The notes under the pieces were generated by a model. That model saw only the letters and a program-made list of their open reading frames with translations. It was not told the DNA's origin and did not search any database. The translations under genes were made by a program, and so were the position numbers. From the sequence record NZ_CP024444.1: a stretch of DNA of 64,000 nucleotides. One strand, given 5' to 3'. How positions within the stretch are numbered: position 1 is the stretch's first letter; the number at the start of each line of letters is the position of its first letter. Source of the DNA: a plasmid. Positions 1-64,000 of the stretch are shown one piece after another.

Positions 1-2
1 AA

Positions 3-113
3 CCAACTCAAGAAACAGTCGAGCCTAAACCTGTTGTTACTGAACCTGAAGATAAACCTACTATCAACTCGCCTGTCGTTATCGATAACGATGATACAGG
101 ACCTTCTATTTAA
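3..113 (+). CDS. 3' end of an upstream gene (partial, Pro/Glu-rich C-terminus)
   Basis: Open frame 3 runs from the window edge to TAA at 111-113. It reads on the same strand and with the same spacing as the downstream operon. Confidence 0.25.
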   Translation, partial: PTQETVEPKPVVTEPEDKPTINSPVVIDNDDTGPSI

Positions 114-134
114 CCAAAAGCAAGGATGTAAAGT

Positions 135-605
135 ATGGATATTGCAAGCCTGACTGCCGCAGCGACAACTACCACCATCGCCACCACTGCTGCCACTGCT
201 GCTGTTGCCACACCTGTTTATTCAGTGGCACACGTACAAAATGCTATGTCACTGGTCGACCCCGGCTTTCAACATGATGCTGGCGAGATTTTTAATCTAC
301 AACCAGCGATTAAGCTAACCAATCAATCAACCATCGAGTCACTAGATAGCGCAGCTGGCTTGGCTAAAGATTTAAAACACGCCTTATCATCACTGCCTAA
401 CGAGATCGATATCGAAGAGTTGGCATTTGGCAACGACAATCGTGTGCAAATTGAGCAATTGGCACAAAATGTTTACAACGAAAACCTACGTCAATTGTCT
501 GACCGCACCATCACGCCTGAATTCAACCCTGAATTTAACAGCACGATTGAGCAAGAAGTCGGTAATGACTCTATTTGGCCAAGTGATGACCCAGCACCAT
601 ACTAA
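135..605 (+). CDS. hypothetical protein (Ala/Thr-rich N-terminus)
   Basis: 156 aa ORF, first of three tightly packed plus-strand ORFs (gaps 23 and 2 nt). No recognisable motif. Confidence 0.5.
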   Translation: MDIASLTAAATTTTIATTAATAAVATPVYSVAHVQNAMSLVDPGFQHDAGEIFNLQPAIKLTNQSTIESLDSAAGLAKDLKHALSSLPNEIDIEELAFGNDNRVQIEQLAQNVYNENLRQLSDRTITPEFNPEFNSTIEQEVGNDSIWPSDDPAPY

Positions 606-628
606 GCGTTTTAACGGGACTATTAATC

Positions 629-1075
629 ATGCAAGTATATAAGTCAATCATCACCCACTGGGCATCCAAGATGGAACAAAGCAAGGATGCCATTGTGTTT
701 AGTTATGAAGATGAAGAGTTGCCACCCGATATCTTGTCATTGTATTTCGGGGATAGTTTTATCAAAGGTGCTTTACAGTACATTTTTATTGTATTTGGTA
801 CCAATCCCCCTTTGATTGAACAAAAGATTGGGCAACAACTCTCACCAATGATTGATAACGCCCGTTTCATAGAGTTTAATCAATTGCTTGAAAACTTATC
901 GCATAGTGTCATGAACCCTGATACCGTTCATGTACCACTATCCCAACAAGAAATACACTGGATTGAGCAACTACCAAAACACTTCTTTGCCGAGTGGTTG
1001 TTGTTCTACCTAGATAACAACGTCAAGCCTTTCGCCAATCGCTTAGAACACGCTTTTGCTATCTTTGAGGGATAA
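629..1075 (+). CDS. hypothetical protein
   Basis: 148 aa ORF. Its stop lies 2 nt before the next start, which suggests an operon. Confidence 0.5.
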   Translation: MQVYKSIITHWASKMEQSKDAIVFSYEDEELPPDILSLYFGDSFIKGALQYIFIVFGTNPPLIEQKIGQQLSPMIDNARFIEFNQLLENLSHSVMNPDTVHVPLSQQEIHWIEQLPKHFFAEWLLFYLDNNVKPFANRLEHAFAIFEG

Positions 1076-1077
1076 TC

Positions 1078-2637
1078 ATGACCGTCTTACCAGCCAAGCC
1101 CCAAACCGATAAAACAGCCGATGTTCATCATTCGGATGTGATACCAGCTGGCGAGAATGACCCAATCAAAACAAATAGCCCGTCGAATGAAGCTAATGCC
1201 CAAACAGGCATAAAGCTTGATTTGAATGCTTTTGCAAAATACTTTTCTGATAATGAGTTACTTATCAGTCTTTTCTTAGAGCTCTGTTTTTTATTACAGC
1301 GCAATAATACCGCTGCCTTGTCTGTAAACGATCTGCAAGTACACCATACCATTTTAATGAAACTGCATAAAGAATACGGACTTACCGGGAATGTTTATCG
1401 AGAGCTTATGCGTTCAATTAGCAATGATGAAGATATGGGTAAGCTGCTTGGTCAATCCAAACACCTAGCTTATATTCGTGGTCAGCACCATGAAGATTAT
1501 GCCCGTATCATCGCCAATTATACCCGGCAAAATGGCTATCTTGTCACCATACAATTAACGGGCGATCCAAAACAAGATTACACCAATCTTAGCCAGTTGG
1601 TTTTGGATATTAAAAGCCAACCGATATTAAACTTAAGTAAGCAACGTTCTGATTTTTGCCAAGTGCAAGCCAATAAAAACTGGCAAGCCTTATATGACGA
1701 GTTAACTAACCCTGTTGCTACGCCAAAAAATCAATTGGTATTATCCTTTAGTCACGATGATAACCACCAAGGAACTAATATACGCTTGTATAAAGCGGTG
1801 TTTTTACTCAAAGAGTTGGTAGCAAAGTATCAAGTTGATACGGTGTCGTTTGATGACTTGACCCTGCATGAACAGCGGCCATCACCGAGCGACGCGCTAT
1901 TAAACACCCATGACTTTTTGTCTTTTGATAATAGCTTTATTTCCATTCAGCCGCATACCAATGATACGGTAAGACCCACCCTATCTAGTGATGTGGTTAT
2001 TATTCAAGATGTCGCAAGTGACGATAAAGAAGGGTCAAACACGCCAGTCGACGAAGATGCCACCAATACCAATGAAACCGCTGAACAAGATAGTGCTAGT
2101 GACCAACAAGCCACCCCTCAACCTAAAGTCCAAGCGACACCGGAACCAAAACCCAGCCTATTTAAGCGATTATTTAGCAAAATTAACCCCAGTCGAGCCA
2201 CCCAAGCAGCTGATAGCGACGTCGTTGATACCACAGCCGATATAAAAACACCCCCATCAAGTCAGGGACTACCCTCTGCAGCAGATAGTAATTCGGTAGC
2301 AACCGCTAATAAGTCCTACTCAAACAATAAAATTCAGCATACTTATCGGGATTGTGCAGGCGTGATGGTGACCAAACCTATCGACCATTGGAAACCTGTT
2401 AGTTGGAATAGTGAAAAATTGTTGGAATTTGAGCGTCATCACCTATCGCTTATTTTCAGCAAGTGTGTTAAAAATGACTTGGCGACTTTAGTTAGTCAAA
2501 AGCAAAAAGCCATTAACATCGATGAATTATTAAAAAATGGGTTTGATTTTCAATGTTTTGCGATAAACGCAGGCTTTTACGCTAAACTTCGCTGGCAAGC
2601 TAACTTGCAAGATACCGTTCAAAAATCAGGTTACTGA
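1078..2637 (+). CDS. hypothetical protein with acidic, low-complexity central region
   Basis: 519 aa ORF. Contains a D/E/T/P/Q-rich linker (around aa 310-400). No catalytic motif recognised. Confidence 0.6.
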   Translation: MTVLPAKPQTDKTADVHHSDVIPAGENDPIKTNSPSNEANAQTGIKLDLNAFAKYFSDNELLISLFLELCFLLQRNNTAALSVNDLQVHHTILMKLHKEYGLTGNVYRELMRSISNDEDMGKLLGQSKHLAYIRGQHHEDYARIIANYTRQNGYLVTIQLTGDPKQDYTNLSQLVLDIKSQPILNLSKQRSDFCQVQANKNWQALYDELTNPVATPKNQLVLSFSHDDNHQGTNIRLYKAVFLLKELVAKYQVDTVSFDDLTLHEQRPSPSDALLNTHDFLSFDNSFISIQPHTNDTVRPTLSSDVVIIQDVASDDKEGSNTPVDEDATNTNETAEQDSASDQQATPQPKVQATPEPKPSLFKRLFSKINPSRATQAADSDVVDTTADIKTPPSSQGLPSAADSNSVATANKSYSNNKIQHTYRDCAGVMVTKPIDHWKPVSWNSEKLLEFERHHLSLIFSKCVKNDLATLVSQKQKAINIDELLKNGFDFQCFAINAGFYAKLRWQANLQDTVQKSGY

Positions 2638-2787
2638 TTGATAAAAACCATGATTTTTTTTGAGTAACTTGGTATCTTGAATTGCAATAAATATCTTATA
2701 ATGTTGTCAATATTTTATATTTTATTTTGATTTGGCATCCAACCTAGTCAACTTTAATTCTTAGCGCATCATAAAAAAGGACTCACC

Positions 2788-5700
2788 ATGTCTTTTATTT
2801 GTCCAACCGATTGTAGTAGTGACCGCGCCGTCAGCATATTACAAAGCATCTTTGGAAAAAACTTTATCGAGTCGTTTTATAAGTCAGGCACACCCAGCCC
2901 TGCCTTAGTCCATGCCGACTCTCATAGCATATTCCCTGTTATTACCAGCAATTTATCAACCGCTGCCTTAACCGTTGTGGGTATTATTATTTCCGTTAGC
3001 ATTATTCGTGGCTTGATGACTTCTGCCAACGATGGCGAGGCGATAGGGGTAAAAAATAATAGCCTTGGTGGTGCTTTTGGACGCCCAATATTTTCTGTTG
3101 CCATGATTACACCCGTGGCTTCAGGCTATATGATAATCAATATTATCATCATGGCTGTGGTGCTTTGGTCTAATAGTATCGCTAACCTTGCCTATAAAAC
3201 CTTTGTTGAAAATGACATTACAGGTGGTACGGCATCGGTTCTTGTCGATGACCCAAACTATCAAAGTGCCAATGATATGATTGTGCCTATGGTGTATGGG
3301 GCATTACAAGGTTATTGCTCAAAATATTCTAATTATAAGCTCAACAATTCGGTGACAATGCGCCAAACTAACGCATGGATTGACGCAACGGGGGTGTTAT
3401 CCAAAACCACGATTAGTGGTGCTCAAGGTCAGCGTACCACCATTGATTATCCTGAAGATGGCATATTAGGTGTGTTAGGCGTTACAGGGTCGGTTTGTGG
3501 TAAATTTGAAGTGACACGTAATGTTCAAGAAGAGCCAGCCATTACAGGCGATACCCAAAGTAAACAACTAGAATCAACTGTTCAACACGATCTGATTGTC
3601 CTTAGAAAACAGATTACCAATGTCCGTGTGAATTATATTTTAGCCGCATATTATGACGGCTATTATTATGCAACAGGTGAAGCACCTCCAGCCCCCGACT
3701 TACAATCAGTTTATCAAAATGGTGGTGGCAACCCTACTTTCACACCCGTTCCGTGGTCAATGGAATTGGCAACCAACACCAATGTTCCTGAAGACCAAAA
3801 ACCCAATGTCACGACTTTGATTAATGCCGCTAAAAACCGCAAATTAAAGCTAGATGCAGAAATACAAAGAATTTTAAATGCCAAGGGTGTTTTGGTCGCT
3901 GACAAAAATGGTCCCCTACCTAACCAACCTCCACCTCCCCAAAACGGGTTAACCACTATGACGGGTGCTTTGGTAAATGAAATTACTGCAGAAGGTTGGT
4001 TATCGGCTGGTAACTACCGTGCGCGTTTTCGTAAATTTACCGCAGGCTTAAGCGACTCTATTGCCAACAAACCCTATACCTACGGTTTACCAAACATAAA
4101 AGTTGATAAAGATGCCAATGAACAAGCTTCATTTATTGAAAGCCTAAATACCATTCGCACAGCCATCTTTGAGCAAATTAAATCAAAGGGCTTGTCACCC
4201 TCTTATTCAATGATTAACGTCGACAGCATTACTTATACCGCAAGCAATGATAAAGTCGATTTAACCACGTTATTGGATGGTCCAAGTTCAGGTGTGATTA
4301 ATGCGGTATTTAATGTCGAACAAGCCATGATTAATACCCTAATTGGTACCGGACCTGGTGAGCAAGTAGATGCCTTACAACGCATCCAAATGACGGGTGA
4401 TTATATTTTTGGCATTGAGTTTTTTATTAAAGCCATTCAAATGGCTACATCTTTAGCGATTGCTATGATTGCCGTGCTTGGTGCGACAGGTGGTGGTTTT
4501 ACTGATTTCGTCTATAAGACTGGTCAATCGTATGAAGGTATTAATAATTTCTATCAAGCCAATCTTGCCACCTATCTTGTAAAATTGGCTGACGATTTAG
4601 ACGTTATTGCCCGTTACTTCTCTACCATCATCCCAACGATGCCTTATGTATTCTTGACTTTGGCTGCCGTCGGATGGTGTATTCAGATTATTCAAACCAT
4701 GCTCGGTATGCCGTTATTCTTTATTATGCATGCTGTGCCACAACGTTCATTCTTGGGTGACCAAATGCAAGGTTATGTGACCTTGATGACGTTGTTTTTC
4801 AGACCCTTAATGATTGTTTCAGCGTTTTTCTTGGCGTTTGTACTCTACGACCCACTACTTACCTTTACCACGCAGATGTATCTATCATTGCATGAAAACG
4901 TCGCTGGAAGTACCTTTGATAGTACCATCCTAAGAATGTATACCGTGTTAAATACGTTTCGTTGGTATTGGCTGATTTTTGCTAACCTACTGTTGGTGGT
5001 AACTTACTACACTTTCGGTTTGGTACAAGAATTGGGTGATACCATTTTTGATTGGCTAGGTACCCGTATCTTTGGTGGTGGATTCGGTAATATGGACACC
5101 AATGGCGTGATGCGAAATGCATCAGTACAAATCGGTGGTGCTCAAGCGCGAAACCGCCAATTACAAGCCGAACGCGCCAAAGCACTCGCCAACCGCAAAG
5201 GTGGTAATGCTGGTGACGCAAATGCAACGGGCGAAGGTGGCAACGGTGGTGGCAATGGCGGTAATGGCGGTGCTAGAGGTGTTGGCGGTAACGATGCCGC
5301 ACGTAATGCCAGTATGTCAGGTGCAATGGGAACAGGTACAGGTTCAAGCCCACAAACACAACAAGCAGGACAAGGTGGTTTTGGTCCAACCGCTGGTGCC
5401 AACCACATGGGCGCAACTGCGCTTATTACAGCTGGTAGTGCCGCAATTGGTGCAGTACGTGGCGCAAGACAACAAGGTACTGCGTATGCGACAGGTGCCG
5501 CAAAAGCCGCAAGTGCAATGGCTGGCGGTGGTAAAGCTGGTAATGCCGCTGGCGCAGCGGCAGGAACAGTTGCAGGCTTGGTAGGTGGTGCGCTAGGTGC
5601 GGCTCGTGGTGGTTATGGTGGTGTAACTCGTGGTCTTAAATCATGGGGTGGTCGCCAATCTTATCAACAAAACTTGAACGAGGCGAGAGCTCGTGGTGCG

Positions 5701-5883
5701 ATTGGTACCAAAGGTTATGATGACCCTACACCATATCAACAAGCTAAAGCACCAACACCGCCAGCGCAAGCACAGGCGCAAAAGACTTCGCCTTATGGCA
5801 TGGGTTCAACGCTTACCCCAAATGTTAACTACACGGTTAATGGTGTTCAGTTTACACAACCAACTAACAAACGAGGCTCATAA
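2788..5883 (+). CDS. polytopic T4SS inner-membrane protein, DotA/TraY-like (alternatively TrbL/VirB6-like) with Gly/Ala-rich C-terminal tail
   Basis: 1031 aa. Two N-terminal hydrophobic segments, a hydrophilic domain of about 400 aa, then a cluster of at least 5 TM helices (aa about 540-760). The last roughly 250 aa form a Gly/Ala/Asn-rich low-complexity tail. Size and topology resemble Legionella DotA (about 1 kaa). A Gly-rich tail is also typical of TrbL. Confidence 0.5.
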   Translation: MSFICPTDCSSDRAVSILQSIFGKNFIESFYKSGTPSPALVHADSHSIFPVITSNLSTAALTVVGIIISVSIIRGLMTSANDGEAIGVKNNSLGGAFGRPIFSVAMITPVASGYMIINIIIMAVVLWSNSIANLAYKTFVENDITGGTASVLVDDPNYQSANDMIVPMVYGALQGYCSKYSNYKLNNSVTMRQTNAWIDATGVLSKTTISGAQGQRTTIDYPEDGILGVLGVTGSVCGKFEVTRNVQEEPAITGDTQSKQLESTVQHDLIVLRKQITNVRVNYILAAYYDGYYYATGEAPPAPDLQSVYQNGGGNPTFTPVPWSMELATNTNVPEDQKPNVTTLINAAKNRKLKLDAEIQRILNAKGVLVADKNGPLPNQPPPPQNGLTTMTGALVNEITAEGWLSAGNYRARFRKFTAGLSDSIANKPYTYGLPNIKVDKDANEQASFIESLNTIRTAIFEQIKSKGLSPSYSMINVDSITYTASNDKVDLTTLLDGPSSGVINAVFNVEQAMINTLIGTGPGEQVDALQRIQMTGDYIFGIEFFIKAIQMATSLAIAMIAVLGATGGGFTDFVYKTGQSYEGINNFYQANLATYLVKLADDLDVIARYFSTIIPTMPYVFLTLAAVGWCIQIIQTMLGMPLFFIMHAVPQRSFLGDQMQGYVTLMTLFFRPLMIVSAFFLAFVLYDPLLTFTTQMYLSLHENVAGSTFDSTILRMYTVLNTFRWYWLIFANLLLVVTYYTFGLVQELGDTIFDWLGTRIFGGGFGNMDTNGVMRNASVQIGGAQARNRQLQAERAKALANRKGGNAGDANATGEGGNGGGNGGNGGARGVGGNDAARNASMSGAMGTGTGSSPQTQQAGQGGFGPTAGANHMGATALITAGSAAIGAVRGARQQGTAYATGAAKAASAMAGGGKAGNAAGAAAGTVAGLVGGALGAARGGYGGVTRGLKSWGGRQSYQQNLNEARARGAIGTKGYDDPTPYQQAKAPTPPAQAQAQKTSPYGMGSTLTPNVNYTVNGVQFTQPTNKRGS

Positions 5884-5907
5884 TTAGTTGCATAACTATA
5901 CAAAAAT

Positions 5908-5937
5908 AAAGGATTGTCAAATAATTGACAATCCTTT
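5908..5937. terminator. perfect 30 bp palindrome AAAGGATTGTCAAATAATTGACAATCCTTT (terminator or operator)
   Basis: Read directly from the sequence, 25 nt after the stop of the 1031 aa gene. A-run on one side and TTTA on the other. Confidence 0.45.
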
Positions 5938-6071
5938 ATAGGCGTGTTACGATAATTATGCCATAATTTTTGACCAACCACGGTAAAGTACCTATGTAAA
6001 CCACAAAAATTAACGCACACATAACCATATTTAGACCAGCTGAAGTCGAGAGCAGCTATCTTTATCAAGGA

Positions 6072-7619
6072 ATGGTTATGTCAGACAAAAGCAATAAATA
6101 CATGAATACCGACTTTTTAGAGCCAACCGCCCTAGATGCCGCTATTTATCACTCACAAAACAAGCGTTACGCTGATATTGCCGCCCGACAAGAGCAGGCG
6201 GCATACATACGTCAAGTACGCGCGGAACAATGGGGCGAAGAAGTTTCTAACCAAGCTTTGCGTAACTCATTTGTAGCACTCGCCAAAAAAGCCTACCCGA
6301 CTGAACTAAACTATTTATGGCACTACACTGCTGAATTGCGCGAGCTTTTGGTATATCCTGCCTTGCCTAAACTTATTTACTACCCACCAGGTAATGGTAA
6401 AATCCTTGAGATTGACCCGATTGTGACCAGTAATGGCTTATTTAAAGCTAAAACCTACACAGCACAATATAATGAGCATCACGCCTGCGTGTATTATTAT
6501 CAGCAAATCACTCGCCATACCCGTTTTTTAAACCTGATTAGCGATATGTTAGTTAACTATTCTGAAGCTTTGGATTTAGCCTACAACCATTACCCTGAAG
6601 TCACCGATGACAATGGCTTTTGGACACCCAAAGACTTTATTGCGCGTGAGTTAATTGACCGCTTACACCGTGTTACCCAAGCCGATGTGGTATCAGGCAT
6701 TCAATTAAACACCTTGGATGATACCGAGTTGTATGCGCCTGTATCTCGATGTGAAATTGGTCTAACCCTATTGGATAAATGCTACTCACGCATTGAGGCT
6801 ATCGAGCGTGGCGAGCTTTATCATCCATTGGCTGGTGAGAATTATGTCCCACCAATGCCAGCTCCCATGTATAGCGAACACGCGGCCAATAATGTGTATT
6901 CGGTATGGTATGACACTTTGGCCAATGAAGCGTATGGCTATTACCGGAATTTTGCTGACCAAGACGCCTTGGAAAACACTGGATTTATGGTGGCTGGACT
7001 TAGTTATTTAGACAACGAGCTGGCTCGCGTGATGACACCGTTTCCACCTAACCCAAACAAGGCGGAAGAGCAAAGCATGCAGTACCATATCCGCCAATTG
7101 ATGTTTTTACGCGGTTTAATTCGTCGTAAAGGGCATTTTTTAGCAGCCATTACCCATGTGTTGTTGATGATTTTTGAGCGATTACCACAAGCACAACCAT
7201 TGTTGTGCAACTTAATCTTTAACAACACATTCTATGAATTTGAGCAGCATCTAGCTAAAAGAGAATTTGTTTGTGATTTACCCGATAAAGAACAGTTATT
7301 TAATGATGAAGCATTCTTAAACCTTATCTTTATCAACAACGACAATGCTGATACATTGTTGGACGACTCGGTAAACTTGTATCGTCATGCTGAACAAGTT
7401 ATGGCGCAATTAGCCGAATTACGCGCCAATGGCAATCCAACGCCTGTATGGAATTTCAGACGTGATACTTTTATCAGTGGTGATTATAGCTATACACCTG
7501 AAGTCAAGGCTAACCGAATGCAATTTATGGCAGATGAATACCAAAACTTAGTTGCGTATATGGATGGCTTTAAACCTGTGGAAGAAAGACCTCCTATCCG
7601 CCCAGCTGCCACCCAATAA
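6072..7619 (+). CDS. hypothetical protein
   Basis: 515 aa ORF, followed by a clean intrinsic terminator (7636-7662). Confidence 0.65.
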   Translation: MVMSDKSNKYMNTDFLEPTALDAAIYHSQNKRYADIAARQEQAAYIRQVRAEQWGEEVSNQALRNSFVALAKKAYPTELNYLWHYTAELRELLVYPALPKLIYYPPGNGKILEIDPIVTSNGLFKAKTYTAQYNEHHACVYYYQQITRHTRFLNLISDMLVNYSEALDLAYNHYPEVTDDNGFWTPKDFIARELIDRLHRVTQADVVSGIQLNTLDDTELYAPVSRCEIGLTLLDKCYSRIEAIERGELYHPLAGENYVPPMPAPMYSEHAANNVYSVWYDTLANEAYGYYRNFADQDALENTGFMVAGLSYLDNELARVMTPFPPNPNKAEEQSMQYHIRQLMFLRGLIRRKGHFLAAITHVLLMIFERLPQAQPLLCNLIFNNTFYEFEQHLAKREFVCDLPDKEQLFNDEAFLNLIFINNDNADTLLDDSVNLYRHAEQVMAQLAELRANGNPTPVWNFRRDTFISGDYSYTPEVKANRMQFMADEYQNLVAYMDGFKPVEERPPIRPAATQ

Positions 7620-7635
7620 GCCATCGATTTAAAAA

Positions 7636-7662
7636 AACCGCTTACCATTAAGCGGTTTTTTA
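7636..7662 (+). terminator. rho-independent terminator (AACCGCTT-N6-AAGCGGTT + T-run)
   Basis: Hairpin plus TTTTTTA read directly. Confidence 0.7.
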
Positions 7663-7674
7663 TCCTCCGTTGCC

Positions 7675-8895
7675 GTAAAACCACCGACTTTAGGCGGTGG
7701 ATATAAGGCAACTCCGCAACCATGCTTACGCACAGAAGTTATTAAATGTGTTAAACTAAACCCATGAAAACACTCAAGCTACGCATACGAGATAAACACA
7801 CAAACCAACTTAATAAACTAAGCGGTTTGGTGAATTTCGTATGGAACTACGTTAATGACTTGAGTTACAAACACCTACAAAAAACTGGCAAATTCTTTAG
7901 TGCTTATGACCTAAACCAATACACCAAAGGTAGTGGTGAATTACTAGGCTTGCACAGTCAAACTATTCAAGCCATCAATGAAACCCACGCCAAAAACCGC
8001 AAGCAATCCAAAAAGGTTCGGCTTAACTGGCGAACCAATAGCCTCAAAGCCAAGCGTAAAAGCTTAGGTTGGCTACCTTTTAAACAATCCGCTATTAAGT
8101 ATATTGCCACGCACCAAACTGGCAACTGTTTATCAAAAAGCAAGGGCTTAAAATCCACCTTGCAACTATCCTTAGCCAAAGGACAAAAACTCATCATTGA
8201 CCTATGGGATAGCTACAACCTTAGCCTATATCAAATCAATACTTGCGAACTGGTACAAGACAGTCGTAACCGTTGGTATGCCTGTATCACCGTCAAAGAC
8301 TATCCCAAGCAATCATGCGGTACTGGTAGTGTAGGCATAGACTTGGGTTTAAAAAAAAGTGCTACCACTTCAAGCGGTGACAAACTTACCATCAAGCAAA
8401 CGCTCAAATATGCCAAAGCGTTAGCGATTGCCCAGCGAGCCAACAATAAACAACGTGTTAAGGCAATCCATGCTAAAATCAAACATACACGCCAAGACCT
8501 CATCCATAAATTTACCACCCAATTAGTCAAAGACAATGCGCTAATTGTGGTAGGTGACGTGAAAACCAATCAATTCAACAGTAAAAAAGGCAAACTAGCC
8601 AAATCGGTTTACGATGCAGGTTGGTTTGAACTCAAAAGACAGTTGGAATACAAGTGCAAGCATGCAGACTGTCATTTTGAGGTAGTGAGTGAAAGAATGA
8701 CAACCCAAACCTGTTCGTGCTGTGGCACTCGCAACAGTAATCTTAGCGGTAGAACAGGCTTAGGAATAAGAGAATGGACTTGTGGTGCTTGTCATACCAC
8801 GCATGATAGAGATATCAACGCAGCCAAGAACATTCTTGCGGTTGGGCTTAACCGTCTTGTAGAAGGAATCCCCTCACTTTAGGGAGGGGAGGAAG
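7675..8895 (+). mobile_element. IS200/IS605-family element, tnpB-only (IS1341-like); boundaries approximate
   Basis: A subterminal hairpin CCACCGAC-TTTA-GGCGGTGG (7681-7700) lies upstream of tnpB. A second hairpin CCCCTC-ACTTTA-GGGAGGGG (8870-8889) overlaps the tnpB stop, as expected for the right end and omegaRNA scaffold. No tnpA is present. Confidence 0.5.
7764..8882 (+). CDS. tnpB: TnpB (IS605 OrfB family RNA-guided nuclease)
   Basis: 372 aa. Has the RuvC-like motifs and the C-terminal zinc finger CSCCG...CGAC followed by HDRDINAAKNI, which is the canonical TnpB C-terminus. Confidence 0.9.
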   Translation: MKTLKLRIRDKHTNQLNKLSGLVNFVWNYVNDLSYKHLQKTGKFFSAYDLNQYTKGSGELLGLHSQTIQAINETHAKNRKQSKKVRLNWRTNSLKAKRKSLGWLPFKQSAIKYIATHQTGNCLSKSKGLKSTLQLSLAKGQKLIIDLWDSYNLSLYQINTCELVQDSRNRWYACITVKDYPKQSCGTGSVGIDLGLKKSATTSSGDKLTIKQTLKYAKALAIAQRANNKQRVKAIHAKIKHTRQDLIHKFTTQLVKDNALIVVGDVKTNQFNSKKGKLAKSVYDAGWFELKRQLEYKCKHADCHFEVVSERMTTQTCSCCGTRNSNLSGRTGLGIREWTCGACHTTHDRDINAAKNILAVGLNRLVEGIPSL

Positions 8896-9005
8896 TCAAA
8901 CTGCTTACAAACCCTATAATTATAAAAGCTTTGGAATAAGTTAAGGGAATAAGTTAAGATTTTTGAGCAAAATATGCTCAAGCCGTAGTAAAACAGAGGT
9001 GATAT

Positions 9006-9296
9006 ATGACCGATAAAAGCACATTGGCAACCGACAAAGCTGTGTTATTTAGTCCTTATCATAAACGCATTATGGAATTGCTAGATACTCACACCATTAT
9101 CGCTACGCTCGCCACATTAAAAGAAGAGTTTGATTTTCCTTACGATGAAGCTGCACTAACAGACTACATTTACCGTTACACCAATATCAAAGAAATTAGA
9201 AAAAAAGCAACGACGTTTGATTTTAATAAGGCTAGACAAGAAGACGGGTTGCAATCAAACATCCAACCTGACGATCCATTTCCAGCAAGCGGCTAA
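9006..9296 (+). CDS. hypothetical protein
   Basis: 96 aa ORF, convergent with the topoisomerase gene. A shared bidirectional terminator follows. Confidence 0.45.
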   Translation: MTDKSTLATDKAVLFSPYHKRIMELLDTHTIIATLATLKEEFDFPYDEAALTDYIYRYTNIKEIRKKATTFDFNKARQEDGLQSNIQPDDPFPASG

Positions 9297-9302
9297 AACA
9301 AT

Positions 9303-9334
9303 AAAACCCACTCAAAGCAGTGGGTTTTATTTTA
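9303..9334. terminator. bidirectional intrinsic terminator (AACCCACT-CAAAGC-AGTGGGTT flanked by A/T runs)
   Basis: Hairpin with a T-run on the + side and an A-run on the - side, between two convergent genes. Confidence 0.7.
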
Positions 9335-9536
9335 AATTAAATTTCCGGTAAATCGACGGGACGAAATAAAACGCTCTAAATGCGTTTTATAGCTTACTTA
9401 AACCTTTAAACGACCAATGTACCAACACGATATCAGACAGCGGTTAAACGCGAAATTTGACGCCTTATCGCGTGTCTATTTATCTAACTGGCTGGCTTGA
9501 TGAATAATTCCACTTCAACACGCCAGCAATCACCTT

Positions 9537-19993: not shown

Positions 19994-20204
19994 AATCTTT
20001 CCTAAGAAGAAGATTTAAGATTAATGTTTTAAATGTCTACTATTACTACCCTGCAATACTGATTGGGTGATAAAAGCAAAGTTATTCTACAATAAACTTT
20101 CATACTGTGTCCTTGTTTTCAATTCCTAAAACCAAAGACTTTTGTTTGAAACCTCGCATCAATAAATTTTATTTCATTATAAACATATCAAATTATGAAT
20201 TAAA

Positions 20205-21189
20205 TACCCCACTCTCAACACTTTTAAGTGGGATTGAAACAAAGAAGGCATGAACTTAAACTTTAATCAATGACCAAAAAGATTAGAGGATAAGCCATGC
20301 CCATAGATGAATTTATCATTAAAATCTATCTAATGGTAGATGACTACTACAAAAAGATTGTAACAAACCGCCTAAGACAAGGCGGATATGCACCTAAACT
20401 GACCGACAGTGAAATCATCACCATGGAGTTAGTGGGTGAATTTTTACAGATGGACACCGATTCACAAATCCATCAGTATTTTAAACAGCATTGGCAAACA
20501 TGGTTTCCTAATCTAGGCTCATACCCCAACTTTGCTAAGCAGTGCGTTAATTTGCTACAAGTAAAAACTTTGATACAACAGCATATCGTTAAACAGTATG
20601 GACAAGACAACATTCATTTTATTGATGGCTTTCCAATCCCTGTGTGTCAATATGCCAGAGCCTATCGGCATAAAACCTTCAAGTACGAAGGTAGTTATAG
20701 TTACTGCGCCTCAAAGCAACAAAAATATTTCGGCTTTGAAGGGCATTTACTTATCAATCTATCGGGCATGATAACGAATTTTACCTTTGCCTCTGCCAGA
20801 ATAGATGAAAGACTCGTTGCACCTGATATGCTTGATGATATTAAAGGTTTATTGGGGGCAGATATGGGTTATATTAGCCCTGATTTATCCGAGTATTGCT
20901 TCAAGCGATGTGTTGATTTGCAAACACCGCTTAGAAAAAATATGTCCGATAAAAGACCAATCAGTGTCCTTAATCGTCTTAAAAATGCTCGTCGCAATAT
21001 TGAGACAGTAATTGGTCAGTTGTCCGAGCGGTTTAATATGCAAAAGGTTAGAGCGAGAGATTTATGGCATTTATCCCACAGATTTATGCGTAAAATCTTG
21101 GCTCATAACTTCTGCTTTGTAATTAATAAACAGTTAGGTAATCCGCCACTTCAGTTTGAACTGCTTATTTCAAGTTGAGAGTGGGGTAT
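20205..21189 (+). mobile_element. IS982-family insertion sequence, copy 1
   Basis: Terminal inverted repeats ACCCCACTCTCAAC ... GTTGAGAGTGGGGT enclose a 293 aa DDE transposase. Confidence 0.8.
20297..21178 (+). CDS. IS982-family transposase
   Basis: Motif YCASKQQKYFGFEGHLLINLSGMITNFTFASA matches the IS982 DDE core. Confidence 0.85.
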   Translation: MPIDEFIIKIYLMVDDYYKKIVTNRLRQGGYAPKLTDSEIITMELVGEFLQMDTDSQIHQYFKQHWQTWFPNLGSYPNFAKQCVNLLQVKTLIQQHIVKQYGQDNIHFIDGFPIPVCQYARAYRHKTFKYEGSYSYCASKQQKYFGFEGHLLINLSGMITNFTFASARIDERLVAPDMLDDIKGLLGADMGYISPDLSEYCFKRCVDLQTPLRKNMSDKRPISVLNRLKNARRNIETVIGQLSERFNMQKVRARDLWHLSHRFMRKILAHNFCFVINKQLGNPPLQFELLISS

Positions 21190-23846
21190 TAATAGGAACT
21201 TTTCAACTCATTTGCTAAAAATGATGCAGTGCGACTATCAAGGTTCTGTGCTACCTGTTTTGGTGTTCCTGCCACAACAATATTCCCACCAGCATTTCCA
21301 GCACCTGGTCCCACATCAATCACCCAATCTGCTTGTGCAACGGCACGCATATCATGCTCAATCATAACCACGGTATTACCCGCATCGACTAATCGCTGCA
21401 ATTGAACTAACAATCGATCTACATCTGATGGATGCAAACCTGTAGTTGGCTCATCAAGTATATACAGTGTATTTCCACGCTGATTGCGTTGCAGCTCGGT
21501 CGCCAATTTAATACGTTGCGCTTCTCCACCAGATAGTTCAGTCGCTGGTTGCCCTAAACGTAAATAACCAAGACCAATTTCCTTTAATAATTGTAGTGAA
21601 CGAGCAATCGAGACCTCTCCATCAAAAAAATCACGTGCTTCATTGACGGTCATTTCTAATACTTCAGCAATATTACGTCCATTCCAGCGAATTTTCAGAG
21701 TGTCATCATTATATCGAGCACCATGACATGTCGGACAAGGGGCATATACACTTGGCATAAACAATAATTCTACACTGACAAAGCCTTCACCTTCACAAGT
21801 TTCACATCGCCCTTTAGCCACATTAAATGAAAAACGTCCAGCATCATAATGAGCTTGGAGAGCTTCAGGAGTCCCAGCAAATAACTTTCTAACATGATCA
21901 AATAAACCCGTATAAGTTGCCAGATTAGAACGTGGAGTACGGCCAATTGGTTTTTGATCAACCTGTACCAGACGCTTTATAGCCTCCACATCACCAGCTA
22001 GAGAACCTCGTGTAACCTCGGTAACCAACATTCCTTCATTTAAAGGATTATCTTCATTATTGTTTTCAGTTTCAGATTCATTGCCTAAATATGAAAGTAC
22101 TAACTCAGGTAAAGCTTGAGAAACGAGACTAGATTTACCTGAACCTGAAATACCTGTAACTGCTGTAAGTACACCAAGAGGTATACGAGCATCAATATTA
22201 TGCAGGTTATGTCGGTAAATATTGTTAAGTTCAAGCCAACCAGAGGGTGTACGTCCATAACTTTGAGTAACTGGGATTTTATTAAATAAATAACTTGCAG
22301 TACGTGAAGCTGAAATCTCACTTAAACCCTGAGGTACCCCACTATATAAAATATTACCACCTTGCTCTCCTGCATCTGGTCCAACATCCACTAACCATTG
22401 AGCACGACGCATGAGCTCTAAATCATGCTCTACAACAAATACGGAGTTCCCAGCATCTCTTAATTTATCGAGGGAATCATATAATGACTGACTATCTGAA
22501 GGATGTAATCCAGCAGACGGCTCATCCAGTACGTAAACTACACCAAATAGCATAGAACTTAATTGTGTTGCTAAACGCAAACGTTGTAACTCTCCAGCTG
22601 AAAGAGTCGGTGTGGCTCTATCTAATGTTAGATAACCAAGGCCTAACTGGCGTAATTGATTTAAACGCCCTACCACACCACTTGCTAAACGCTGGGCAGC
22701 AATTTTCTTTTCATCTGAAAGTGCTGAAGTACGTCTTACATCTGGAGATACAGAATGCACTGCTCTACCTGTTGTTGCTCGTTCAGATCTATCAAGTTGG
22801 GTTACTTTATTATTAGTCTTTTCGCCAGCATCATGAGCGTCGAAATCGCCAAGAACAATGGGTTCAAGCAGGCAAGTTAATTTATCCAAAGAAAGTTGCA
22901 TAAACTCACCAATATCTACTCCTGCAAAGGTAATAGATAAGGCTTCTGGCTTAAGTCGTTTACCATGGCAGGAAGGGCATATTTTTCCTTCCATAAAACG
23001 TGAAACACGTTTTTTCATCAACGTACTTTGGGTATTAGCAAAAGTATGAAGGACATAGCGACGAGCACCAGTGAAAGTGCCCATATAGCTGGGTTCTAGT
23101 TTACGTTTAAGTGCAGATTGAGTCTCAGCGGGGCTTAAACCAGCATAGACAGGAACTGTTGGGGTTTCTTCAGTAAATAAAATCCAATCTCGATCCGATT
23201 GCGGTAAATCTTTCCATGGTCGATCAACATCATACCCTAGGGTTACTAGGATATCGCGTAAGTTTTGCCCGTGCCAAGCAGGTGGCCATGATGCGATAGC
23301 TCTCTCACGAATACTGAGTGTCGGGTCAGGAACCATTGTCGATTCTGTAACTTCATAAATGTGACCTAAACCATGACAGGTAGGACAAGCACCTTGAGGA
23401 GTGTTCGGCGAAAAGTCCTCGGCATATAACATTGGCTGATCGGCAGGATATGCACCAGCACGCGAATAAATCATTCGAACGAGACTTGATAAAGTTGTTA
23501 CACTTCCAACAGAAGAACGGGTATTACTTGCACCACGTTGTTGTTGCAATGCGACTGCTGGTGGTAGACCATCAATAGCATCAACATCTGGTACTCCTGC
23601 CTGATCAATTAAGCGTCTTGCATAAGGTGCAACAGATTCGAAATATCTTCTTTGTGCTTCAGCAAAAATAGTCCCAAAAGCAAGTGATGATTTTCCCGAA
23701 CCCGATACACCTGAGAAAACAACAAGTGCATTTCTTGGGATAGAAACATCTACATCCTTAAGGTTATGTTCACGCGCACCTCGAACTTCAATACAATTAT
23801 TAGATAAAGTAATGTTATTGGGTTCACCAAAAGAATGTGTTTTCAT
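21189..23846 (-). CDS. UvrA-family ABC ATPase paralog (excinuclease ABC subunit A-like, 885 aa)
   Basis: Two ABC ATPase modules (GVSGSGKSSLAF and GISGSGKSSL) with interleaved CxxC zinc modules. The N-terminus (RGAREHNLKDVDVSIPRNALVVFSGVSGSGKSS) is UvrA-like. It is shorter than the canonical 940 aa UvrA. Confidence 0.85.
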   Translation of the reverse strand: MKTHSFGEPNNITLSNNCIEVRGAREHNLKDVDVSIPRNALVVFSGVSGSGKSSLAFGTIFAEAQRRYFESVAPYARRLIDQAGVPDVDAIDGLPPAVALQQQRGASNTRSSVGSVTTLSSLVRMIYSRAGAYPADQPMLYAEDFSPNTPQGACPTCHGLGHIYEVTESTMVPDPTLSIRERAIASWPPAWHGQNLRDILVTLGYDVDRPWKDLPQSDRDWILFTEETPTVPVYAGLSPAETQSALKRKLEPSYMGTFTGARRYVLHTFANTQSTLMKKRVSRFMEGKICPSCHGKRLKPEALSITFAGVDIGEFMQLSLDKLTCLLEPIVLGDFDAHDAGEKTNNKVTQLDRSERATTGRAVHSVSPDVRRTSALSDEKKIAAQRLASGVVGRLNQLRQLGLGYLTLDRATPTLSAGELQRLRLATQLSSMLFGVVYVLDEPSAGLHPSDSQSLYDSLDKLRDAGNSVFVVEHDLELMRRAQWLVDVGPDAGEQGGNILYSGVPQGLSEISASRTASYLFNKIPVTQSYGRTPSGWLELNNIYRHNLHNIDARIPLGVLTAVTGISGSGKSSLVSQALPELVLSYLGNESETENNNEDNPLNEGMLVTEVTRGSLAGDVEAIKRLVQVDQKPIGRTPRSNLATYTGLFDHVRKLFAGTPEALQAHYDAGRFSFNVAKGRCETCEGEGFVSVELLFMPSVYAPCPTCHGARYNDDTLKIRWNGRNIAEVLEMTVNEARDFFDGEVSIARSLQLLKEIGLGYLRLGQPATELSGGEAQRIKLATELQRNQRGNTLYILDEPTTGLHPSDVDRLLVQLQRLVDAGNTVVMIEHDMRAVAQADWVIDVGPGAGNAGGNIVVAGTPKQVAQNLDSRTASFLANELKSSY

Positions 23847-23928
23847 GTTTCTACCCTCTATCGCTTAAAAAGTCGTAAGCTAATAATTATTAAAATATTT
23901 TCTATTAATTCCTAAAATTAAAGTTAGC

Positions 23929-25221
23929 TTAATTCTTAGGAATAGATTTACTAATATCTTCTTTTCTTACATTTGTGATAAGTCTTGAACCACGATAACC
24001 CACACTATGATTCCACAACCAACTTAAGGCAACGTTTAAACGACTTTGCACACCAATCAAAAAGTAAATATGTATAAGTTTCCAAAACCACCAAGCGAGT
24101 ACTCCTTGTAGTTGAAATTTACCCATATCAACAACTGCGCGACTACGTCCAATTGTTGCTAGATTACCTTGATGATGATATTTAAATGGCTCTTTTATAT
24201 CTTTGCCTTTTAATCGATTATCAATGGTTTTCGCAACATATTTTCCTTGTTGTTTGGCGGCTGGTGCTATACCTGGTACTAACTTACCATCTTCCATAGT
24301 AACTGCCGCGGTATCACCAATGACGAAAATTTCAGGATGCCCTGTCACAGTTAGATTTGAATCAACCAACACACGCCCTGCACGATCAGATTCAACATTT
24401 AACCAACGAGCTGCTGGAGATGCTTGTACGCCAGCAGCCCAAATAATTGTTTTTGCAGGTAGCTGTTTTCCATCATAAACAACACCATCTTCTGAACAAC
24501 TTGTCACTGGTGTTCCAAGTACAACCTCAACACCAAGTTGTTCAAGTGCCTGACGGGTATAGCTAGACAACTTTTCAGGGAAAACTGATAATAAACGTGG
24601 ACCGGCTTCAATCAATACCACTCGAGATTCACGAGGATCTATCAAACGAAAATCTCGAGATAACGTATCTTTTGCCAGTTCTGCAATAGTTCCTGATAGC
24701 TCAACTCCCGTCGGACCACCTCCAATGATCACAAATGTTTGTAAAGCCTTTCTTAAGATTGGATCTTTGGTACGTTCAGCTTCTTCAAAGGCAGCCAGAA
24801 TTCGTTCTCGAATATTTGTTGCATCCCCCAAGGTTTTTAAACCTGGTGCAAATCGCTCCCATTCATCATGACCAAAATAAGCATGAGTAGCACCTGTCGC
24901 AATAACTAAAGTGTCATAATGCAACTTTTCGCCATCATCAAGAACAACTAGTCGGCTACCCACTTCAATGCCCTGCACCTCTCCCATTAAGGTACGGACT
25001 TCAGGACGGTTTCGAAAAATATATCGAATAGGCCAAGCGATTTCAGATGTTGATAAAGATGAGCCTGCGACTTGATACAATAATGGTTGAAATAGATGGT
25101 GATTTCTTCTGTCGATAATAGTTATATCGACATTGACACCAGCGAGACTATTTGCAGCCTCTATCCCTCCAAAACCAGCTCCAATAATAACAACACGATG
25201 ACGTCCTGTAGACTTTACCAT
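23929..25221 (-). CDS. ndh: type II NADH dehydrogenase (NDH-2)
   Basis: Two Rossmann dinucleotide-binding motifs (VVIIGAGFGG and FVIIGGGPTG) and a C-terminal membrane-anchor helix. Confidence 0.8.
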   Translation of the reverse strand: MVKSTGRHRVVIIGAGFGGIEAANSLAGVNVDITIIDRRNHHLFQPLLYQVAGSSLSTSEIAWPIRYIFRNRPEVRTLMGEVQGIEVGSRLVVLDDGEKLHYDTLVIATGATHAYFGHDEWERFAPGLKTLGDATNIRERILAAFEEAERTKDPILRKALQTFVIIGGGPTGVELSGTIAELAKDTLSRDFRLIDPRESRVVLIEAGPRLLSVFPEKLSSYTRQALEQLGVEVVLGTPVTSCSEDGVVYDGKQLPAKTIIWAAGVQASPAARWLNVESDRAGRVLVDSNLTVTGHPEIFVIGDTAAVTMEDGKLVPGIAPAAKQQGKYVAKTIDNRLKGKDIKEPFKYHHQGNLATIGRSRAVVDMGKFQLQGVLAWWFWKLIHIYFLIGVQSRLNVALSWLWNHSVGYRGSRLITNVRKEDISKSIPKN

Positions 25222-25240
25222 GAGTTTATCTCCCTATTTC

Positions 25241-26071
25241 CTAGCACTTAAGAGCTAAAGCATGATGCACAATATGTGCACGAATAAAGCTCGCAATGAA
25301 GTAATAACTATGGTCGTAACCTTCTCTTAGGTTTAAAACTAAAGGGTGATCCATTTCAGTACATACTTTTCGTAGTCTTTCTGGTTGAAGTTGGCTATCA
25401 AGAAATTCATCCCCTAAGCCTTGATCAACTAATAATGGAATTTTATGAATTGAATTCTTAACTAATTCAACAGTATCGTATTGTTTCCATGATTCCTGAT
25501 CAGCTCCTAAATAAGCATTGAAAGCTTTTTGTCCCCAAGGAACTATGGATGGATTAACAATAGGCGAAAAAGCTGATACGCTCAGATATAATTCGGGATT
25601 ACGTAAGGCAATCGTTAATGCCCCATGTCCTCCCATTGAATGACCACTAATACCGCGTTTTTGTGACGCAGGGAAATGAGCCTCAATTAGCGCTGGAAGT
25701 TCATGCACAATATAATCATACATTTGAAAATGTGCAGCCCAAGGATCTTGAGTGGCATTCAGATAAAATCCAGCACCTTGACCGAGATCATATGCAGGAT
25801 CGTCAGCTACATTTTCTCCACGAGGGCTAGTATCTGGTGCAACAATAATAATTCCATGTTCAGCCGCATATTGTTGCGCTGCAGACTTCGTAATAAAATT
25901 TTGTTCTGTGCAGGTAAGACCACTGAGCCAGTACAGTACTGGTAATTTATCTTGATGCACCTGAGGAGGCAGATAAATAGCAAATTTCATCATGCATCCG
26001 AGTACTTCAGATTTATGTTGATAAACGTCTTGCCAACCACCAAACATTGCATGATGTTCAACACGATCCAT
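25241..26071 (-). CDS. fghA: S-formylglutathione hydrolase (esterase D)
   Basis: N-terminus HAMFGGWQDVYQH, nucleophile elbow GHSMGGHGAL and a C-terminal H of the triad. Confidence 0.88.
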   Translation of the reverse strand: MDRVEHHAMFGGWQDVYQHKSEVLGCMMKFAIYLPPQVHQDKLPVLYWLSGLTCTEQNFITKSAAQQYAAEHGIIIVAPDTSPRGENVADDPAYDLGQGAGFYLNATQDPWAAHFQMYDYIVHELPALIEAHFPASQKRGISGHSMGGHGALTIALRNPELYLSVSAFSPIVNPSIVPWGQKAFNAYLGADQESWKQYDTVELVKNSIHKIPLLVDQGLGDEFLDSQLQPERLRKVCTEMDHPLVLNLREGYDHSYYFIASFIRAHIVHHALALKC

Positions 26072-26144
26072 ATCGTTTTCCTTATTACAAAAAAGTTGTG
26101 ATCTCCCTTTATTTTTAGAGAGGTCTTGTTTGTCGTTAAAATGA

Positions 26145-27479
26145 TTATTTTTCTGGTATTACATCACTATGCTTTTGTCTAATCTTTCGCATTGTCCACC
26201 AAATAGAAAACATCACTAACGGTACTAATATCGCAATTGTGAATTCAGGCGCTGCTATATCATGAACTGAAGGTATACCTTTCACTAAATATGCAAGTAA
26301 ACTAACAACATAATAAGAAATCGCAGCAACGGATAAACCCTCTACCGTTTGTTGAAGGTGTAATTGTTGTCTAGCACGATTATTCATTGATGTGAGCAAA
26401 TCTCGATTTTGACGCTCTAACTCAACATCGATCCATGAACGCAAAAGAGAAATAGCACGTGTTAATTTTTCAGAAAGAGTAGCTTGGCGTTCTTTAACAG
26501 ATTGACATGTCCTCATCGCTGGAGCGATACGACGCTCAAGAAAGTCGTGCCATGTGCAATATCCAGATATAGACTTTTCTGAAAGTCTATTCAAACGTTC
26601 TTCAACGAGTTCATAATAAGCACGACTGGCGCCAAATCGGTAAAGATTCGCTGCCACATTGGCTTCTAGTTCAGTTGCAAGCGTCGTAAGTTCAAATAGC
26701 AGTACATCATTATCACGTCTTAATTCTGTTCCTTTATTCATTTCATCAGTGATCGCGGCAAGCCGTAGCTCCATCTGACGTAGTTCAAAGGTCATTGTTC
26801 GAATTAATGGCAAAGCAAGTAATGCCAATGTTCGATATGTTTCAATCTCTAATAAACTTTGAGCAAGTGCGCCTGCACGAGCCTCTGTCAAACCACGATC
26901 AAGAATAAGAATCCGGGTCAGACCGTCATTATCTTGTCTGAAATCAGTCAAAATAGCTGCTGTTTCATTTTCTACTAGTGAATAGCACAAACTGACTGTA
27001 TCAAAACGATTTACCAATTTTTCAGATTCAGTAGCCCATGGCAATACTTGCAAGCAGATACCTGAGATAATTTCACCTGGTGGAACAAAGCCATTTTTAA
27101 ATGGATCTTCACCTTTAGGCAATCCCGTTGGTACATCTAGTTCTGCACACCAAAGATATGTGGAAAATTCTGTGTGTTTTTCACAATGCAAATTTCCTTC
27201 ATCCCAAGTCAAACCATGAAGTGGTGATTCTTCTTTTTGAGTTTTTTTCAAGCCAAAGCGATCTGATAGTTCATCCAGCGCAATTTGGTCCTTGCTTGGA
27301 TCTCCCTCTGTCAAGAAAGCTAACTGCAATAAGTTTCGTGGAGCTTGTATTAATAAAGGTGGACGGGCATGTACCTCTCCCACAGCCCTCACTCGATCTG
27401 CATGTGCTGGCATACCATATACAAATGCAGTCGAGGAAGTTTGTGGGGTCGTTTTGATAGCGGGTTCTTCTTTCATCAC
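26145..27479 (-). CDS. hypothetical protein with two C-terminal TM helices, inside the formaldehyde-detox operon
   Basis: 444 aa. Soluble N-terminal domain with a coiled-coil-like middle, and two C-terminal hydrophobic helices. Function unknown. Confidence 0.6.
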   Translation of the reverse strand: MMKEEPAIKTTPQTSSTAFVYGMPAHADRVRAVGEVHARPPLLIQAPRNLLQLAFLTEGDPSKDQIALDELSDRFGLKKTQKEESPLHGLTWDEGNLHCEKHTEFSTYLWCAELDVPTGLPKGEDPFKNGFVPPGEIISGICLQVLPWATESEKLVNRFDTVSLCYSLVENETAAILTDFRQDNDGLTRILILDRGLTEARAGALAQSLLEIETYRTLALLALPLIRTMTFELRQMELRLAAITDEMNKGTELRRDNDVLLFELTTLATELEANVAANLYRFGASRAYYELVEERLNRLSEKSISGYCTWHDFLERRIAPAMRTCQSVKERQATLSEKLTRAISLLRSWIDVELERQNRDLLTSMNNRARQQLHLQQTVEGLSVAAISYYVVSLLAYLVKGIPSVHDIAAPEFTIAILVPLVMFSIWWTMRKIRQKHSDVIPEK

Positions 27480-27510
27480 GACCTCAGTTTTTCAAGTTTA
27501 ATAAAGAGAA

Positions 27511-28089
27511 TTAAGCTTCTTTATACGTTCCTTTCTGCTTAGCTGAATGTGTAGCTAAAGCATCCATTAAGCCCGGTGACAAACAATCATAAGGTTCAAG
27601 TTTAAGTTCACGTAAACGATTGCGGATAGCATCCATATTTGATGGAGGAGTTCCACTTTCAATCACAGACGAAACAAAAGCTGCAAAACCAGGAGCAGAC
27701 CATCCTTCTTGTGGAGAAAGCTCCGTATGAACAAAGTCTAAACCGTAGAATGCATGATCTTTATTTTCGATACGACCAAAAAGGTGCGCTCCACATTCAC
27801 GACATGCGTGACGTTGAATTGCAGCATTCTCATCAACAATATGAAGCTTTTGTGGATTTGCTACAACGCTTACTTTGTCACGTGGTACAACTGCAATTAC
27901 AGCGAACGTAGCACCTTCTGGTTTCCAGCATTTAGTACATCCACAAGCATGGTTATGCAATGTTTGAGCACCAACCTCAACTTGAACTTTATCCGTTGAG
28001 CATAGACATTCTAAGATTCCACCGTCGAAGTTTTCTTGGCTTGGACGGATCCCATGATCAAGAGAAGGGTGTATATGAATTTCGCTCAT
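27511..28089 (-). CDS. gfa: glutathione-dependent formaldehyde-activating enzyme (Gfa/CENP-V family)
   Basis: Cys clusters [11 protein letters not shown] and [11 protein letters not shown]. Start moved to the MSEIHIHP Met, which has an AAGGAAAG RBS (the ORF track began 15 codons upstream). Confidence 0.8.
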
Positions 28090-28164
28090 TTTACTTTCCT
28101 TAAGATGAATTGATCGACATGGTGTGAAATTCACACCATGGATTTTTAATATGAGATTAGTTAA

Positions 28165-29286
<1,122 letters not shown>

Positions 29287-29332
29287 TTAGACCAAATGTA
29301 GTTTTTGGCACCGAACATCAAGTCGGTGCTGA

Positions 29333-29608
29333 TTAACGAAGATACGATCTAACGATAGAAATAGTTTCGTCAATTGACTTTCTTTGAGAGTTAGTTCTAG
29401 TTTCATTATCTGGAAATTCTTCTCGCAAATAACTTTCTAGTACAACCGCCATTAAACCATTTACAGCCCCACGGACTGCGGCTAGCTGATGAAGAATTAC
29501 ACCACACTCAGTACCTTCATCAAGTGCCTGCTCAAGAGCAGCGACTTGTCCTTTGATACGTCTAACACGAGTAAGCGCTTGTTTCTTCTCACGATCATTG
29601 TATGGCAT
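29333..29608 (-). CDS. frmR: FrmR-type (CsoR/RcnR family) formaldehyde-responsive repressor
   Basis: 91 aa. Pro2, Cys35 (TECGVIL) and the conserved LTRVRRIKGQ / AAVRGA helices. Near-colinear with E. coli FrmR. Confidence 0.88.
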   Translation of the reverse strand: MPYNDREKKQALTRVRRIKGQVAALEQALDEGTECGVILHQLAAVRGAVNGLMAVVLESYLREEFPDNETRTNSQRKSIDETISIVRSYLR

Positions 29609-29674
29609 ATATTCAACCTTCTCTCATTTAGATTTAGTCATCATACTATACTCTCTTATCGTTAAACTCATAAT

Positions 29675-29700
29675 ACTATACCCCCCCATGGTATAAAAGG
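29675..29700. promoter_or_regulatory. FrmR/RcnR type-1 operator (TATACC-C5-AT-GGTATA) in the frmR promoter
   Basis: AT-rich inverted repeat flanking a C7 tract, about 70 bp upstream of the frmR start. Read directly. Confidence 0.6.
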
Positions 29701-29902
29701 GGTAAATTAAAAATAATTAATATTTTTTGAAGAAAATTATCTTTTAGTTATACTATTGCTTTGCATAATTAATTTAATATTATTAAAAATCAGTAATTTA
29801 GTAAAAAAATATTAAAAAGAAACCTTTGCACGAATAAACACACAAAAGTTCATTAAATTGGTATAATACAATAAAATCAATCACCTAGCAAAAAACACGA
29901 CT

Positions 29903-30895
29903 ATGGCATGGAAACAAACAGGGCAACTCTCCCTAGCAGACAGTCTCATTAACGCTCACAAAGCCATCGAAGAATTAGATGAACTACACAACCTAATTGA
30001 CTGGCAAACTATCGAGCAAACCTTACGCCACGTTCATAGCAGTGAGCGTGGGGAATCTGCCTTTCACCCTGTCATCATGTTTAAAGTATTACTCTTACAA
30101 AAACTCTATAACCTATCGGATCCAGCCATGGAAAAACAACTGGCACGAGACTTACTATTTCGTCGCTTTGTTGGCCTATCATTAACGGATGATGTACCCG
30201 ACCATAGCACCATTTGGCGATACCACAAACACCTAGGTGAGCTTAGACTGATTGAACCATTGTTCAACCAAATCAATGAGCAACTAGCCCAACAAAACAT
30301 TTTTATCAAAGCGGGCAGTGTCAGCATCATCGATGCCAGTATCGTTGAAGCTAAAAACAAACGACCTAAGAAAGGCAAACACACCGACAATACCCAAGAT
30401 AACGAAGCCGCCTATGTCAGTAAAAAAGACAGTACAGGTAAAGTAAAAACCACCTACGGCTTTAAAATTCATCTCAACTGTGATGAAGACAGCTTTGTCA
30501 AAAAGGTTGAAACTACCCCTGCCAATGTCCATGATTCCCAATGTTTTACCACGCTGTTAACAGATGATGAATCAGCCGTGTATGCTGACAGTGCGTATAA
30601 AAGCCAAGCCCATGATGACTACCTTGCCGAGCATGAACCACCGATAAAAAATCATATTCATGATAGAGCATGGCGCAATACACCCTTAACCGAACAGCAA
30701 AAACGCAATAATACCCAAAAGAGCCAAACTAGAAACACCGTTGAGCGGGTCTTTGGACATTTTAAACTGCATTATGGGATGAGCAAAGCTCGTCATTTAG
30801 GGTTAATGCAATTTCATACCAGCACTTTGCTTGCAAGCATGGTGCATAATTTAAAAACTGCCCTAAGCTTGAAACGAAAATACGGACTCGCCTAG
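29903..30895 (+). CDS. IS5-family transposase (DDE)
   Basis: 330 aa. The N-terminal region matches the IS5/IS1182-type DDE transposase family. IS ends not defined. Confidence 0.8.
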   Translation: MAWKQTGQLSLADSLINAHKAIEELDELHNLIDWQTIEQTLRHVHSSERGESAFHPVIMFKVLLLQKLYNLSDPAMEKQLARDLLFRRFVGLSLTDDVPDHSTIWRYHKHLGELRLIEPLFNQINEQLAQQNIFIKAGSVSIIDASIVEAKNKRPKKGKHTDNTQDNEAAYVSKKDSTGKVKTTYGFKIHLNCDEDSFVKKVETTPANVHDSQCFTTLLTDDESAVYADSAYKSQAHDDYLAEHEPPIKNHIHDRAWRNTPLTEQQKRNNTQKSQTRNTVERVFGHFKLHYGMSKARHLGLMQFHTSTLLASMVHNLKTALSLKRKYGLA

Positions 30896-31337
30896 GGTTA
30901 TTGTGTCTGTTGGTTAGTAAGCTCAGCCAATAGACACAAATTTAACAACCATTTGGAGATTTTATCCATGATTTAGCCATTGTTTTGCTTATTTCATTGC
31001 CATTCTTTGTTTTTTTTCGGTTTGGTGGTATGCCTCGAGCAAAGGGGCTGTTTCGTGCAAAGGTCTCAAAAATATATTTTTTAAAAAAAAGAAAATTTAT
31101 ATTAAATATTCTTATATTAACACTTCTGTATATCAAATTATCTTTTAGCAAAAACACGCTTAAAAAATAAATAAATTAAATCAATAATTTATGTTAAAGT
31201 AAAAAAAACCTAGTAATCAAACCGATTGTTAGAAAAGAATATTTCAATTGTTTAAATTAAAATCAATTAAAATAAAACCATGATACAAATTAATCTATCG
31301 AATTTACTTAATCATTTTCTTTTTAACTAGTATGCAT

Positions 31338-32909
31338 TCAACTTGAATAATTCTTCATAAACAAATTAAAATCCATGACTTGCTGCTGCTCTAACACTTC
31401 TTGCTCAAGAAGAGACTTTTGTGCAACTGATTCAAAAAATTGTTTACGCTCATCCGTCAAAACCTGTTTCGAAAAGTTATTCAAATGTTGCTGGCATTGA
31501 TGTAAAGCGAAGTCATTAAAACCTATATTATGTTGAAACATATATGTTAAGACCTTAGAGGATGGCGTTAAGAATGAATTCTCAATTTTAGCCTGTTGAG
31601 CATATATAGCTTCTTTATGTTTATTAATATCATTTGCATGATCGAGTAAATTAGCTAGAGGTCTAATATTAGCCAACAACTCTTGAGCCCAATCATACAT
31701 AGCAATTGAACTATCTCCATTTTGGAGTTCTAAATTTGGCTTTCGCCCCTTTTCAGCCACAAGGTGAAAGTTATTATTCGCCTGATTAAGGCTATCTTGA
31801 CTTAATGATGGGCTTTTATATAAAGCACAAAATAATAAAAATGCATCCAAAAAGTAAGCTTGCTCTAAATCAATTCCTAACGAAGAAAAAGGATTAATGT
31901 CCAAACAACGTATCTCGACATACTGTACCCCACGTGCATTTAATGCATGAAGCACACGCTCACCAGAATATGGAACTCGTTTTGGTCTAATATTTGAATA
32001 ATATTCATTTTCTATTTGCAAAATATTAGTATTAAGTTGCACCCATTCGTTATTTTTATGGGTACCAATATTCGTATACAAGGGGTAAGGTGTTTCTAAA
32101 GCCTCTTTTATACTATGAATGTATGAATTGAGACTATCAAAACAAGGAGAGATAGTAGATTGTGCACTACTTTGATAACCAATCTTACTCATTCGAAGAC
32201 TAGTCGCATAAGGCAAGTAGTAAGTGTCATTATCAAATTTTTTAAATTGATCTAAGTTTTTTTTTAAAAAATTTGAATTAACCGCTGGGGATGCTCCGAA
32301 TAGATAAATCAATAGCCAACTATAACGGTGAAAATTTCGTATCATATCCATATAAATTGATGACCGATCTTTATTTTCGAAAGTAGTTATATTATCTAGT
32401 TGGTATAAAAGCTGAATTAATTGCTCAGGTAATGAAAAATTATAGTGAATACCTGCTATACATTGCATGGCCCTACCATATCGAAGAGCTAATCCTTTTC
32501 GATAAACGTGTTTAAACTTACCAATATTTGAATTGCCATACTCAGCTATAGGAATCCTTTCTTCTTCTGGCAAAAGAGAAGGCATTGATGAACTCCAAAG
32601 GTATTCATTATTTAGTTTTGTATAAACAAAACGATGAATATCATTAAGTTCTGCAAGGACCTCTGAAGCACTCAAACAAGGTGGCGTAACAAATTCCATT
32701 AATGATTCGGAATAGTCTGTAGTAATAAACTCATTTGTCAAAGCTGATCCTAGTGTTTTTGGATGCGGTGTAAGCACCAAATTCCCATTCTTCGTTACAC
32801 GCAAACATTCACGTTCTATCCCTCGCAAACACATAGTCAATAAAGGTAAATTTTCACCTAGAATATTTAGACGATGAGTATAGTGTTCATCAAATATTAA
32901 TTTATCCAT
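31338..32909 (-). CDS. gshA: glutamate-cysteine ligase (gamma-glutamylcysteine synthetase)
   Basis: 523 aa. N-terminal GIERECLRV signature and overall length and colinearity with enterobacterial GshA. Confidence 0.85.
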   Translation of the reverse strand: MDKLIFDEHYTHRLNILGENLPLLTMCLRGIERECLRVTKNGNLVLTPHPKTLGSALTNEFITTDYSESLMEFVTPPCLSASEVLAELNDIHRFVYTKLNNEYLWSSSMPSLLPEEERIPIAEYGNSNIGKFKHVYRKGLALRYGRAMQCIAGIHYNFSLPEQLIQLLYQLDNITTFENKDRSSIYMDMIRNFHRYSWLLIYLFGASPAVNSNFLKKNLDQFKKFDNDTYYLPYATSLRMSKIGYQSSAQSTISPCFDSLNSYIHSIKEALETPYPLYTNIGTHKNNEWVQLNTNILQIENEYYSNIRPKRVPYSGERVLHALNARGVQYVEIRCLDINPFSSLGIDLEQAYFLDAFLLFCALYKSPSLSQDSLNQANNNFHLVAEKGRKPNLELQNGDSSIAMYDWAQELLANIRPLANLLDHANDINKHKEAIYAQQAKIENSFLTPSSKVLTYMFQHNIGFNDFALHQCQQHLNNFSKQVLTDERKQFFESVAQKSLLEQEVLEQQQVMDFNLFMKNYSS

Positions 32910-32931
32910 ATATCAAACCTTACATTCAAAG

Positions 32932-33702
32932 TTAATGTGCACCATGAACTACCCTATTAATTAAAGTTACTATAAGAATTCCTATAAAAAGCCAAAGAAT
33001 TTGGATAATGGTATCTTTAGTTGTCCAACGCTGTTGTAATTGAGGAATTAGATCTGATAAAGACACATAAATAAAACTACTACTAGCCAAAATCATAAGG
33101 AAAGGTTGCCATTGCTGTAATCCGGCCAGTAGAAAATATCCACTTAATCCACCTAAAGCTGTCATTGCACCAGCCATAGTAAGCTTTAGTACAGCAGCAC
33201 TACGATGATTTTTCTGCCTAAGAACTACCAAATCACCCATATGATGAGGTACTTCATGTACAAGAACCGAAGCAGCTGCAATCAGCCCAAGATGTATGTC
33301 AACAATGAAAATTGAAGCAATCAAAATACCATCACCAAAACAATGGACTCCATCACCCAATAATAGTGACCAACCATTAGTTGTATGTGGCTCATGTGAA
33401 TGATTATGCTCATGTCCGTGATGCCACAATTCAGCTTTATTAAGTAGAAAAAAGAAAACTAAACCAATTAGAAGTGCTAAAAAAAGTTGATGTGTATCTA
33501 TATTGCTTTCAAAAGCCTCTGGTAACAAATGTGTAAAACTTGTTGCTAATAACGCACCAGCTGCTAGACCTAAAAAGCCTTGTTGTACATAACTATCTTG
33601 ATTGTTAATAGCTGCCCCAGCTCTCGTTACCAATAAGTCTGCGATCAAAACGCTACCTATTCCTACGACCAGAGTGACTAGGGTAATAATGAAAAGTGAC
33701 AT
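32932..33702 (-). CDS. ZIP-family divalent metal transporter (ZupT-like)
   Basis: Eight TM segments, a His-rich loop HHGHEHNHSHEPH, and the ZIP signature HEVPHHMGDLVVL in TM4/5. Confidence 0.75.
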   Translation of the reverse strand: MSLFIITLVTLVVGIGSVLIADLLVTRAGAAINNQDSYVQQGFLGLAAGALLATSFTHLLPEAFESNIDTHQLFLALLIGLVFFFLLNKAELWHHGHEHNHSHEPHTTNGWSLLLGDGVHCFGDGILIASIFIVDIHLGLIAAASVLVHEVPHHMGDLVVLRQKNHRSAAVLKLTMAGAMTALGGLSGYFLLAGLQQWQPFLMILASSSFIYVSLSDLIPQLQQRWTTKDTIIQILWLFIGILIVTLINRVVHGAH

Positions 33703-33812
33703 AGATTTAATACATACCTAGTAGACAATCATTTTTAACTAATCGCATATACAAGCCGAAATTCGTTCGATACAACATCAAATTTGTAGATGTTGTATTA
33801 AGCAATCTAATA

Positions 33813-33835
33813 TACTATACCCACCTATAGTATAA
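33813..33835. promoter_or_regulatory. second FrmR/RcnR-type operator (ATACTATA-CCCACC-TATAGTAT) upstream of ZIP-gshA
   Basis: Same architecture and flanks (AATACTATACC...GTATAAAAGGG) as the frmR operator. About 110 bp upstream of the ZIP start. Confidence 0.5.
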
Positions 33836-34017
33836 AAGGGATTTTATAAAAAAGTTTAAGCCACTCAACAATTAATAGGAAATTATTTTAAATTCAATTA
33901 AATAGATACAAAAATCATGACATTCTTAATCAAATCTAGTCTATTGAGAAATTTTTATTTTTTACATTATACAAAAGAGCCTAAACAAAGGCCCTTTCAT
34001 CACTATTCTCTGAGCTC

Positions 34018-34125
34018 TTAGTATGCTAATTGAATTAAGAATCTAAAAATTCCTGCAATAACCGCTAATGTAACTACACCAATTACCCAAAGTAAGATAA
34101 ACCATCCTGTCTGTGAAAGTTTCAT
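34018..34125 (-). CDS. cydX: cytochrome bd small subunit (CydX-like), 35 aa
   Basis: Unannotated ORF MKLSQTGWFILLWVIGVVTLAVIAGIFRFLIQLAY. A single TM with a W-rich N-terminus like CydX. Lies 8 nt downstream of cydB, the canonical position. Confidence 0.5.
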   Translation of the reverse strand: MKLSQTGWFILLWVIGVVTLAVIAGIFRFLIQLAY

Positions 34126-34133
34126 ACAAACTC

Positions 34134-35138
34134 CTAATGATAACCAGCATCACCAACACGAACTTTACCTTTAAAAATCCAATATGAAAAAATGGTATAA
34201 GTCAGAATAATAGGAATGAGCAACAGTGCACCAATCAAAGCAAAAAGTTGACTATTCGCTGGGGCTGCAGCCTGCCAGATCGTTACTGAAGGTGGAATAA
34301 TATAAGGCCACAAACTAATTAAAAAACCTGTATAAGCAAGGAAGACTAAGCCTAACGTATAAATAAAAGGACTAAGTTCTTTCTTTTGTTTACATGCCCG
34401 TAAAGCCATTCCCGTAAAAATAAGTACTAATACAGGAATTGGACTAAAGTACATTAACTGAGGCTGACTAAACCAGCGTTCAGCAATTTGCGGTTGTGAA
34501 AGTGGTGTATAGATAGTAACTAATCCAAAAATAATAAATACTGAAATGATCAGTTTAGGCATCATTGAAAACATTTTTTCTTGAATTTCAGCATCAGTTT
34601 TATAAATTAACCATCCACATCCTAAAGTTGCATACAGAACGACTACACCAATACCAGTAAACACAGAGAAAGGTGTCAACCAGTCCAACTGCCCACCAGC
34701 ATAAACACCATTTAAGGTTTTAATACCCTGAATATATGCACCTAGAACTACACCTTGAAGAAAACCTGCAAATACTGAACCACTAATAAAAGCTTTATCC
34801 CACAGATGCTTAGTACGGTTTGCTTTAAATCGGAATTCAAAAGCAACTCCACGAAATATTAATGCGATCACCATCAAAATAATCGGCATATAAAGTGCAG
34901 AAAGAACTGTTGAATAAACTAGCGGAAAGGCAGCAAAAAGCCCCGCCCCACCAAGCACCATCCAAGTTTCATTACCATCCCAGACCGGAGCAACGGTATT
35001 CATTAGCACATCTCGCTCATTGGAACCTTTAATGAAAGGAAATAAAATTCCGATACCTAAGTCAAACCCATCTAGAATGACATAAATCAATACACCAATT
35101 CCAATAATGACAATCCAAATAAGAGATAAATCAATCAT
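34134..35138 (-). CDS. cydB: cytochrome bd ubiquinol oxidase subunit II
   Basis: N-terminus MIDLSLIWIVIIGIGVLIYVILDGFDLGIGIL is the CydB signature. Eight TM segments. The start overlaps cydA. Confidence 0.88.
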   Translation of the reverse strand: MIDLSLIWIVIIGIGVLIYVILDGFDLGIGILFPFIKGSNERDVLMNTVAPVWDGNETWMVLGGAGLFAAFPLVYSTVLSALYMPIILMVIALIFRGVAFEFRFKANRTKHLWDKAFISGSVFAGFLQGVVLGAYIQGIKTLNGVYAGGQLDWLTPFSVFTGIGVVVLYATLGCGWLIYKTDAEIQEKMFSMMPKLIISVFIIFGLVTIYTPLSQPQIAERWFSQPQLMYFSPIPVLVLIFTGMALRACKQKKELSPFIYTLGLVFLAYTGFLISLWPYIIPPSVTIWQAAAPANSQLFALIGALLLIPIILTYTIFSYWIFKGKVRVGDAGYH

Positions 35139-35607
35139 GGCGATTCTCCCGTATTGATTCTAGTTTATCTAAGCTTCCTTCAACCGCACTCATTGGTCGC
35201 ATCGGTGTTTGACCAACATCAGCATGTTCGCCTGAATGTACACTTAAGAATTGCGGGCCTTTATGCATTAGCTTTAACATGTAATAAATGCCAATACCGA
35301 AAACTACAAAATAAACCAGAACAAAAATAATTAGAGTTATTCCAACTTGCGATGCGGATACGGGTGACAACGCATCTTTAGTACGAAGTACATTGTAAAC
35401 AACCCAAGGTTGACGACCGACCTCTGTTGTAAACCAACCAGCTAGAAGAGCGATAAAACCTGACGGACCCATATATAATGCAAAACGTTGAAACCATTTA
35501 CTTTCATATAAACGGTCAGAACGACGCAGCCATAAGCCTAAGACGGCTAATAGCAGCATTAACATTCCCATACCAACCATGACACGGAAACTCCAAAAGA
35601 TGATCAA
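35131..35607 (-). pseudogene. cydA: cydA, C-terminal fragment only (truncated by IS3-family insertion)
   Basis: The 158 aa fragment matches the last TM helices of CydA (GRQPWVVYNVLRT). The open frame runs up to the IS3 terminal repeat at 35626, and no N-terminal part of about 350 aa is found elsewhere. Confidence 0.8.
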
Positions 35608-35720
35608 AGAATTCGGCCGATCTTCTGAACCGTCCTAGTTTTATCAGAGACAGGTTTACTTGAGTCAGGCAGCATAGCCTGACGGAATTAATGAACAATA
35701 GTACATATTTTCTGCATCTA

Positions 35721-36716
35721 CTACGAGCATAGCTCTCCGTCTTGCACTCGGGCGAAGCAGTGCTTCGCTAATCCTCGTTCAGGCGATACATATCCATTGG
35801 TAGAATGCAATCGTTCATAGTTGTACCAGTGTACCCAATCAAGGGTTGCTAGCGCAACATCATTTACGCCATCCCATTCCTGTTTCAAATAATCAATCAC
35901 CTCCGCTTTATATAGCCCATTCACGCTTTCAGCTAGGGCATTATCTGAGCGAGGAAATAGCGAAGCACTGCTTCGCCCGGGTGCAAGACGTAGGGCTATG
36001 CCCGAAGTGGAGTCACCAGTTGTACCAACCGATGCAGCAAGCCCCGATTGTTTAAGCCGTTCACCGTACTTAATCGATAGATACTGACTACCTTTATCAG
36101 AATGATGAATTACCCCGCTTGGTCTACCTCTAGCGTCTAAGGCTTGATTTAGGGCATCTAAGACCAGCTGAGTGTCCATATGATTCGATACTTTCCAACC
36201 CACAATAACTCGCTTAAATACGTCAATCACAAAGGCAGTATAGACCCAACCTGATTTAGTTTTAATGTAGGTAAAATCAGCGACCTGAGGAGCACTGCTC
36301 CGCAAGAGTCTTTTCTTGTTTGGGGCATCGGCAGTAAAGTTGCGTTTAACAAGGTCATTCGGCTTGTCTTGGTCGTCTCTCTGCTTCGTGGTGATTTTGC
36401 CTTTGCCTCGCCATACGCCTTGTATGCCAAGCTGTTTCATTAAGCGTTCAACGGTGCAACGAGCAAGCTTTGGCAAACCCTCTTGTTTGAGCTTGTGCCA
36501 AACTTTACGAATGCCATAGCGACAGCCACTGGCTTGCCAAATCTGTTTGATTTGTGCCATGAGGTGTTTGTCGCTTTGTTTGCGTCGACTTTGCTTTTCT
36601 GGGTTGTCTTGTTCATCTTTGATGCGATAGTAGGTGGATGGGGCAATTGGCAGGATTTTGCAAATCGGCTCGACCCCATATTTTTCTTTTTCATCATCAA
36701 TGAATTTGACCATCAC
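35721..36716 (-). CDS. IS3-family transposase OrfB (integrase core), carrying an atypical internal insert
   Basis: DDE region HSDKGSQYLS...DNALAESVNG. About 20 extra aa (SGIALRLAPGRSSASLFPR) sit where the family has GNCYDN. This coincides with a 33 bp inverted repeat at 35739-35771 and 35958-35990. Confidence 0.75.
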   Translation of the reverse strand: MMVKFIDDEKEKYGVEPICKILPIAPSTYYRIKDEQDNPEKQSRRKQSDKHLMAQIKQIWQASGCRYGIRKVWHKLKQEGLPKLARCTVERLMKQLGIQGVWRGKGKITTKQRDDQDKPNDLVKRNFTADAPNKKRLLRSSAPQVADFTYIKTKSGWVYTAFVIDVFKRVIVGWKVSNHMDTQLVLDALNQALDARGRPSGVIHHSDKGSQYLSIKYGERLKQSGLAASVGTTGDSTSGIALRLAPGRSSASLFPRSDNALAESVNGLYKAEVIDYLKQEWDGVNDVALATLDWVHWYNYERLHSTNGYVSPERGLAKHCFARVQDGELCS

Positions 36717-37030
36717 TTGGGTTTGCGGTCGAGCTCCGCCTGGGCTTCAATACCGGCTGCCTTGCGAATGATTTCGTTCGCTTGTTTGAGTTCTCTGATT
36801 TCTCGCTCAAGCTCAGCGATACGAGCCGCTTGGCTTTCAGTGCTTATAGTCACAGGATTTTGCTTAGCTAGGTGCTTTTGATGCCATGAGCGTAGGGTTT
36901 CAGGGGTACACCCGAATTTGGGGGCGATGGCTTGGATGGCCGCCCACAGTGAGGGATAATCTTTTTGTGATTCAATCAGTAATTCGACGGCTCTACTCTT
37001 AACTTCTGTTGGGTATTGTTTGCTTTTCAT
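36713..37030 (-). CDS. IS3-family transposase OrfA (HTH)
   Basis: 105 aa. HTH followed by a leucine-zipper-like ELEREIRELKQANEI segment. Confidence 0.8.
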   Translation of the reverse strand: MKSKQYPTEVKSRAVELLIESQKDYPSLWAAIQAIAPKFGCTPETLRSWHQKHLAKQNPVTISTESQAARIAELEREIRELKQANEIIRKAAGIEAQAELDRKPK

Positions 37031-37437
37031 AAGGGTATTGTCTCAGAGTTTTAGGTCTCCGACAATCCCGGGACGGTTCACTTTTGGTCGTCAAGTTTTA
37101 AAAGACTTAGTTTGTAAAAGCTCATTATTAGGAGATTTAGCTCTAAAGAAGAAAGTACATGAACACTTATTTAAGTTTTTAGAAAATACTATTAATTCTC
37201 TTTATAATCCAGATGCATATAAAGATAGTAGAATCGATATGGTATTTAAGGAAAAAGGCTTTACAATACGTAACAATATTTTAAGTTCAGATGTAAGACA
37301 AGATTTTAATAAAAAAAATTTTTCTGACCCAATTCACAAAATTTTTAAAGATATTGGAATTTTTTAAAGTTATAGATGCAACTCTAACCTTATAACTTTA
37401 ATTGTATAAGGTTAGTAGATAGCGCATTATATATTTA

Positions 37438-38421
37438 ACCCCACTCTCAACACTTTTAGAGGGGGTTGAAACAAAAAAGGCATGAACTTAAACTTTAATC
37501 AATGACCAAAAAGATTAGAGGATAAGCCATGCCCATTGATGAATTTATCATTAAAATCTATCTAATGGTAGATGACTACTACAAAAAGATTGTAACAAAC
37601 CGGCTAAGACAAGGCGGATATGCACCAAAGCTAACCGACAGTGAAATTATCACCATGGAGATAGTGGGTGAGTTTTTACAGATGGACACCGATTCACAAA
37701 TCCATCAGTATTTTAAACAGCATTGGCAAACATGGTTTCCACAAATAGGCTCATATCCCAACTTTGCCAAGCAGTGCGTCAATTTGTTACAGGTAAAAAC
37801 TTTGATACAACAGCATATCGTTAAACAGCATGGGCAAGACAACATTCATTTTATTGATGGCTTTCCCATTCCGGTGTGTCAATATGCCAGAGCCTATCGG
37901 CATAAAACCTTCGAATATGAAGGTAGCTATAGTTACTGTGCCTCAAAGCAACAAAAATATTTTGGCTTTGAAGGACATTTACTCATTAATCTATCGGGCA
38001 TGATAACCAATTTTACCTTTGCCTCTGCTAAGATAGATGAAAGGCTTGTTGCACCTGATATGCTTGATAATATCAAAGGCTTGTTAGGTGCAGATATGGG
38101 CTATATTAGCCCTGATTTATCTGAGTATTGCTTTAAGCGATGTGTTGATTTGCAAACACCGCTTAGAAAAAATATGCCCGATAAACGACCAATCAGTGTA
38201 CTTAATCGTCTTAAAAATTCTCGTCGCAATATTGAGACGGTGATTGGTCAGTTATCACAGCGGTTTAATATGCAAAAGGTGAGAGCGAGAGATTTATGGC
38301 ATTTATCCCACAGATTTATGCGTAAAATCTTGGCTCATAACGTTTGCTTTGTGATCAATAAACAGTTAGGTAATCCCCCACTTCAGTTTGAGTTGCTTAT
38401 TTCAAGTTGAGAGTGGGGTAT
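37438..38421 (+). mobile_element. IS982-family insertion sequence, copy 2 (same orientation as copy 1, about 96% identical)
   Basis: Same terminal repeats CCCCACTCTCAAC ... GTTGAGAGTGGGGT. The transposase differs from copy 1 at about 10 aa. Confidence 0.8.
37529..38410 (+). CDS. IS982-family transposase
   Basis: 293 aa, a paralog of the 20297-21178 protein. Confidence 0.85.
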   Translation: MPIDEFIIKIYLMVDDYYKKIVTNRLRQGGYAPKLTDSEIITMEIVGEFLQMDTDSQIHQYFKQHWQTWFPQIGSYPNFAKQCVNLLQVKTLIQQHIVKQHGQDNIHFIDGFPIPVCQYARAYRHKTFEYEGSYSYCASKQQKYFGFEGHLLINLSGMITNFTFASAKIDERLVAPDMLDNIKGLLGADMGYISPDLSEYCFKRCVDLQTPLRKNMPDKRPISVLNRLKNSRRNIETVIGQLSQRFNMQKVRARDLWHLSHRFMRKILAHNVCFVINKQLGNPPLQFELLISS

Positions 38422-38615
38422 TAAATAGAAAAAATAAAGAAACTCTAAAATATTGGTAAAATTAAAAACCTAAACCTAGTCTTTCATCTTTATTACCAAA
38501 ACAACCCACATCTAATTATTATCCAAACCCCATATATCACGTCATGCAATCGCTAAAATTTGGTTTGGTCTAATGGCTAATGTGATTAATTTATAGAGGC
38601 TTTTTTAAATTTATT

Positions 38616-39255
38616 TACGCTCAAATCGGTTTTTATACGTTATTTGCCATTTTCTTACGCTCAAATCGGTTTTTATACGTTATTTGCCATTTTCTTACGC
38701 TCAAATCGGTTTTTATACGTTATTTGCCATTTTCTTACGCTCAAACCCATTTTTATACGTTATTTGCCGTTTTCTTACGCTCAAACCCATTTTTATACGT
38801 TATTTGCCGTTTTCTTACGCTCAAACCCATTTTTATACGTTATTTACCATTTTCTTACGCTCAAACCCATTTTTATACGTTATTTACCATTTTCTTACGC
38901 TCAAACCCATTTTTATACGTTATTTGCCATTTTCTTACGCTCAAACCCATTTTTATACGTTATTTACCATTTTCTTACGCTCAAACCCATTTTTATACGT
39001 TATTTGCCATTTTCTTACGCTCAAACCCATTTTTATACGTTATTTACCATTTTCTTACGCTCAAACCCATTTTTATACGTTATTTGCCATTTTCTTACGC
39101 TCAAACCCATTTTTATACGTTATTTGCCGTTTTCTTACGCTCAAACCCATTTTTATACGTTATTTGCCATTTTCTTACGCTCAAATCGGTTTTTATACGT
39201 TATTTACCGTTTTCTTACGCTCAAACCCATTTTTATACGTTATTTGCCGTTTTCT
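38616..39255. repeat. 16 x 40 bp perfect-period tandem direct repeat array (iteron- or centromere-like)
   Basis: Unit TACGCTCAAACCCATTTTTATACGTTATTTGCCATTTTCT. The variants are CAAATCGGT / CAAACCCAT and GCCAT / ACCAT / GCCGT / ACCGT. There are no unique spacers. Confidence 0.95.
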
Positions 39256-39730
39256 TACGTTCTTGAAGGACTTAATCATATCTCTATATTTTCATCCAAG
39301 TTTTCATGTATCTTGGCGTTGAATTCGCTTAAAGGAAGTTTTCTGTTTCTAGCTTATGAAGTTCTCGCCTTTCTTACCAAAACATACTGAATTTTTTTAT
39401 TAATAGCTAATGTCAGATGCGCTCTAAGCTCGATGGTTGGGCAATCTTCACTTGAAATGTCATTAATGCTTTTTAAAATTTCAGTTTTTTAAAAATAGGT
39501 TCTGACAATAACTGCTTCATCCCAAAAATTTAATAAGAATTTCTTGAGTAACGGGAGATAGACAATTTTTTATCACGGTTTGCGCCGCTTCTGCCCTATA
39601 TGTAATGCCCTATATTTAACTTTTGAAATAGCGATAGCTTGATTTAGGTTTTGTCCAGCCAAAAACCGCAGGACTTTTATTCTGTCGCCTTATGGCGACA
39701 ACGATTCGGGTTTTTGGGCTGTTGGGCTAA

Positions 39731-40042
39731 TTAAGGTTTATTGCTTTCCTTATTTTTCACTTTTTCGCGATTGGCTTTTATCCTATCAACCGATTTTTTA
39801 GTTTCATTATCAAGTTGTGGTGCGGTGTTACCAACGGTTTGTAAATCAACTTTTAGTCGAATATTTTGGATATGTCGCTCTCGATTTTGGTTTTGTACAT
39901 CGGCTTGATGAAAAAATGCTTGGATAAAAAGCAAGGTCAAGCTAAAGACAAAAGCAAAAAGAAAGATACCGTTACGGACTTCTTTTAGTGTGCCTTTGGC
40001 TTTGTCGCCAATTTCTAACTTAAAGTTATTTGATAGTTTCAT
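39731..40042 (-). CDS. hypothetical small membrane protein (first unit carrying the conserved 5' module)
   Basis: 103 aa with one TM segment. A conserved promoter and UTR module lies immediately upstream (40046-40150). Confidence 0.5.
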   Translation of the reverse strand: MKLSNNFKLEIGDKAKGTLKEVRNGIFLFAFVFSLTLLFIQAFFHQADVQNQNRERHIQNIRLKVDLQTVGNTAPQLDNETKKSVDRIKANREKVKNKESNKP

Positions 40043-40440
40043 AATGTTTTACCTTTTTGGAAGTAGAAATGTGATTGAGCCTATCTCGAAATCACCTGCT
40101 TATAATAACGGTTTTAGCGTGTATTGTCAAGCGGTTTAACCGTTTTTTTCATGTAAAGAAAAGTAACCAAACATAGGCTGTGCCTAGCTTTTAGCCTATT
40201 TTGACTACCAAAAAATGCGTTACAATTTTCCCCATATTTAAGGTTTTTCTAAACCCATTTCACCCTGTATGTAATGGCTTTTCAAACCACTGTTCACCCT
40301 ATAATTAAAGGCTTTTCTTGAATTAGCGATAGCTTGATTTAGATTTATCCGCACCCAAAAAAATGCCCAAGCAATCGCAAGGGCAAAGTTGACATTCGGG
40401 GAATGGGTAGGCAATCACGCCTACCGTTTTCATTTGGGGG

Positions 40441-40758
40441 TTACTGGTAGTAATTGTAGCAATCGCCAAGCAGTTTCATAAAGTCGTCACGACGGTTTTC
40501 CATTTCGGTTTCCACATCGTCAAATTTACCATCTTCGTTACATTCTTCATCCACGTAAAGGCTCACATCATCATCTAACATCAGGTAGCGTAAACCCTCA
40601 ATGACAATGAAGTTACCTATGGCACGTACTGGGTAGCCATAGTGTACCCATGATGCAGTGAATTGTTCGGTGTCGCTGTCAAAACTGATATTTGGGCTAA
40701 CCTTAAGAATATCGTTAACAACTTCTTGGGCTTTGGTGTTATTGGTAGTGGTAGTCAT
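40441..40758 (-). CDS. hypothetical acidic protein
   Basis: 105 aa, D/E-rich. Conserved 5' module at 40762-40905. Confidence 0.6.
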   Translation of the reverse strand: MTTTTNNTKAQEVVNDILKVSPNISFDSDTEQFTASWVHYGYPVRAIGNFIVIEGLRYLMLDDDVSLYVDEECNEDGKFDDVETEMENRRDDFMKLLGDCYNYYQ

Positions 40759-40761
40759 AAT

Positions 40762-40905
40762 TTCGTTCCTTGTGGTTGGTATGGTTTCGAGCCTTTCTCG
40801 TTTCCATGTGCTTATTATGACGGTTTAACCGTTTATAGTCAAGCGGTTTAACCGTGTTTTACCCATTTTCCGACGAACGGTAAAACCGTTTTCGACCACA
40901 TTTCA
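40762..40905 (-). promoter_or_regulatory. conserved promoter/5'UTR/RBS module (representative copy)
   Basis: In gene orientation: ACGGTAAAACCGTT ... ACGGTTAAACCGCTTGACT-N17-TAATAAGC ... CATGGAAACGAGAAAGGCTC ... CCAACCACAAGGAACGAAATT-ATG. Confidence 0.7.
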
Positions 40906-40931
40906 GACATTTATCCCTCTATTTAAAAAAC

Positions 40932-41212
40932 CATGACCACGGCTTTTGGTGGTAATGGTTGCAATCTTTTCAGGCAATCATTCCCACGGCTTTTGGTGGG
41001 TATGAGGCCCTCTTGTCTTAGCTCGGATAGTCAAGGCTGGCAAGTATGAAATGCAGGCAATCGCCTACGGATCATGCGGCTTGATGACTTATCGCGTTAG
41101 CAGGAAGTCAGTAAGACCATGAAGCCGTCAGCGAGTGACAAGAGTAATACTGCCAAGACTGACGTTGCTGGCGTCTTTTTGCCAGCAATCCGCCAAAGTC
41201 TTTATCAGTTAA
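40932..41212. repeat. 281 bp non-coding repeat, copy A (second copy at 43687-43967, about 98% identical)
   Basis: Both copies read directly. It contains an internal direct repeat CCACGGCTTTTGGTGG x2 and a terminator-like GCTGGCGTCTTTTTGCCAGC. Confidence 0.8.
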
Positions 41213-41233
41213 AAAACTAACCTTTGCGCAAAT

Positions 41234-41710
41234 TTATGAATTATCTAAAGTAGCTTTATTGGCTAATAACCGAATTAAATCTTTTAACTCATAATCTTTG
41301 TGAGCAATAGCACCAACCTTAATTAACCCATTCTCAATATGGTATAAATCATAAACAATAGCGTCTGATACCAAAACGGGTTGTTCATCAGGTACATTAA
41401 TATCAATTAATCGGATAACAGGTTCGCTATCATCATCCACGCCAGCCGAACCAAAACGTTCTGCACTCACAATAAAAGAAACATCGAAACCATCTAGCCA
41501 AAGTTCAAATAAAAGACTTGCCGGGATATCACGACTACCTTTTTCATAATTGGCATACGTGGATTGGGCAATCGCTAATCGCTCATAAACAGATTTAGCC
41601 GTATAACCTAACCTTAACCGTTCTTGCTTTAATCGCTCACCGATAAACTTGAACGGATATTTTTTAAATTCAGCATCAATCTTTGCCATAAGTTGTTCTT
41701 GGGGGTTCAT
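41234..41710 (-). CDS. XRE-family HTH transcriptional regulator with C-terminal domain
   Basis: N-terminal HTH (LKQERLRLGYTAKSVYERLAIAQSTYANYEKGSRDIP). 158 aa. Its own promoter is distinct from the conserved module. Confidence 0.7.
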   Translation of the reverse strand: MNPQEQLMAKIDAEFKKYPFKFIGERLKQERLRLGYTAKSVYERLAIAQSTYANYEKGSRDIPASLLFELWLDGFDVSFIVSAERFGSAGVDDDSEPVIRLIDINVPDEQPVLVSDAIVYDLYHIENGLIKVGAIAHKDYELKDLIRLLANKATLDNS

Positions 41711-41955
41711 GAGTAAATCCTATGTACCAGTATAAGTATAGTCATATAAAATGCATTAAATATAGCCATTTGACCACATGTTGTCTATCACAACGATAGC
41801 ATCCATAAGTAACATTTGTATTAGCGATAGCTTGATATAGTCCATCACGCCAAATTTTTGGAAAAAAACCCAACCAATTTTTTGGCTGGGCGTTGGGTTT
41901 GACTGGGTGACTGGACGACCAACCTTACCGCATTGGGTAAGGTGGTTTTGCGTGA

Positions 41956-42318
41956 TTATAAAGCAAAGTCTTCGTCTTTGTTTTCGTCTTCAGTGTCTTC
42001 CGAGCGATAGGCTAGACGTAACTGCTGGAAGTAGTTAACCGTATCATAGCCCATACTATCGCGTGACTCACCAAGTACGATGACTTCCATGTAAGCGTCG
42101 TGAGCGTCTTTTGGCAGCTCTTCTTTGATGGTATCAGCTAACCAAAACAGCATAGCGTTATGGTAGCAACCTTCACATACCAAACCTAGACAGTGTGAGC
42201 CATACATGCCACGTCCTGAATACGTGCGAATACGGATATCACCAAAGTCTGACTCAAAGCGTTCTTTGCGTTTTACTAGGGCATCAAATAGTTGGTTGGT
42301 TAATTCTTCAGTAATCAT
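41956..42318 (-). CDS. hypothetical protein (Cys/His-containing, acidic C-terminus)
   Basis: 120 aa. Conserved 5' module at 42322-42470. Confidence 0.6.
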   Translation of the reverse strand: MITEELTNQLFDALVKRKERFESDFGDIRIRTYSGRGMYGSHCLGLVCEGCYHNAMLFWLADTIKEELPKDAHDAYMEVIVLGESRDSMGYDTVNYFQQLRLAYRSEDTEDENKDEDFAL

Positions 42319-42611
42319 AATCTCGTTCCTTTTGGTTGGGTGATGGTAGCGAGCCTATCTCGTTTCCATGTGCTTATAATAACGCTTTAACCGTGTATAA
42401 TCAAGCGGTTTTAGCGTTTATTTAAGGGTTTTCCGACGAACGGTAAAACCGTTTATTTCGCAGTTTGCCGGGCGAACACCCCTATAATTGATGGCTTTTC
42501 ATCTTTGTATTAGCGATAACTTGATATAGTGCATCACGCCCACCCAACCGATGGCGATGCATGGACGAAAAAACCTAGTCACTTCTGACTAGGCTTTATG
42601 CATCCGGCTTG

Positions 42612-43508
42612 TTAAGCGGCTATGGGTTGTTTCTTCTGCGACCAATTTTCTAAGATGTAATTAACTGCTTTTTGGGCGTCCGCTGAAGCTTTGAAGATGG
42701 CGCGTTTGTCAGCTTTTAGCACTTGTAACCATGATTTTAAATAGCTTGCATGGTTGGTTAGTGTGGTTTCTAAGCATCCCATTTCAGCGCATAAAAAGCT
42801 TGCGCCTAGTTCTGCTACAAGTTCCTCCCGAGCGTATGCGGTATCACCGAATTTTTTACCGTATTGGCGGTTTAATCGTTTTTCTGCACCCGTGCTGTGG
42901 ACTAGCTCATGTCCAAGCGTCGCAAACTGTTCATCTAGGTTTACAAAGTCGCTTGCATTCGGCATGCATATCGTATCGATGTAGGGTTTATAACAAGCTG
43001 AATTGTAACCGTATTCAATTTTTACGTCGGTATTTGCAAAGATGGTTTTTGCGGTTTCATTCTCTGCAATGGGTGTTAACGTTTCGTCTTCATCAGGGGT
43101 GATTGCGCTAATATCGCCATCCATTTGGCTAATGTTAAACACACAAAAACTATTTAAAAATGGGATGGTTTCGATGTCACCCTCTTTGTTTTCTTTCTCA
43201 ATGACATTGTAATATGCTAGGCGTACCGATTTTGCACCTTTTTTAACCTGTAAGTTTTTGGCTTGGGCTTGCTTGTAGGTCATCCATACATTGTATTTAT
43301 AATCGCTGTTAATCATGGCTTTGGCTAAGATTAGACGATTAACGCCTTTGTAGAGTTCACCTGTTGAGCCATTGACGCCACCGAAAATGTTGGTAACCGG
43401 ACGGGTTTTCCAGCCTTTTTTCCATTGTGGTAAATCAGTTTCAAGAAGTTCAATCATTGCATTGGTTACTTCTTGGTACATATCGATTTTAGTAGCTGAT
43501 TTTGTCAT
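42612..43508 (-). CDS. ardC: ArdC-like antirestriction protein (N-terminal ssDNA-binding domain + zincin metalloprotease HExxH)
   Basis: N-terminus TKIDMYQEVTNAMIELLE and the HELVHSTG motif. Start moved to the MTKSATK Met at 43508, just after the conserved RBS. The ORF track began 29 codons upstream, inside the module. Confidence 0.8.
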   Translation of the reverse strand: MTKSATKIDMYQEVTNAMIELLETDLPQWKKGWKTRPVTNIFGGVNGSTGELYKGVNRLILAKAMINSDYKYNVWMTYKQAQAKNLQVKKGAKSVRLAYYNVIEKENKEGDIETIPFLNSFCVFNISQMDGDISAITPDEDETLTPIAENETAKTIFANTDVKIEYGYNSACYKPYIDTICMPNASDFVNLDEQFATLGHELVHSTGAEKRLNRQYGKKFGDTAYAREELVAELGASFLCAEMGCLETTLTNHASYLKSWLQVLKADKRAIFKASADAQKAVNYILENWSQKKQPIAA

Positions 43509-43665
43509 GATGTCGTTTCCTTTTGGTTGGGTGTTGGAATTGAGCCTATCTCGTTTCCATGTGTTTATAATAACGGTTTTAGCGTGTATAGTCAAGCGGT
43601 TTAACCGTGTATTTTATGCATTTTCCGACGAACGGTAAAACCGTGTATCTTCAGATGCCGGACAC
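43509..43665 (-). promoter_or_regulatory. conserved promoter/5'UTR/RBS module (ardC copy)
   Basis: TTGACT-N17-TATTATAAAC promoter, CATGGAAACGAGATAGGCTC UTR box and CCAACCAAAAGGAAACG RBS region. Confidence 0.7.
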
Positions 43666-43686
43666 ACAACCCAATAATTAACAACC

Positions 43687-43967
43687 ATGACCACGGCTTT
43701 TGGTGGTGATGGTTGCAAGCTTTTCAGGCAATCATTCCCACGGCTTTTGGTGGGTATGAGGCCCTCTTGTCTTAGCTCGGATAGTCAAGGCTGGCAAGTA
43801 TGAAACGCAGGCAATCGCCTACGGATCATGCGGCTTGATGACTTATCGCGTTAGCAGGAAGTCAGCAAGACCATGAAGCCGTCAGCGAGTGACAAGAGTA
43901 ATACTGCCAAGACTGACGTTGCTGGCGTCTTTTTGCCAGCAATCCGCCAAAGTCTTTATCAGTTTAA
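43687..43967. repeat. 281 bp non-coding repeat, copy B
   Basis: Near-identical to 40932-41212. In both copies it sits immediately distal to a conserved promoter module. Confidence 0.8.
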
Positions 43968-44656
43968 TCACCACGGCTTACCAACTAACCAATAACACCA
44001 ACTAACCTAACATCTTGCCCATCCATAAAATCCACATCAGCCTAAAACACCACAATAGACACCACCATGGCAAAACCTTATGCTAGAACCATAATAGCCT
44101 CTACTGCATTAAGTATATATGCACTAACAAAGGTGACTTACCGGGTAACCACTTATGGCTAGTACATCACGCCAATATCAACCTATCATCGATACCAAAC
44201 TCACCAAGCTTGGGCTAAAAAGTCAGGTAAACCAGTTCATTAAACTAACTGCCATAATCATGGTAATGCCAACAGTGATAGCAAATTATCTCGTCACACT
44301 GCTAACTATTCATAAAAAAGCGAATCGATTAAGACTGCAGGCGCAATTGCCGATACCGACGTTAAAGCAGGCTTATCTTCTGCTTATCAAAGCAAACGAC
44401 GTGTAAACCTGACAAGGTCTTAACCGTACTATAAAAGCACCTAAATAGCCTACCTGACTAAAGCCGTTGTATGGGGGTATCTATAAGTAACGGCTACGAG
44501 CAATAGATTATCCAATCAATGCCTAAGCCAGTTAACTTCCACTTTGTTTTAGCGATAACTTGATGTAGGCTGCCAAACCACACGCCAGTCTTGCCATTAA
44601 CCGCTGCCCATAAAAAACCCTAGTGCGATGACTAGGGCTATTGGGTGGTAAGTGGG

Positions 44657-45043
44657 TTAACCTGTAAAGTTAAAGTAGTGAAAGCTTGCGCGTGTACCGT
44701 TACCTGTTAAGCCATCAGATAAGATACCATACAAACGGTATAGCACATCATGCACTGCATCCGAGCCACAGCTGCGTATCACTAGGTTACCGTTTCTATT
44801 CATACGCTCACCAAGCACCTTATGAAGAATTGGCGTGATGTTCATAAATTTATTGTCTTTGACCAAACCAAAGCGGATTTGGTGGGTGTAACCGCTTGCT
44901 GATACATGGGCTTCATTAGCAACCACATCGACGGTGTGGCGGTTATTCCACATGTATTCAAGCACTTCGCCCATGTCGTTATCGACAGATGGGTTATCTT
45001 GCATCAGGGTAATGATATTTGGGTTTTGAATAGATGTTGTCAT
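44657..45043 (-). CDS. hypothetical protein
   Basis: 128 aa. Conserved module at 45047-45185. Terminator-like CCCTAGTCATCGCACTAGGG + T7 downstream. Confidence 0.6.
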   Translation of the reverse strand: MTTSIQNPNIITLMQDNPSVDNDMGEVLEYMWNNRHTVDVVANEAHVSASGYTHQIRFGLVKDNKFMNITPILHKVLGERMNRNGNLVIRSCGSDAVHDVLYRLYGILSDGLTGNGTRASFHYFNFTG

Positions 45044-45333
45044 ACGTGTTTATCCTTTTGGTTGGGGTTGGTTGCGAGCCTATCTCGTTTCCATGTGCTA
45101 ATAATAACGCTTTTAGCGTGTTTAATCAAGCGGTTTAACCGTGTTTATTGGTATTTTCAGATGAACGGTAACCGAAAAATGCCGACCCTACCCACCCATA
45201 AGTACGACCCATTTGCACTAGCCATCACTTGAAAATAGCACCAATCATGCCTGCCAGCTGTGCCCATCAACCACGCCAGTCAACAATAAAAAAACCTGTC
45301 GTCTGACAGGTCTTAGTAAGTGTGGGGGTGGCA

Positions 45334-46266
45334 TTAGGCGCGTGAGAGTAAAGCTGGTGTGTTTTGCTCAAATGGCGTCACGATGTAGCTAACGTTGCCA
45401 TTAAAATCAGCACTACCAATGCATGATAACGGCTTACCAATGAAATTGTCTTTAATCGGTCTGCCTTTGGCGTCACTGGTAACCGCCTGTACCAATAAGA
45501 TGGTATCAAAGTTTTCGCTATTCATGCCAAGCTTGACCACTTGGTAGAACAGTTTGGCATCGGGTTTGCTAGTTGAGCTTGCCTGTAAAAAATCACCGAC
45601 CTTTAATTGCTCGTTGTATTGGTTTTCTACCATATCCAAGCTTAGGGTGAGCTGCTTGTAAACTTCAATCAAGGCTTCAAACAAGTCAGCCGGGTTATCA
45701 AAATGGCAAGCACTGCTTTGGTTAAATACGGCAATACCGATAGGGCGTTTACCGTCATAAGCCACAATCATCATGATACTAGCGTTCAAGTAGCTTAAAA
45801 TTACATCGGTCCAGGTGGCGTTGAATTTTTCTTTGACCAGTGCGCGACGTCCCTGTACCAATTGATTGCTTTCAAAGTTGTTGCGTGACTCGTTATCGTC
45901 GACGACAAGTTTACCCTTTGGGCTTAATTGGTTGTAGGCAACTTGGGCTTGCTTGATGGTAAATTGGTCAATGTATTTGACATACTGACTAATTTCTTCA
46001 ATGGTGGTTATCATGTCAGGATAAAACAAGGTATTTAGGTTTTTAAGCGGCTGCCCGGTGGGTACGTGCATCTTAGACTGGTTGTCGTGCGTTCTAATCA
46101 CAGTAAAAGGTGGGGTCAGTAGTGTGCCTTTGCTGTGGATTTTGCCGTCATCATTGACCAGCGCATTGTGCCCAGCTTTGCTTTCAGCCATCCAGCTGCC
46201 CAGCATCAGCTTATGATTTTTACTGTATTTGAAGTTATCAATAATAGCGATTAGGGTGTTTTTCAT
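45334..46266 (-). CDS. unknown-function protein, member 1 of a six-paralog family (about 310-350 aa)
   Basis: Shares the family blocks GTLLTPPFTV, SIMMIVAYDGKRPIGIAVFN and the C-terminal IGKPLSCIG block with the 47605, 48760, 52447, 54211 and 60245 genes. Confidence 0.7.
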   Translation of the reverse strand: MKNTLIAIIDNFKYSKNHKLMLGSWMAESKAGHNALVNDDGKIHSKGTLLTPPFTVIRTHDNQSKMHVPTGQPLKNLNTLFYPDMITTIEEISQYVKYIDQFTIKQAQVAYNQLSPKGKLVVDDNESRNNFESNQLVQGRRALVKEKFNATWTDVILSYLNASIMMIVAYDGKRPIGIAVFNQSSACHFDNPADLFEALIEVYKQLTLSLDMVENQYNEQLKVGDFLQASSTSKPDAKLFYQVVKLGMNSENFDTILLVQAVTSDAKGRPIKDNFIGKPLSCIGSADFNGNVSYIVTPFEQNTPALLSRA

Positions 46267-46557
46267 GATGGTTATCCTTTTGGTTGGGGTTATGGTGTCG
46301 AGCCTATCTCGTTTCCATGTACTTATAATAACGCTTTAACCGTGTATAGTCAAGCGGTTTAACCGTTTATATACAAGCTATTCGACGGATGGCTGGCGCA
46401 GGCGCGATGTGTGTTAACCCACACTCCCCCATACATAAGCTCTTATAGCACTAGCTATCGCTTGAATTAGATCAGCTCGCCTGTCCAATACCCACCGATG
46501 CGATGGGCATAAAAAAACTTGCTAGGGTTAACTAGCAAGTCTGTTGTTTGGGTGGGC

Positions 46558-47316
46558 TTATGCTAAGGGACGTTTTTTGCTCTTGGATTTATCATTTTTA
46601 CGGCATTCATTTAATGCCACAAAACTTTTAGCAAGGGTTAGGATGCCTTCTTTATATACTTTCCAAAAATCTAAGGCATCGAATTCCATTCGGGCTATCT
46701 CGCTACTGCTAAAATTTTCCCATTCTTCGATGGTGTGGCATTTACAGCCGATACGGATTTTGTCATTCATCAAGCTGATAAACCACTGATAATCATATAA
46801 ACACAATACCGGATAAGGTAGCTTGGCGAAGGTGATATTTGCACCACGAAAAATGGCTTGTTCAATGTCGCATTGGGTGAAGTCGGTTTGTTTCAATGAT
46901 GCGTTGGTAAAGTTGGTATTAATGGTATTGGCATTGGTAAAAATTGAGCAATCAAGGTTACAGCCATCAAGATGGGTTAATTCTAGGTTGCTATCCGTAA
47001 AGTTACAATTGCTAAGGTTGGCTTGATAAAAATAAGCTTGGCGTAAATCTGCGTTGGTAAAATTTACCCGACGTCCTTTTACATTGGTCATGTTGGTTTG
47101 GCATAAGTTAGCATTTTCAAAATTGGCATTGCTGATATCGCAGTTAATAAGGCTTGCACCGAATAAATTTGCACCGCTTAGGTTTGCACCTGTTAAATCA
47201 AACCCTTTTAAGTCCATGTCTTTTAAGTCGATGTTGCGTAAGTCGGCTTTAACTAGGGTGTCTAAATCAAGTGTGATAGTCGATTTGTTGTATACATGCT
47301 TGATGGTGATAGCCAT
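46558..47316 (-). CDS. pentapeptide-repeat protein with conserved C-terminal Cys module (RIGCKCHTIEEWENF)
   Basis: Tandem A(N/D)LxG pentapeptides throughout. The C-terminal module is shared with three paralogs. Confidence 0.85.
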   Translation of the reverse strand: MAITIKHVYNKSTITLDLDTLVKADLRNIDLKDMDLKGFDLTGANLSGANLFGASLINCDISNANFENANLCQTNMTNVKGRRVNFTNADLRQAYFYQANLSNCNFTDSNLELTHLDGCNLDCSIFTNANTINTNFTNASLKQTDFTQCDIEQAIFRGANITFAKLPYPVLCLYDYQWFISLMNDKIRIGCKCHTIEEWENFSSSEIARMEFDALDFWKVYKEGILTLAKSFVALNECRKNDKSKSKKRPLA

Positions 47317-47319
47317 GAG

Positions 47320-47476
47320 AGTATTCCTTTTGGTTGGGTGATGGTAGCGAGCCTATCTCGTTTCCATGTGCTTATAATAACGCTTTAACCGTGTATAATC
47401 AAGCGGTTTAACCGTGTTTTTACCCATTTTCCGATAAACGGTAAAAGCGTTTTTCGGGTCGGCTGACACGTTTCCC
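47320..47476 (-). promoter_or_regulatory. conserved promoter/5'UTR/RBS module
   Basis: The -35 TTGATT (plus 47397-47402) and -10 TATTAT (plus 47374-47379) are separated by a 17 nt spacer. Confidence 0.7.
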
Positions 47477-47604
47477 TCCAGGTAAGAATGTTTTTTTGAT
47501 ATAGCGATCGTTTGATATAGGCCATCACGCACGCCCAAACAGCGAGCCAAAAAAAACGCCTTACTATCAAGTAAAGCGTTGGGTGGGTGGGTCAAGGCTT
47601 ATCG

Positions 47605-48648
47605 CTAAATACCGTATTTGGACTTAAAAGTTTCAGTCGGAAAGTTGGTCATGACCTTGTCATGTTTGGCAGTCACCATGATTTGTGTATTAACGACAGT
47701 CACAAAACATTCAATCGGTGGTGTGATGTATGCGCCTTGTTTTGGCATAGTGGTCGCTAACATGGGGTTGTCGGCATCTTCAACAAAACCACTAATACCA
47801 CGGATGATTAACGTTTGACCACCATAAAAATCATCGTTGACCACATCAATCACTTCATAGTTTTGACATAAGCCCATTAATAGCCATTTTGAATAAGCAC
47901 TGCTATAACAAATGATATCACCCACCTGAAGTGACGGGTTTGATTGGGTGTTAAGTGATGGCTTGATAGCATGACCAAGTTCGACATATAAATCTGCCAT
48001 TAATTTTAAAATCAAGTTTTGACCTTTGTATTCAATTACGCCACGATGGGTAAACAACACAAGCCCACGATGGGTACTAGCGGTGTTATAGGCAAATACC
48101 ATAAACTCACCATCACGGTAGACGCTTAACAATTCGCTATCAGCATAGTCAAGGTCGGTACAGATGTAGTTTTGGCGAGCAAGGTACAATGGGTCGTTTA
48201 AAAATGCGTTGGGGTCTTGGGGGTGTTGGGCAATATCAAGCACCGCTTTGTCAGTGGCTTTGTAGGCATCATGGAATGAATTGAGCATATTTTGGTCAAG
48301 GGTTTGGACGTATTGTTCCATCTTAGTTTTGCAATCATATACCACATGGTAACTGCTCACCCATTCACCTTTATAAAAGGATGGATATTTACCACTATTG
48401 GGGTTTTCCATCACCCAAATGGCGGTTTCTTTGCTGTATTTAATCTCGCTATTGGGTAAAAACATCGCTTTGGTTACGATAAAGCCGTTAGTGCCGTTTT
48501 GTCTGATTAATGGCTTGATGCTATCAATGCGGTCTTGGATTTCATCAATCAGTTGGGCGTGGTCATGGCTTGTAATCACGCGCTTAGTAAGGTCGTAAAA
48601 ACGTGGGATTGATGTGTTTTGTGGTTTGAGTAAAACGATATCGCTCAT
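47605..48648 (-). CDS. unknown-function protein, paralog family member 2
   Basis: 347 aa. Blocks GEFMVFAYNTASTHRGLVLF and GDIICYSS...LIIRGISGF. Confidence 0.65.
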   Translation of the reverse strand: MSDIVLLKPQNTSIPRFYDLTKRVITSHDHAQLIDEIQDRIDSIKPLIRQNGTNGFIVTKAMFLPNSEIKYSKETAIWVMENPNSGKYPSFYKGEWVSSYHVVYDCKTKMEQYVQTLDQNMLNSFHDAYKATDKAVLDIAQHPQDPNAFLNDPLYLARQNYICTDLDYADSELLSVYRDGEFMVFAYNTASTHRGLVLFTHRGVIEYKGQNLILKLMADLYVELGHAIKPSLNTQSNPSLQVGDIICYSSAYSKWLLMGLCQNYEVIDVVNDDFYGGQTLIIRGISGFVEDADNPMLATTMPKQGAYITPPIECFVTVVNTQIMVTAKHDKVMTNFPTETFKSKYGI

Positions 48649-48759
48649 GGGGTTATCCTTTTGGTTGGGGTCGGATGCGAGCCTATCTCGCTGTCCATGA
48701 GAGTATTATAACGGTTTTACCGTGTATAATCAAGCGGTAAAACCGTTTTTTATGGTTAA

Positions 48760-49746
48760 TTAAGCCACTGCCGGATGATGGTTTGGGTGGGTACCATAAA
48801 CATCAAGCACATTTAAGGCGTGTCTTGTCCCTGCCAGTCCATTAAATATCACCACACCATCCGCGCCTGTGTACAAGCAGATATCAAGGGGTGCGCCAAT
48901 ATACTTACCGCGAATAGGTTGGAACTTTTTATCAAACATAATCGCTTGCATCTTGCCTGTCTGCATCTGCCCACTATTTGGCGTATCAAGGTGGGTGACT
49001 TCATAAAAATGGGTATGAGAGCATTCGTCCATGGCATTGGCTAAAATCGTACCTATCTCAATTGGCTTGCTGTCATTGGCGTGGCTTAATGCCTTTTGGG
49101 TATCGACGTGGTCTTCAATCGCATCATATAGGTGCGCCATGACCAATAGAATACTATTCCACCCGTGATAAAAATAGGTGGCATGGGGCAAGCACAAGGC
49201 ATAGCCTTTTTTGTGTTCTTCGGTGGTGGCAAACAATAAAATATCATCATCAAGCCAACTGCCAATTAACTCAACATAGCGAGCATTAAAATAGCTTTTT
49301 ACGCCCTCTAAGCGATTGCTATACAATGGGTGCAAGTGGCTGTGGATGTGGTAGCCTTGCTTTTGGACAATGGCTTTGGTCTGTTCGCTTGCATCCTTGA
49401 GCCTTTCTTCAAAGTCAGTGATTTGCTGACGGTCACGCTCAAGCACGAATTGACGAGCCGACCACAACTCCCCAAAAAAGTAACTAGGCGTGGTGTATTC
49501 AGCATCAAGTAACGGGCAATCATTGCGTGACGTGAGCACATAACGCCCATTGTTATTGACCGATAGCAAACAAGGCGGCTGAAATAGCGTACCATCACAA
49601 AAATAGACGCCATCTTGAACGTGGCTTTTTTTGGTGACCCGTTGAAAAGGTTGTGAGCAAGTTTTGCTTAGTCCGCGCATTTCTTCGCATAGGGCTAGAT
49701 GGTCGGTGCTGTGTACGATACTTTTCATCAAAACATATAAATTCAT
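48760..49746 (-). CDS. unknown-function protein, paralog family member 3
   Basis: 328 aa. Blocks DGTLFQPP, DDILLFATTEEHKKGYALCL and RGKYIGAPLDICLY. Co-transcribed with the small ORF at 49823-49939. Confidence 0.65.
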   Translation of the reverse strand: MNLYVLMKSIVHSTDHLALCEEMRGLSKTCSQPFQRVTKKSHVQDGVYFCDGTLFQPPCLLSVNNNGRYVLTSRNDCPLLDAEYTTPSYFFGELWSARQFVLERDRQQITDFEERLKDASEQTKAIVQKQGYHIHSHLHPLYSNRLEGVKSYFNARYVELIGSWLDDDILLFATTEEHKKGYALCLPHATYFYHGWNSILLVMAHLYDAIEDHVDTQKALSHANDSKPIEIGTILANAMDECSHTHFYEVTHLDTPNSGQMQTGKMQAIMFDKKFQPIRGKYIGAPLDICLYTGADGVVIFNGLAGTRHALNVLDVYGTHPNHHPAVA

Positions 49747-49822
49747 GGCAATTATCCTATTGGTTTTAAGTGGTGGGTGGGCGGTAAGTGAGCCTTTCTC
49801 AACTAACCGTTAATCAGCATTA

Positions 49823-49939
49823 TTATTTTTTAAGCACGCGTTTAACACTGGGGGCGACTTTGCGTTGAGCCGTTCCCAAATAGCGATACATCATTAAAGA
49901 CAATGGGTAAATAAAAGCACTGATTTGTAAAAAATTCAT
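49823..49939 (-). CDS. small hydrophobic peptide (38 aa) MNFLQISAFIYPLSLMMYRYLGTAQRKVAPSVKRVLKK
   Basis: Unannotated ORF directly after a conserved RBS. One TM with a basic tail. Confidence 0.35.
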   Translation of the reverse strand: MNFLQISAFIYPLSLMMYRYLGTAQRKVAPSVKRVLKK

Positions 49940-49942
49940 GGC

Positions 49943-50095
49943 CGTTCCTTTTGGTTGGGTGATGGTAGCAAGCCTATCTCGCTGTCCATGTAGTTATAAT
50001 AACGCTTTAACCGTGTATAATCAAGCGGTTTAACCGTGTTTTTACCCATTTTCCGATAAACGGTAAAAGCGTTTTTCGGGTCGGCTGACACGTTT
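49943..50095 (-). promoter_or_regulatory. conserved promoter/5'UTR/RBS module
   Basis: Same module, driving the small ORF and the 48760 gene. Confidence 0.65.
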
Positions 50096-50228
50096 CCCTA
50101 CAATTTACTATCCTTGTACTAGCTATGGCTTGATGTAGATCAGCTCGCCTGCCTAACGCCTGCCAAAATCGGTACAAAAAAAGCCACAATACGATGATTG
50201 TAGCTTTGGGTGGGTGGGCGTGATGCGA

Positions 50229-50975
50229 CTAGGCGACTTGCTTTTTAGATGGCGTGATTTTTTTAAGCTGTTGCTCACTAAACGCGGTAGCGATGGCTAA
50301 AATTTCCTCTTTGAATTCTTCCCAAAACTCAATGGCGTAGTCATCCATATCAATGATTTCGTTACCATCAAAATTACGCCATTCTTCAATGCTATAACAT
50401 TTACAGCCAATGCGTAGCATATCGTCACATACGCTGATAAACCACTCATAGTTATACAGGCAAAGCAATTTTTTGGGTAATACGGTGCAATCTAACACGG
50501 TATAGTCAAAAACCGTTCGACGAATATCCGACTTCATCAAATTAGCTTCAGTTAAATTGGCACAGGTAAATTGCGTGGTGTCCAAATTGGTGTTGTTAAA
50601 GACCACCCATTGAAAATTTGAACGGTATAAATTGGATTTGCTTAAATTCACATTGTCAAAAATTGCATGTTTAAAGTCGGCATTGGAAGCCACCACCATT
50701 GCCATATTCGCATTACTAAAGTCGGCATTGCCTGCCCTTGAGCCATTTAAATTGGCGTGAGTCATGTTGGCATGACTAAAATTAGCTTCAAACAGTTCGC
50801 AGTCGGTCATAATAGCCCGTGATAAATTGGCACCGCTAAAATTTGCCTTGGATAAATCAACACTGGTAAAAATAGCACCAGCTAAGTTTTGACCGCTAAA
50901 GTCATAGCCTTGCAGGGTATCAGCATCGATAACTAGGTCGTCTTTCTTGCCAAAAAATTTAATGGTAATACTCAT
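50229..50975 (-). CDS. pentapeptide-repeat protein with C-terminal Cys module (RIGCKCYSIEEWRNF)
   Basis: 248 aa, paralog of 46558. Confidence 0.85.
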   Translation of the reverse strand: MSITIKFFGKKDDLVIDADTLQGYDFSGQNLAGAIFTSVDLSKANFSGANLSRAIMTDCELFEANFSHANMTHANLNGSRAGNADFSNANMAMVVASNADFKHAIFDNVNLSKSNLYRSNFQWVVFNNTNLDTTQFTCANLTEANLMKSDIRRTVFDYTVLDCTVLPKKLLCLYNYEWFISVCDDMLRIGCKCYSIEEWRNFDGNEIIDMDDYAIEFWEEFKEEILAIATAFSEQQLKKITPSKKQVA

Positions 50976-51313
50976 GGGTGTGTCCTTTTGGTTGGGGGTC
51001 GGAATTGAGCCTATCTCGTTTCCATGATGCTATTATAACGGTTTTAGCGTGTTTAATATAACGGTTTTAGCGTTTATTTATCGATTTTCCGATAAACGGT
51101 TTTAACGTTCACCACGCCCACCACCCACCTACCCCGACCCTTAGTCATGCTTGCCTTAGAGTTCGCTTGCGCTAGGTGCATCCTTGCTACCGGATAAAAC
51201 CATCGCCAAAAAAAATGCTATACAGGTGTATAGCATTGACTGGTGTGACTAAGCTTCATTAGACTAGACGGCATCAGGCATGTCATGACTGCCGTATGGG
51301 TTGGCATAGTCAG

Positions 51314-52141
51314 TTAGCTGACTTGTTTTTGTCCCTGAAAGATGCTCACGCCCATACCGACATCGTCATGTTTTTGTTGATATAAGCCGTCTTTAAATTG
51401 GTAGTCTTTTTCATACGAATGGTAGAAAGCACAGGCGATTTCGAGTATTTCATATTTATGCCAACGCCAAAACGATAAGGCTTCATCGCCCATATTCTCA
51501 ATTTGCTCTGCGTTAAAGTCTTTCCATTGTTTGATGGTATGACACTGGCATCCAATACGGATGGTATCGGCACAAATAAAAATTGGCCAGTTGTAATGAT
51601 ACAAAAACATCACCTTAAAAGGAAATAAGGCGGTCATGATGTTTGTTCCCCAAAAAATAGCGTAGCGGATGTCTGCTTGCTGAAAGTCGGCACAGCTAAT
51701 AGTGGCGTTAAAAAAATTGGTTGCTAGTAAATCTGCCTTATCAAAACTTGCTTGCACAAGACTTGCGCCCGTGAATTGGGCATACTGACAGTTGGCATCA
51801 TGAAAATTACTAAAATTAAAATTGGCATGACTGGCATGAATGCTTTTGAGATTGGCGTGTTTAAAGCGTCCCTTCAGTAGCGTTGCGCTAGTAAAATTAG
51901 CCCCTTGTAAATCAGCGTTTTCAAAATTGACATGATTTAACGTCGCCTTATCAAAACGCGCATACTGTAAATTGCATCCGCTAAAATTGGCATTGGTTAA
52001 GTCCATGCCGATAAAGTCAGCACCTTGTAAATTGGCACCGCTAAAATCATGCCCCACAAGACTGTCGCCCTCGATGGTTGCAAGGATGGCTTTTGATTTG
52101 AAGGAATTATGCGTAAGGTAGCTTTGAATTTCGATGGTCAT
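51314..52141 (-). CDS. pentapeptide-repeat protein with C-terminal Cys module (RIGCQCHTIKQWKDF)
   Basis: 275 aa paralog. Confidence 0.85.
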   Translation of the reverse strand: MTIEIQSYLTHNSFKSKAILATIEGDSLVGHDFSGANLQGADFIGMDLTNANFSGCNLQYARFDKATLNHVNFENADLQGANFTSATLLKGRFKHANLKSIHASHANFNFSNFHDANCQYAQFTGASLVQASFDKADLLATNFFNATISCADFQQADIRYAIFWGTNIMTALFPFKVMFLYHYNWPIFICADTIRIGCQCHTIKQWKDFNAEQIENMGDEALSFWRWHKYEILEIACAFYHSYEKDYQFKDGLYQQKHDDVGMGVSIFQGQKQVS

Positions 52142-52446
52142 ACTTTTATCCTTTTGGTTGGGTGTTGGAATTGAGCCTTTCTCGTTTCCATGATGCTATT
52201 ATAACGGTTTTAGCGTGTTTAATATAGCTGTTTAACCGTGTTTTTACTCATTTTCCGACGAACGGTAAAACCGTTTTTAGGTTGGCTGGCACGTTTCCCC
52301 GTACTTAATGACCCTTGTACTAGCCATATCTTGAGATATGTACTAGCCATATCTTGAGATAGCCGATCGGCACCGACTGCCGTTTGTTAGCCATCAGCCA
52401 CAAAAAAGCATGGTGTGGTTACCATGCTTGGGCATATCAAGTCATC

Positions 52447-53445
52447 TTAGCGTGGGACGGCTTCAACTACCCTTAATCGGGCATTGTACAGCAAAAGCGA
52501 CTGCTGACTATCTACTTTTAAATAACCGTTGACGTGTTTGGCAATACAAGCAATCTCACTGCCTAAAAATGCATTGGTGATTGGATTGTTTAGGCTGTCA
52601 TAGGCAATACAGCGCAGTTTAATGGCGTTGCCTTGTTTGCTGATGTTCTCGCCTACTTGGGTGATTTGGTAGTATTGGCTCGGGTTGGTGTTGTTAAACC
52701 GTTCAAGTCTTACAATACTACCGACACCGATATCTAGCATATTTTCCGGTTGTTGGTTGTTGTAAAGAAATAATTTGGCGGTTTCACAAAAACCATAGAG
52801 TTTGCTCATGACGTCTAAAATGCTATTAAGTCCATAGCTTAAATACATACTGTTGTCGCCATACAGCGCATAGCCTTGTGAATAGCTTTCTTTGGTGGGC
52901 GTGGTGCAAGCAAATAGCATGATGGTATCATTGGCATAACTGCCGATAAGTTCAGCTTGCGTATTTTGAAAATACTGCTTGGTGAATGCTAAACGTGGGG
53001 CATGCAGTGGGTGAGCTTGGCTTTGCTCGCTCACCTGGTTGTTTTGTGCCAAGTTGCGCACGTCTTTACTGGCGTTTTCATACGCAAATTGAAAGCATCC
53101 GATTGCGCTTAAATCATCACATTTGATACGCAACAGGGCAATTTCTTCGCTCAAAAAGCGGTGATTTTTTTGTAGCTCGGTACAATCGATTAAATACTCG
53201 CCATTGATGGGTTGTACGGTGTAAAAATCTTCTTCCCCCACGACATTACTACGCTCAAGGGTTGTGATAGGCTGTAACAAGGTGGGCGTGGTGACAAAAC
53301 CGGATGCAGTTTTTTCGATGGTGGCACGGTGCTGTTTCTCAAGCTTGAATAACTGCTTAATGAGTGCCGAATGATTATCGCTTGCCATGACAAGACGCAT
53401 GACTTGTTCAGGGGTGATAGGGGCTTGGGTGCTATGGCTTGGCAT
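52447..53445 (-). CDS. unknown-function protein, paralog family member 4
   Basis: 333 aa after moving the start to the MPSHSTQ Met at 53445. Blocks DTIMLFACTTPTKESYSQGYALYG and IKLRCIAYDSLNNPI. Confidence 0.65.
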   Translation of the reverse strand: MPSHSTQAPITPEQVMRLVMASDNHSALIKQLFKLEKQHRATIEKTASGFVTTPTLLQPITTLERSNVVGEEDFYTVQPINGEYLIDCTELQKNHRFLSEEIALLRIKCDDLSAIGCFQFAYENASKDVRNLAQNNQVSEQSQAHPLHAPRLAFTKQYFQNTQAELIGSYANDTIMLFACTTPTKESYSQGYALYGDNSMYLSYGLNSILDVMSKLYGFCETAKLFLYNNQQPENMLDIGVGSIVRLERFNNTNPSQYYQITQVGENISKQGNAIKLRCIAYDSLNNPITNAFLGSEIACIAKHVNGYLKVDSQQSLLLYNARLRVVEAVPR

Positions 53446-53754
53446 AATCTTTTTCCTTTTGGTTGGGGTCGGATGTGAGCCTATCTCACAATCCATGTGC
53501 TTATAATAACGCTTTAACCGTGTATAATAAAGCGGTATTAGCGTTTTTCTACCCATTTTCCGATGAACGGTAAAAGCGTTTTTAAAGTCGGCTGGCACGT
53601 TTCCCTGTACTTTAGGGGGTTTACCTGATTTAGTGATAGCTTGGGCTAATACTGGGTTAGTAGGCTTGGTCGCAGCGGTATGCCAATCGGCATTAAAAGC
53701 TTGGGCAACAAAAAACCCATGCACTGGCACGGGTTTGTTTGGGTGGGCGTGGGG

Positions 53755-53874
53755 TTACATTCTGGCACAGCGAAACACATAATAAATCACGGCAATGAAT
53801 AATACCAAAACAACGTTGCTGTCAAATAAAGACATAATGGCATTAAAGGCTTCGAGTTGTGATGAATATTGCAT
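53755..53874 (-). CDS. small hydrophobic peptide (39 aa) MQYSSQLEAFNAIMSLFDSNVVLVLFIAVIYYVFRCARM
   Basis: Unannotated ORF with its own conserved module (53878-54010). C-terminal TM helix. Confidence 0.3.
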   Translation of the reverse strand: MQYSSQLEAFNAIMSLFDSNVVLVLFIAVIYYVFRCARM

Positions 53875-54210
53875 ATTTTTTCCTTTTGGGTTGGGTGTAG
53901 GAATTGAGCCTTTCTCGTTTCCATGATGCTATTATAACGGTTTAACCGTGTATAATCAAGCGGTATTAGCGTGTATCTATGGTTTTCCGACGAACGGTAA
54001 AACCGTTTTATCGGGCAAATCCTAGCCCGACCGCCCTAAAATTCATGTTATTTACTTGCGTTAGTGATAGTTTGACTTAGGGTGCACCAGCCACAGATGC
54101 ACTAGCCGCGCCTGTTGCCCAGCTTGCCAGCAAAAAAACCACCAACCGATTTGGCGGTCAGTGGTCGGGCAGAATTTACTAGCTTGGATAGCCGCTAAAA
54201 TTGCCTGTGC

Positions 54211-55224
54211 TTAGTGTGCGTTAGGCTCATACTTGGCAAGTTCAGTAATGCCACCAAGCGTACTGCCAGCAAATGGCATTAGGTAGCAAGCAATATAGCC
54301 TTCACGATATAGGTGGACATACGCATTCATTTTGGGCGAAATCATACTATTTTTAACAGGCAGGGATTTGTCGTCATGCAAGATAGCGCGTAGGGTTATC
54401 ATAACGGCTTGTTTGTTTAATGTGGGACTTACCTCTACCACCCGGTAGTAACGATAACAGCGGATGTTGAGATTGCGAAAATCTTCAAAAATATCACCCA
54501 CCTGTACCAGCTTTTGAAATGGCGCATTTTCAATAATCACCGCAGCTGCGATGACTTGGTACAATCGGCACATGACGGTAAAACAATGTTGCAACCCACT
54601 AAAAAACTCGATGCCATCAGCATGGCATAGGGTGAAACCAGGGTAATCATGATTGGCGGTCATAAATACCATAATCGATCCATCCAAATAGCTACCCACC
54701 AAATTGGTAACATTCATATTTTGCGCTGAAAAATAACGTTCAGCAATTTTTAGTCGTCCATCATGCAAGGTATCTAGCACCGACGTCACTTCGCTGGCAT
54801 GATTGTTCTGAATTGCCATTATGGTTGCATCATACGCCTTGTTATACGCATCTTTAAACTCTTGGATGGCGTTATGGTCGGTTTCTTTCACATATTTTTT
54901 AGCCTGTGCCAACGACTCAAAGTAACGATACGGTTTAGAGTCGATGCGACTTATTGAGTACATATACGCTCGCCAGTCCGTCTTGCCCATCCATTGTTTT
55001 TTAATGTTGTCACGGTTTAGGGTGAATGGTGGCAGTAATAACGTACCGCTACAGACATAATCACTCCCCTGTTTGGTAAGATTGTAATCATACGCTTGGG
55101 TGGCACTTTGCAAGTCTTCAATCAATTCATCATGGTTGCGACTGGAAAATAAAGCGACACACAGGTCAACTAAGGTAGCAAAACCTTTGGTGGTTGCCGC
55201 GGCTTGGGCAATGGCAGTAGACAT
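54211..55224 (-). CDS. unknown-function protein, paralog family member 5
   Basis: 338 aa after moving the start to the MSTAIAQ Met at 55224. Blocks SGTLLLPPFTL, GSIMVFMTANHDYPGFTLCHADGIEFFSGL and GDIFEDFRNL. Confidence 0.65.
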   Translation of the reverse strand: MSTAIAQAAATTKGFATLVDLCVALFSSRNHDELIEDLQSATQAYDYNLTKQGSDYVCSGTLLLPPFTLNRDNIKKQWMGKTDWRAYMYSISRIDSKPYRYFESLAQAKKYVKETDHNAIQEFKDAYNKAYDATIMAIQNNHASEVTSVLDTLHDGRLKIAERYFSAQNMNVTNLVGSYLDGSIMVFMTANHDYPGFTLCHADGIEFFSGLQHCFTVMCRLYQVIAAAVIIENAPFQKLVQVGDIFEDFRNLNIRCYRYYRVVEVSPTLNKQAVMITLRAILHDDKSLPVKNSMISPKMNAYVHLYREGYIACYLMPFAGSTLGGITELAKYEPNAH

Positions 55225-55588
55225 AATTTTTATCCTTTTGGTCGGGGTCGGACGCAAGCCTATCTCGCTATCCATATAGCTATAATAACGGTTTAACCGT
55301 GTATAATCAAGCGGTTTAACCGTGTTTTTACCCGTTTTCCGATAAACGGTAAAACCGTTTTTCGGGTCGGCTGACACGTTCCCCCGTACTTTAGGATGCT
55401 TTTTTTGATGTAGTAATAACTTGGTTTAGATCGGTTCACTCGCCCATCGACGACAACTTGCCAGCAACAGGCAATAAAAAACCCACTGTCATGTGACAGT
55501 GGGGGGATTTTCCCAACCACGAGAAAACTAGAAAATTCGGTAATATTTAGCTTGCCAGCATCGCCAGCTGTGGACTTATCGCTTCAAT

Positions 55589-55978
55589 TTAGTTAAACGC
55601 TTGGGCAATCTTAGTGCCACGGGTGTTAATTTCTTGTTCGATGTCGCTAACTATCTTGGTAATTGATACATTGCCACCGTTATTAAAGACACGCAGATTG
55701 TCTTTTAACTCGTCGAAACTACTTTCAATATAAAATTTGCCATCTTGCCAAGCGATGTCAATGTTGAACGCTTTATTGCCAACAATCACCAAAACGTGCG
55801 ATTTATAACGCCCTGTACGTGTCTTAACCGTTTTTCGCTCAATTTTAAATACGACGTTCACATAACTGCCGTTTGGCAAACACACGGTAGAGTCAACCAG
55901 GTTTGGGTTATCAATGAGTTTACCCTTCACTTTGATTTTGCGTAGGCTGTCGATACTAAAAACTGGAATAGTTGACAT
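55589..55978 (-). CDS. hypothetical protein
   Basis: 130 aa after moving the start to the MSTIPVF Met at 55978. Confidence 0.55.
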   Translation of the reverse strand: MSTIPVFSIDSLRKIKVKGKLIDNPNLVDSTVCLPNGSYVNVVFKIERKTVKTRTGRYKSHVLVIVGNKAFNIDIAWQDGKFYIESSFDELKDNLRVFNNGGNVSITKIVSDIEQEINTRGTKIAQAFN

Positions 55979-56234
55979 ACATTTTCCTGTGGGTTGGGTG
56001 CCGGAATTGAGCCTATCTCGTTTCCATGATGTTATTATAACGGTTTTAGCGTGTAAATGCAAGCGGTTTAACCGTTTATTTAATAATATTTAGTACGCCA
56101 GCTCATTGACGTATCAAGCATGGATTGATAACACCCGTATTTACTAGGTCAGTATGATAATTAATTGCGTTACCACCATGCCAAAAATTAAAAGGACTGC
56201 AATAGCAGTCCTAGTGTTTGATTAGATGCGATGA

Positions 56235-56753
56235 CTATAACGACATGCCGAGTGCATCATGTACGCTGTTAGTGATGATTTTCATCATGTCGGGGTTTTT
56301 GCTAATTTCTCTTAGGATGTTGCTAACCATGGTTTCCTGTAAATCGATTTCAGGATGCTCACCATCATATAAGATAAATTGCAAATCGGCATCATTTTGC
56401 AAGGCTTCAGGGATTTCAAAACGGATGATATTGTCTTCGTTTAACTCCACCATAGAAGTACCCACTGGAACATAGCTCAATTCATTGACGTCACGTAACA
56501 TATCGTCGATTAGCGAATTGGTAAGGTCTATGAATGGGATAAAATCAGGAAGGGCTTGTACACACGCCACAAAATGAATCTCTATACCTGACTCGGTGAC
56601 AAGGTTTAACTCCATAATACGACGGGCAATGACATGGTCAAAACCATACGGGCGTGCTTCAGGAATGATACCTTTAAAGCGAGTGTAGCTGTCAATTGAC
56701 GTCACAGTCAGTTTGGCGTTGCTTAAATTGTCGATGATGTCTTGGATAGTCAT
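56235..56753 (-). CDS. hypothetical protein
   Basis: 172 aa. Conserved module at 56757-56905. Confidence 0.6.
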   Translation of the reverse strand: MTIQDIIDNLSNAKLTVTSIDSYTRFKGIIPEARPYGFDHVIARRIMELNLVTESGIEIHFVACVQALPDFIPFIDLTNSLIDDMLRDVNELSYVPVGTSMVELNEDNIIRFEIPEALQNDADLQFILYDGEHPEIDLQETMVSNILREISKNPDMMKIITNSVHDALGMSL

Positions 56754-57053
56754 ATTTTTTCCTTTTGGTTGGGTGTAGGAATTGAGCCTTTCTCGTTTCC
56801 ATGTAGTTATAATAACGGTTTAACCGTGCATAGTCAAGCGGTTTAACCGTGTTTTTACCCATTTTCCGACGAACGGTAAAAGCGTTTTTCGGGTCGGCTG
56901 GCACGTTTCCCCATACGTTACGATGCTTTTTTTGCATTAGTGATAACTTGATATAGGATGTTGCCGAGCGTACCCATAAGGCATGCCAAACCTACCTGTC
57001 AAAGCAAAAAACCCTAGTCTTTGGCTAGGGTCTTAATTGTGGGGTTTAAGTGC

Positions 57054-57428
57054 TTAGGCGGCATTTAGGTAGGTTGCATAGATTTGGCTTAAGGTGGTTG
57101 GCTTAAAGTCTAAGTCAAGTTTCATGCTGTCGATTTCACAAAGTTCAACCAAGCTAATATAACCAAGCTCGCTAGGCCAATTGTGCAAACGCACTAAACC
57201 GAATGCTTGATATTGTGGCTCTTCCATGTCTTTTTCAGTGATGAACCAATGGCAAGTATAACCGTTTGGTGTTTCAACCATGTAATGCAAGTGTGCCACC
57301 GCTTCATCGCCTAGCCCGTCTTGCTCATAGGTTTTTGGCATGGTGTCAAAGATTTCGTCAATTTTGGCTTTTTGCTCTTCAGTCAGTGCGTTTAATTGGC
57401 GTGGTGGTACATAAGCTGAATTTTTCAT
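57054..57428 (-). CDS. hypothetical protein
   Basis: 125 aa after moving the start to the MKNSAYV Met at 57428. Confidence 0.55.
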   Translation of the reverse strand: MKNSAYVPPRQLNALTEEQKAKIDEIFDTMPKTYEQDGLGDEAVAHLHYMVETPNGYTCHWFITEKDMEEPQYQAFGLVRLHNWPSELGYISLVELCEIDSMKLDLDFKPTTLSQIYATYLNAA

Positions 57429-57718
57429 AATCTTTTCCTTTTGGGTTGGGTTTAGGAATTGAGCCTTTCTCGTTTCCATGTGCTTATAATAACGGTTTTA
57501 GCGTGTATAATCAAGCGGTTTTAGCGTTTATTTGATGATTTCCCGACGAACGGTAAAAGCGTTTTTTGGGAATGACTGACCTGTTCGCCCCATATGTCAG
57601 GGTGTTTTTTTTGCATTAGTGATGGCTTGATTTAGACCAGCTGGCTTACCGCCAAACGTTGGCGACAAAAAAACCTTGCAAGCTGTGCAAGCAAGGTCTT
57701 AATAATTTCACTGGCTGG

Positions 57719-58426
57719 CTAGAATGTTGACATTTTAGCAAAGGCAATCATGCGCTTTTTGTAGTCGTGCCAAAAATCCAGCGCGTCACTGCTCATTTTA
57801 TCAATGTCTTCATCGCTAAAGTTTTCCCATGTTTCGACAAGGTGGCATTGGCAACCAATTCTTAACATGCCATGGCGTGCGCTGACAAACCATTGATAGC
57901 CATATAGCATCATCACATCACCATCGATATGAGCATACTCTAGTCGTGAGCCGTTGAAGATGGTTGTATCAATATTGGTATTGTCCAATTTGGCATGTTT
58001 AAGCTCACAATCTGCCAAGCTAGTATGATGCAAATTTGCAAAGTCAAAATTAGCGATGCGTAGGTCGCAGTCGGTTATCAGGGCTTTGGTAAGGTTTGCT
58101 TGAAAGAAATTGGTTTCCATCAATTCGGCATGATGGGCGGATGCATGCAATAAATTGGCTTTGCTAAAGTCGGCATTACTGGCTTTGGCGTTGGTTAATG
58201 ATGCGCCCACCAAGTTTGCATTGCTAAAGTTTGCCCACTCGATACAACTATCATTGAACTGTGCGCCTGTTAAGTTTGCACCGCTAAAATTGGTCTTGCT
58301 TAAGTGCAAGTTACTTAAATTGGCATTTTGTAAGTCCAAGTTGCTTAAGTCTGCGCCTGCAAGCGTATCAAGCTCTAACGTGATAATTGGGTTGCCTGTG
58401 TTTTTATGCTCGATAGTAATCGCCAT
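57719..58426 (-). CDS. pentapeptide-repeat protein with C-terminal Cys module (RIGCQCHLVETWENF)
   Basis: 236 aa after moving the start to the MAITIEH Met at 58426. Confidence 0.85.
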   Translation of the reverse strand: MAITIEHKNTGNPIITLELDTLAGADLSNLDLQNANLSNLHLSKTNFSGANLTGAQFNDSCIEWANFSNANLVGASLTNAKASNADFSKANLLHASAHHAELMETNFFQANLTKALITDCDLRIANFDFANLHHTSLADCELKHAKLDNTNIDTTIFNGSRLEYAHIDGDVMMLYGYQWFVSARHGMLRIGCQCHLVETWENFSDEDIDKMSSDALDFWHDYKKRMIAFAKMSTF

Positions 58427-58720
58427 GATTTTTTTCCTTTTGGTTGGGTGTTGGAATTGAGCCTTTCTCGTTTCCATGTGCTTATAATAACGCTTTAACC
58501 GTGTATAATCAAGCGGTTTTAGCGTTTATTTGGGGGTTTTCCGACGAACGGTAAAACCGTTTTTAGACTCGGCTGGCATGTTTCCCCGTACCTAAGGGGG
58601 TTTATCTGATTTAGTGATAACTTGATGTAGTCCATCACGCTCGCCTGTCGACGACAACTTGCCAGCAGGCAATAAAAAACCCACCTAATGACAAGGTGGG
58701 TATTATCCGGTAGTAATCAA

Positions 58721-59335
58721 TTATTTGGCTTGGGTGGCTGCCACATAAAAATATGCGCCCTCTTTGCCGATATGGTGTCGAAACTGCTCACCAAAGCGTT
58801 TAACCGTGCTTTCGGTAATCGGGAATGCTTTGCCACGATGACTAAATGTTATGATTTTCTCGTCGATGTGTTGCGGTAGGTTTAATTCAGGGGCATCACT
58901 TAGCACAAATAGCATGCGTTCACGTTCAGCGGTGACGTGTTGTTTGGCTTGGTTGTATGACGCTTTTTTATCGGCATGGGCTTGCTTGTTTTTGGCGTTG
59001 CTGTCAATGAGTGTTTGTATTTGCTCACAGCTCACAGCACCGTTGTTGGTCGCAAGTTGGATAGCCGTGTTAATGGTCTTGGTATCAAACCAACCTTTTT
59101 GGATATGTTCATTCGCCCATTTAAAATAGTCTTGGGTGCGCTTGGTGTTGTTCATGTTATAGCGATTGCGATTGGCGATTTCTTTGTCGCGCATTCGAGA
59201 AATCACATTATTGGGCGCACCACTACCACGAAAATTTTCAATGAGCGCAGACACGTCACTACCAAAACGCCCATTATTCAATAGGTTGTTAATTTGAGTT
59301 TCCGACTCAAGGATATCTGATACAAAAGTATTCAT
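58721..59335 (-). CDS. hypothetical protein
   Basis: 204 aa. Its upstream module is truncated (UTR and RBS present, promoter half missing), so it is probably co-transcribed with ssb. Confidence 0.6.
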   Translation of the reverse strand: MNTFVSDILESETQINNLLNNGRFGSDVSALIENFRGSGAPNNVISRMRDKEIANRNRYNMNNTKRTQDYFKWANEHIQKGWFDTKTINTAIQLATNNGAVSCEQIQTLIDSNAKNKQAHADKKASYNQAKQHVTAERERMLFVLSDAPELNLPQHIDEKIITFSHRGKAFPITESTVKRFGEQFRHHIGKEGAYFYVAATQAK

Positions 59336-59422
59336 AAAAACGTTCCTTTTGGTTGGGGTTGGTTGCGAGCCTATCTCGTTTCCATAATGAAATTATAGCG
59401 GTTTAAGGGATTAAGTGCTTAC

Positions 59423-59917
59423 TTAAACTTTGGCTTTTGCCTTAACTAAAAAGGCTTCAGGGATGCCATCATCTTGTTGTACCATTGGTTGCTGATTAGC
59501 TTGTACCATTGGTTGGCTATTGGCAACAGGTTGGCTTGCATACTCATCTTGGTCAGGGAATGGGATATTGGGTCGTCCACCACCGCTACTGCCTAGCATT
59601 TGCAAAGAGTCGCCATAGATTTCAGTCACATAGCGTTCAATGTTGTTGCTGTCCGTGTATTTGCGGTTGCGTAGTTCACCCTCAATAAAAACGCCAGCAC
59701 CTTTTTTTAGGTAATTTTGGGCGATTTCTGCGAGTCGGTTGAACAACACCACGCGATGCCATTCGGTACGCTCTTTTTTCTCTTGGGTAGTCTTGTCTGT
59801 CCAAGTTTTCGTAGTAGCCATTGAAATGGTTGCGCACACGCCACCACTTGGCAATTGACGTACATCAGGGTCAGCACCTAAGTTGCCGATTAAAATTACT
59901 TTGTTTACACCTTTCAT
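59423..59917 (-). CDS. ssb: single-stranded DNA-binding protein (plasmid-type SSB)
   Basis: OB-fold N-terminus VNKVILIGNLGADPDVRQLPSGG...RVVLFNRLAE. A Gly/Pro/Gln-rich tail ends in an acidic DDGIPEAF-like motif. Start moved to the MKGVNKV Met at 59917. Confidence 0.88.
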   Translation of the reverse strand: MKGVNKVILIGNLGADPDVRQLPSGGVCATISMATTKTWTDKTTQEKKERTEWHRVVLFNRLAEIAQNYLKKGAGVFIEGELRNRKYTDSNNIERYVTEIYGDSLQMLGSSGGGRPNIPFPDQDEYASQPVANSQPMVQANQQPMVQQDDGIPEAFLVKAKAKV

Positions 59918-59920
59918 AAC

Positions 59921-60075
59921 CTTATCCTTTTTAAAGAGTGTTCTAAACCAAGTGAGCCTATCTCGTCTTGATGATTTCATTATAACGGTTTAACCGTGTA
60001 TAATCAAGCGGTTTAACCGTTTTTTATGATTTACCGATAAACGGTAATAGCGCGGATAAACGGTTTTCAAGGGTT
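59921..60075 (-). promoter_or_regulatory. conserved promoter/5'UTR/RBS module (ssb copy)
   Basis: Same module as the other units. Confidence 0.65.
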
Positions 60076-60244
60076 TGGACACGCGGCCCTACAGTTAATC
60101 GCTTTTTGCTTTTCACCTTTGCATTAGCGACCACTTGATATAGGTTGTTCCTGCCAGCGGTAGCCAAGCAACGGGGTGCTAAAAATGGCAATAAAAAAAC
60201 CCTAGTAAGCGTTAACTAGGGTTATTTCGTTATCCGGTGGTGGT

Positions 60245-61204
60245 TTAAGCTGCCAATTTGTCATCAATTGATGGTGATTGAGTCCGTAATACCGCATATC
60301 TTAGATTATTATTGACCGTAGCATGGGCTTCATAGCGTTTGTCTTCGCTGTTATAAGTCACAAAGCAAGGAATATCGCCTGTTAAGTATTTACCACGGAT
60401 TGGCGTGCCGTGGGCGTCAAAAGCAATACAGCGGATAGTAATTTCACCGCCTAGCTTGGTTGATAGCATATTAAGTTGGGTCACTTCAAAATAACGACGT
60501 GGTCTATCGCTATCATACTTAACGTTTTCAAAAATAGTGCCCAGCTCGATAGCATGAATTGGCTTGTCAACCTTGCGCAAATTATCAGATACCGCATAAT
60601 AAATAAATCGCATAGCTCGAAGAATTTTATTTAGCCCACTAAAAAACTCCATGCCGTTTTGGTGAAATACTACTAGCCCTGTCTTGCCCTGTTCATAGCA
60701 GGCAAACAACATGATATCACCGCCCATGTAGCAAGCCTCAAGCTCAACCTGTTGCGATTTCATGTGCTGACAAGCGAATTCATAACGGGCTTGGTAAAGT
60801 GGAAGATTTTTGCTGTTGGCATCGATTTGGTTATGCTCGGCAATGGCTCTGACGTTTTCGTGACTAATCACATCATAGCCCAGTGAAAAAATCTGCATGT
60901 TATTCCCATTCTTGATGAATTTTTTACAGTCTGCTAGTTTCCGCATACGCACTTTATAAGTGGGGTGATCAATTTGCGGTAAGCATAACGATGGGTCATC
61001 ACAAGTAATTTGCCATTCGCCATCATTATTTTTATGTATGGTGACCGCAGGGGTTAACAGGGTTGCGGCACAAGTGTACCCAACACCATCTTTTTTATTT
61101 TTAAAGACGTTGGGGTGTTTTTCACTTAGCGAATTTAACTGCTCATGTAGGTCATGATGGTTGGTGCTGGTAACCACTAATTTAACAATGTCTGAAAGTT
61201 GCAT
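60245..61204 (-). CDS. unknown-function protein, paralog family member 6
   Basis: 319 aa. Blocks AATLLTPAVTI, GDIMLFACYEQGKTGLVVFHQNGMEFFSGLNKIL and ITIRCIAFDAHGTPIRGKY. Confidence 0.7.
   Translation of the reverse strand: MQLSDIVKLVVTSTNHHDLHEQLNSLSEKHPNVFKNKKDGVGYTCAATLLTPAVTIHKNNDGEWQITCDDPSLCLPQIDHPTYKVRMRKLADCKKFIKNGNNMQIFSLGYDVISHENVRAIAEHNQIDANSKNLPLYQARYEFACQHMKSQQVELEACYMGGDIMLFACYEQGKTGLVVFHQNGMEFFSGLNKILRAMRFIYYAVSDNLRKVDKPIHAIELGTIFENVKYDSDRPRRYFEVTQLNMLSTKLGGEITIRCIAFDAHGTPIRGKYLTGDIPCFVTYNSEDKRYEAHATVNNNLRYAVLRTQSPSIDDKLAA

Positions 61205-64000: not shown

Follow-up and report, generated by a model that had tools for sequence, protein, structure and literature searches.

A probable IS982-family composite transposon carrying Acinetobacter-type cargo on a Moraxella osloensis megaplasmid

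Overall structure of the unit

We analyzed a 64,000-nucleotide stretch of the plasmid record NZ_CP024444.1 (hereafter, the window) and conclude that its segment 20206–38419 (18,214 bp), in which two direct IS982-family copies surround an interior of ~16 kb, is very probably a composite (compound) transposon bracketed by related, non-identical insertion sequences. Three sets of observations carry this conclusion. The two copies are closely related, share identical 14-bp ends and both have intact open reading frames; a single 7-bp duplication typical of this IS surrounds the whole unit, while the individual copies have none of their own; and the uninterrupted target is found in a related replicon and nine further contigs. 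An earlier note on this DNA had proposed a composite transposon, a reading that we uphold on the evidence of the empty sites with a single ATTAAAT, the confirmed element ends and the missing individual duplications. As mobile elements go, the unit is well proven but of an ordinary kind, as expected from mobile-element biology. Our literature searches returned no relevant named transposon or publication on the 18.2 kb unit.

Two isoforms of one insertion sequence

Copy 1 lies at 20206–21187 and copy 2 at 37438–38419, both on the plus strand and both 982 bp long with a perfect 14-bp terminal inverted repeat, ACCCCACTCTCAAC. Each encodes an intact 293-aa transposase (20297–21178 and 37529–38410, respectively), scoring 248.9 and 247.9 bits against the NF033520 transpos_IS982 model (cutoff, 130) and also matched by Pfam DDE_Tnp_1_3. 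Members of the IS982 family, as defined in ISfinder, are about 1 kb long, have one ORF, for the transposase, and are bounded by inverted repeats that start with AC. The family assignment of the bracketing copies rests on the model score above cutoff, the length of 982 bp, the single ORF, the inverted repeats, and the short duplication. The earlier note had described two copies in direct orientation at 20205–21189 and 37438–38421 with about 96% identity; the orientation was right, the limits were off by 1–2 nt, and the measured identity is 93.1%. The 68 substitutions, with no indels, are spread over positions 22–956 of the element, and the transposase genes differ by 48 synonymous and 11 non-synonymous codon changes. 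Under the ISfinder naming rule, this degree of identity would probably make the two copies separate IS.

Copy 1 is 100% identical over its 982 bp to copies at no fewer than four other loci, each with its own duplication, and copy 2 shares 98.2% identity with at least 16 copies in the chromosome of M. osloensis FDAARGOS_1202; no record in the contig collection contained the exact copy-2 transposase. In the plasmid collection, only fragments of this IS were found, all of them in Moraxella. The bracketing element is native to M. osloensis. This species is skin- and hospital-associated.

The identity of copy 1 with copies elsewhere indicates that the IS pair is not a recombination chimera, and the 93% identity between the copies indicates that they were not born by duplication during the event, so that the composite was assembled from two isoforms. 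A replicative cointegrate origin, which would give identical IS copies, was rejected for the same reason. The non-chimeric state of the copies also bears on a two-step origin, in which a solo IS982 at ATTAAAT received a circle carrying a related IS and the cargo by a single crossover within the IS. Such a history predicts the same outer-flank signature, and recombination between IS982 copies does occur in the population: mosaic copies at junctions without a duplication, found at two loci (L006 and L009), show what its products look like. A crossover between 93% identical isoforms would, however, leave reciprocal chimeras, whereas copy 1 matches independent copies over its full length and copy 2 has no copy-1-like stretch between positions 22 and 956, so that the exchange would need to have hit the terminal 21 or 26 identical bases. 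Nor was a solo IS present at the site in any of the 10 related contigs described below. We therefore regard the two-step crossover, already largely refuted by the non-chimeric copies, as very improbable.

Target duplication and empty sites

The motif ATTAAAT directly abuts the left end of copy 1 (20199–20205) and recurs at the right end of copy 2 (38420–38426), a junction that is also present in the metagenome contig L064. These flanks match over exactly 7 nt, compared with 2 nt and 1 nt for each copy's own two flanks. The 7-nt match had been recognized in the earlier note, which placed the motifs at 20198–20204 and 38422–38428, and its statement that the inner flanks match less well (ATTAATA to the right of copy 1, TATATTTA to the left of copy 2) proved accurate. 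The element ends that it assumed, ACCCCACTC...GAGTGGGGT, were borne out by 21 independent insertions of this IS, whose shared ends are also written ACCCCACTCT...AGAGTGGGGT; 16 of these are in the FDAARGOS_1202 chromosome (M. osloensis), one is in strain FFTB-42985 and four are in metagenome contigs. All 21 insertions had their own duplication, of 6 bp (n = 6), 7 bp (n = 14), or 8 bp (n = 1) and 82% A+T overall, which makes the 7-bp ATTAAAT a duplication of modal length. Neither of the two outcomes named in advance as contrary to the composite reading, individual duplications at either copy or true ends that shift the flanks out of register, was observed.

Comparison with replicons lacking the module, proposed in the earlier note, revealed empty sites with a single ATTAAAT in pMOXF1 of M. 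osloensis (CP040258.1) and, beyond it, in nine independent contigs from other genomes and metagenomes. The nine were found by exact-protein look-up, and all carry an identical DotD-like gene; in the plasmid collection, the backbone site occurred in one record only, pMOXF1. IS-related differences aside, the window is collinear with pMOXF1 at 99.6–99.8% identity on the left and 95–98% on the right. On one side of the target spacer is the DotD-like type IV secretion gene and on the other a 40-nt tandem-repeat array. We rejected as unparsimonious the idea that the unit had been precisely excised from all ten empty-site contigs. The filled left junction and the filled right junction (remnant, IS, ATTAAAT, backbone) both recur in a second, independent sample.

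These data dispose of the reading that two IS copies inserted independently into backbone DNA and acquired similar outer flanks by chance. The IS has a preference for AT-rich sites, of which this target is one, and the earlier note had cautioned that chance matching was not negligible. Yet among 420 cross-pairings of flanks from the 21 unrelated insertions, none matched over 7 nt and one matched over 6 nt, which puts the observed match far beyond chance; neither copy has its own duplication, the interior matches Acinetobacter plasmids at 99.5–100% identity and not the backbone, and the whole 18.2 kb is missing from ten related contigs that retain one ATTAAAT. The empty sites by themselves already refute independent insertion, to which we give a vanishingly small probability.

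The original target of copy 1 is also visible. A contig with an identical UvrA allele reads uninterrupted through ...AAAAATTGATTAATAGGAA, which identifies the ATTAATA to the right of copy 1 as one half of an earlier duplication; the other half stayed behind.

Acinetobacter origin of the cargo

The cargo at 21188–35625 is 99.5–100% identical to, and in the same gene order as, an island on Acinetobacter baumannii plasmids such as pABA-2f10 (NZ_CP026129.1) and pCCBH31258 (CP101888.1), where the order is uvrA-ndh-fghA-DUF3422-gfa-frmA-frmR-gshA-ZIP-cydXBA-frmR/rcnR-like-uvrB. All cargo genes lie on the minus strand. The first, at 21189–23846, encodes a full-length UvrA paralogue of 885 aa (TIGR00630, 874.9 bits; cutoff, 729.8) in which profile positions from about 120 to 266 are unmatched and whose length equals that of WP_000848145.1 from pABA-2f10; its stop codon is 1 nt from the end of IS982 copy 1. 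It is followed by ndh (23929–25221), for a type II NADH dehydrogenase-like flavoprotein; the record of the identical product lists Pyr_redox_2 and NDH2_C domains, and in L002 the annotation reads NAD(P)/FAD-dependent oxidoreductase.

Next are fghA, S-formylglutathione hydrolase (25241–26071; TIGR02821, 417 bits; cutoff, 281.7), a DUF3422 protein gene (26145–27479; PF11902, 460.7 bits), gfa, S-(hydroxymethyl)glutathione synthase (27511–28134; TIGR02820, 326 bits; cutoff, 234.6), frmA/adhC, S-(hydroxymethyl)glutathione dehydrogenase (28165–29274; TIGR02818, 727.9 bits; cutoff, 544), and frmR, a formaldehyde-responsive repressor (29333–29608; NF008464, 145 bits; cutoff, 133). With frmR, frmA, gfa, and fghA all above equivalog cutoffs, the unit carries a complete gene set for a predicted glutathione-dependent formaldehyde pathway. 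Beyond frmR are gshA, glutamate-cysteine ligase (31338–32909; TIGR01434, 640.7 bits; cutoff, 393), and a gene for a ZIP-family metal transporter (32932–33702), so annotated in L002 and with a weak ZupT match. Judging by annotation, the formaldehyde pathway, gshA, NDH-2, and the UvrA paralogue may confer tolerance of formaldehyde and of aldehyde disinfectants.

The last cargo genes belong to a cytochrome bd operon. An open reading frame at 34018–34125 encodes a cydX-like small protein of 35 aa (DUF2474 in the annotation of its L002 and L003 homologues) and is followed by cydB, cytochrome bd subunit II (34134–35138; PF02322, 323.7 bits; TIGR00203, 170 bits; cutoff, 117), and by a 3′ fragment of cydA (35131–35625) that covers about the last third of subunit I and only positions 311–418 of the 418 in PF01654. 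The match to the A. baumannii plasmids stops exactly at 35625, where their cydA continues. The unit thus lacks a cydABX operon with intact subunits I and II, and its cytochrome bd part is non-functional because cydA was truncated by an IS3-family element. The earlier note listed the cargo genes correctly and missed the IS3-family element and the remnant beside it; its label of respiratory genes is overstated, given the truncated cytochrome bd. The Acinetobacter island was only partly captured: copy 1 cuts it 1 nt past the uvrA stop and the IS3-family element cuts it within cydA, so that the unit has neither a full cydA nor the second repressor nor the uvrB paralogue. It further differs from the island in an IS5-family element between frmR and gshA.

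Other elements in the interior

The IS5-family element (29819–31067, plus strand, 1249 bp; transposase 29903–30895; NF033581, 285.6 bits; cutoff, 140) has inverted repeats GAAACCTTTGCACGAA / GAGACCTTTGCACGAA and AAAAA on both sides. It is absent at the same position in pABA-2f10, where its flanks join with a 5-nt overlap. The IS3-family element (35626–37080, minus strand, 1455 bp; orfA 36713–37030, orfB 35721–36716; NF033516, 273.5 bits; cutoff, 160) has TGAACCGTCC...GGACGGTTCA as its ends; copies on M. osloensis plasmids match it at 94% identity. Its flanks show no 3-bp duplication (TTC versus CTT), which indicates that it joins DNA of two origins. Between it and IS982 copy 2 is an AT-rich remnant of 357 bp (37081–37437) that matched nothing in the plasmid collection; L064 and L065 contain it at 100% identity, and the only relative of its translation is itself, in two metagenome contigs.

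That the present cargo is the exact DNA that transposed is less certain than the composite structure itself and is not proven. The composite may have inserted as a unit with a different interior, the Acinetobacter cargo having replaced or joined it later through IS982 and IS3-family recombination. In the metagenome sample ERZ28580989, the right end is the same (remnant, IS982, ATTAAAT, backbone), but before it stands a truncated, oppositely oriented IS3-family copy that meets the remnant at the same junction nucleotide as in the window, and before that copy come the metal-resistance genes cueR-copA-copZ-glxA, which are elsewhere in pMOXF1. The same inverted IS3-remnant junction was seen in a second sample (L065), and the IS3-family element of the window itself, lacking a duplication, joins DNA of two origins. 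Against this, metagenome scaffolds cross repeats of 1–1.2 kb, where mis-joining is possible; the left-hand contig of ERZ28580989 (L008) runs on into DNA that flanks a different IS982 locus and is also present in L066; the IS-uvrA junction is present in at least five samples; and inversion of the IS in place is impossible by simple recombination. Either the interior may have been remodelled after insertion or the ERZ28580989 scaffold may have been mis-joined across a repeat, and we hold a later exchange of cargo to be unlikely.

We also considered whether L008, which reads backbone, ATTAAAT, IS, and other DNA, represents a different cargo at the same site, and judged this unsafe: its right-hand 394 nt are the flank of another IS982 locus, and the only differences between its IS and copy 1 are at positions 955–956, so that a short-read assembler could have switched copies. 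Neither this 394-nt flank nor the 68-nt flank of L009 had a match in the plasmid collection.

Proposed movement of the unit

We propose that the unit moved as a composite transposon. The IS982-family DDE transposase would have come from either copy, since both ORFs are intact, and would have recognized the two outermost 14-bp inverted repeats, one at the left of copy 1 and the other at the right of copy 2, moving everything between them as one unit. This unit would have entered a pMOXF1-like conjugative megaplasmid at its AT-rich intergenic spacer, where a staggered 7-bp cut at ATTAAAT was presumably repaired into the flanking duplication. We know of no established transposition chemistry for the IS982 family. 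For the mosaic interior, we infer that ~14.4 kb was captured from an 'aldehyde-damage island' of an Acinetobacter-type plasmid, that the IS5-family insertion into the captured island came later, and that on the right side the captured DNA was joined through the Moraxella IS3-family element to the 357-bp remnant beside copy 2.

Against transposition as a composite stands the fact that no second site with another duplication was found for the unit, whose movement is deduced from sequence comparison. Queries with the junction between the remnant and IS982 copy 2 gave 0 matches in the genome and metagenome contig collections, and a search of the metagenome contig collection with the junction between IS982 copy 1 and uvrA likewise gave 0 matches, so that this route gave no evidence of the whole unit inserted elsewhere. 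Only in L009 (sample ERZ27317399) does the IS-uvrA junction have another outer context, and there the IS is mosaic and could be a recombination product.

The outer duplication, the direct orientation, and the non-chimeric copies are predicted alike by composite transposition and by an IS26-like route, in which a circle of one IS982 copy and the cargo was joined by transposase, at the IS ends, to a solo copy at ATTAAAT; the identical 14-bp ends fit both as well. The IS26-like route would further explain why the IS-uvrA junction has a different outer flank in L009 and how the same duplication-flanked pair might contain different cargo in the window and in ERZ28580989. For the mosaic IS of L009, however, ordinary recombination is the better fit, and none of the ten related contigs has a solo IS at the site. 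The bracketing transposases are of the IS982 family and not of the IS6/IS26 family that characterizes IS26-type translocatable units; to our knowledge, targeted conservative joining is documented only for IS6/IS26 and has no IS982 precedent. We consider this route quite improbable and retain composite transposition as the preferred reading.

Relation to known systems and significance

Tn9 is the classical composite transposon with direct IS1 copies. From the same bacterial family as Moraxella, Tn2006 has the structure ISAba1-blaOXA-23-ISAba1 and is listed as ISAba1-flanked (PMC9771954). As in Tn9 and Tn2006, two IS of the same family surround unrelated cargo with the outer inverted repeats intact, one duplication typical of the IS surrounds the whole unit, and related replicons have an empty site. 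Unlike them, the unit is bracketed by IS982-family elements that are distinct isoforms instead of near-identical copies, and it carries stress and detoxification genes, not antibiotic resistance, together with two further IS elements. Closer by family are ISAba4, which mobilizes an adjacent blaOXA-23 with flanking direct repeats, and ISAba825, which has been shown to transpose (PMC9771954). ISAba4 (in Tn2007), ISAba825, and the bracketing IS resemble each other in belonging to the IS982 family and residing in Moraxellaceae hosts; Tn2007 has a single IS copy, whereas in the Moraxella unit two copies of an M. osloensis element bracket the cargo.

The unit documents gene flow between genera in an example that is apparently unnamed: ~14 kb of A. 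baumannii-like DNA has been packaged by the native insertion sequences of M. osloensis and now resides on a megaplasmid of conjugative type in that species. Known composite transposons are dominated by IS1, IS10, IS50, IS26, and ISAba1, and to this list the unit very probably adds an IS982-family case. It also suggests that as little as 93% identity between two isoforms of one IS is enough for them to bracket a unit that has moved once.

IS982 copies and target duplication

The 18,214-bp unit at 20206–38419 is bounded by two IS982-family copies of 982 bp in the same orientation (copy 1, 20206–21187; copy 2, 37438–38419). Both begin with ACCCCACTCTCAAC, end with its exact reverse complement and retain an intact 293-aa ORF, and their transposases score 248.9 and 247.9 bits against the curated IS982-family model (cutoff 130), in agreement with the family and direct orientation assigned in an earlier note made from the sequence alone. 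That note put their identity at about 96%, whereas we measured 93.1%, with 68 substitutions and no indels scattered across positions 22–956. Differences between the transposase codons are mostly synonymous (48 versus 11 non-synonymous), indicating that both genes were kept under selection.

The exact copy 1 transposase is encoded on many public contigs, and an IS 100% identical to copy 1 across 980–982 bp occurs at four independent loci, each with direct repeats: ATGATAAA (8 bp) in contig L004, and the 7-bp ATAATTT, TCTATTT and AAGCATA in L005, L007 and L010, respectively. In the chromosome of M. osloensis FDAARGOS_1202, full-length copies number at least 16; these share 98.2% identity with copy 2, and each has its own 6- or 7-bp repeat. 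Among 21 insertions the repeat, 82% A+T overall, was 6 bp in six, 7 bp in 14 and 8 bp in one; the IS ends assumed earlier are therefore correct, and the modal duplication is 7 bp. In the window, the two flanks of each individual copy match across only 2 and 1 nt, whereas the outer flanks of the pair, left of copy 1 and right of copy 2, have exactly 7 nt in common (ATTAAAT, 20199–20205 and 38420–38426). None of 420 cross-pairings of unrelated IS flanks gave a 7-nt match. The outer match proposed earlier is real, although its positions, like those of the IS copies, had been placed 1–2 nt off.

Empty and filled sites

A plasmid-collection search matched the DNA outside both copies to the 248-kb Moraxella osloensis plasmid pMOXF1 (CP040258.1), in which the site reads ...aaattatgaATTAAATagaaaaaataaag..., with a single ATTAAAT and the 18.2 kb missing altogether. 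Elsewhere the window and pMOXF1 are collinear (99.6–99.8% identity left of the site, 95–98% right of it), apart from an IS256 and an IS5-adhP-IS5 block of pMOXF1 that the window lacks. The same uninterrupted site, with one ATTAAAT, was found in all ten contigs encoding the identical DotD-like protein left of it, two from NCBI genomes (one being pMOXF1 itself) and eight from other samples, which favours insertion of the unit as a whole. Both filled junctions are present in sample ERZ28580989, as backbone-ATTAAAT-IS in contig L008 and IS-ATTAAAT-backbone in scaffold L064.

Transposition versus recombination

Alternatively, a circle with one IS could have recombined into a solo IS resident at the site, which would have turned the resulting pair into reciprocal chimeras of two isoforms. 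Over its entire length, however, copy 1 is identical to independent copies elsewhere, and copy 2 is unlike it throughout, so that a crossover could go unnoticed solely within the 21 or 26 identical bases at the termini. Positive controls for the appearance of IS982 recombination are provided by the mosaic copies of contigs L006 and L009, which are copy-2-like at positions 22–166 and 22–39, respectively, copy-1-like thereafter, and lack a duplication at their junctions. The signature of composite transposition would also be produced by an IS26-like end-directed reaction, but we assign this a low probability: a solo IS at the insertion site was not seen in the ten related contigs, and we know of no precedent in the IS982 family. 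A replicative cointegrate origin was excluded, as it would leave identical IS copies.

Composite transposons are textbook elements, and the empty sites, the 7-nt outer match and the lack of individual duplications uphold the earlier note's proposal that this unit is one. At the sequence level it shows every hallmark of a composite transposon save observation at a second site or an experiment, and we regard this reading as solidly supported. Within the same bacterial family, the IS982-family element ISAba825 is known to be active, and ISAba4, in Tn2007, mobilises adjacent genes (PMC9771954). We searched the literature for a name or publication on this 18.2-kb unit and found none.

The IS982 copies of L006 (2910–3891; chromosomal recG side) and L007 (2856–3837; Rep3 plasmid) have a common right flank and different left flanks, which may reflect plasmid–chromosome fusion via IS982 recombination or an assembly chimera.

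Acinetobacter-type cargo

Beginning at 21188, one base past copy 1, and continuing to 35625, the cargo is 99.5–100% identical to the Acinetobacter baumannii plasmids pABA-2f10 and pCCBH31258. It encodes a UvrA paralogue (885 aa, without a match to region ~120–266 of the UvrA profile), an NDH-2-type flavoprotein, fghA, a DUF3422 protein, gfa, frmA, frmR, gshA, a ZIP transporter, a cydX-like peptide, cydB and a cydA reduced to its final third. In the Acinetobacter plasmids the island extends further, through a complete cydA, another FrmR/RcnR-like repressor and a uvrB paralogue, so its capture was partial. Between frmR and gshA sits an IS5-family element (29819–31067, flanked by AAAAA) with no counterpart at that place in pABA-2f10 or pCCBH31258.

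A contig with the identical UvrA allele and no IS reads uninterrupted through ...AAAAATTGATTAATAGGAA, implying that the ATTAATA right of copy 1 is half of an older duplication. Copy 1 would first have inserted next to uvrA in a donor, duplicating ATTAATA, and the other half would have stayed there when the composite moved. Because the bracketing IS copies and an interior IS3-family element are of Moraxella types and the cargo is of Acinetobacter type, the composite was probably assembled in a Moraxella cell, presumably one that had received Acinetobacter plasmid DNA. The main value of the unit lies in documenting that a formaldehyde/glutathione module passed from Acinetobacter to Moraxella.

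On Acinetobacter plasmids, as seen in pABA-2f10 (6002–24236 of comparison sequence L002), plasmid-borne paralogues of uvrA and uvrB, together with two FrmR/RcnR-type repressors, frame the formaldehyde, glutathione and cytochrome bd genes. The uvrA paralogue alone occurs on more than 100 Acinetobacter plasmids at ~97.7% identity, suggesting a widespread plasmid-borne aldehyde/DNA-damage island.

Possible interior remodelling

The earlier note recognised that cydA is truncated but overlooked the 1455-bp IS3-family element that interrupts it (35626–37080; ends TGAACCGTCC...GGACGGTTCA; orfA and orfB on the minus strand), which shares 94% identity with M. osloensis plasmid copies. The element lacks a 3-bp duplication and hence marks a junction between DNAs of two separate origins. 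An AT-rich remnant of 357 bp (37081–37437) separates it from copy 2, and the only relatives we found for this remnant are its own occurrences in two metagenome contigs. In L064 and contig L065, the remnant meets the other end of an IS3-family copy at the same nucleotide as in the window (...GGACGGTTCA followed directly by CTTTTGG), this copy being inverted (L064 5672–5760, L065 392–480) relative to window 37050–37090. Simple homologous recombination cannot invert the element in place; the opposite orientations may instead reflect targeted re-insertion beside an IS end already present. Scaffold L064 runs on into cueR-copA-copZ and then a truncated glxA, genes that lie ~140 kb away in pMOXF1. 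Either post-insertion remodelling altered the interior in one lineage, or the scaffold was mis-joined across the 1.2-kb repeat. This context makes it less certain that the present cargo is precisely the DNA that transposed, but leaves confidence in the one-time insertion of an IS982-bounded unit intact.

The orfB of the IS3-family element contains two ~60-nt insertions (35722–35780 and 35950–36009) that are mutual inverted copies (89% complementary), internally palindromic, and leave the frame open. They are absent from related copies in L064, L065 and several M. osloensis plasmids, and resemble an in-frame miniature palindromic element. In one contig, the same IS3-family isoform is inserted 7 nt from an IS982 right end, leaving ...GGACGGTTCA, GTGGGGT and ATCTTTAAAT... 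in succession (contig L066, reverse complement, around 474; L008 3892–4285), so IS elements in this setting lie nested within each other; the flank beyond encodes a zinc-type alcohol/formaldehyde dehydrogenase-like N-terminus.

Plasmid backbone

The IS5-adhP-IS5 block of pMOXF1 (224074–227510; 44075–47511 in its stretch L063), whose flanks are directly joined in the window, is another candidate composite transposon on this backbone. Genes in window 1–20000 include those for type IV secretion components of the I-type (Dot/Icm-like), namely a T2SSE-family ATPase, T4SS_TraI and a DotD-like protein, a gene for a ParM/StbA-like protein (15397–16476) and, by collinearity with pMOXF1, topA; despite these secretion components, pMOXF1 is typed as non-mobilizable in PLSDB. 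About 200 bp right of the insertion site, a 40-nt unit, ttcttacgctcaaacccatttttatacgttatttgccatt, is repeated in tandem ~16 times (~38610–39260) versus ~11 times in pMOXF1 (L001 5990–6420), so its number varies. This array, perhaps a set of iterons or a centromere, is the end point of many short-read contigs of this backbone.

Farther right (~40050–63760), a 100–250-nt repeat is dispersed in 18–22 copies, each directly upstream of a small minus-strand gene and carrying on that strand a near-consensus promoter (TTGATT N17 TATTAT) overlapped by two to three copies of the palindrome ACGGTTTAACCGT or its variants (seven exact copies versus none expected). Genes preceded by the repeat in pMOXF1 include ssb and those for a DUF1738 (ArdC-like) protein and several pentapeptide-repeat proteins, and the set looks like a large, commonly regulated leading/establishment-region regulon.

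Follow-up and report, generated by a model that had tools for sequence, protein, structure and literature searches.

A plasmid-borne formaldehyde-resistance island appears to place a metal transporter gene and the glutathione synthesis gene gshA under the same repressor as the detoxification genes. In the 64,000-nt stretch of plasmid record NZ_CP024444.1 analyzed here (the window), near-identical 22-bp candidate operators lie in the promoters of frmR and of a ZIP-gshA gene pair, and we consider it probable (about 0.78) that one FrmR controls both promoters and that formaldehyde induces both transcription units. The layout, found in at least 10 other lineages as well, indicates that formaldehyde detoxification would be accompanied by induction of both metal uptake and glutathione supply. 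The repressor type and operator motif were already known, while an FrmR operator at ZIP-gshA appears to be new; no published description of FrmR control over ZIP or gshA was found in the literature searched. A paper on frmRAB in A. baumannii ST19 (PMC13436141), considered as a possible prior description, concerns another locus, of enterobacterial origin.

Candidate operators and the genes they precede

Two 29-nt stretches of the window, 29673-29701 (ATACTATACCCCCCCATGGTATAAAAGGG) and 33812-33840 (ATACTATACCCACCTATAGTATAAAAGGG), are identical at 26 of 29 positions, and the 29-nt motif has these two matches in the window compared to none in 100 dinucleotide-preserving shuffles. A sequence-only reading of this DNA had already proposed a pair of sites; both exist, with coordinates shifted by a few bases, and the palindrome TATACCCCCCCATGGTATA that it placed at 29679-29697 is at 29677-29695. 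The sites are better described by a shared 22-bp core, ATACTATA-N6(G/C)-TATAGTAT, than by this 19-nt palindrome. Site 2 (33812-33833, minus strand) fits the core without mismatch, reading ATACTATA-GGTGGG-TATAGTAT in gene orientation with a perfect 8-bp inverted repeat, and site 1 (29673-29694, minus strand) reads ATACCATG-GGGGGG-TATAGTAT, with two mismatches to the core palindrome. With a G/C tract between AT-rich ATAC/GTAT inverted repeats, both have the structure of a type-1 CsoR/RcnR operator. Their likeness runs a few bases past the palindrome, into an AAAAGGG flank that is not shared by other lineages.

Scanning the window for the core at up to two mismatches returned three matches (0.01 expected). 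The third, at 51215-51236, was rejected as an operator, as it is an intrinsic terminator with a stem and then T8 right after an ORF stop; no third FrmR site was found in the 64 kb by motif scan. A weaker tandem candidate with three mismatches, TAACGATA-AGAGAG-TATAGTAT (29643-29664, minus strand), lies 34 nt upstream of the frmR ATG, centered 30 bp downstream of site 1, and is kept in the second Acinetobacter allele (L086 and L172). Site 1 itself is 64 nt upstream of frmR, and site 2 precedes the ZIP ATG (33702) by 109 nt, in agreement with the roughly 110 bp first estimated. Each is spanned by a promoter-like sequence (TTTATA-16 nt-TATTAT for site 1, TTTATA-16 nt-TATATT for site 2) from a consensus scan in which such matches occur at background frequency. 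A cTTg element 5' of the left arm in most lineages is likewise a consensus match only.

Comparison with E. coli identifies the window motif as that of the frmRAB operators. The K-12 promoter Pfrm contains ATACTATA-GGGGGG-TATgcat and atAgAATA-CCCCCC-TATAGTAT, 27 bp apart, and the match to the window sites rests on the half-site ATACTATA and a G6/C6 tract in the Pfrm sites. Pfrm has been described as carrying tandem FrmR sites with ATAC/GTAT repeats around G/C tracts (Denby 2016, PMC5146963), and the window resembles it both in these repeats and in the tandem placement at the regulator's own promoter. The Salmonella frmRA operator, whose sequence was called distinct from that of E. coli, also combines a C6 tract with a T/A-rich inverted repeat necessary for FrmR binding (Osman et al., PMC5016687). 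Sites of the related regulator RcnR at rcnR-rcnA (TACT-G6-N-AGTA) are also of type 1, with a G/C tract and AT-rich inverted repeats, and are two in number.

Downstream of site 1, frmR (29333-29608) is the first gene of a co-directional string on the minus strand. It is followed after 58 nt by frmA/adhC, encoding S-(hydroxymethyl)glutathione dehydrogenase (28165-29274; TIGR02818, 728 bits), so that the regulator gene heads an operon with this enzyme. Next in order are gfa for S-(hydroxymethyl)glutathione synthase (27511-28134; profile matches), a DUF3422 gene (26145-27479; a conserved island member by profile match and recurrence in islands), fghA for S-formylglutathione hydrolase (25241-26071), an NDH2-like NAD(P)/FAD oxidoreductase gene (23929-25221) whose homologues in other islands have Pyr_redox_2 and NDH2_C domains, and finally a uvrA-like excinuclease subunit gene (21189-23846). 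Matches to internal terminators within the string were at background level only. E. coli frmRAB shares frmA and the S-formylglutathione hydrolase gene with this operon, which is longer by gfa, DUF3422, the NDH2-like gene, and uvrA.

Site 2 precedes a ZIP-family metal transporter gene (32932-33702, minus strand) and gshA for glutamate-cysteine ligase (31338-32909, minus strand; profile matches), which are, as initially reported, 22 bp apart. The ZIP protein has a His-rich loop, scores 95.5 bits against PF02535, and contains HCFGDG and HEVPHHMGD segments that align with the metal-site motifs of BbZIP (5TSA), with metal-ligand-type residues at the TM4/TM5 positions. Its identification as ZupT was rejected (42 bits vs. 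an NCBIfam equivalog cut-off of 252). Between gshA and the frmR promoter is ISAba23 (IS5 family; 29819-31067, plus strand; target duplication AAAAA), which lies 124 bp from site 1 and leaves that promoter intact.

On the other side of site 2 is a cioA'-cydB-DUF2474 operon remnant (34018-35625, minus strand), with cioA truncated by an IS3-family element. Its 35-aa ORF at 34018-34125, originally taken for cydX, belongs to the DUF2474 family (Pfam PF10617, E = 1e-5, the only match; the identical RefSeq gene is so named). A weak hairpin with a U-run directly 3' of the DUF2474 stop (33970-34000, minus strand; -14.8 kcal/mol, z = -1.5), also kept in L086, is probably a terminator setting the ZIP promoter apart from the cio remnant. 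The ZIP leader, about 100 nt long in most lineages, gave no known RNA element in an Rfam search. A leader hairpin at approximately 33761-33789 was rejected as a conserved element because its folding is modest (z = -2.4), the L086 allele disrupts part of it, and RNAalifold gave no conserved pairs for the ZIP leaders of nine lineages. The ZIP leader of pTR3_2 contains GGTTATAAAATAACC, presumably Zur box-like, of which the window leader has no equivalent.

Recurrence of the two-site layout

Other carriers of the ZIP-(gshA)-frmR-frmA cluster are Acinetobacter plasmids, a Pseudomonas element, two Burkholderia species, Achromobacter, and four metagenome lineages. An FrmR-type site 90-220 nt (usually 90-124) before ZIP is present wherever upstream DNA was available, in ten further lineages: the second Acinetobacter allele, the Pseudomonas element (L003-L007, L089), B. 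paludis (L002), B. cepacia (L170, L171), Achromobacter (L166), the metagenome lineages (L087, L168, L169, L174), and pTR3_2, in which frmR and ZIP are divergent and the two sites share a 216-bp spacer. The other FrmR-type site is upstream of frmR in the cluster lineages and of frmA in Achromobacter. The intergenic DNA around these sites is otherwise unalignable, often GC-rich, and of very different G+C between lineages; between the two Acinetobacter alleles, the site 2 block is unchanged despite differing flanks. Such cross-genus conservation strongly supports the original suggestion that the second operator would place ZIP-gshA in the formaldehyde regulon. Outside this setting, none of about 150 frm-free ZIP loci has the motif at up to three mismatches, and Comamonadaceae chromosomal ZIP homologues, as well as those at 60–61% identity, have neither FrmR sites nor frm genes. 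The frmR gene of the Pseudomonas element is seemingly inactivated, so conservation there may reflect recent ancestry only.

A different arrangement occurs in Comamonas/Diaphorobacter plasmid islands (e.g., C. testosteroni MWF001), where the formaldehyde genes are under a LysR regulator. These islands have frmA (96% identical), DUF3422, fghA, the NDH2-like oxidoreductase, ZIP (68.5% identical), uvrA, and uvrB in common with the FrmR-type ones, but no FrmR, gshA, or FrmR motif, and their ZIP gene, unlike that of the window, is inside the detoxification gene string without its own promoter. Because ZIP accompanies formaldehyde genes under LysR too, its link to formaldehyde appears to be independent of regulator type.

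Acinetobacter-type islands raise the question of which regulator site 2 serves. When intact, they carry a third site and a Cys35-less paralog, FrmR2, encoded upstream of cioAB; frmR2 and its operator are absent from the window, where tblastn of the 64 kb found a single FrmR gene. Site 2 could thus be an orphan FrmR2 site, with ZIP-gshA constitutive or only weakly FrmR-controlled. The FrmR2 operator ATACTATrGGTGGGTATAGTAT is identical to site 2 or matches it at 21 of 22 positions, spacer included, and we counted it against control by one FrmR that site 2 agrees with the L086 version at 22 of 22 positions and with site 1 at only 19. We nevertheless regard the FrmR2 assignment as unlikely. The ZIP site occurs together with only one FrmR-family gene in the sampled DNA of Burkholderia, Pseudomonas, Achromobacter, and all four metagenome lineages, and since FrmR is encoded only once in most lineages, one regulator would be enough for both sites. 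In addition, the same motif is at the promoters of both FrmR and FrmR2 themselves, which makes cross-binding likely.

Identity and signal of the regulator

By sequence, the window FrmR is a predicted formaldehyde-responsive repressor of the CsoR/RcnR family (PF02583, DUF156; E = 5e-22). It exceeds the cut-off of the NCBIfam FrmR equivalog NF008464 (145.1 vs. 133 bits) and is far below that of the RcnR equivalog (65 vs. 138 bits). Its N-terminus is MPYN and the alignment gives E34-C35-G36; Pro2 and Cys35, the residues joined by a methylene bridge in FrmR (PMC5146963), are therefore present, as they are in E. coli FrmR of the same repressor family. These two residues, and the absence of His3, had been read correctly from the translation. 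Tyr3, Tyr60, and Glu64 replace the metal-sensor residues His3, His60, and His64, and Cys35 is the only one of the W-X-Y-Z ligand positions retained, in contrast to RcnR, which regulates an exporter and uses His3, Cys35, His60, and His64 to sense Ni/Co. With Pro2 and Cys35 present and the metal ligands absent, formaldehyde sensing is favored over metal sensing for this protein. Direct sensing of formaldehyde by Salmonella FrmR (PMC5016687) was counted as a likeness. Position 60 is His in E. coli FrmR, where it was proposed as a helper of Cys35 (PMC5146963); having Tyr there was counted against the one-FrmR model.

The sequence-only reading had kept a metal-sensing regulator in reserve, with the ZIP link as the primary one; in the version weighed here, the metal would be Zn, Co, or Ni and the formaldehyde genes would be secondary. 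ZIP is a metal transporter, and in vitro binding of Zn(II) and Cu(I) is on record for Salmonella FrmR, which acquires a metal response in vivo through E64H alone (PMC5016687, PMC4528141). However, beyond the residues and equivalog scores above, the regulator's own operon is entirely one of glutathione-dependent formaldehyde detoxification, and with an effector-released repressor, excess metal would induce an importer, a response of the wrong sign. We give metal sensing very little credence.

We find it scarcely credible that site 2 arose by chance as an AT-rich palindrome, or that it is what a duplicated or relocated frmR promoter left behind, without function: the region is IS-rich and the two sites share the AAAAGGG flank, but other lineages lack that flank likeness, in ten of them the site keeps its position relative to ZIP within unalignable DNA, no shuffle matches, and by our own arithmetic a match with at most one mismatch to 16 specified positions has p ~1e-8 per position under uniform bases.

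Proposed regulation and wider context

Taking together the sites, their match to E. coli, the regulator residues, and the cross-genus two-site layout, we infer binding, promoter occlusion, and formaldehyde induction as follows. Both operators would fill the -35/-10 spacer of their promoters, the first serving frmR-frmA-gfa-DUF3422-fghA-NDH2-like-(uvrA) and the second ZIP-gshA. FrmR tetramers would occlude both when formaldehyde is absent; formaldehyde would cross-link Pro2 to Cys35 and release FrmR from the DNA, and the derepressed cell would then produce the ZIP metal importer along with the detoxification enzymes and would raise its output of gamma-glutamylcysteine and, with it, of the co-substrate glutathione. 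Most plausibly, the importer would supply zinc to UvrA and to FrmA and Gfa, both zinc enzymes, or alternatively make up for zinc buffering by the extra glutathione. A tentative extension, against which we would currently place the odds, is that bacterial formaldehyde defense includes metal import, probably of zinc, as a working component, with an FrmR-switched ZIP, tightly coupled to gshA, being needed to metalate the induced FrmA, Gfa, and UvrA or to offset that buffering. No experimental precedent for a metal importer in formaldehyde defense was found in the literature searched.

FrmR, which serves as a part in formaldehyde biosensors, is regarded as regulating one operon. Descriptions from E. 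coli and Salmonella place it only at its own operon, whereas a second transcription unit carries an operator in the window and intact islands add a third operator, 5' of frmR2-cioAB. The gshA gene of Salmonella is on the chromosome, with no described control by FrmR, which has a single target operon there; the gene is relevant in PMC5016687 only as a glutathione source. If one FrmR does control both promoters, a conserved multi-promoter regulon would cover glutathione synthesis as well as a metal importer and would, in intact islands, also recruit a terminal oxidase via the Cys-less paralog. This would point to an unstudied need for metal supply in aldehyde stress. The tentative extension above would, if true, connect aldehyde stress with metal homeostasis in a previously unrecognized way, spread by plasmids in Acinetobacter, Moraxella, Pseudomonas, Burkholderia, and Achromobacter.

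Unlike E. coli frmRAB, the window system is plasmid- and transposon-borne. A formaldehyde-resistance island that moves horizontally is partly contained in the window; its DNA is 99.6–100% identical to A. baumannii plasmid pABA-2f10 and lies here in a segment of a Moraxella osloensis-type plasmid bounded by IS elements. Island hosts include plasmids of clinically relevant Acinetobacter and isolates from formaldehyde-exposed settings (metal-working fluids), a distribution that bears on tolerance of methenamine and of biocides that release formaldehyde. In the parts of PMC11623301 considered here, which do not mention FrmR regulation or a ZIP transporter, the fungal Starship ssf clusters are cargo of eukaryotic transposons, unlike the window island, but are similarly mobile formaldehyde-resistance clusters with a uvrA of bacterial origin.

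Predicted operator sites ahead of frmR and ZIP-gshA

Site 1 (ATACTATACCCCCCCATGGTATAAAAGGG, 29673-29701), before frmR, and site 2 (ATACTATACCCACCTATAGTATAAAAGGG, 33812-33840), before the ZIP transporter gene and gshA, are identical at 26 of 29 positions, and no match arose in 100 dinucleotide-preserving shuffles. A sequence-only reading had already pointed to both sites; their existence holds up, although its coordinates were a few bases off, and the ORF that it labeled "cydX" (34018-34125) is a DUF2474 gene. In gene orientation the core is ATACTATA-N6-TATAGTAT. Site 2 (ATACTATA-GGTGGG-TATAGTAT) forms a perfect 8-bp inverted repeat, and site 1 (ATACCATG-GGGGGG-TATAGTAT) has two mismatches, with a weaker tandem copy (TAACGATA-AGAGAG-TATAGTAT, 29643-29664) centered 30 bp downstream. 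When the window was scanned at up to two mismatches, sites 1 and 2 were joined by one further match, ATGCTATACAGGTGTATAGCAT at 51215-51236 (two mismatches). We rejected it as an FrmR operator: on the minus strand its stem runs into T8, directly after the stop codon of the ORF at 51314-52141, and it is therefore a predicted intrinsic terminator, lying between two pentapeptide-repeat genes.

Promoter-like hexamers border the sites: one of the TTG-type -35 kind touches or overlaps the left arm, and a -10-like one falls within the right arm or just past it. For these promoters, predicted from consensus matches only, such an arrangement is classical for occlusion-type repression. The DUF2474 gene is followed by a hairpin and U-run, which suggests that ZIP-gshA would be transcribed from its own promoter rather than by read-through.

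In nearly all lineages the ZIP leader spans some 100 nt. The window leader contains a 10-bp hairpin or palindrome (ATACAACATC-N9-GATGTTGTAT, 33761-33789, z = -2.4), and that of pTR3_2, from Acinetobacter sp. TR3 (locus L084, about 8925-8958), a 15-bp palindrome with GGTTATAAAATAACC, which we take to resemble a Zur box. No conserved structure was found in the leader across the lineages compared. Through such elements zinc might add a further level of regulation.

Conservation of the ZIP site across lineages

Relatives of the ZIP protein were drawn from genomes, metagenomes, plasmids, and a protein collection. Among those retrieved, all homologues with at least about 64% identity are encoded in formaldehyde clusters. 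The order ZIP-gshA-frmR-frmA(-gfa/VOC-DUF3422-fghA-NDH2-like) occurs in B. paludis, B. cepacia, Achromobacter, a Pseudomonas element present in five species, and metagenome lineages L087, L088, L168, and L169; a shorter ZIP-frmR-frmA string occurs in metagenome lineage L174. In Acinetobacter sp. TR3 and Kozakia frmR and ZIP are divergent; in Comamonas and Diaphorobacter plasmids ZIP sits inside a LysR-controlled formaldehyde operon. ZIP is a constant companion of formaldehyde genes under any regulator.

Apart from Kozakia, whose spacer holds only a half-site and G-tract, all FrmR-linked lineages for which the DNA upstream of ZIP was available have an FrmR-type site before the ZIP start codon. 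The distance to the start codon is 90-124 nt (220 nt in L087). Seven lineages show 0-1 mismatches, the Burkholderia lineages and L174 show 2-3, and TR3 shows 4. There is also a second site, 28-64 nt ahead of frmR, except in Achromobacter, where it precedes frmA. Alignment of the sites yields the consensus cTTnnATACTATAggGGgGTATAGTAT. Outside the site these intergenic regions, which range from AT-rich to very GC-rich, cannot be aligned, and two Acinetobacter alleles share an unchanged 34-nt block that contains site 2 but differ on both sides of it. At up to three mismatches, no site was found in about 150 ZIP loci without frm genes. Conservation of this kind excludes the reading of site 2 as a dead remnant or chance palindrome. 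Since ZIP and gshA overlap in several lineages, they appear to behave as one module.

FrmR, the proposed regulon, and competing regulators

The window sites and the E. coli K-12 frmR promoter (...ATACTATAGGGGGGTATGCATtgacatatagAATACCCCCCTATAGTATattg... in gene orientation) share the half-site ATACTATA/TATAGTAT and a G6/C6 tract. In the description of Denby et al., the E. coli promoter, Pfrm, contains tandem FrmR sites, ATAC/GTAT inverted repeats with G/C-rich tracts between them (PMC5146963), and in Salmonella binding requires T/A-rich repeats flanking the C6 tract (PMC5016687; Osman et al.). The window regulator scores 145 bits on the NCBI FrmR equivalog model (cut-off 133) and has both Pro2 and Cys35, the residues that formaldehyde bridges in EcFrmR (PMC5146963). 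Tyr60 stands in place of His60 of EcFrmR, which is thought to assist Cys35; EcFrmR His60 variants remain formaldehyde-responsive, with high basal activity (PMC5146963). The Pseudomonas element (loci L003-L007 and L089, about 14988-15015), found in identical form in five species and a TARA contig, carries an frmR that has lost any in-frame start codon and is interrupted by an in-frame TAA near codon 8. This frmR is probably inactivated, and the regulon would be constitutive there.

In the scheme we propose, FrmR would repress both the frmR and the ZIP-gshA promoters until formaldehyde, by linking Pro2 to Cys35, makes it let go of the DNA, so that the detoxification pathway would be made together with gshA and the ZIP importer. 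Inducing gshA has a clear benefit: glutathione is a co-substrate of Gfa and FrmA, and Salmonella without gshA is formaldehyde-sensitive (PMC5016687). The ZIP protein retains ligand-type residues where BbZIP has its metal-site motifs. FrmA, Gfa, and UvrA are all zinc proteins, and we infer a role for ZIP in the formaldehyde response. FrmR and its operator type are already known, as is the glutathione-dependent pathway; none of the papers returned by full-text searches describes a conserved second FrmR-controlled operon that pairs a ZIP importer with gshA on a mobile island. Such a putative operon is well supported computationally.

The most serious rival concerns a second FrmR-family protein. 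Intact islands (A. baumannii ABNIH28 plasmid pABA-2f10, A. pittii pApW20-1, and metagenome contig L086) have the co-directional order uvrB, frmR2, cioA, cydB, DUF2474, ZIP, gshA, frmR, frmA, gfa, DUF3422, fghA, oxidoreductase, uvrA; a third operator, ATACTATrGGTGGGTATAGTAT, precedes frmR2 by 33-34 bp. The gene and its operator lie at 16740-17015 and 17049-17070 in locus L082, 18427-18702 and 18736-18757 in L172 (a second Acinetobacter allele), and 3644-3916 and 3589-3610 in L086; both have been lost from the window. FrmR2 (WP_001146945.1) is 62% identical to FrmR, falls below the FrmR cut-off, and keeps Pro2 with Gly at position 35; it thus lacks the sensing Cys35 and would be blind to formaldehyde, yet its own promoter has a near-perfect FrmR-type operator. 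FrmR2 might serve site 2 in the Acinetobacter islands: in L086 the FrmR2 operator and site 2 do not differ at all, whereas site 1 agrees with site 2 at 19 of 22 positions. ZIP-gshA in the window would be unregulated if FrmR cannot bind site 2. Against service by FrmR2 only, most lineages have a single FrmR-family gene near the cluster, so that one FrmR can account for both sites.

It is unlikely that the regulator is instead a metal sensor. Tyr3, Tyr60, and Glu64 occupy the metal-ligand positions of RcnR and CsoR, so these ligands are missing; the RcnR model gives 65 bits (cut-off 138), and the regulatory sign would be wrong for an importer.

Gene content and origin of the island

The island genes of the window form one minus-strand string: a cioA 3' fragment (35131-35625) cut by an IS3-family element, cydB (34134-35138), the DUF2474 gene (35 aa), ZIP (32932-33702) downstream of site 2, gshA (31338-32909), frmR (29333-29608) after site 1, frmA (28165-29274), gfa (27511-28134), a DUF3422 gene (26145-27479), fghA (25241-26071), an NAD(P)/FAD oxidoreductase gene (23929-25221) whose homologues in other islands have an NDH2_C domain, and, last in transcription order, a uvrA-like gene (21189-23846). 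ISAba23 (IS5 family, 29819-31067, plus strand, 5-bp duplication AAAAA) has inserted between gshA and site 1, 124 bp from the latter, leaving both promoters intact. The DUF3422, oxidoreductase, and uvrA-like genes are conserved island members in several genera; uvrB accompanies intact islands and is absent from the window. Fungal Starship formaldehyde clusters, too, include a uvrA that came from bacteria (PMC11623301). Such content points to modules devoted to DNA repair and NADH re-oxidation in formaldehyde islands. Within the DUF3422 coding region (26928-27039, minus strand), an Rfam match to the ribosomal S15 leader stays below threshold (30.3 bits, gathering score 39.5) and is most likely due to chance.

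The island DNA is 99.6-100% identical to pABA-2f10, which has no IS between gshA and frmR and whose cydB is interrupted by an IS3 element. Two direct IS copies (20206-21195 and 37438-38428; 93% identical, 293-aa transposase) bound the 20.2-38.4 kb island segment, and the flanks (1-20000 and 39500-64000) are 98-99.7% identical to the 248-kb Moraxella osloensis plasmid CP040258.1, where no more than about 1.1 kb takes the place of the segment. Because of these brackets and flanks, it seems that a Moraxella-type plasmid acquired an Acinetobacter-type island through insertion of a composite transposon. Self-comparison of the window also revealed a tandem array whose period is about 40 bp (38609-39259) and, between 40 and 64 kb, many 100-200-bp intergenic repeats (80-96% identical) upstream of paralogous genes, three of which encode pentapeptide-repeat proteins according to the annotation of the matching plasmid.

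Follow-up and report, generated by a model that had tools for sequence, protein, structure and literature searches.

The parC centromeres of plasmids R1 and pSK41 span roughly 160 bp and comprise 8–10 sites, with a spacing of ~20 bp in the contiguous pSK41 parC, and the ParR–parC complex regulates its own operon. Other repeat-based cis sites include sopC of the F plasmid, which consists of 12 tandem repeats of 43 bp, and the stbDR direct repeats of the R388 StbA system, located next to oriT. In type II partition systems, parC is made up of tandem direct repeats that contain no inverted repeats, lie upstream of the operon, and are wrapped round a ParR superhelix, while type Ia sites always contain an inverted repeat (PMC5016525). 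Partition components have also been associated with conjugation: ParM and ParR of plasmid R1 stimulate conjugation (PMC4949242), the Par proteins of NAH7 act at both parS and oriT (PMC12421886), and srpMRC of the SXT/R391 integrative conjugative elements is a type II ParM-type partition module (PMC4489591). Until now, the link between segregation and transfer has come mainly from plasmids R1, R388, and NAH7.

Here, we analyzed a 64,000-nucleotide stretch (hereafter, the window) of a Moraxella osloensis megaplasmid, record NZ_CP024444.1, which contains a long 40-bp tandem array. The reading that we tentatively favor is that the array acts in cis as a protein-binding, parC-like centromere of a ParM-type module residing inside a type IVB secretion (T4BSS) conjugation operon, and it possibly serves transfer in addition. 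If this reading is true, a whole clade comprising conjugative plasmids of the Dot/Icm type as well as ICE-like elements, and spanning Moraxella, Acinetobacter, and beta-/gammaproteobacterial genomes and MAGs, has an actin-like partition module wired into its secretion operon. The module's cis site would border the operon and the leading region, linking vertical segregation with horizontal transfer.

The 40-bp array and its surroundings

Tandem Repeats Finder detected 16.1 copies of a 40-bp unit with 96% matches, 0% indels, and a score of 1136. A search with the 40-mer consensus (at most 3 mismatches) recovered 15 in-phase copies, with 0.00 expected from shuffles, and the sixteenth copy carries 4 mismatches. 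Together with the raw sequence, these searches bear out the 16 in-register repeats described in the initial annotation, whose two variable sub-sites match the only five variable columns of the array (12, 14, 15, 32, and 35). Read on the minus strand (the dotD sense), the unit is CGTAAGAAAA-yGGyAAATAA-CGTATAAAAA followed by a variable 10-mer. It is composed of two diverged 20-bp halves (an offset of 20 gives 24/40 matches and other offsets 8–16) and holds two wAACGTAwr boxes spaced by 20 bp; a lone 20-bp half-unit is present in locus L067. A weaker 10-bp A-tract periodicity also runs within the unit, and the 10.0-bp AA/TT phasing of the array (0.18 vs. 0.032 ± 0.017, background maximum 0.119) is the strongest in the 64 kb. 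Palindromes and inverted repeats of ≥6 bp are absent from the unit. The units are contiguous, lacking the unique spacers of a CRISPR array, in agreement with the earlier description. The ~20-bp site spacing resembles that of the contiguous pSK41 parC, and superhelical wrapping of the DNA would be expected as in R1 and pSK41; unlike their parC, however, the window array reaches 640 bp with 32 sites. Under the centromere reading, this size, together with the perfect register and strong curvature, would make the array well suited to structural and biophysical work on how segrosomes assemble.

Several other roles were considered and rejected. Folding of the array as single-stranded DNA was no better than for shuffles on either strand (z = -0.2 to -0.4), and an ssDNA promoter, ssi, or hairpin element was discarded on this basis. 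A non-coding RNA was set aside after an Rfam search gave no match at E ≤ 1, and a coding repeat because the 180–248-aa ORFs over the array, present in three frames, are stop-free repeat artefacts. A promoter array was likewise dismissed, with sigma-70-like sites in and around the array not in excess over shuffles.

The boxes and T/A-tracts hardly vary among 48 units (25 distinct) drawn from three backgrounds, and variation is concentrated in one 10-bp block (≥10 variants) plus three other columns. This pattern bears on the view that the array is a neutral, fast-turnover minisatellite, functionless and kept by slippage and recombination. The comparison between related isolates proposed in the initial annotation gave a copy number of 2.5 to 16, and unit order varies too; the units are, moreover, near-perfect, as recent expansion predicts. 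Nevertheless, neutrality sits poorly with the confinement of variation to a single 10-bp block, the other 30 bp being fixed in all 25 distinct units, with a position before dotD that is conserved in seven replicons, and with the analogous repeats of distant relatives. Scattered copies, which had been named earlier as the mark of a generic minisatellite, were not found, and the unit is confined to arrays, which are located at two particular types of site. A functionless minisatellite is, in our judgment, very improbable. Searches of viral contigs with the array returned single chance matches only, and no close Moraxella relative was found among the species-representative genomes.

The features surrounding the array are listed in Table 1. 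The IS982 copy reported earlier to the left of the array is represented by a transposase ORF directly adjoining it. The composite, bounded by two IS982-family copies with 93% mutual identity and flanked by a target duplication, is missing from M. osloensis plasmid pMOXF1 and from five other contigs, and it has split the window array from the T4BSS operon, which is now 18 kb away. To the right of the array begins a minus-strand gene block encoding an HTH protein, ArdC, five pentapeptide-repeat proteins, and SSB, in which a shared 23-bp element, TATAATCAAGCGGTTTAACCGTG, precedes the genes. The initial annotation had placed the array at the boundary of a promoter-unified island. The gene block formerly labeled a "cassette array" is better termed a leading-region-type block.

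Table 1. Positions of the array and neighboring features in the window
Feature	Position	Strand	Basis or remark
T4BSS conjugation operon	9537..19993	-	DotD-DotC-DotB-IcmT-ParM-like-X-DotM-TopA
TopA	9537-12206	-	T4BSS operon member
DotM	12383-14011	-	T4BSS operon member
Protein X, 450 aa, at usual parR position	14028-15380	-	T4BSS operon member
ParM-like actin-family ATPase	15397-16476	-	T4BSS operon member
IcmT/TraK-like	16542-16814	-	T4BSS operon member
DotB ATPase	16843-18162	-	T4BSS operon member
DotC/TraI	18159-19457	-	T4BSS operon member
DotD	19457-19993	-	T4BSS operon member
Proximal ancestral spacer, directly upstream of dotD	19994..20206	-	Presumed T4BSS operon promoter region
18.2-kb composite, two IS982-family copies at ends	20207..38419	.	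8-bp target duplication ATTAAATA
IS982-family transposase ORF	37529-38410		Directly left of array
Distal ancestral array-dotD spacer	38420..38614	-	Holds the near-palindromic 13-mer
Near-palindromic 13-mer TAATGTGATTAAT	38578-38590		In distal spacer
Tandem array, 16 x 40 bp = 32 half-units of 20 bp	38615..39259	-	Raw sequence and repeat search
Non-coding spacer, array to first leading-type gene	39260..39730	+	Weak candidate nick region inside
Imperfect inverted repeat, first arm CTTGAAGGA	39262-39270		Candidate nick region
Imperfect inverted repeat, second arm TCATCCAAG	39292-39300		Candidate nick region, 8 nt before TATCTTG
TATCTTG	39309-39315		Candidate nick region
Leading-region-type block, every gene transcribed toward array	39731..64000	-	Genes preceded by 23-bp element
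ArdC	42612-43595		In leading-region-type block
SSB	59423-59980		In leading-region-type block

A ParM-like ATPase within the conjugation operon

The ParM-like ORF exceeds the cut-offs of Pfam MreB-like_C, ParM_N, and ALP_N, confirming the actin-like ATPase assigned to it in the initial annotation, and it matches NCBIfam ParM with E = 1e-14, under the equivalog cut-off. The gene is kept at the same operon position in its T4BSS clade. As to the suggested link between array and ParM, the gene is indeed present in cis, yet it is embedded in the T4BSS conjugation operon rather than in a stand-alone parMRC cassette. Between the window repeats and parM lie four T4SS genes (dotD, dotC, dotB, and icmT), which speaks against a parC role and is unlike any parMRC locus known to us. 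Tandem direct repeats without inverted repeats, upstream of a ParM-encoding operon, are nonetheless what R1 and pSK41 display (PMC5016525). The srpMRC module is likewise of ParM type and carried on a conjugative element, but it forms a separate cassette and is not flanked by icmT and dotM inside a type IVB operon.

In R1 and pSK41, as here, the gene directly after parM encodes a protein with a disordered tail. In the window this is protein X, in which a long linker of low complexity joins a helical core to a short motif at the C terminus, and which takes the place of ParR with no detectable relation to it. Searches of PDB and Pfam with X gave no match, comparison with ParR-like profiles yielded E = 0.6–0.9, and word-based homology searches returned near-identical proteins only; the single-sequence AlphaFold model (pLDDT 34) was unusable. 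No ParR homologue was detected in the window, which counts against the parC reading. Two further candidates close to parM were discarded. A hidden parC directly before parM is ruled out by the 65-bp gap, which is devoid of repeats, and the 90-aa ORF preceding parM is not a ParR, but an IcmT/TraK-like membrane protein.

If the array is indeed a parC-like centromere, its 32 AACGTA boxes, which owing to their 20-bp spacing would face one side of the curved, A-tract-phased duplex, could nucleate cooperative adaptor binding. We infer that the boxes are bound by the candidate adaptor X, encoded directly after parM, or by another operon-encoded protein, and that the resulting complex is acted on by ParM. 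Wrapping of the DNA would give a superhelical nucleoprotein assembly, and engagement of this X–array complex by the ParM-like ATPase would position or segregate the low-copy megaplasmid. The same engagement may carry transfer-origin-proximal DNA to the secretion machine, such that the predicted outcome is partition, transfer, or both. Since the array is located upstream of dotD, the array–protein complex may, in addition, control operon expression. With 18 kb between array and operon, any promoter-linked role would be disrupted in the window, a further point against the parC reading.

Repeats and ParR homologues in related operons

The window is ~97–99.8% identical to pMOXF1, which was the sole match in a PLSDB search with the array. 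The array flanks of the two are 97–99.6% identical, the variable 10-mers differ at 6/10 positions, and the units number 16 in the window and 11 in pMOXF1, where the distance from array start to downstream dotD is 487 bp. At this junction, five further M. osloensis-type contigs break off within the array, 430–610 bp upstream of dotD. Array position is a predictable break point in short-read assemblies of such megaplasmids. Overall, the array occupies a conserved position upstream of the dotD–parM operon in seven replicons, and it lies directly upstream of the operon, at 0.43–0.49 kb, in pMOXF1 and the five contigs, with the four T4SS genes preceding parM.

Unlike the R1 and pSK41 systems, the array-bearing plasmid has parAB as well. 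In pMOXF1, parAB is found 46 kb from the array, accompanied by its own palindromic, parS-like 46-bp repeats; a second centromere is therefore not obviously needed, which weighs against the parC reading. Acinetobacter megaplasmids carry 46/47-bp arrays beside parAB, and both these and F sopC resemble the window array in having long, spacer-free units of ~40 bp on a large low-copy plasmid, in numbers that vary among isolates. Their units, however, hold an inverted repeat and adjoin parA/parB or sopAB, whereas the window unit lacks an inverted repeat and is >45 kb from parAB in pMOXF1. On these grounds, a type Ia centromere of the sopC/parS kind was rejected.

Direct repeats spaced by 20–22 bp were also found before dotD in related operons. 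An M. bovis plasmid carries ~12 degenerate 20-bp repeats, and L011 and L013 carry 6–10 CATGGTG-type boxes. In L103, the 945 bp before dotD hold all 11 GATATAACGTATTT-type boxes, the remaining 13.6 kb being free of them (2.2 expected over the whole locus). The L103 boxes have the 9-mer ATAACGTAT in common with the window unit, on the same strand, and in several operons the relatives' boxes differ in sequence from the AACGTA boxes of the window. No convincing repeats were found upstream in L104. In a crude 10-mer test, with small margins over shuffles, a repeat excess upstream of dotD was obtained for 4/5 ParM-positive non-Acinetobacter loci and 0/7 ParM-negative loci. X-family genes and 20-bp-spaced repeats occur together in four lineages, namely the M. 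osloensis megaplasmid, L103, M. bovis, and L106.

A ParR/StbB homologue, as in R1 and pSK41, is present in distant relatives of the window's operon. In the GC-rich loci L009 and L011–L014, the protein encoded after parM gave a profile match (E = 0.004) to PDB 2JD3 "StbB protein", which is ParR of pB171, and is followed by a second RHH-like protein carrying a linker as well as a conserved peptide at its C terminus. The array upstream of the parM operon, the direct repeats of related operons, and the ParR/StbB after the distant parM genes thus lend real support to one half of the earlier two-way reading, a parC-type site linked to ParM. Its other half, an oriV iteron, is not supported (see below).

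Candidate transfer-origin features and small mobilizable plasmids

The 40-bp unit also occurs on small MOBQ/Rep_3 plasmids of M. osloensis that lack ParM and X. There, mobA and an oriT-like inverted repeat of MOBQ type are located ~100 bp from the array, and the array precedes an unrelated orphan ORF267 (265–267 aa), with an identical junction 14 bp from the start of every gene examined. The Rep_3 genes of these plasmids have separate 22-bp iterons and an AT-rich stretch. Between L058 and L076/L077 the iterons change, whereas the array and ORF267 do not.

These arrangements argue strongly against oriV iterons or an iteron-type copy-control/incompatibility locus. Although the repeats are direct, lie on a plasmid, and belong to a host whose Rep_3 plasmids do use iterons, the array stays constant where the true Rep_3 iterons vary, no co-variation of repeat and Rep being seen. 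It also has no adjacent AT-rich or DnaA-box region and no neighboring rep gene. No rep gene was found in the window, and the pMOXF1 Rep_3 genes, equipped with their own 21-bp iterons, are ≥45 kb from the array. The iteron reading is largely refuted and, to us, hardly tenable.

The constant junction, kept across contigs with different Rep_3 iterons, raises the prospect that ORF267 is what really binds the array, which would count against the parC reading given that ParM and X are absent from the small plasmids. The megaplasmid copy would then be captured or a decoy, titrating ORF267 or using it in trans, and the ORF267 family does occur in M. osloensis (WP_144918845.1). Yet no ORF267 homologue was found in the window, pMOXF1, or any PLSDB plasmid, and the megaplasmids still keep 11–16 units, in an unchanged position in seven replicons. 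Moreover, the ATAACGTAT box also precedes dotD in L103, a T4BSS relative at a greater distance, which argues for a site native to this operon. ORF267 itself has no recognizable DNA-binding domain, word-based searches with it returned near-identical proteins only, and its single-sequence structure model (pLDDT 38) was unusable. We regard ORF267 as the cognate binder as distinctly improbable.

The array could alternatively be architectural or regulatory, a curved DNA segment upstream of the dotD promoter (or of ORF267 on the small plasmids) that serves as an upstream activator or nucleates a host nucleoid-associated protein silencing transfer genes. In line with such a role, its A-tract phasing is extreme, and on both the megaplasmid and the small plasmids it precedes the next gene in the same orientation. 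A host factor would, in addition, account for one sequence on two unrelated replicons, and in NAH7 transcription is activated by repeats that precede conjugation genes (PMC12421886). Conservation of the AACGTA box, however, exceeds what curvature alone needs, promoter-like sites are no commoner than in shuffles, and the window plasmid tolerates the 18-kb insertion between array and operon. The differing boxes of the relatives are also more readily explained by plasmid-encoded binders that evolve with their sites than by a host protein that is conserved. We consider an architectural or regulatory element improbable.

More weight, though still on the unlikely side, is given to an oriT-adjacent transfer accessory site, bound by a relaxosome-accessory or coupling-protein-associated factor for bending, nicking aid, or T4BSS recruitment, and carried by the small plasmids for recognition by helper machinery. 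Such a site, which is compatible with the parC reading, would fit the junction between the leading-region-type block and the T4BSS operon. The MPF-I plasmid pCTX-M3 has the order leading region, oriT, nikAB, traH(DotD) (PMC8125031), leading-region genes are co-oriented relative to oriT (PMC11541004), and partition-type proteins are known to bind oriT regions (PMC12421886). Besides the oriT-like repeat near the small-plasmid array, a YATCYTG motif with an imperfect inverted repeat is found 50 bp right of the window array, on the strand expected to send the leading block first, and pMOXF1 encodes a coupling protein. On the other hand, chance alone would yield ~0.5 nic-like motifs over the searched sequence, the weak putative hairpin shows no significant structure as ssDNA (z = +0.6), and the M. 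bovis relative lacks the motif. No recognizable relaxase was found near the array or elsewhere in pMOXF1, and described oriT regions do not contain 16–32 tandem sites. The locus would share with R388 stbDR and NAH7 direct repeats at a border of oriT and leading region and a DNA-binding protein that links positioning with conjugation. It differs from them in that StbA, KorA, and ParB homologues were not found here, and in an array that is far larger and tied to an actin-like ATPase and a T4BSS.

Returning to the parC-like reading, the small plasmids may have copied a short array beside their own oriT to hijack the segregation or transfer of a megaplasmid helper, whose ParM module would deliver or position DNA at the T4BSS via the array. 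We consider this extension rather unlikely; if true, small MOBQ plasmids may exploit helpers via common cis sites, beyond oriT/relaxase compatibility. The near-palindromic 13-mer of the distal spacer is also present beside the small-plasmid arrays.

Anatomy of the array and variation among its units

Tandem Repeats Finder resolved the array as a period of 40 bp in 16.1 copies, with 96% matches and no indels, and the raw sequence revealed 16 units arranged head-to-tail and followed by a partial TTACG, thus confirming the repeat and its position as described in the initial annotation. The two variable sub-sites proposed there correspond to columns 12, 14, 15, 32, and 35, the sole variable columns of the window array. 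A consensus search allowing up to three mismatches identified 15 copies, against 0.00 expected, while the 30-bp core of the unit was found in the array only, and on one strand only, across the window and pMOXF1, a near-identical Moraxella osloensis plasmid. Each unit comprises two diverged 20-bp halves, TTTTCTTACG and TTTTTATACG, each followed by 10 bp (24/40 matches at offset 20), and no palindrome or inverted repeat of at least 6 bp was detected within it. Since the minus (A-rich) strand of the unit is built from four 10-bp CGnnnnAAAA-like segments, the array displayed the strongest 10.0-bp AA/TT phasing of the window (0.18, compared with 0.032 +/- 0.017 and a maximum of 0.119 elsewhere).

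Although the array flanks are 97-99.6% identical between the window and pMOXF1, the copy number is 16 in the former and 11 in the latter, and the two disagree at 6 of the 10 positions in the variable 10-mers (CTCAAACCCA/CTCAAATCGG in the window, TTTTGACCGA/CCCAAATCGG in pMOXF1). Among 48 units pooled from all contexts (25 distinct), positions 16-27, 29-30, 33-34, and 36-40 were invariant or nearly so, positions 6-15 were hypervariable (at least ten variants, with A11 and C13 fixed), and positions 28, 31, 32, and 35 were variable. Unit extraction required TTACG at 1-5 and wTACG at 21-25, and the invariance of the boxes (the conserved AACGTA-type motifs) is thus partly imposed; positions 26-40 were unconstrained. 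Judged from sequence, a core that stays fixed despite rapid turnover points to constraint acting on the boxes rather than to a neutral minisatellite. The array is a real and non-trivial finding.

Position of the array within the replicon

Apart from the IS982 composite, the window is 95-99.8% identical to pMOXF1 (CP040258.1, 248 kb). Left of the composite, a minus-strand operon encodes DotD, DotC/TraI, the DotB ATPase, an IcmT/TraK-like protein, a ParM-like actin ATPase, the orphan 450-aa protein X, DotM, and TopA; together with DotA/TraY, encoded still further left, it constitutes a type IVB (MPF-I) secretion system. In pMOXF1, which also encodes a TraG/TrwB-type coupling protein, the 11-unit array starts 487 bp upstream of dotD with no feature between them. 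Five further contigs with the same operon, one of them from the M. osloensis assembly GCA_030015105.1, end within the array, 430-610 bp upstream of dotD; their junction sequence is identical, but the dotD-proximal units differ. Neither pMOXF1 nor the five contigs contain the composite, which sits in the array-dotD spacer at a distance of 213 bp from dotD; its bounding IS982 copies and 8-bp duplication indicate that it transposed into the spacer as a unit. By these alignments, the window arrangement is the derived state and the array belongs with the dotD-parM operon. The cargo of the composite includes a cytochrome bd-like subunit and an IS3-family element. Elsewhere, the window carries a TnpB gene (Cas12f-like, OrfB_IS605) with about 80-82% identical copies in other parts of pMOXF1.

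The suggestion that the array might be an oriV iteron cluster was rejected, since the Rep_3 genes of pMOXF1 (5.8-6.8 kb and 71.5 kb) own ordinary 21-bp iterons more than 45 kb from the array. A ParAB centromere was likewise rejected. Inverted repeats are a constant feature of type Ia centromeres (PMC5016525); the 40-bp unit has none, and parAB of pMOXF1 (0.1-2 kb) carries palindromic 46-bp repeats just upstream, also more than 45 kb from the array. Separately, pXBB1-9-type Acinetobacter megaplasmids harbor tandem repeats of 46/47 bp immediately preceding parA, next to the same T4BSS operon; this array is probably a sopC-like centromere.

Coordinates of features in the window and in compared loci
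Feature	Position	Size or number	Description
40-bp array	window 38615-39259	16 units	
IS982 composite	window 20207-38419	18.2 kb	two IS982-family copies, 93% identical; 8-bp duplication ATTAAATA
13-mer TAATGTGATTAAT	window 38578-38590; L058 (small plasmid) about 4619-4631		25-40 bp from array
YATCYTG motif and weak inverted repeat	window 39262-39315		
Candidate HTH regulator	window 41234-41710		
GCGGTTTAACCGTG element	window 40131-63661	30 copies	
Pentapeptide-repeat proteins	window 46558-47316, 50229-50975, 51314-52141, 57719-58477	one more in pMOXF1	leading-type block
TnpB gene	window 7764-8882		
Coupling protein	pMOXF1 95293-98238		
ORF267	L058 4816-5619	265-267 aa	orphan; family P0002, 322 member sequences; always directly after array on small M. 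osloensis Rep_3/MOBQ plasmids
parM, ParR/StbB homologue, and second RHH-like protein	L011 12468-14325		
162-bp array	L106 6711-7374	4.1 copies	
Acinetobacter 46/47-bp arrays	L003 18935-19698; L015-L027 from about 16359	4.5 to 21.5 copies between species	unit palindrome TTATCAGACTGATAA

The ParM module and its candidate partners

The best-supported reading, which we hold tentatively, is the parC-type site also put forward in the initial annotation, in an unusual form: 32 sites on intrinsically curved DNA would serve a ParM module that forms part of a type IVB conjugation operon. Operons arranged as DotD-DotC-DotB-IcmT-ParM-like-(variable protein)-DotM are also found in the M. bovis plasmid NZ_CP087831.1, in pXBB1-9-type Acinetobacter megaplasmids, and in beta-/gammaproteobacterial genomes and MAGs (loci L009-L014); seven Pseudomonas loci carry a T4BSS without ParM. 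Upstream of dotD, M. bovis displays about 12 degenerate 20-bp direct repeats, and L011 and L013 display 6-10 CATGGTG/GTGGCG boxes at 20-25-bp spacing. A crude repeated-10-mer test scored above all shuffles in 4/5 ParM-positive non-Acinetobacter loci and in 0/7 ParM-negative loci.

In L009 and L011-L014, parM is directly followed by a gene for a 69-83-aa protein, whose profile matches PDB 2JD3 'StbB protein' (E = 0.004) over the N-terminal ribbon-helix-helix (RHH); we take 2JD3 to be ParR of pB171. A second RHH-like protein comes next, with a disordered linker and the conserved C-terminal peptide DWSRFRGLAGS, and all three genes lie between icmT and dotM. Since parM is not preceded by a non-coding gap in these operons, the repeats in front of dotD provide the sole parC candidate. 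The integrase adjoining L011 suggests that this locus is an ICE.

In Moraxella plasmids, the gene following parM encodes X. A word-based search with X retrieved near-identical proteins only, and an exhaustive phmmer search revealed three remote homologues (26-31% identity). Common to the family are a helical core, a long linker that is acidic or of low complexity, and a short motif at the C-terminus, a tripartite layout similar in plan to ParR; comparison of X with ParR-like profiles and solved structures gave no significant similarity, and its structure model was unusable. The operon is also present at the homologue locus L103, where the 11 matches to GATATAACGTATTT all fall within 945 bp upstream of dotD, ten of them on the sense strand; the remaining 13.6 kb contains none (2.2 matches expected across the locus as a whole). 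Their core ATAACGTAT is identical, on the same strand, to the conserved box of the window unit (GCAAATAACGTATAAAAA); by our own rough estimate, two repeat consensuses would have a 9-mer in common in the same orientation with a probability of ~0.003. Another homologue locus, L106 (GCA_904846095.1 CAJGZW010000047.1), places an X-family gene outside a T4BSS, beside DUF3584/DUF7281 genes and downstream of a 162-bp array that includes 12 CATATATAGyG boxes spaced 20 bp apart. At L104, which also encodes a homologue, the upstream region yielded no convincing repeats. X-family genes thus travel with direct repeats at 20-bp spacing, and the repeat sequence differs from one family member to the next. 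We infer that X and the repeats behave as a centromere-binding protein and its site, with X as the predicted binder.

Small mobilisable plasmids and a possible role in transfer

The array has a twin on small mobilisable plasmids. A metagenome scan identified the window's unit in six contigs with unrelated flanks (2.5-7.5 copies, one lone 20-bp half-unit included), all small plasmids with the gene and site order mobA (MOBQ), oriT-like inverted repeat, array, ORF267, AT-rich stretch containing 22-bp iterons, Rep_3. The Rep_3 iterons differ from plasmid to plasmid, and the array always adjoins ORF267, 14 bp from its start. ORF267 is a live rival to X as the true binder of the array; its family is present in M. 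osloensis, but no homologue was found in the window, pMOXF1, or PLSDB, and it has no Pfam family or usable structure model. Megaplasmid and small plasmids share the order transfer-origin side, array (A-rich strand as sense), downstream gene, and both have the near-palindromic 13-mer TAATGTGATTAAT next to the array, but on opposite sides (a shared word as long arose in 2/500 shuffles). As L103 shows that the box originally belongs to the T4BSS operon, we tentatively favor a scenario in which the small plasmid captured the site, possibly to exploit the megaplasmid machinery.

All genes right of the array lie on the minus strand and are transcribed toward it, in a unidirectional block that spans ~43 kb in pMOXF1 and includes an HTH protein, ArdC, five pentapeptide-repeat proteins, and SSB. 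Plasmid leading regions are described with such content and a single gene orientation (PMC11541004), which the block matches. By analogy with pCTX-M3, ordered leading region, oriT, nikAB, traH, the array would occupy the expected oriT location. Next to it, the appropriate strand carries a single YATCYTG motif accompanied by a weak inverted repeat (~0.5 such motifs expected by chance); this region has no significant ssDNA fold, the motif is absent from the M. bovis relative, and no relaxase was recognised in pMOXF1. A role of the array in transfer is plausible, and would be compatible with a centromere-like mechanism because ParM and ParR stimulate R1 transfer (PMC4949242) and Par proteins of NAH7 bind oriT (PMC12421886). 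The parC-type site may have a dual role, transfer included.

PLSDB/MOB-suite types pMOXF1 as non-mobilizable, yet it encodes DotA, DotB, DotC, DotD, DotM, IcmT, the coupling protein, and the 43-kb leading-type block; a candidate relaxase is the product of the 1069-aa ORF that directly precedes the coupling-protein gene. The pentapeptide-repeat proteins, with ArdC and SSB alongside, may act as DNA-mimic anti-restriction or anti-defence proteins. Confined to the leading-type block is a palindromic-core element, GCGGTTTAACCGTG (0.33 copies expected), which is part of the 23-bp TATAATCAAGCGGTTTAACCGTG and often occurs as two copies 23 bp apart immediately ahead of each gene. The element resembles a shared promoter/operator for one regulator, perhaps the HTH protein.

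Follow-up and report, generated by a model that had tools for sequence, protein, structure and literature searches.

Leading-region genes decide whether a conjugative plasmid survives on entering a new host. To our knowledge, the timing of leading-gene expression is understood in only a few enterobacterial plasmids, through the Frpo elements of F and IncI plasmids, the ArdK/CUP regulon of IncN and KorA/KorB of IncP. The CUP/ArdK regulon of the IncN plasmids pKM101 and R46 (Delver and Belogurov, 1997; described in PMC6289460 and PMC5371602) is built from CUP copies that each contain a promoter and a repressor-binding site, with the gene for the regulator carrying a variant of the element. The Frpo/ssi single-stranded promoters of the F plasmid (Masai and Arai, 1997; surveyed in PMC11541004) are long imperfect hairpins that hold the −35 and −10 in duplex with complementary segments. 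In the IncP-1 plasmid RK2, KorB bound at O_B is combined with promoter-proximal KorA (PMC11790492).

The window analysed here is a stretch of 64,000 nucleotides of a plasmid (sequence record NZ_CP024444.1), and from 39.6 to 64 kb it consists of an array of about 24 short transcription units, on the minus strand throughout, in each of which a strongly conserved upstream module is followed by a single gene and an intrinsic terminator. The closest public relative, and the sole close one, is the 248-kb megaplasmid pMOXF1 of Moraxella osloensis (CP040258.1); its array is collinear with that of the window over about 43 kb and contains about 35 cassettes, as against about 20 single-gene units in the window. 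A search of PLSDB for relatives returned pMOXF1 only, and scans of phage, viral, GTDB-genome and metagenome collections gave chance matches and one related contig of 1.3 kb. Products of the array include SSB (ssb, 59423–59980), ArdC (42612–43595; a full-length product, ArdcN plus metallopeptidase), an XRE-type HTH protein and a DpnD/PcfM-like protein, together with numerous proteins that belong to no family. Four pentapeptide-repeat proteins, so annotated in pMOXF1, are also encoded there (46558–47316, 50229–50975, 51314–52141 and 57719–58477) and are possibly DNA mimics or anti-restriction factors. The region 12383–19993 carries Dot/Icm-type (type IVB, IncI-like) conjugation genes, and the products encoded between 12 and 20 kb comprise DotM_C, a DotB-like ATPase, an IncI TraI/DotC lipoprotein and DotD, as well as a topoisomerase and a ParM-like protein. 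From its gene content and the adjoining transfer genes, we infer that the array is a conjugative leading/establishment region. Of the large unannotated ORFs checked (window 1078–7619), none could be recognised as encoding a relaxase, nor was a primase recognised, and PLSDB/MOB-suite typing classes pMOXF1 as non-mobilizable despite the Dot/Icm-type genes.

The segment at about 20200–38400 is missing from pMOXF1 at the corresponding position and looks like a recent insertion between dotD and a set of 40-bp repeats; its 21.2–25 kb portion, which carries genes for a UvrA-like protein and an oxidoreductase, is 98–99% identical to plasmids of Acinetobacter baumannii and A. pittii. The repeats themselves (16 tandem copies of the 40-bp unit TTACGCTCAAACCCATTTTTATACGTTATTTGCCATTTTC at 38615–39259, 96% matches) separate the type IVB transfer genes from the array and lie immediately downstream of an AT-rich stretch and a solo copy of the distal box described below; they could represent iterons, a centromere or an element close to oriT. 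Within the array, a 288-nt element occurs twice with 98% identity (40926–41213 and 43680–43967), where it takes the place of the distal half in the cassettes of ardC and a 105-aa gene; both copies include CGTCAGCGAGTGACA, which differs at a single position from the motif CGWCA-N5-TGWCG of the WYL activator DdaA of Moraxellaceae (PMC12392091). The sole plus-strand ORF of the array (44155–44406, 83 aa) faces another solo box in the 44507–44568 region, from which a weak promoter-like site on the minus strand would direct antisense transcription into the ORF, an arrangement reminiscent of a toxin/antisense pair.

All 24 cassettes of the window are on the minus strand, are about 250 bp in length and contain the promoter TTGATT-17-TATTAT with a conserved leader; where present, the distal box forms their upstream end. 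In gene orientation the order is terminator, a G-rich spacer of 21–70 nt that ends in GGCGWG, box, A-tract, a TTAAnnTAnGGG(G) island, GAAACGTGCCAGCCGAC, operator O3 (ACGSTTTTACCGT with TCGTCGGAAAA), operator O2, the −35 hexamer TTGATT, operator O1 within the 17-bp spacer, the −10 hexamer TATTAT, leader and ATG, and in nearly all units the box lies 21–70 nt downstream of an intrinsic terminator. Three copies of the 13-bp palindrome ACGGTTWAACCGT or its variant ACGGTTTTAGCGT are found in every cassette, one in the promoter spacer, one abutting the −35 and one about 25 bp further upstream (42382–42394, 42406–42418 and 42440–42452 in the cassette described here), and the pMOXF1 array has about 85 copies of the ACGGTTWAACCGT-type palindrome. 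The features of the cassette downstream of the ArdC gene are as follows.

42570–42597, minus strand: intrinsic terminator of the upstream ArdC gene (42612–43595); a T-run follows on the minus strand
42535–42540, minus strand: semi-conserved flank GGCGTG, 5–6 nt upstream of the box (most copies read GGCGWG)
42505–42529, minus strand: focal distal box, refined motif CTATATCAAGTTATCGCTAATACAA, which includes the 20-mer at 42510–42529
42479–42491, minus strand: second conserved island TCAATTATAGGGG (general form TTAAnnTAnGGG(G)), 15–34 nt after the box
42429–42452, minus strand: operator O3, palindrome ACGGTTTTACCGT with flank TCGTCGGAAAA
42406–42418, minus strand: operator O2 (ACGCTAAAACCGC), directly upstream of the −35
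42399–42404, minus strand: −35 hexamer TTGATT of the cassette promoter, by promoter match
42382–42394, minus strand: operator O1 (ACGGTTAAAGCGT) in the 17-bp spacer
42376–42381, minus strand: −10 hexamer TATTAT, by promoter match
42319–42362, minus strand: conserved 5′ leader, with hairpin CGAGATAGGCTCG (42350–42362) and then CCCAACCAAAAGGA; Shine–Dalgarno at 42327–42333, ATG at 42318

The leader (hairpin GAGCCTWTCTC, C-rich CCCACC or CCCAACC, AAGGA) doubles as an intercistronic element at 49742–49800, after a 51-aa ORF (49936–50091) and ahead of the gene at 48760–49746. Motifs of the CCCACCCA type follow many of the stop codons.

As a whole, the arrangement has its nearest known analogue in the CUP/ArdK regulon, since in both a conserved non-coding element of several hundred bp is repeated upstream of co-oriented establishment or anti-restriction genes by the transfer region, the copies include a promoter together with a site for a repressor, and the gene of the regulator has a variant of the element; the leading genes of R46 were confirmed to be separated by repeats of 240–650 bp with 86–98% identity (CUP). 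The differences are considerable. There are about 35 cassettes here, approximately one per gene and closed by terminators, compared with four to six in IncN; each has three palindromic operators and a non-palindromic distal box; and the transfer system is type IVB whereas that of IncN is VirB-like. Comparison of the array with the R46 leading region and CUP by blastn gave no match, the XRE protein aligned with ArdK only at E = 0.48 and with ArdR not at all; lacking DNA or regulator homology with CUP/ArdK, the array is therefore CUP-like in its working but not a member of that family.

The distal box was originally described in the initial annotation as a 20-mer, TTAGCGATAACTTGATATAG, at 42510–42529. 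This was verified as described, and the 14 sites that had been listed for it all exist, none more than about 16 nt from the coordinates given. A degenerate version of the 20-mer has 16 matches in the window with up to three mismatches, every one on the plus strand, where 0.06 would be expected from shuffled sequences, and further copies beyond those listed were found at 50119, 51156, 52320/52343, 55410, 61389 and 62403. Alignment of 34 distinct copies refined the motif to 25 nt, in gene orientation CTA-N3-CAAG-N2-AT-N2-CTA-N3-CAA, which matches the window 21 times with up to two mismatches, on a single strand (0.22 expected). With a position matrix, 21 box copies were detected in the window and at least 33 in pMOXF1, on one strand and in the array only; the other 200 kb of pMOXF1 contained no convincing copy by the same matrix. 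In addition to the focal box, the copies in the window are located as follows.

39623–39647, minus strand: solo distal box at the array's left end, followed by two copies of TATAGGGC, an AT-rich stretch and the 40-bp tandem repeats
40318–40342, minus strand: distal box about 200 bp upstream of the module at 40079, with three TTAAnTAnGGG-type repeats between
41816–41840, minus strand: distal box ahead of the XRE gene's own promoter, at a distance of 33 nt, by motif match
44544–44568, minus strand: solo distal box about 10 nt upstream of the weak promoter-like site at 44535–44507, by motif match
46446–46470, minus strand: distal box, by motif match
47496–47520, minus strand: distal box, by motif match
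50114–50138, minus strand: distal box, by motif match
51151–51175, minus strand: distal box, degenerate, by motif match
52315–52362, minus strand: two tandem distal boxes in one module, a perfect 23-bp unit repeated twice (52316–52361)
53625–53649, minus strand: distal box, by motif match
54056–54080, minus strand: distal box, by motif match
55405–55429, minus strand: distal box, by motif match
56932–56956, minus strand: distal box, by motif match
57611–57635, minus strand: distal box, by motif match
58606–58630, minus strand: distal box, by motif match
60119–60143, minus strand: distal box upstream of ssb (59423–59980), by motif match
61384–61408, minus strand: distal box, by motif match
62398–62422, minus strand: distal box, by motif match
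63763–63787, minus strand: distal box, by motif match

The box is under position-specific purifying selection. Over the 34 distinct copies, identity is 96% at the 15 specified positions and 57% at the 10 positions interleaved with them, a heterogeneity that is highly significant (χ2 = 230, p = 1.6e-35), and between orthologous boxes of the window and pMOXF1 substitutions occur mainly at the variable positions; the comparison is one of paralogous copies within a single plasmid lineage, and no independent lineage carrying the box was found in the PLSDB, phage, viral, genome and metagenome collections. The flanks are much less conserved than the box, although the element can be extended in gene orientation to GGCGWG-N5-6-CTA-N3-CAAG-N2-AT-N2-CTA-N3-CAA followed by an A-tract. 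The motif is non-palindromic and all 34 copies are on the same strand. Its conserved triplets recur at intervals of 5–6 bp, and CTAnnnCAA is present twice as a direct repeat, 16 bp apart. Such conservation could in principle be a by-product of cassette duplication or gene conversion, with the box a functionless relic; it is indeed part of a duplicated module, and every copy comes from one plasmid lineage. However, invariant and free positions alternate nucleotide by nucleotide in these 34 diverged copies, which points to selection on a recognition sequence rather than to recent duplication or gene conversion, and the box has been retained where the rest of the module is missing while its flanks are much less conserved. 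We therefore consider a relic very unlikely.

The box had been placed 95–110 bp from the −35, and this agrees roughly with the median gap of about 99 bp between the box and the −35 hexamer; measured from start to start the distance is 107–143 bp (median 119), with one case at 212. Distances are continuous over 113–126 bp and show no 10.5-bp phasing (Rayleigh R = 0.22, p approximately 0.22). Of the 24 modules in the window, 18 have a box, two of these being degenerate, and six have none. Conversely, three boxes (39628, 41821 and 44549) are not associated with a standard module. One of these belongs to the XRE gene (41234–41710), which, as had been noted, has the box but not the standard module; it has instead a sigma-70-type promoter of its own (TAGACA-17-TATATT, 41787–41759), whose −35 is abutted by a unique palindrome, CTATCGTTGTGATAG at 41785–41799, that differs from the box. 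The operator–promoter core is likewise found without a box, in the six window modules and at three sites elsewhere on pMOXF1. The box is thus separable from the promoter core, and neither its distance from the promoter nor its helical phase is constrained. The three pMOXF1 sites (4831–4876, 33694–33743 and 41254–41330 of record L012) are in varied surroundings: one core lies ahead of a gene for a HEAT-repeat protein beside parAB/rep, another precedes a large DNA methyltransferase operon, with a 135-aa gene followed by a 2.8-kb methyltransferase gene, and the remaining one is in a second, small ssb/pentapeptide cluster.

In the initial annotation the box was interpreted as an inverted copy of the −35 region, with which it would pair on the transferred strand so that a long hairpin rebuilds a duplex promoter in the manner of Frpo/ssi. 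The setting favours such an idea, in that a co-oriented array with ssb and ardC stands beside type IVB transfer genes and, as with Frpo, non-coding elements are repeated upstream of ssb-type leading genes on one coding strand. The complementarity, however, is limited to CTTGAT in the box and ATCAAG at the −35, a mere 6 nt (7 in some copies). In an alignment of 20 modules the 10 proposed pairs were formed in 65.5% of cells, compared with 65.4% after column shuffling, and columns 38–40 failed in 13–20 of the 20 modules. No proposed pair was changed on both sides; five modules whose −35 lacks the C had no compensation in the box, and modules with TTGACT, TTTATT or ATATTA as −35 retained an ordinary box. 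Eighteen modules were folded as single-stranded DNA, on both strands, with the Mathews-2004 DNA parameters, the model applied to Frpo candidates (PMC11541004). Box and −35 region were expected to share close to zero base pairs, 2.3 at most, so that the check by which the hairpin proposal was to stand or fall gave no box/−35 pairing above background. The box and the −35 are not connected by any inverted repeat of at least 8 nt; every inverted repeat present can be traced to pairing among the three operator palindromes. In the only local hairpin, O1 is paired with O2 and the −35 falls in a loop of 12 nt, and the consensus fold comprises nine operator-derived pairs (−3.2 kcal/mol) with the box unpaired.

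The F intergenic region upstream of ssb, which served as a positive control, folded under the same scheme into one imperfect hairpin spanning 316 nt, with 84–87 long-range pairs and −0.24 kcal/nt. For the full intergenic regions of the array the corresponding values were a median of 14 long-range pairs, which varied among modules, and −0.14 kcal/nt. The F leading region and the array shared just a 33-nt match inside the ssb coding sequence (blastn, word size 7, E ≤ 1). These folding predictions give no pairing of the box with the −35 region in single-stranded DNA; array modules lack the hairpin of about 200–330 nt typical of Frpo, and their −35 is not in a duplex stem. The box is not an Frpo/ssi element, and we give a promoter rebuilt by box/−35 pairing almost no chance of being correct.

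A number of other candidates for the box were tried and rejected. One was a local hairpin in which the GGCGTGATG flank would pair with the ATCAC/ATCGC half of the box; it was discounted as, with DNA and RNA parameters and on both strands, the box's own pairs were no stabler than cross-paired ones. A leader peptide starting at the ATG in GTGATGGAC is interrupted by TAG stops in class-2 variants, and the ATG is missing in most copies; with TAG in the only ATG-initiated frame of class 2 and conservation that has no codon periodicity, the box is not coding. If the box and the TAnnnT/GGG island are taken as a second sigma-70 promoter, there is no consensus match and the spacing varies by 19 nt (35–54 nt from box start to GGG), and given this variable spacing box and island are not one rigid −35/−10 pair. 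Plus-strand, sigma-54 (TGGCACG), ECF-type and T7-like promoters were excluded by eye, as the required positions are not conserved, and no known RNA family was detected in 38–64 kb. For DdaA there are four one-mismatch matches in the window compared with 3.2 expected, none in or near a box; the UmuDAb box (TTGA-N4-GTnAC-N4-TCAA; PMC11332147) differs in having a GTnAC core and a second arm, both absent here. A site for the plasmid ParB was also rejected, as parS is likely to be a different palindrome (TTGCGTTAACGCAA) upstream of parA in pMOXF1, and no box was found near parAB of that plasmid. Five copies of the palindrome AAACTTGCGTTAACGCAAACTT are present upstream of parA (L011 16822–17050; pMOXF1 at about 247.8–248.05 kb), and fourteen iteron-like repeats (GAAAGGTGTACAAATATTT) precede the rep gene (L012 5778–6830). 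A faint integrase-SAM match in a 388-aa protein raised the question of an integron-like recombination site, which had no PDB or NCBIfam support; the arrays of the window and pMOXF1, being collinear, provide no cassette breakpoints.

The alternative already offered in the initial annotation was a second cis-acting protein site that loops DNA with the proximal boxes. The position-specific conservation fits a protein site; the looping part of the proposal fares less well. If the box were a distal operator of the ACGGTTWAACCGT-binding repressor, acting through a DNA loop of about 100 bp, its position about 100 bp upstream would be typical of an auxiliary operator, and about half of the boxes do begin with TTAGCG, a half-site variant of the proximal operators (ACGGTTTTAGCGT). 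The other half begin with TTAGTG, which is never seen in the operators, and a second half-site is absent. A rigid, short repression loop would be expected to keep phase, whereas the distances here are continuous; the box is otherwise unrelated in sequence to ACGGTTWAACCGT, and it is also found before other promoters and where the proximal operators are absent. Looping is accordingly not favoured and we regard it as improbable. An IHF-type architectural site, bending the DNA upstream of each promoter, appears slightly less probable still. The consensus for Escherichia coli IHF is WATCAANNNNTTR, and the box consensus TATCAAGCTATCG fits eight of its nine specified positions, with A-tracts following at intervals of about 21–23 bp. 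The TTR element is, however, all but lacking: CAA and the first T of the TTR are conserved but the second T is present in about one of the 34 copies. The WAT positions, too, are poorly conserved, and an IHF site includes neither the invariant CTA triplets nor the second CAA.

It is also conceivable that the box is read on the incoming single strand as a strand-specific signal that needs no hairpin, either ssi-like for a primase or a target for a single-stranded-DNA-binding establishment factor. All 34 copies of a non-palindromic motif are on one strand, they are restricted to the co-oriented putative leading array and occur there three times without a cassette promoter, ssi-like priming would recur approximately every 1 kb, and a candidate duplex-binding protein for the box was not found. 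Strict orientation within a co-oriented array is equally compatible with a single-strand signal and with a duplex site, but it is uninformative as a bias given that all the genes share one orientation. Moreover, no primase or relaxase was recognised, the nearest hairpin is the terminator at a variable 21–70 nt, and known ssi signals need secondary structure, which is absent here; we rate this possibility, like looping, as improbable. Slightly better, though still a long shot, is the wider proposition that one common factor acts on all of the approximately 35 units regardless of distance and phase, with the box as its asymmetric loading site or as a single-stranded-DNA signal. In one version the factor would be a co-repressor that spreads or slides, analogous to KorB but not of the ParB type; in the other, the box would mark the incoming single strand for priming or for single-stranded-DNA-dependent control of early genes.

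The explanation that we prefer, and to which we give somewhat better than even chances, is that the box is a distance-tolerant recognition site in duplex DNA for a putative sequence-specific protein, forming the upstream end of a CUP-like cassette. The triplets every 5–6 bp and the CTAnnnCAA repeat suggest two subunits bound head-to-tail, and the binder is probably plasmid-encoded. The XRE protein is the only recognisable transcription factor in the array, and its gene has a unique palindromic operator unlike the box; no homologues of this protein were detectable beyond its own cluster (its Logan contig being 99% identical), and a search for repressors among the array proteins and the neighbours of out-of-array cassettes recognised only XRE and one HTH_7 protein. 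The box did not match any of the regulator sites with which it was compared (DdaA, the UmuDAb box and ParB parS-like palindromes).

In a model based on this duplex recognition site, the first layer of control would be the triple ACGGTTWAACCGT operator, which brackets the −35 of the sigma-70-type promoter TTGATT-17-TATTAT. The box would contribute a second, distance-tolerant layer of common control or insulation that includes the gene for the XRE regulator; its position just downstream of each terminator would suit an insulating boundary. Establishment genes controlled in this way would likely be subject to zygotic induction, firing in the repressor-free recipient and later being shut down, a logic that resembles the ArdK/CUP regulon of IncN or KorA plus KorB of RK2. 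The resemblance to KorA/KorB lies in a proximal operator combined with a second site at a variable, phase-independent distance, a pairing that recurs at many promoters on a single plasmid. Whereas O_B is palindromic and is bound by a CTPase of the ParB family, the box is non-palindromic and strictly oriented; this comparison is an analogy of logic only.

The Moraxella array represents an unusually large and regular version of a leading region, with about 35 insulated single-gene units that each combine a triple-operator promoter with an extra box. Excluding a single-stranded promoter arm removes an attractive but wrong analogy and leaves a well-defined element of 25–37 bp, and finding its binder would reveal a second regulator that acts globally on the establishment genes. 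In its uncharacterised products the array also offers a wealth of candidates for anti-defence proteins, and if a common factor does act on all of its units, this would be a new way for a type IVB megaplasmid to time the expression of its anti-defence genes.

Follow-up and report, generated by a model that had tools for sequence, protein, structure and literature searches.

The Paralogous Family and Its Array

The window, a stretch of 64,000 nucleotides from the record NZ_CP024444.1, a conjugative megaplasmid of Moraxella, carries six related genes, all present as open reading frames (ORFs) on the minus strand where the original prediction had placed them: P1 (310 aa, 45334-46266), P2 (347 aa, 47605-48648), P3 (328 aa, 48760-49746), P4 (332 aa, 52447-53445), P5 (337 aa, 54211-55224) and P6 (319 aa, 60245-61204). 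The ATG of every paralog lies 5-9 nt downstream of an AAAGGA/AGGA ribosome-binding site (RBS). For P4, a GTG start giving a longer ORF to 53730 was rejected, as the ORF would run into the promoter cassette of this gene. The six genes are embedded in an array of 24 cassettes with their genes (40037-63760), where all cassette-driven genes are oriented on the minus strand. The same array encodes an ArdC with ArdcN and MPTase-PolyVal domains (42612-43508, minus strand), a single-stranded DNA-binding protein (SSB; 59423-59917, minus strand) and four pentapeptide-repeat proteins (46558-47316, 50229-50975, 51314-52141 and 57719-58426, all minus strand), while a DUF2958 match near the paralogs is weak and below threshold (E 0.006, 17.4 bits against a cut-off of 21).

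Regarding the plasmid context, type IVB (MPF_I-like) transfer genes adjoin the array, TopA and ParM are encoded nearby, and the related plasmid pMOXF1 possesses, elsewhere, a type I restriction-modification (R-M) system and methyltransferases. With ArdC, SSB, the weak DUF2958 match and four pentapeptide-repeat proteins, all co-oriented and adjacent to transfer genes, the surroundings fit what is expected of a plasmid establishment or anti-defence region. The relaxase and oriT were not located, with a Pfam search of ten large backbone ORFs of pMOXF1 giving no match, so the label of leading region refers here to gene content and orientation only; MOB-suite classes pMOXF1 as non-mobilizable.

Compared pairwise by blastp, the paralogs share 18-29% identity (29-108 bits), in agreement with the low values of about 20-30% expected beforehand. 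P1 and P2 are the most divergent members and form the weakest pair, being connected through strong links to P5 and P6, and P6 is the most central member. When each protein was left out in turn, a profile hidden Markov model (HMM) built from the other five retrieved the sixth, with scores of 108-195 bits (E-values of 1e-33 to 2e-59; P1 110, P2 108, P3 170, P4 171, P5 173 and P6 195 bits), and none of the other 204 ORFs of the window was matched, even at E<10. The family holds under a profile comparison, the kind of check that had been named for it. The three collinear blocks originally described are real, but they fit mainly P3-P6 and are degenerate in P1 and P2, as seen in P2, where KAMFLPNSEI stands against GTLLxPP in the others. 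Only nine residues after Met1 are invariant (S, H, P, L, R, G, Y, G and P); the conserved positions fall in core strands and helices, and the loops are variable. Judged by these profiles, the six genes constitute an uncharacterised, genuine paralogous family of intact homologues, with no seventh copy in the window or in the 188-248 kb stretches of pMOXF1. The proteins are near neutral, with a pI of 5.5-7.6 and a net charge of -8.7 to +1.6. A DNA-mimic anti-restriction function of the ArdA/Ocr type was rejected, given this pI compared to about 4 and the lack of a Pfam or NCBIfam match.

Promoter Cassettes

Each cassette joins a sigma-70-type promoter to a 5'UTR with a conserved hairpin and an RBS, and several 13-bp palindromes overlap or adjoin the -35 box and spacer. 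In total, 39 copies of the palindrome were counted where 0.05 would be expected, all of them within the array; 24 cassettes are found in the window and about 40 on pMOXF1, where they span about 43 kb. Those upstream of the paralogs are versions of a single cassette, with 60-86% identity across 64-247 nt, so that their description as identical promoters was overstated. The related claim that each paralog has its own module stands for five of the six genes, which have a canonical cassette directly upstream, but not for P3.

The P1 cassette (46267-46403, minus strand) has TTGACT-17-TATTAT with palindromes, hairpin and RBS, and the P5 cassette (55225-55400, minus strand) has TTGATT-17-TATTAT with three or four palindromes. 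Those of P4 (53446-53621) and P6 (61205-61342) lie on the same strand, as does the P2 cassette (48649-48751), a short form that lacks the upstream inverted repeat and begins 20 nt past the P3 stop codon. Meanwhile, the region upstream of P3 (49747-50114, minus strand) has directly before the gene only a degenerate 5'UTR remnant (core GAGAAAGGCT at 49800), followed outwards by a 38-aa ORF (49823-49939), to which the canonical cassette at 49940-50114 belongs. Most array genes possess their own terminator: hairpins resembling intrinsic terminators follow P1 (45291-45314), P2 (47555-47580), P4 (52406-52429), P5 (54137-54166) and P6 (60198-60223), all on the minus strand, and none was found between P3 and the P2 promoter.

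A candidate repressor acting on the palindromes is possibly the HTH_3 protein encoded at 41234-41710 (minus strand), which has no cassette of its own and lies downstream of the cassette-driven gene 41956-42318. Single-strand promoters of the Frpo/ssi type were considered and rejected, as folding of three cassettes as single-stranded DNA, on both strands, left the -10 box unpaired and produced no hairpins beyond the short ones of the operators (z -1.1 to -3.1); consequently, very early expression from single-stranded DNA is not supported. Rfam gave no match over the array. A scan with the cassette pattern over one genome per species retrieved nothing related, with one chance match in a Flavobacterium, and the scan of metagenomes yielded, besides two unrelated matches, two fragments of this plasmid, suggesting that the cassette system is also lineage-restricted at the stringency of a pattern scan.

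Comparison with Known Establishment Systems and Regulons

The leading regions of conjugative plasmids are now seen as reservoirs of anti-defence genes, where most ORFs are uncharacterised. Their anti-defence islands (Samuel et al. 2024, PMC11541004) were taken as the comparison system. The array resembles these islands in being a one-strand series with SSB, an ArdC-type gene and many uncharacterised small or medium ORFs beside transfer genes. However, it lacks Frpo/ssi-like single-strand promoters, and its genes have instead their own duplex sigma-70-type promoters with 13-bp palindromes, a 5'UTR hairpin and usually a terminator.

Plasmid regulons controlled by repressors include those of the KorA/KorB operators of IncP-1 and the control of ard genes by ArdK/ArdR in IncN and IncW plasmids. 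The likeness to these regulons lies in one operator type repeated at many promoters, where it overlaps the -35 box and spacer, which implies a single plasmid repressor and de-repression on entering a naive cell. The array differs from them in the number of units and in its strictly monocistronic form, and also in conserving the whole cassette of promoter, 5'UTR and RBS, not the operator alone. With its unusually regular set of about 40 monocistronic cassettes under what would be one switch, the array provides an explicit and testable list of candidates for establishment functions.

Orphan Status and the C-Terminal Barrel

The six proteins gave no significant match in Pfam, NCBIfam, PHROGs or PADLOC, nor in a sequence profile search of the PDB, and thus no characterised enzyme family, which would have spoken against the original prediction, was met in these databases. 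A word-indexed search of 5.8 billion clusters and an exhaustive HMMER scan of 1.84 billion representatives retrieved only near-identical copies and fragments, and tblastn against PLSDB matched pMOXF1 alone. At the sensitivity of HMMER, the family has no relatives beyond this Moraxella plasmid lineage, making it an orphan family of six members without sequence relatives among about 15 billion proteins. A metagenomic ORF that is a hybrid of P2 and P3 was also found (P0005).

Four segments are predicted in the paralogs: an N-terminal domain of helices and hairpins, a helical linker, a domain with a four-stranded sheet and a helix, and a C-terminal SH3/Tudor-like β-barrel. The AlphaFold2 model of P1 has a pLDDT of 78 and a pTM of 0.65, and that of P6 a pLDDT of 69.5. 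By hhalign, the barrel aligns to the phrog_37844 family with a probability of 95.8% (E 6.7e-9, 73 columns) and to the long subfamily of the latter with 87.6%. Moreover, the HMM of the paralogs matches two proteins with the barrel that are encoded farther on in the array of pMOXF1 (record positions 238781-239155 and 239458-240183), and in the reverse direction, with the HMM of the barrel family, paralogs take the first four places among the 210 ORFs of the window. The profile alignments thus identify the C-terminal barrel as a remote homologue of the SSWGYEQTN barrel of phrog_37844, a homology limited to about 75 residues; the PHROG HMM phrog_37844 gives no match to the six paralogs at E<=1, compared to 1e-18 to 1e-27 for true members. 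As originally predicted, no database match gives the paralogs an assignable function, but the same statement about their fold holds only in part, since the barrel is linked to a family widespread in leading regions and phages.

Both groups share the pattern VGD(I/V)-loop-YY(E/Q)V ... P(I/V)x..(F/Y)(I/L)G and the same niche, which in conjugative plasmids is an accessory array of co-oriented genes that include ArdC, SSB and antirestriction functions, and in phages the early region. Besides these similarities, there are clear differences. The phrog_37844 motif VGDxxxSSWGYEQTN(I/V)DYYQV, with S, W, G, Q, T and N invariant in 43 members, is not retained in the paralogs, where instead of SSWGYEQTN a variable loop, 9-13 residues long, separates VGD/IGT from YY(E/Q)V. 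The phrog_37844 proteins have about 110-260 aa, with the barrel alone or after a short α/β domain, whereas the paralogs have 310-347 aa, with about 220 additional N-terminal residues that lack detectable relatives and align to no phrog_37844 member. The presence of six copies on one replicon also distinguishes them.

At least 2,824 plasmids, of which 92% are conjugative, carry the wider barrel family, including pOXA-48-like, IncI2 and other clinically important backbones, to which the orphan family is now bridged. Its neighbours in various loci are ArdC; T4CP, primase and ParA; or SSB, TopA and ParB_N, and it is also found in phage early regions, in one case near an Acb2/Tad1-like gene. An example is the 112-aa ORF WP_004187354 of the pOXA-48 type, and in a pOXA-48-like IncL/M plasmid, the barrel gene lies between DUF4942, Hha, an antirestriction gene, ssb and mobA/traI. 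Pfam gave no significant match for this wider family, nor did the literature yield anything significant on its motif or its accession.

In BFVD, weak structural matches (TM 0.25-0.38) were obtained with phage proteins some 190 aa long. For the RNA-polymerase-binding C-terminal Tudor domain of UvrD/PcrA, other SH3-like barrels, the NTF2-like VirB8/DotI and the N-lobe sheets of kinases, the sequence profile search of the PDB showed no relationship to the paralogs, and no match extended over the whole chain; the catalytic elements of kinases are absent, and the scores are such as generic small β folds would be expected to give.

Selection on the Paralogs

The dN/dS ratios were calculated between the window genes and their pMOXF1 orthologues, the paralogs being too saturated among themselves for the test. 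The pooled value of the family is 0.31, and the individual ones range from 0.23 to 0.79, with P1 at 0.68 (from 11 substitutions), P2 at 0.42, P3 at 0.26 and P4 at 0.53 (from 3 substitutions). The best-powered estimate is that of P5, the copy most diverged from pMOXF1 (92.5% identity), with 0.23 from 72 substitutions at a dS of 0.20, and this gene is under clear purifying selection. Neighbouring genes have a ratio of 0.22, not significantly different from the family (Fisher p=0.26). The six paralogs are intact and under purifying selection, and the rapid, arms-race evolution initially proposed finds no support in these values; positive selection at the orthologue level was rejected. The identity of 18-29%, with the collinear core blocks retained, indicates long independent maintenance of the copies.

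Proposed Role and Alternatives

The reading favoured here, with a probability of roughly 0.45, is that the paralogs are functional, anciently diverged and lineage-restricted proteins of a zygotically induced regulon for plasmid establishment. A plasmid repressor, possibly the HTH_3 protein, would silence the regulon in established hosts. In a recipient free of this repressor, conversion of the incoming DNA to the double-stranded form would let all cassettes fire simultaneously, producing a burst of ArdC, SSB and pentapeptide-repeat proteins together with the six paralogs. Their context suggests a possible anti-defence activity, and they are good candidates for aiding plasmid establishment in the new cell. 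In the most speculative step of this reading, the paralogs may bind host proteins or nucleic-acid-processing complexes stoichiometrically, without catalysis. The conserved core would then be a scaffold, and the variable loops, one of which stands in place of the ancestral SSWGYEQTN motif, would direct each copy to a different target or target variant. Binding is favoured over catalysis due to the few invariant residues, the conserved core strands and helices and the variable loops; against this, the four invariant polar residues S, H, R and Y could form an active site. The near-neutral pI, the dN/dS without excess over neighbouring genes and the shortness of the barrel homology, with the motif of phrog_37844 absent, also count against the favoured reading.

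A bolder version, which is doubtful, considers the paralogs as a panel of specificity variants, each neutralising a different factor of host immunity or DNA processing, or a variant of it. An ancestral SSWGYEQTN barrel protein would have gained the N-terminal module of about 220 residues, lost the motif and diversified its loops, with all copies fired alongside ArdC and SSB from the regulon of about 40 cassettes in a naive cell. If so, the paralogs would form a new anti-defence family and the array a so far undescribed organisation of establishment genes, by duplex promoters and one repressor instead of Frpo. As target-specific inhibitors, the paralogs would be useful probes of Moraxellaceae immunity and would illustrate how a plasmid can diversify its paralogs.

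Somewhat less probable is a housekeeping role, in which nucleoid-associated or DNA-binding proteins, replication or partition accessories, or regulators of transfer genes were duplicated for dosage or sub-functionalisation. The near-neutral pI and the purifying selection would suit it, as would the proximity of TopA and ParM and the occurrence of Tudor/SH3/KOW-like barrels, as well as of the weak AP2/WGR-like structural matches, in nucleic-acid-binding proteins. However, six copies at 20-30% identity are seldom retained for such functions, the six paralogs have no DNA-binding motif or Pfam match, and the wider barrel family is located among accessory genes of the leading or early regions of many unrelated plasmids and phages, not in rep, par or tra cores.

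It is improbable that the copies merely result from the array architecture, where unequal recombination between cassettes of roughly 100-250 nt would duplicate what lies between them and leave redundant or decaying genes without target diversification. In its favour are the repeated cassettes flanking every gene, the decay of the cassette at P3, the P2-P3 hybrid ORF and the similar expansion of the pentapeptide-repeat family, whose four copies are interleaved with the paralogs. On the other hand, two plasmids differing by 1-8% in nucleotide sequence both have the six ORFs intact, every dN/dS is below 1 with P5 clearly constrained, and the retained core blocks indicate long maintenance. Equally improbable is a role as secretion substrates, in which the type IVB (Dot/Icm-like) system of the plasmid would carry the finished proteins into the recipient, or the proteins would escort the DNA, with no synthesis there. 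Least likely of all is a host-protecting role in anti-phage or anti-plasmid defence or exclusion. In its favour, large plasmids often carry defence islands, and pMOXF1 has its R-M system and methyltransferases; against it, PADLOC matches none of the six proteins, their neighbours are genes of anti-restriction and single-stranded DNA protection instead of defence, and the related barrel family belongs to plasmid leading regions and to the early regions of phages.

Reality and isolation of the paralog family

All six minus-strand open reading frames (ORFs) of the original prediction were found, P1 (45334-46266), P2 (47605-48648), P3 (48760-49746), P4 (52447-53445), P5 (54211-55224) and P6 (60245-61204), with ATGs standing 5-9 nt after an AAAGGA/AGGA ribosome-binding site (RBS). 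The start codons first chosen are the better ones, because the longer GTG/TTG ORFs run into the upstream promoter repeat, as does the annotation of P5 on pMOXF1, a related plasmid of Moraxella osloensis (CP040258.1). This over-extension by ORF callers and GenBank into the cassette, the repeated promoter-operator-5'UTR-RBS unit, is seen at 52447-53730, 54211-55377, 42612-43595 and pMOXF1 FEF33_14360, and yields spurious common N-termini (e.g., ...NAFTVYRKMGKNTVKPLDYTRLKRYY...), the RBS-associated ATGs being the true starts.

Between the paralogs, blastp identities range over 18-29%, with scores of 29-108 bits, and in a MAFFT alignment all six are collinear and have nine invariant residues beyond Met1. 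In a leave-one-out scheme, the HMM of five members retrieves the sixth at 108-195 bits, and such HMMs match none of the other 204 ORFs of the window at E<10. As seen by these HMM scores and the collinear alignment, the shared family is genuine and not a chance likeness; regarding the three consensus blocks that had defined it, they fit P3-P6 well but P1 and P2 only loosely. In a metagenomic ORF of 128 aa (P0005), the central part of P2 is joined to the C-terminal end of P3, either through recombination of adjacent paralogs or as an assembly chimera.

Scans of the six proteins with Pfam, NCBIfam, PHROGs and PADLOC gave nothing significant, and a PDB profile search gave no match. A word-indexed search of 5.8 billion clusters returned copies of P1 and P2 only, and an exhaustive hmmsearch of 1.84 billion representatives (~15 billion proteins) returned six matches, each a nearly identical copy of one of these genes, in full length or as a fragment. 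Among PLSDB plasmids, the family was found in pMOXF1 only, where all six are annotated as hypothetical proteins. Judged at HMMER sensitivity, the family is restricted to one plasmid lineage.

Predicted structure

AlphaFold2, with an input alignment made of the six paralog sequences only, gave a pLDDT of 78 and pTM of 0.65 for P1 and 69.5 and 0.62 for P6, with a topology common to both. In the P1 model, an N-terminal segment of two helices and β-hairpins bearing GTLLxPP, where an invariant S-x-(N/D)-H opens helix 2, is followed by a helical linker (residues 89-148) containing PLYxxR, then by a four-strand meander and a long helix (residues 152-216) corresponding to the central consensus block, and lastly by a five- or six-stranded C-terminal barrel (residues 226-296) corresponding to the C-terminal block, with a disordered tail after it. 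That this predicted four-segment fold lacks a known whole-chain analogue is a solid conclusion. Conservation falls mostly on hydrophobic core residues, Gly and Pro, with no evident catalytic constellation, and the loops differ between copies; for these reasons, a mechanism of binding or inhibition, with targets specific to each paralog, is favoured, as a speculation.

The C-terminal barrel

When the remaining array of pMOXF1 was scanned with the family HMM, two more genes were detected outside the window, aligned to the barrel only and encoding proteins of 124 aa (9785-10156) and 241 aa (10462-11184 of L007, a stretch of pMOXF1), both within 238781-240183 of the record. The 241-aa protein joins a wider set of 85 clusters (90% identity), mostly of 150-260 aa, which bears the invariant motif VGDxxxSSWGYEQTN(I/V)DYYQV and corresponds to phrog_37844, a PHROG without assigned function. 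None of these clusters has a Pfam domain or a name except 'hypothetical protein', and neither a Pfam model nor literature on the family was found. The strong conservation of the SSWGYEQTN(I/V)DYYQV barrel suggests an important function.

Profile-profile comparison relates the six paralogs to this barrel family with 95.8% probability (E 6.7e-9) over 73 barrel columns, and with 87.6% to its long subfamily. In the reverse direction, P2, P1, P4 and P5 are the best four of 210 window ORFs, with marginal E values (0.015-0.94), and the paralog sequence outside the barrel shows no detectable relation to the family. The SSWGYEQTN motif, invariant in phrog_37844, is absent from the six paralogs, and the loop in its place varies more than any other part of the paralog barrel (mean pairwise BLOSUM of -0.73 vs +0.6 and +1.6 in the flanking strands).

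As seen by tblastn against PLSDB, the barrel family occurs in 2,824 plasmids, 92% of them typed as conjugative, mainly from Klebsiella, Escherichia, Acinetobacter, Salmonella and Xanthomonas and including IncL/M and IncI2 backbones. In a pOXA-48-like IncL/M (MPF_I) plasmid, a 112-aa barrel ORF (6965-7303 of the stretch L020) stands in the order DUF4942, barrel ORF, Hha, DUF1380, antirestriction, ssb and mobA/traI, which is the leading region, and in an IncI2 mcr-1 plasmid the gene has mipZ/parA, a J-domain gene and small ORFs as neighbours. In addition, a barrel gene is found two genes away from ArdC in a co-oriented array on a metagenomic contig, adjoining a T4 coupling protein, a large primase and ParA in a conjugative element, and in another array with SSB, TopA, DUF6927, Nmad5 and ParB_N. 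The family is also present in phage early-gene clusters, in one case near methyltransferases and an Acb2/Tad1-hairpin protein. By sequence comparison, it is a solid conclusion that the paralog barrel is shared with an uncharacterised domain found very widely in plasmid leading and phage early regions.

The cassette array and its proposed regulation

The paralogs lie in an array of 24 copies of one cassette (40037-63760), all on the minus strand, with one ahead of almost every gene. On the gene strand, the cassette opens with an optional inverted repeat (AAAACGGTTTTACCGTT-N6-GGAAAA), followed by the core AAACACGGTTAAACCGC-TTGAYT-ATACACGGTTAAASCGT-TATWAT, by GGAAACGAGATAGGCTCAATTCC 6-8 nt on, and at the 3' end by CCCAACCAAAAGGA, 5-9 nt and the ATG. 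The promoters had been taken as identical, which does not hold, the copies being 60-86% identical. An own module for each paralog was confirmed for P1, P2, P4, P5 and P6 but not for P3, which has a decayed 5'UTR behind a 38-aa ORF owning the canonical cassette and no terminator before the P2 promoter. Terminator-like hairpins follow the other five paralogs and most other genes (54 found vs 18 expected).

A 13-bp palindrome, ACGSTWWWASCGT, occurs 39 times (0.05 expected), in the array only, filling the promoter spacer and overlapping the -35 flank, a position where a repressor would act. Of the sizeable array genes, the HTH_3 (Xre-type) gene at 41234-41710 (minus strand) alone lacks a cassette of its own, and it appears to be co-transcribed with the cassette-driven 41956-42318, upstream of it. 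Because of this lack of a cassette and this position, its product is a plausible candidate for an autoregulated repressor acting on the palindromes (ACGGTTWAACCGT).

A conserved 5'UTR hairpin stands ~45 nt before the start codons (e.g., 55245-55275, 53466-53496 and 40066-40096), with an invariant core GAGAWAGGCT, a loop ATAGG and compensatory variants in the outer stem (GGAA/TTCC, CAAG/CTTG, TGATT/AATCA and GTGAG/CTCAC). Four stem pairs carry double changes, and the observed score was reached in 18 of 500 shuffles, so that the covariation is suggestive, not conclusive. The hairpin may serve to stabilise the mRNA or to bind a protein; Rfam gave no match in the array. A Frpo-like single-strand promoter was rejected, as folds of the single-stranded DNA give short operator hairpins only, with the -10 box unpaired.

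The pMOXF1 array, at ~203-246 kb of the record (stretches L001 and L007), brings the total to about 40 cassettes. Two more stand isolated elsewhere on that plasmid, and one of the two is upstream of a small ORF (record 33248-33655) directly 5' of a co-oriented DNA methyltransferase gene. Related matches of the cassette in one-genome-per-species and metagenome collections were fragments of the same plasmid only. The array resembles a very large regulon in which monocistronic units answer to a single repressor. It also encodes ArdC (both Pfam domains), SSB, four pentapeptide-repeat proteins and a DUF2958-like protein with a weak match below threshold, and the membership of the paralogs in a large single-operator regulon also holding ArdC and SSB is solid.

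Plasmid setting and selection

The stretch 45000-62000 is 97.5% identical to the 248-kb pMOXF1. The window also encodes topA, parM and type IVB (Dot/Icm- or IncI-like) transfer genes at 12383-19993 (DotM_C, T2SSE ATPase, T4SS_TraI and DotD); a relaxase was not found by MOB-suite, although DotM-, DotB-, DotC- and DotD-like genes are present. Pfam gave no match for ten large ORFs (378-1498 aa) of the pMOXF1 transfer region (record 153-180 kb, stretch L016), nor for three (515-1031 aa) near the start of the window (1078-7619).

All six paralogs are intact in both plasmids. Against the pMOXF1 orthologues, Nei-Gojobori counts give a pooled pN/pS of 0.31 for the family, 0.22 for non-family array genes and 0.43 for the pentapeptide-repeat genes, the difference between the family and neighbouring genes not being significant (Fisher p=0.26). 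By these ratios, the paralogs are constrained coding genes. The rapid, diversifying evolution that had been proposed finds no backing, as dN/dS on the pMOXF1 orthologues shows neither acceleration nor positive selection at that time-scale, a comparison of orthologues only, since the paralogs diverge too greatly from each other for such a test. P5 and the gene at 57054-57428 are only ~92% identical to pMOXF1, all neighbours being 98-100% identical, a pattern pointing to piecemeal exchange of alleles by recombination with a more distantly related plasmid. P5 itself (92.5% nucleotide identity, dS 0.20, dN/dS 0.23 from 72 substitutions) is, on these values, swapped for a more distant allele.

Interpretation

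That the family is real, constrained and lineage-restricted is solid. Zygotic induction of leading-region genes on entry is a classical pattern. By likeness to this induction in plasmid leading regions (cf. PMC11541004), the paralogs would be made in a burst once the plasmid enters a repressor-free cell, and within that burst they would serve plasmid establishment. The arms-race reading is supported in part only, as it agrees with the genomic context, but its evolutionary signature does not show in the orthologue dN/dS. Several small array proteins are strongly acidic (pI 4.1-4.8), and the near-neutral pI of the six paralogs (5.5-7.6) rules against acidic mimics. Counted against a firm label of leading-region anti-defence proteins are the oriT and relaxase not found, the absence of a single-strand promoter, the non-acidic paralogs and the lack of a sign of positive selection.

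Other readings fit the context less well than a role in establishment. The paralogs could be substrates translocated by the type IVB system encoded on the same plasmid, or plasmid housekeeping or DNA-binding factors. A neutral expansion through cassette recombination is less probable beside six intact, constrained copies, as is a role as defence proteins beside the null PADLOC scan. As a whole, the paralogs represent a new form, N-terminally extended, motif-less and expanded six-fold, among the already known uncharacterised accessory genes of plasmid establishment regions. Their setting is an unusually regular cassette regulon, and the locus is a worthwhile experimental lead, short of a demonstrated new mechanism.

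Further features of the array and its flank

The pentapeptide-repeat genes (46558-47316, 50229-50975, 51314-52141 and 57719-58426, minus strand) form a second expanded family, interleaved with the six paralogs, and share a non-repeat, conserved C-terminal domain (YxYxWF...RIGCxCH(T/S)IxxWxxF). They possibly encode DNA-mimic proteins, and a fifth copy on pMOXF1 (record 38513-39262) adjoins a second ssb.

Two hydrophobic mini-ORFs on the minus strand, 53755-53874 (39 aa), with its own terminator, and 49823-49939 (38 aa), which precedes P3, each have a canonical cassette and may encode small membrane peptides or toxins, or else be what is left of lost genes. The sole annotated plus-strand gene within the array (44155-44406), encoding an 83-aa hydrophobic protein, sits in a ~1-kb cassette-free gap between g44657 and the ArdC cassette. 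A 288-nt direct repeat (40926-41213 and 43680-43967), 98% identical and far better conserved than the cassettes themselves, lies upstream of the g40441 and ArdC cassettes. Between the transfer genes and the array, an IS-bounded cargo island (20297-40000, ~20.3-40 kb), not present on pMOXF1, carries genes for a UvrA-like ABC ATPase, NDH-2, an esterase, Zn-ADH, DUF3422, glutamate-cysteine ligase and cytochrome bd subunit II.

Follow-up and report, generated by a model that had tools for sequence, protein, structure and literature searches.

Gene array and its upstream cassette

The window (here, the whole 64,000-nucleotide stretch of plasmid DNA that was analyzed, from sequence record NZ_CP024444.1) contains four genes for pentapeptide-repeat proteins, named PRP1 to PRP4. 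A preliminary description had already pointed to them, and all four open reading frames are present, on the minus strand. They lie in an array of single-gene units in which every gene is on one strand; the features discussed below are as follows.

40087..63720, minus strand: array of 23-24 single-gene units, each with a promoter-operator-leader cassette, continuing past the right end of the window
42612..43508, minus strand: ardC (ArdcN plus zincin metallopeptidase domain), same cassette upstream, true ATG at 43508
46515..46542, minus strand: terminator-like hairpin and T-run after PRP1
46558..47316, minus strand: PRP1, 252 aa, N-terminal cap, 30 pentapeptides and C-terminal module (module at nt 46624-46827)
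47317..47454, minus strand: PRP1 cassette, operator-like ACGCTTTTACCGT, then ACGGTTAAACCGC-TTGATT-(17 nt with ACGGTTAAAGCGT)-TATTAT and leader GGAAAC-GAGATAGGCTC...CCAACCAAAAGGA
50180-50207: terminator-like site after PRP2
50229..50975, minus strand: PRP2, 248 aa, module at nt 50283-50486, Tyr replacing the module His
50976..51112, minus strand: PRP2 cassette, variant -35 region and TATAAT -10
51214-51237: terminator-like site after PRP3
51314..52141, minus strand: PRP3, 275 aa, module at nt 51428-51631, longer C-terminal tail
52142..52278, minus strand: PRP3 cassette, variant -35 region and TATAAT -10
57675-57691: terminator-like site after PRP4
57719..58426, minus strand: PRP4, 235 aa, module at nt 57731-57934
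58427..58564, minus strand: PRP4 cassette, TTGATT-17-TATTAT
59423..59917, minus strand: ssb, same cassette upstream, true ATG at 59917

The start of PRP4 is the ATG at 58426; a longer reading frame to 58477 merely extends into the upstream cassette. The PRP genes had been described as sharing a promoter with ardC and ssb, which is right in that PRP1 to PRP4, ardC, and ssb are each preceded by their own copy of the same cassette, but not in the sense of one operon, as each PRP gene also has its own terminator-like site; read from the sequence, the PRP genes are separate single-gene transcription units. The window has 23 to 24 copies of the cassette, and the array of plasmid pMOXF1 has at least 38. 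The array appears to be a repressor-type regulon that would also drive ardC and ssb. The helix-turn-helix protein encoded at 41234-41710 is one candidate repressor, and ACGGTTTAACCGT is a putative repressor site.

In the CUP-element regulon of the IncN plasmid pKM101, a repeated promoter/operator likewise precedes individual establishment genes, ardC and ssb among them. The ArdK regulon of the IncW plasmid R388 is a network of the same kind (PMC3937220). The likeness to these two regulons is one of organization, and the array differs from both in its far larger scale and in the conserved 5' leader that its cassette also carries. The ArdC protein of R388 counters restriction in the recipient cell (PMC7213743), and a cassette shared with ardC and ssb fits a role for the PRPs at entry into a new host. 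Neither an oriT nor a relaxase was recognized (Pfam scans of the large pMOXF1 open reading frames gave no relaxase), and the array is therefore only a candidate leading region; MOB-suite typing placed pMOXF1 in the non-mobilizable class, even though the plasmid has type IVB secretion genes.

Pentapeptide-repeat rods

PRP1 to PRP4 are diverged copies of a rod-shaped pentapeptide-repeat protein on a Moraxella-type plasmid, with an overall identity of 36-41%. In a Pfam scan all four matched Pentapeptide and Pentapeptide_4 (E 1e-17 to 1e-35), scoring 61-120 bits against cut-offs of 20-38 for PF00805 / PF13599, which places all of them in these families. Each contains 30 uninterrupted pentapeptides (residues 19-168 in PRP1), with no insertions or deletions between the four copies. 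Identity among the paralogs is 16-18% at pentapeptide positions 4 and 5, 37-58% at core positions, and 46% in the module. The right-handed quadrilateral beta-helix proposed for them earlier is supported by structure prediction: the AlphaFold2 model has a pLDDT of >95 over residues 20-130, and nearly every one of the 49 PDB matches that Foldseek gave at E<=1e-3 is a pentapeptide solenoid or solenoid domain, the solved structures of QnrB1, MfpA, and AlbG among them.

The PRPs resemble MfpA, Qnr, AlbG, and McbG in being cytoplasmic proteins of similar size with the same beta-helix (Foldseek probability, 1.0), a C-terminal helical element, and a mildly negative charge. They are not members of the Qnr or MfpA families, however, with 40-50 bits for NCBIfam NF033086 (Qnr) against a cut-off of 240 and 24-35 bits for NF000349 (MfpA) against a cut-off of 360; the solved proteins nearest to them in sequence are neither Qnr nor MfpA but pentapeptide proteins of consensus design or from cyanobacteria. 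Loops A and B of Qnr are absent from all four proteins, whose 30 consecutive pentapeptides have no insertion. Two further differences from this group are that the C-terminal element of the PRPs is a 65-aa alpha/beta domain foreign to solved pentapeptide proteins and that their genes lie in what is probably an establishment regulon, not in a resistance or immunity locus.

The C-terminal module and its family

The C-terminal module, of about 65-68 aa, follows the 30 repeats in all four PRPs, and alignment confirmed that it is shared. Residues L10, Y11, Y13, W15, R25, I26, G27, C28, C30, W36, F39, I44, M47, A51, F54, W55, and K59 are among those invariant in the four proteins. The motif first quoted for it is only approximate ("WFIS" occurs in 2 of the 4 copies, and "ALDFW" in 2 of the 4). 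Most of the invariant residues are hydrophobic or aromatic, which fits a purely structural domain and gives no information on a target. The module gave a confident AlphaFold2 model (pLDDT, 89), and it is found after pentapeptide, YdcK/hexapeptide-like, LRR-like, and Cys-rich repeats; as modeled, it is an independent alpha/beta domain. That it lies outside the characterized Qnr and MfpA proteins was upheld: matches of the PRPs to PDB sequences are restricted to residues 19-169, none of them extending past query residue 169, and the module profile matched no PDB sequence. Its fold is absent from every solved pentapeptide protein and unlike any solved structure, and Pfam holds no entry for it.

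A Cys/His zinc-binding role, raised as a possibility in the preliminary description, was rejected on conservation. Among 150 representatives, Cys28 is conserved in 99% and His31 in 85% (Tyr in 14%), Cys30 is present in 11%, and no other Cys or His in the module is conserved; this leaves one Cys and one His, against the at least 3 or 4 conserved metal ligands by which a zinc module was judged. Two proteins, P0124 and P0125, each contain two helix-module units, and in the first module of these Arg or Ser replaces the Cys. To judge from these residues, the tail module is not a zinc finger. It is unlikely to be a DNA-binding domain, because it is acidic in three of the four PRPs (pI 4.6-5.9), and a type IV secretion signal is likewise improbable because most homologues are found in phages.

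The extent of the family depended on the search method. A full-length PRP query in a word-indexed homology search returned generic pentapeptide proteins and one 99% orthologue, and a profile of the four modules in the same kind of search returned two near-identical fragments only. A search of representative genomes with the four-paralog alignment found no relative; a strict back-translated pattern yielded no more than 20 loci, whose neighboring genes have nothing in common with those of the window except one SSB. An exhaustive profile search was needed to reveal the family, giving 2,213 clusters (50% identity) at E<=1e-3 and 375 at E<=1e-10. PHROG 31567 is matched by every one of the 65 modules aligned, those of PRP1 to PRP4 among them (E 7.5e-12 for the PRP1 module). 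The module is present in 132 phage records but in only 2 of 72,556 PLSDB records; being nearly absent from sequenced plasmids, the family is not typical of leading regions.

PHROG 31567 and 37032 comprise phage "pentapeptide repeat" proteins of unknown function, such as Caulobacter phage BL94 gp020, Rheinheimera phage Barba gp044, and Acinetobacter phage Acba proteins. These have the same module type and overall architecture as the PRPs, namely a short N-terminal cap, an uninterrupted right-handed pentapeptide beta-helix, and the C-terminal alpha/beta domain, and a similar cap (I-x-I-K motif) is found in at least 29 of 108 full-length relatives. Whereas the phage genes are usually single copy with a variable number of repeats, the plasmid has four, equal in length and each behind a copy of the same operator-controlled promoter; multiple copies occur elsewhere as three adjacent genes at one locus (L007) and two at another (L019). 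Homologues lie in early and replication-recombination blocks of phages and prophages: in phage BL94 the gene comes immediately after DNA polymerase I, and on one phage contig it is flanked by genes for an AAA_24 protein and a DUF669 protein. Acinetobacter phage Acba_23 carries its homologue downstream of the CI repressor gene on the same strand, which could mean expression during lysogeny and a role in defense or exclusion. PRP1 to PRP4 belong to a large, uncharacterized family of phage and plasmid proteins.

Possible functions of the PRPs

We favor, tentatively, a reading in which the PRPs are establishment-phase rods whose diversified surfaces bind host DNA-processing enzymes, with the module as a cap and dimerizer or a common adaptor. 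Their synthesis would most likely come in a burst upon entry of the plasmid into a cell without the repressor, because each gene stands alone as one unit of a repressor-type regulon, which would also drive ardC and ssb. Since the core and the tail are conserved while the outward-facing positions have almost fully diverged, each paralog may be a rigid rod that uses its surface to bind and block a host enzyme different from those of the other three, possibly a nuclease, a restriction complex, or a topoisomerase. The tail module would supply the shared function, most likely by capping and dimerizing the rod, as the C-terminal helices of MfpA and Qnr do, or else by docking one common partner; pentapeptide-repeat solenoids mostly dimerize via C-terminal helices (PMC10886550). 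The PRPs are on this account candidate inhibitors of host DNA enzymes. The early and replication-recombination setting of phage homologues and the multiple copies at other loci also count in favor of this reading; the mild acidity of the solenoids, the rarity of the module on plasmids, the failure to find an oriT or relaxase, the gene position in Acba_23, and the mainly hydrophobic or aromatic invariant residues of the module count against it.

The suggestion that the PRPs are B-DNA mimics that inhibit restriction enzymes, especially Type I, in the manner of ArdA and Ocr, seems unlikely to us. Mimics of the ArdA/Ocr type have a strongly acidic surface, with a pI of about 4. Like them, the PRPs are mobile-element proteins with an elongated shape, a net negative charge in all four cases, and probably early expression, but the acidity expected of such mimics was not found: the solenoids have a pI of 5.0-5.9 and a net charge of -4 to -9 over about 150 residues (whole-protein pI, 4.7-5.95), and some other genes in the array encode far more acidic products (pI 4.3-4.6, net -11 to -19). 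There is also no sequence or fold relation to ArdA or Ocr (the Pfam scan gave no ArdA family match). Coregulation with ardC speaks for mimicry, as does the equal length of the four helices, as if fitted to a fixed binding site; the MfpA/Qnr helix is an accepted DNA mimic (PMC10886550), although the pentapeptide proteins McbG and QnrB failed to block BREX (PMC7261183). DNA mimicry cannot unite the module family, because the module also follows solenoids other than pentapeptide ones.

Binding of topoisomerase as by Qnr, MfpA, AlbG, and McbG, whether protecting gyrase or topoisomerase IV from poisons and toxins (CcdB, ParE, or microcin-like) or tuning supercoiling in plasmid establishment and phage replication, is decidedly unlikely, even though no other role has been established biochemically for pentapeptide proteins of this size in the bacterial cytoplasm (PMC10886550). 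The Foldseek matches, the homologues in phage replication modules, and the topA gene carried on the same plasmid are consistent with it; the low Qnr and MfpA family scores, the uninterrupted repeats without Qnr loops, and the nearest solved sequences are not, and a single conserved target is hard to square with four surface-diverged paralogs. Least probable is another service to the element, such as excluding competing phages or plasmids or scaffolding its own replication or transfer proteins, for although pentapeptide folds serve generally as scaffolds for protein binding (HetL, PipB2, SopA/NleL, DotG, and the Hailong effector HalA) and the Acba_23 homologue runs in the same direction as the CI repressor gene, a PADLOC defense scan gave zero matches, the cassette is common to the PRP genes, ardC, and ssb, and early or replication genes surround most phage homologues.

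A broader and more doubtful proposal than establishment-phase rods is that the module marks a large unrecognized class of phage and plasmid "rod" proteins, in which a new small fold dimerizes or anchors interchangeable beta-solenoids whose fast-evolving surfaces would act as modular decoys, each against a different immune nuclease of the host, the four paralogs being a ready panel against different recipients. The interchangeable solenoids named for such a class are the pentapeptide, hexapeptide-like, LRR-like, and Cys-rich types.

If the PRPs do block host defenses or DNA enzymes, a widespread anti-defense family, spanning those 2,213 clusters and currently without a Pfam entry or solved structure, would be added to the known set, and mobile elements would be using pentapeptide solenoids beyond gyrase protection. 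The regulon itself offers a compact list of candidate establishment genes: dozens of single-gene units, nearly all of them uncharacterized, that share one operator-controlled promoter and leader.

Pentapeptide helix and C-terminal module

The four open reading frames of the preliminary description were all found as described, and we refer to their pentapeptide-repeat products as PRP1 to PRP4.

46558-47316, minus strand, PRP1
50229-50975, minus strand, PRP2
51314-52141, minus strand, PRP3
57719-58426, minus strand, PRP4

The pentapeptide-repeat make-up claimed for them was borne out by matches to Pfam pentapeptide families far over threshold (E, 1e-17 to 1e-35), and the beta-helix is supported by an AlphaFold2 prediction with a pLDDT of >95. 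The proteins align end to end with 36 to 41% pairwise identity; residues 19-168 of PRP1 form 30 unbroken pentapeptides (approximately 7.5 coils), to which PRP2 to PRP4 align without indels. Also as claimed, the helix is followed in all four by a common C-terminal module; it spans about 68 aa, 18 of them invariant, and the motif previously given for it was roughly correct, not exact. Between paralogs, identity is only 16 to 18% at pentapeptide positions 4 and 5, which face outward, against 37 to 58% at the core positions and 46% in the module; rod length is constant, and the rod surface has diverged.

The evidence supports the module as new relative to Qnr and MfpA. Pfam gave no match for it, alone or over 65 homologues, and all 65 aligned modules matched PHROG 31567. 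In a confident AlphaFold2 model built from a 56-sequence alignment (pLDDT 89), the module has four strands and two helices, all short, plus a single long helix. When 1.84 billion representative proteins were searched exhaustively with a module profile, 2,213 relatives were returned at E ≤ 1e-3 (375 at E ≤ 1e-10), the best 150 of which are small (60 to 310 aa) with the module C-terminal. Pentapeptide repeats occur in 60 of the 85 relatives that have >60 residues ahead of the module; the others carry YdcK/hexapeptide-like GNAxV, LRR-like, CxxC-rich, or WYSGKW repeats. An I-x-I-K-type N-terminal cap, as in PRP1 to PRP4, is present in at least 29 of 108 full-length relatives.

Searching with the module by tblastn hit 132 phage records, but of 72,556 records from plasmids only 2. 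In phages, homologues are encoded amid early and replication-recombination genes, for instance in Caulobacter phage BL94 directly 3' of DNA polymerase I and, on a phage contig, with an AAA_24 protein on one side and DUF669/PD-(D/E)XK/helicase/polymerase genes on the other. A prophage homologue adjoins smpB. In an Acinetobacter phage, one lies 3' of the CI repressor gene and on the same strand, so that expression and function during lysogeny are conceivable. Three module-family genes are adjacent in a Methylophilaceae MAG (L007, 3-1516) and two on an Acidobacteriia contig (L019, 6327-7778); two database proteins, P0124 and P0125, each fuse two helix-module units in one polypeptide.

The proposal that the module is a zinc-binding Cys/His domain was not supported, as only two ligands are conserved among 150 representatives. 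By module numbering, Ile26-Gly27-Cys28 is 99 to 100% conserved and His31 85% (Tyr in 14%, PRP2 among them), and the second Cys is kept in only 11%. Two conserved ligands are too few for a mononuclear zinc site inside one chain; a metal site split between two chains is conceivable, but Arg or Ser replaces Cys in the first unit of P0124 and P0125. The near-invariant W15, W36, F39, I44, M47, A51, L52, and W55 are hydrophobic, as is usual in a domain core; Lys59 is 93% conserved.

A repeated cassette and its regulon

PRP1 to PRP4, ardC, and ssb had been described as sharing a promoter. They do have the same promoter sequence, but as a repeated cassette, not one promoter.

Upstream part of cassette, minus strand, operator-like ACGSTTTTACCGT
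Abutting the TTGATT -35 hexamer, minus strand, second near-palindrome ACGGTTAAACCGC
Within the 17-nt spacer, minus strand, third near-palindrome ACGGTTAAASCGT
-10 hexamer, minus strand, TATTAT or TATAAT
Conserved leader, minus strand, GGAAAC-GAGATAGGCTC...CCAACCAAAAGGA, ~50 nt, ATG 5-9 nt downstream

40087-63720, minus strand, regulon array, 23-24 cassette copies
41234-41710, minus strand, HTH_3 (XRE-type) regulator at the array's left edge
42612-43508, ardC
59423-59917, ssb

The three operator-like near-palindromes of each cassette share the form ACGGTTWWASCGT, and the PRP2 and PRP3 cassettes have a variant -35 region. A strict cassette pattern occurs 23 times in the window, at 40120-63660 and on the minus strand only. 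In the related plasmid pMOXF1 it occurs 38 times in the array (203.8-246.3 kb), with two more cassettes elsewhere in the ~158 kb of that plasmid that was scanned. Terminator-like hairpins are ~3 times commoner than in shuffled sequence (62 versus 22), and one lies 3' of each PRP gene. The repeated cassette and these hairpins make each PRP gene a unit of its own within one large regulon, to which ardC and ssb also belong. One reading frame runs open through the conserved cassette, so that ORFs called mechanically start too far upstream in many genes; such extensions (e.g., 43508-43595, 59917-59980, and 58426-58477) yield shared pseudo-peptides ("METRKAQF..." and "...PTRKTLLPFIGKWVKTRLNRLIIHG"), and the true start codons follow an AAGGA ribosome-binding site.

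Reasoning from the analogous R388 ArdK regulon and pKM101 CUP elements, we infer that the cassette regulon would be repressed once established and expressed in a burst on entry. The HTH_3 regulator is a candidate for the repressor acting at the cassette operators. The likeness lies in many units behind a repeated operator-promoter, although the regulon in the window and pMOXF1 is ~10 times larger. The R388 analogue is taken from published work (PMC3937220).

A second paralog family of six diverged copies (310 to 350 aa) is interleaved with the PRP genes.

45334-46266, 47605-48648, 48760-49746, 52447-53445, 54211-55224, and 60245-61204, minus strand, six-copy paralog family

Its members are 13 to 20% identical to the first copy, yet alignable end to end, and have no match in Pfam, PHROG, NCBIfam, or PADLOC. 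A 288-nt direct duplication (98% identity; 40926-41213 and 43680-43967) lies either side of the ardC neighborhood, and a 63-nt repeat (55467-55529 and 62444-62506) contains a perfect hairpin, CCCACTGTCA...TGACAGTGGG, with a terminator score on both strands.

The plasmid setting

The region shares 97.5% identity with pMOXF1 (CP040258.1; 248 kb) of Moraxella osloensis, a culture contaminant, where the PRP counterparts are annotated only "pentapeptide repeat-containing protein." At 14938-21890 and 38513-42080, pMOXF1 has its own Type I restriction-modification system and a second ssb near a fifth pentapeptide protein, which is without the module. P0002, a 98-aa fragment labelled "Mycobacterium tuberculosis," differs by few residues from the C-terminal part of PRP4 and is probably Moraxella contamination in that assembly.

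7764-8882, TnpB gene
9537-19993, plasmid topA with zinc ribbons, ParM homologue, DotM_C, T4SS_TraI, T2SSE ATPase
20297-39390, IS-flanked cargo block: UvrA-like ABC ATPase, NDH-2-type oxidoreductase, DUF3422, glutamate-cysteine ligase, ZIP transporter, cytochrome bd subunit II, and a formaldehyde-detoxification set (esterase, GFA, zinc alcohol dehydrogenase)

DotM_C, T4SS_TraI, and the T2SSE ATPase are type IVB secretion-like genes; in the putative transfer region, the majority of the large ORFs lack a Pfam match. Typing gave the plasmid as "non-mobilizable," neither a relaxase nor an oriT was recognized on it, and the cassette array is a candidate leading region.

Possible host-enzyme binding and DNA mimicry

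We tentatively favor a reading in which PRP1 to PRP4 would be made at establishment or early infection, their diversified rod surfaces would bind host DNA-processing enzymes, and the module would serve as a conserved cap, dimerizer, or adaptor. Anti-restriction DNA mimicry, as first proposed, remains one among several readings. The predicted helix matches solved pentapeptide proteins in Foldseek, including QnrB1, MfpA, AlbG, and HetL; by sequence, the nearest solved proteins are consensus-designed and cyanobacterial ones. The solenoids have a pI of 5.0 to 5.9 and a net charge of -4 to -9, and ArdA and Ocr are far more negative. Qnr and MfpA models score 24 to 50 bits on PRP1 to PRP4, under cut-offs of 240 and 360, and in a published test (PMC7261183) BREX was not counteracted by two other pentapeptide proteins, McbG and QnrB. 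Given this modest charge, these scores, the nearest solved proteins, and the BREX result, DNA mimicry by PRP1 to PRP4 is possible only; because some module-family members use other solenoid types, it is not the family's uniting property. We consider it unlikely that the four are specifically Type I anti-restriction proteins, and slightly less likely still that topoisomerase is what they bind, both being narrower versions of the host-enzyme-binding reading.

Four small, strongly acidic proteins (pI 4.3 to 4.8; net charge -10 to -19) belong to the same regulon.

56235-56753, 57054-57428, 61487-62221, and 62907-63584, minus strand, small acidic proteins

By charge, they would be better DNA-mimic candidates than PRP1 to PRP4; one has a weak DUF2958 match and a PHROG 5203 match. 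PRP1 to PRP4 belong to a known fold family, the pentapeptide beta-helix, as a variant with a new module, and the surrounding regulon may be more unusual than the pentapeptide proteins themselves.
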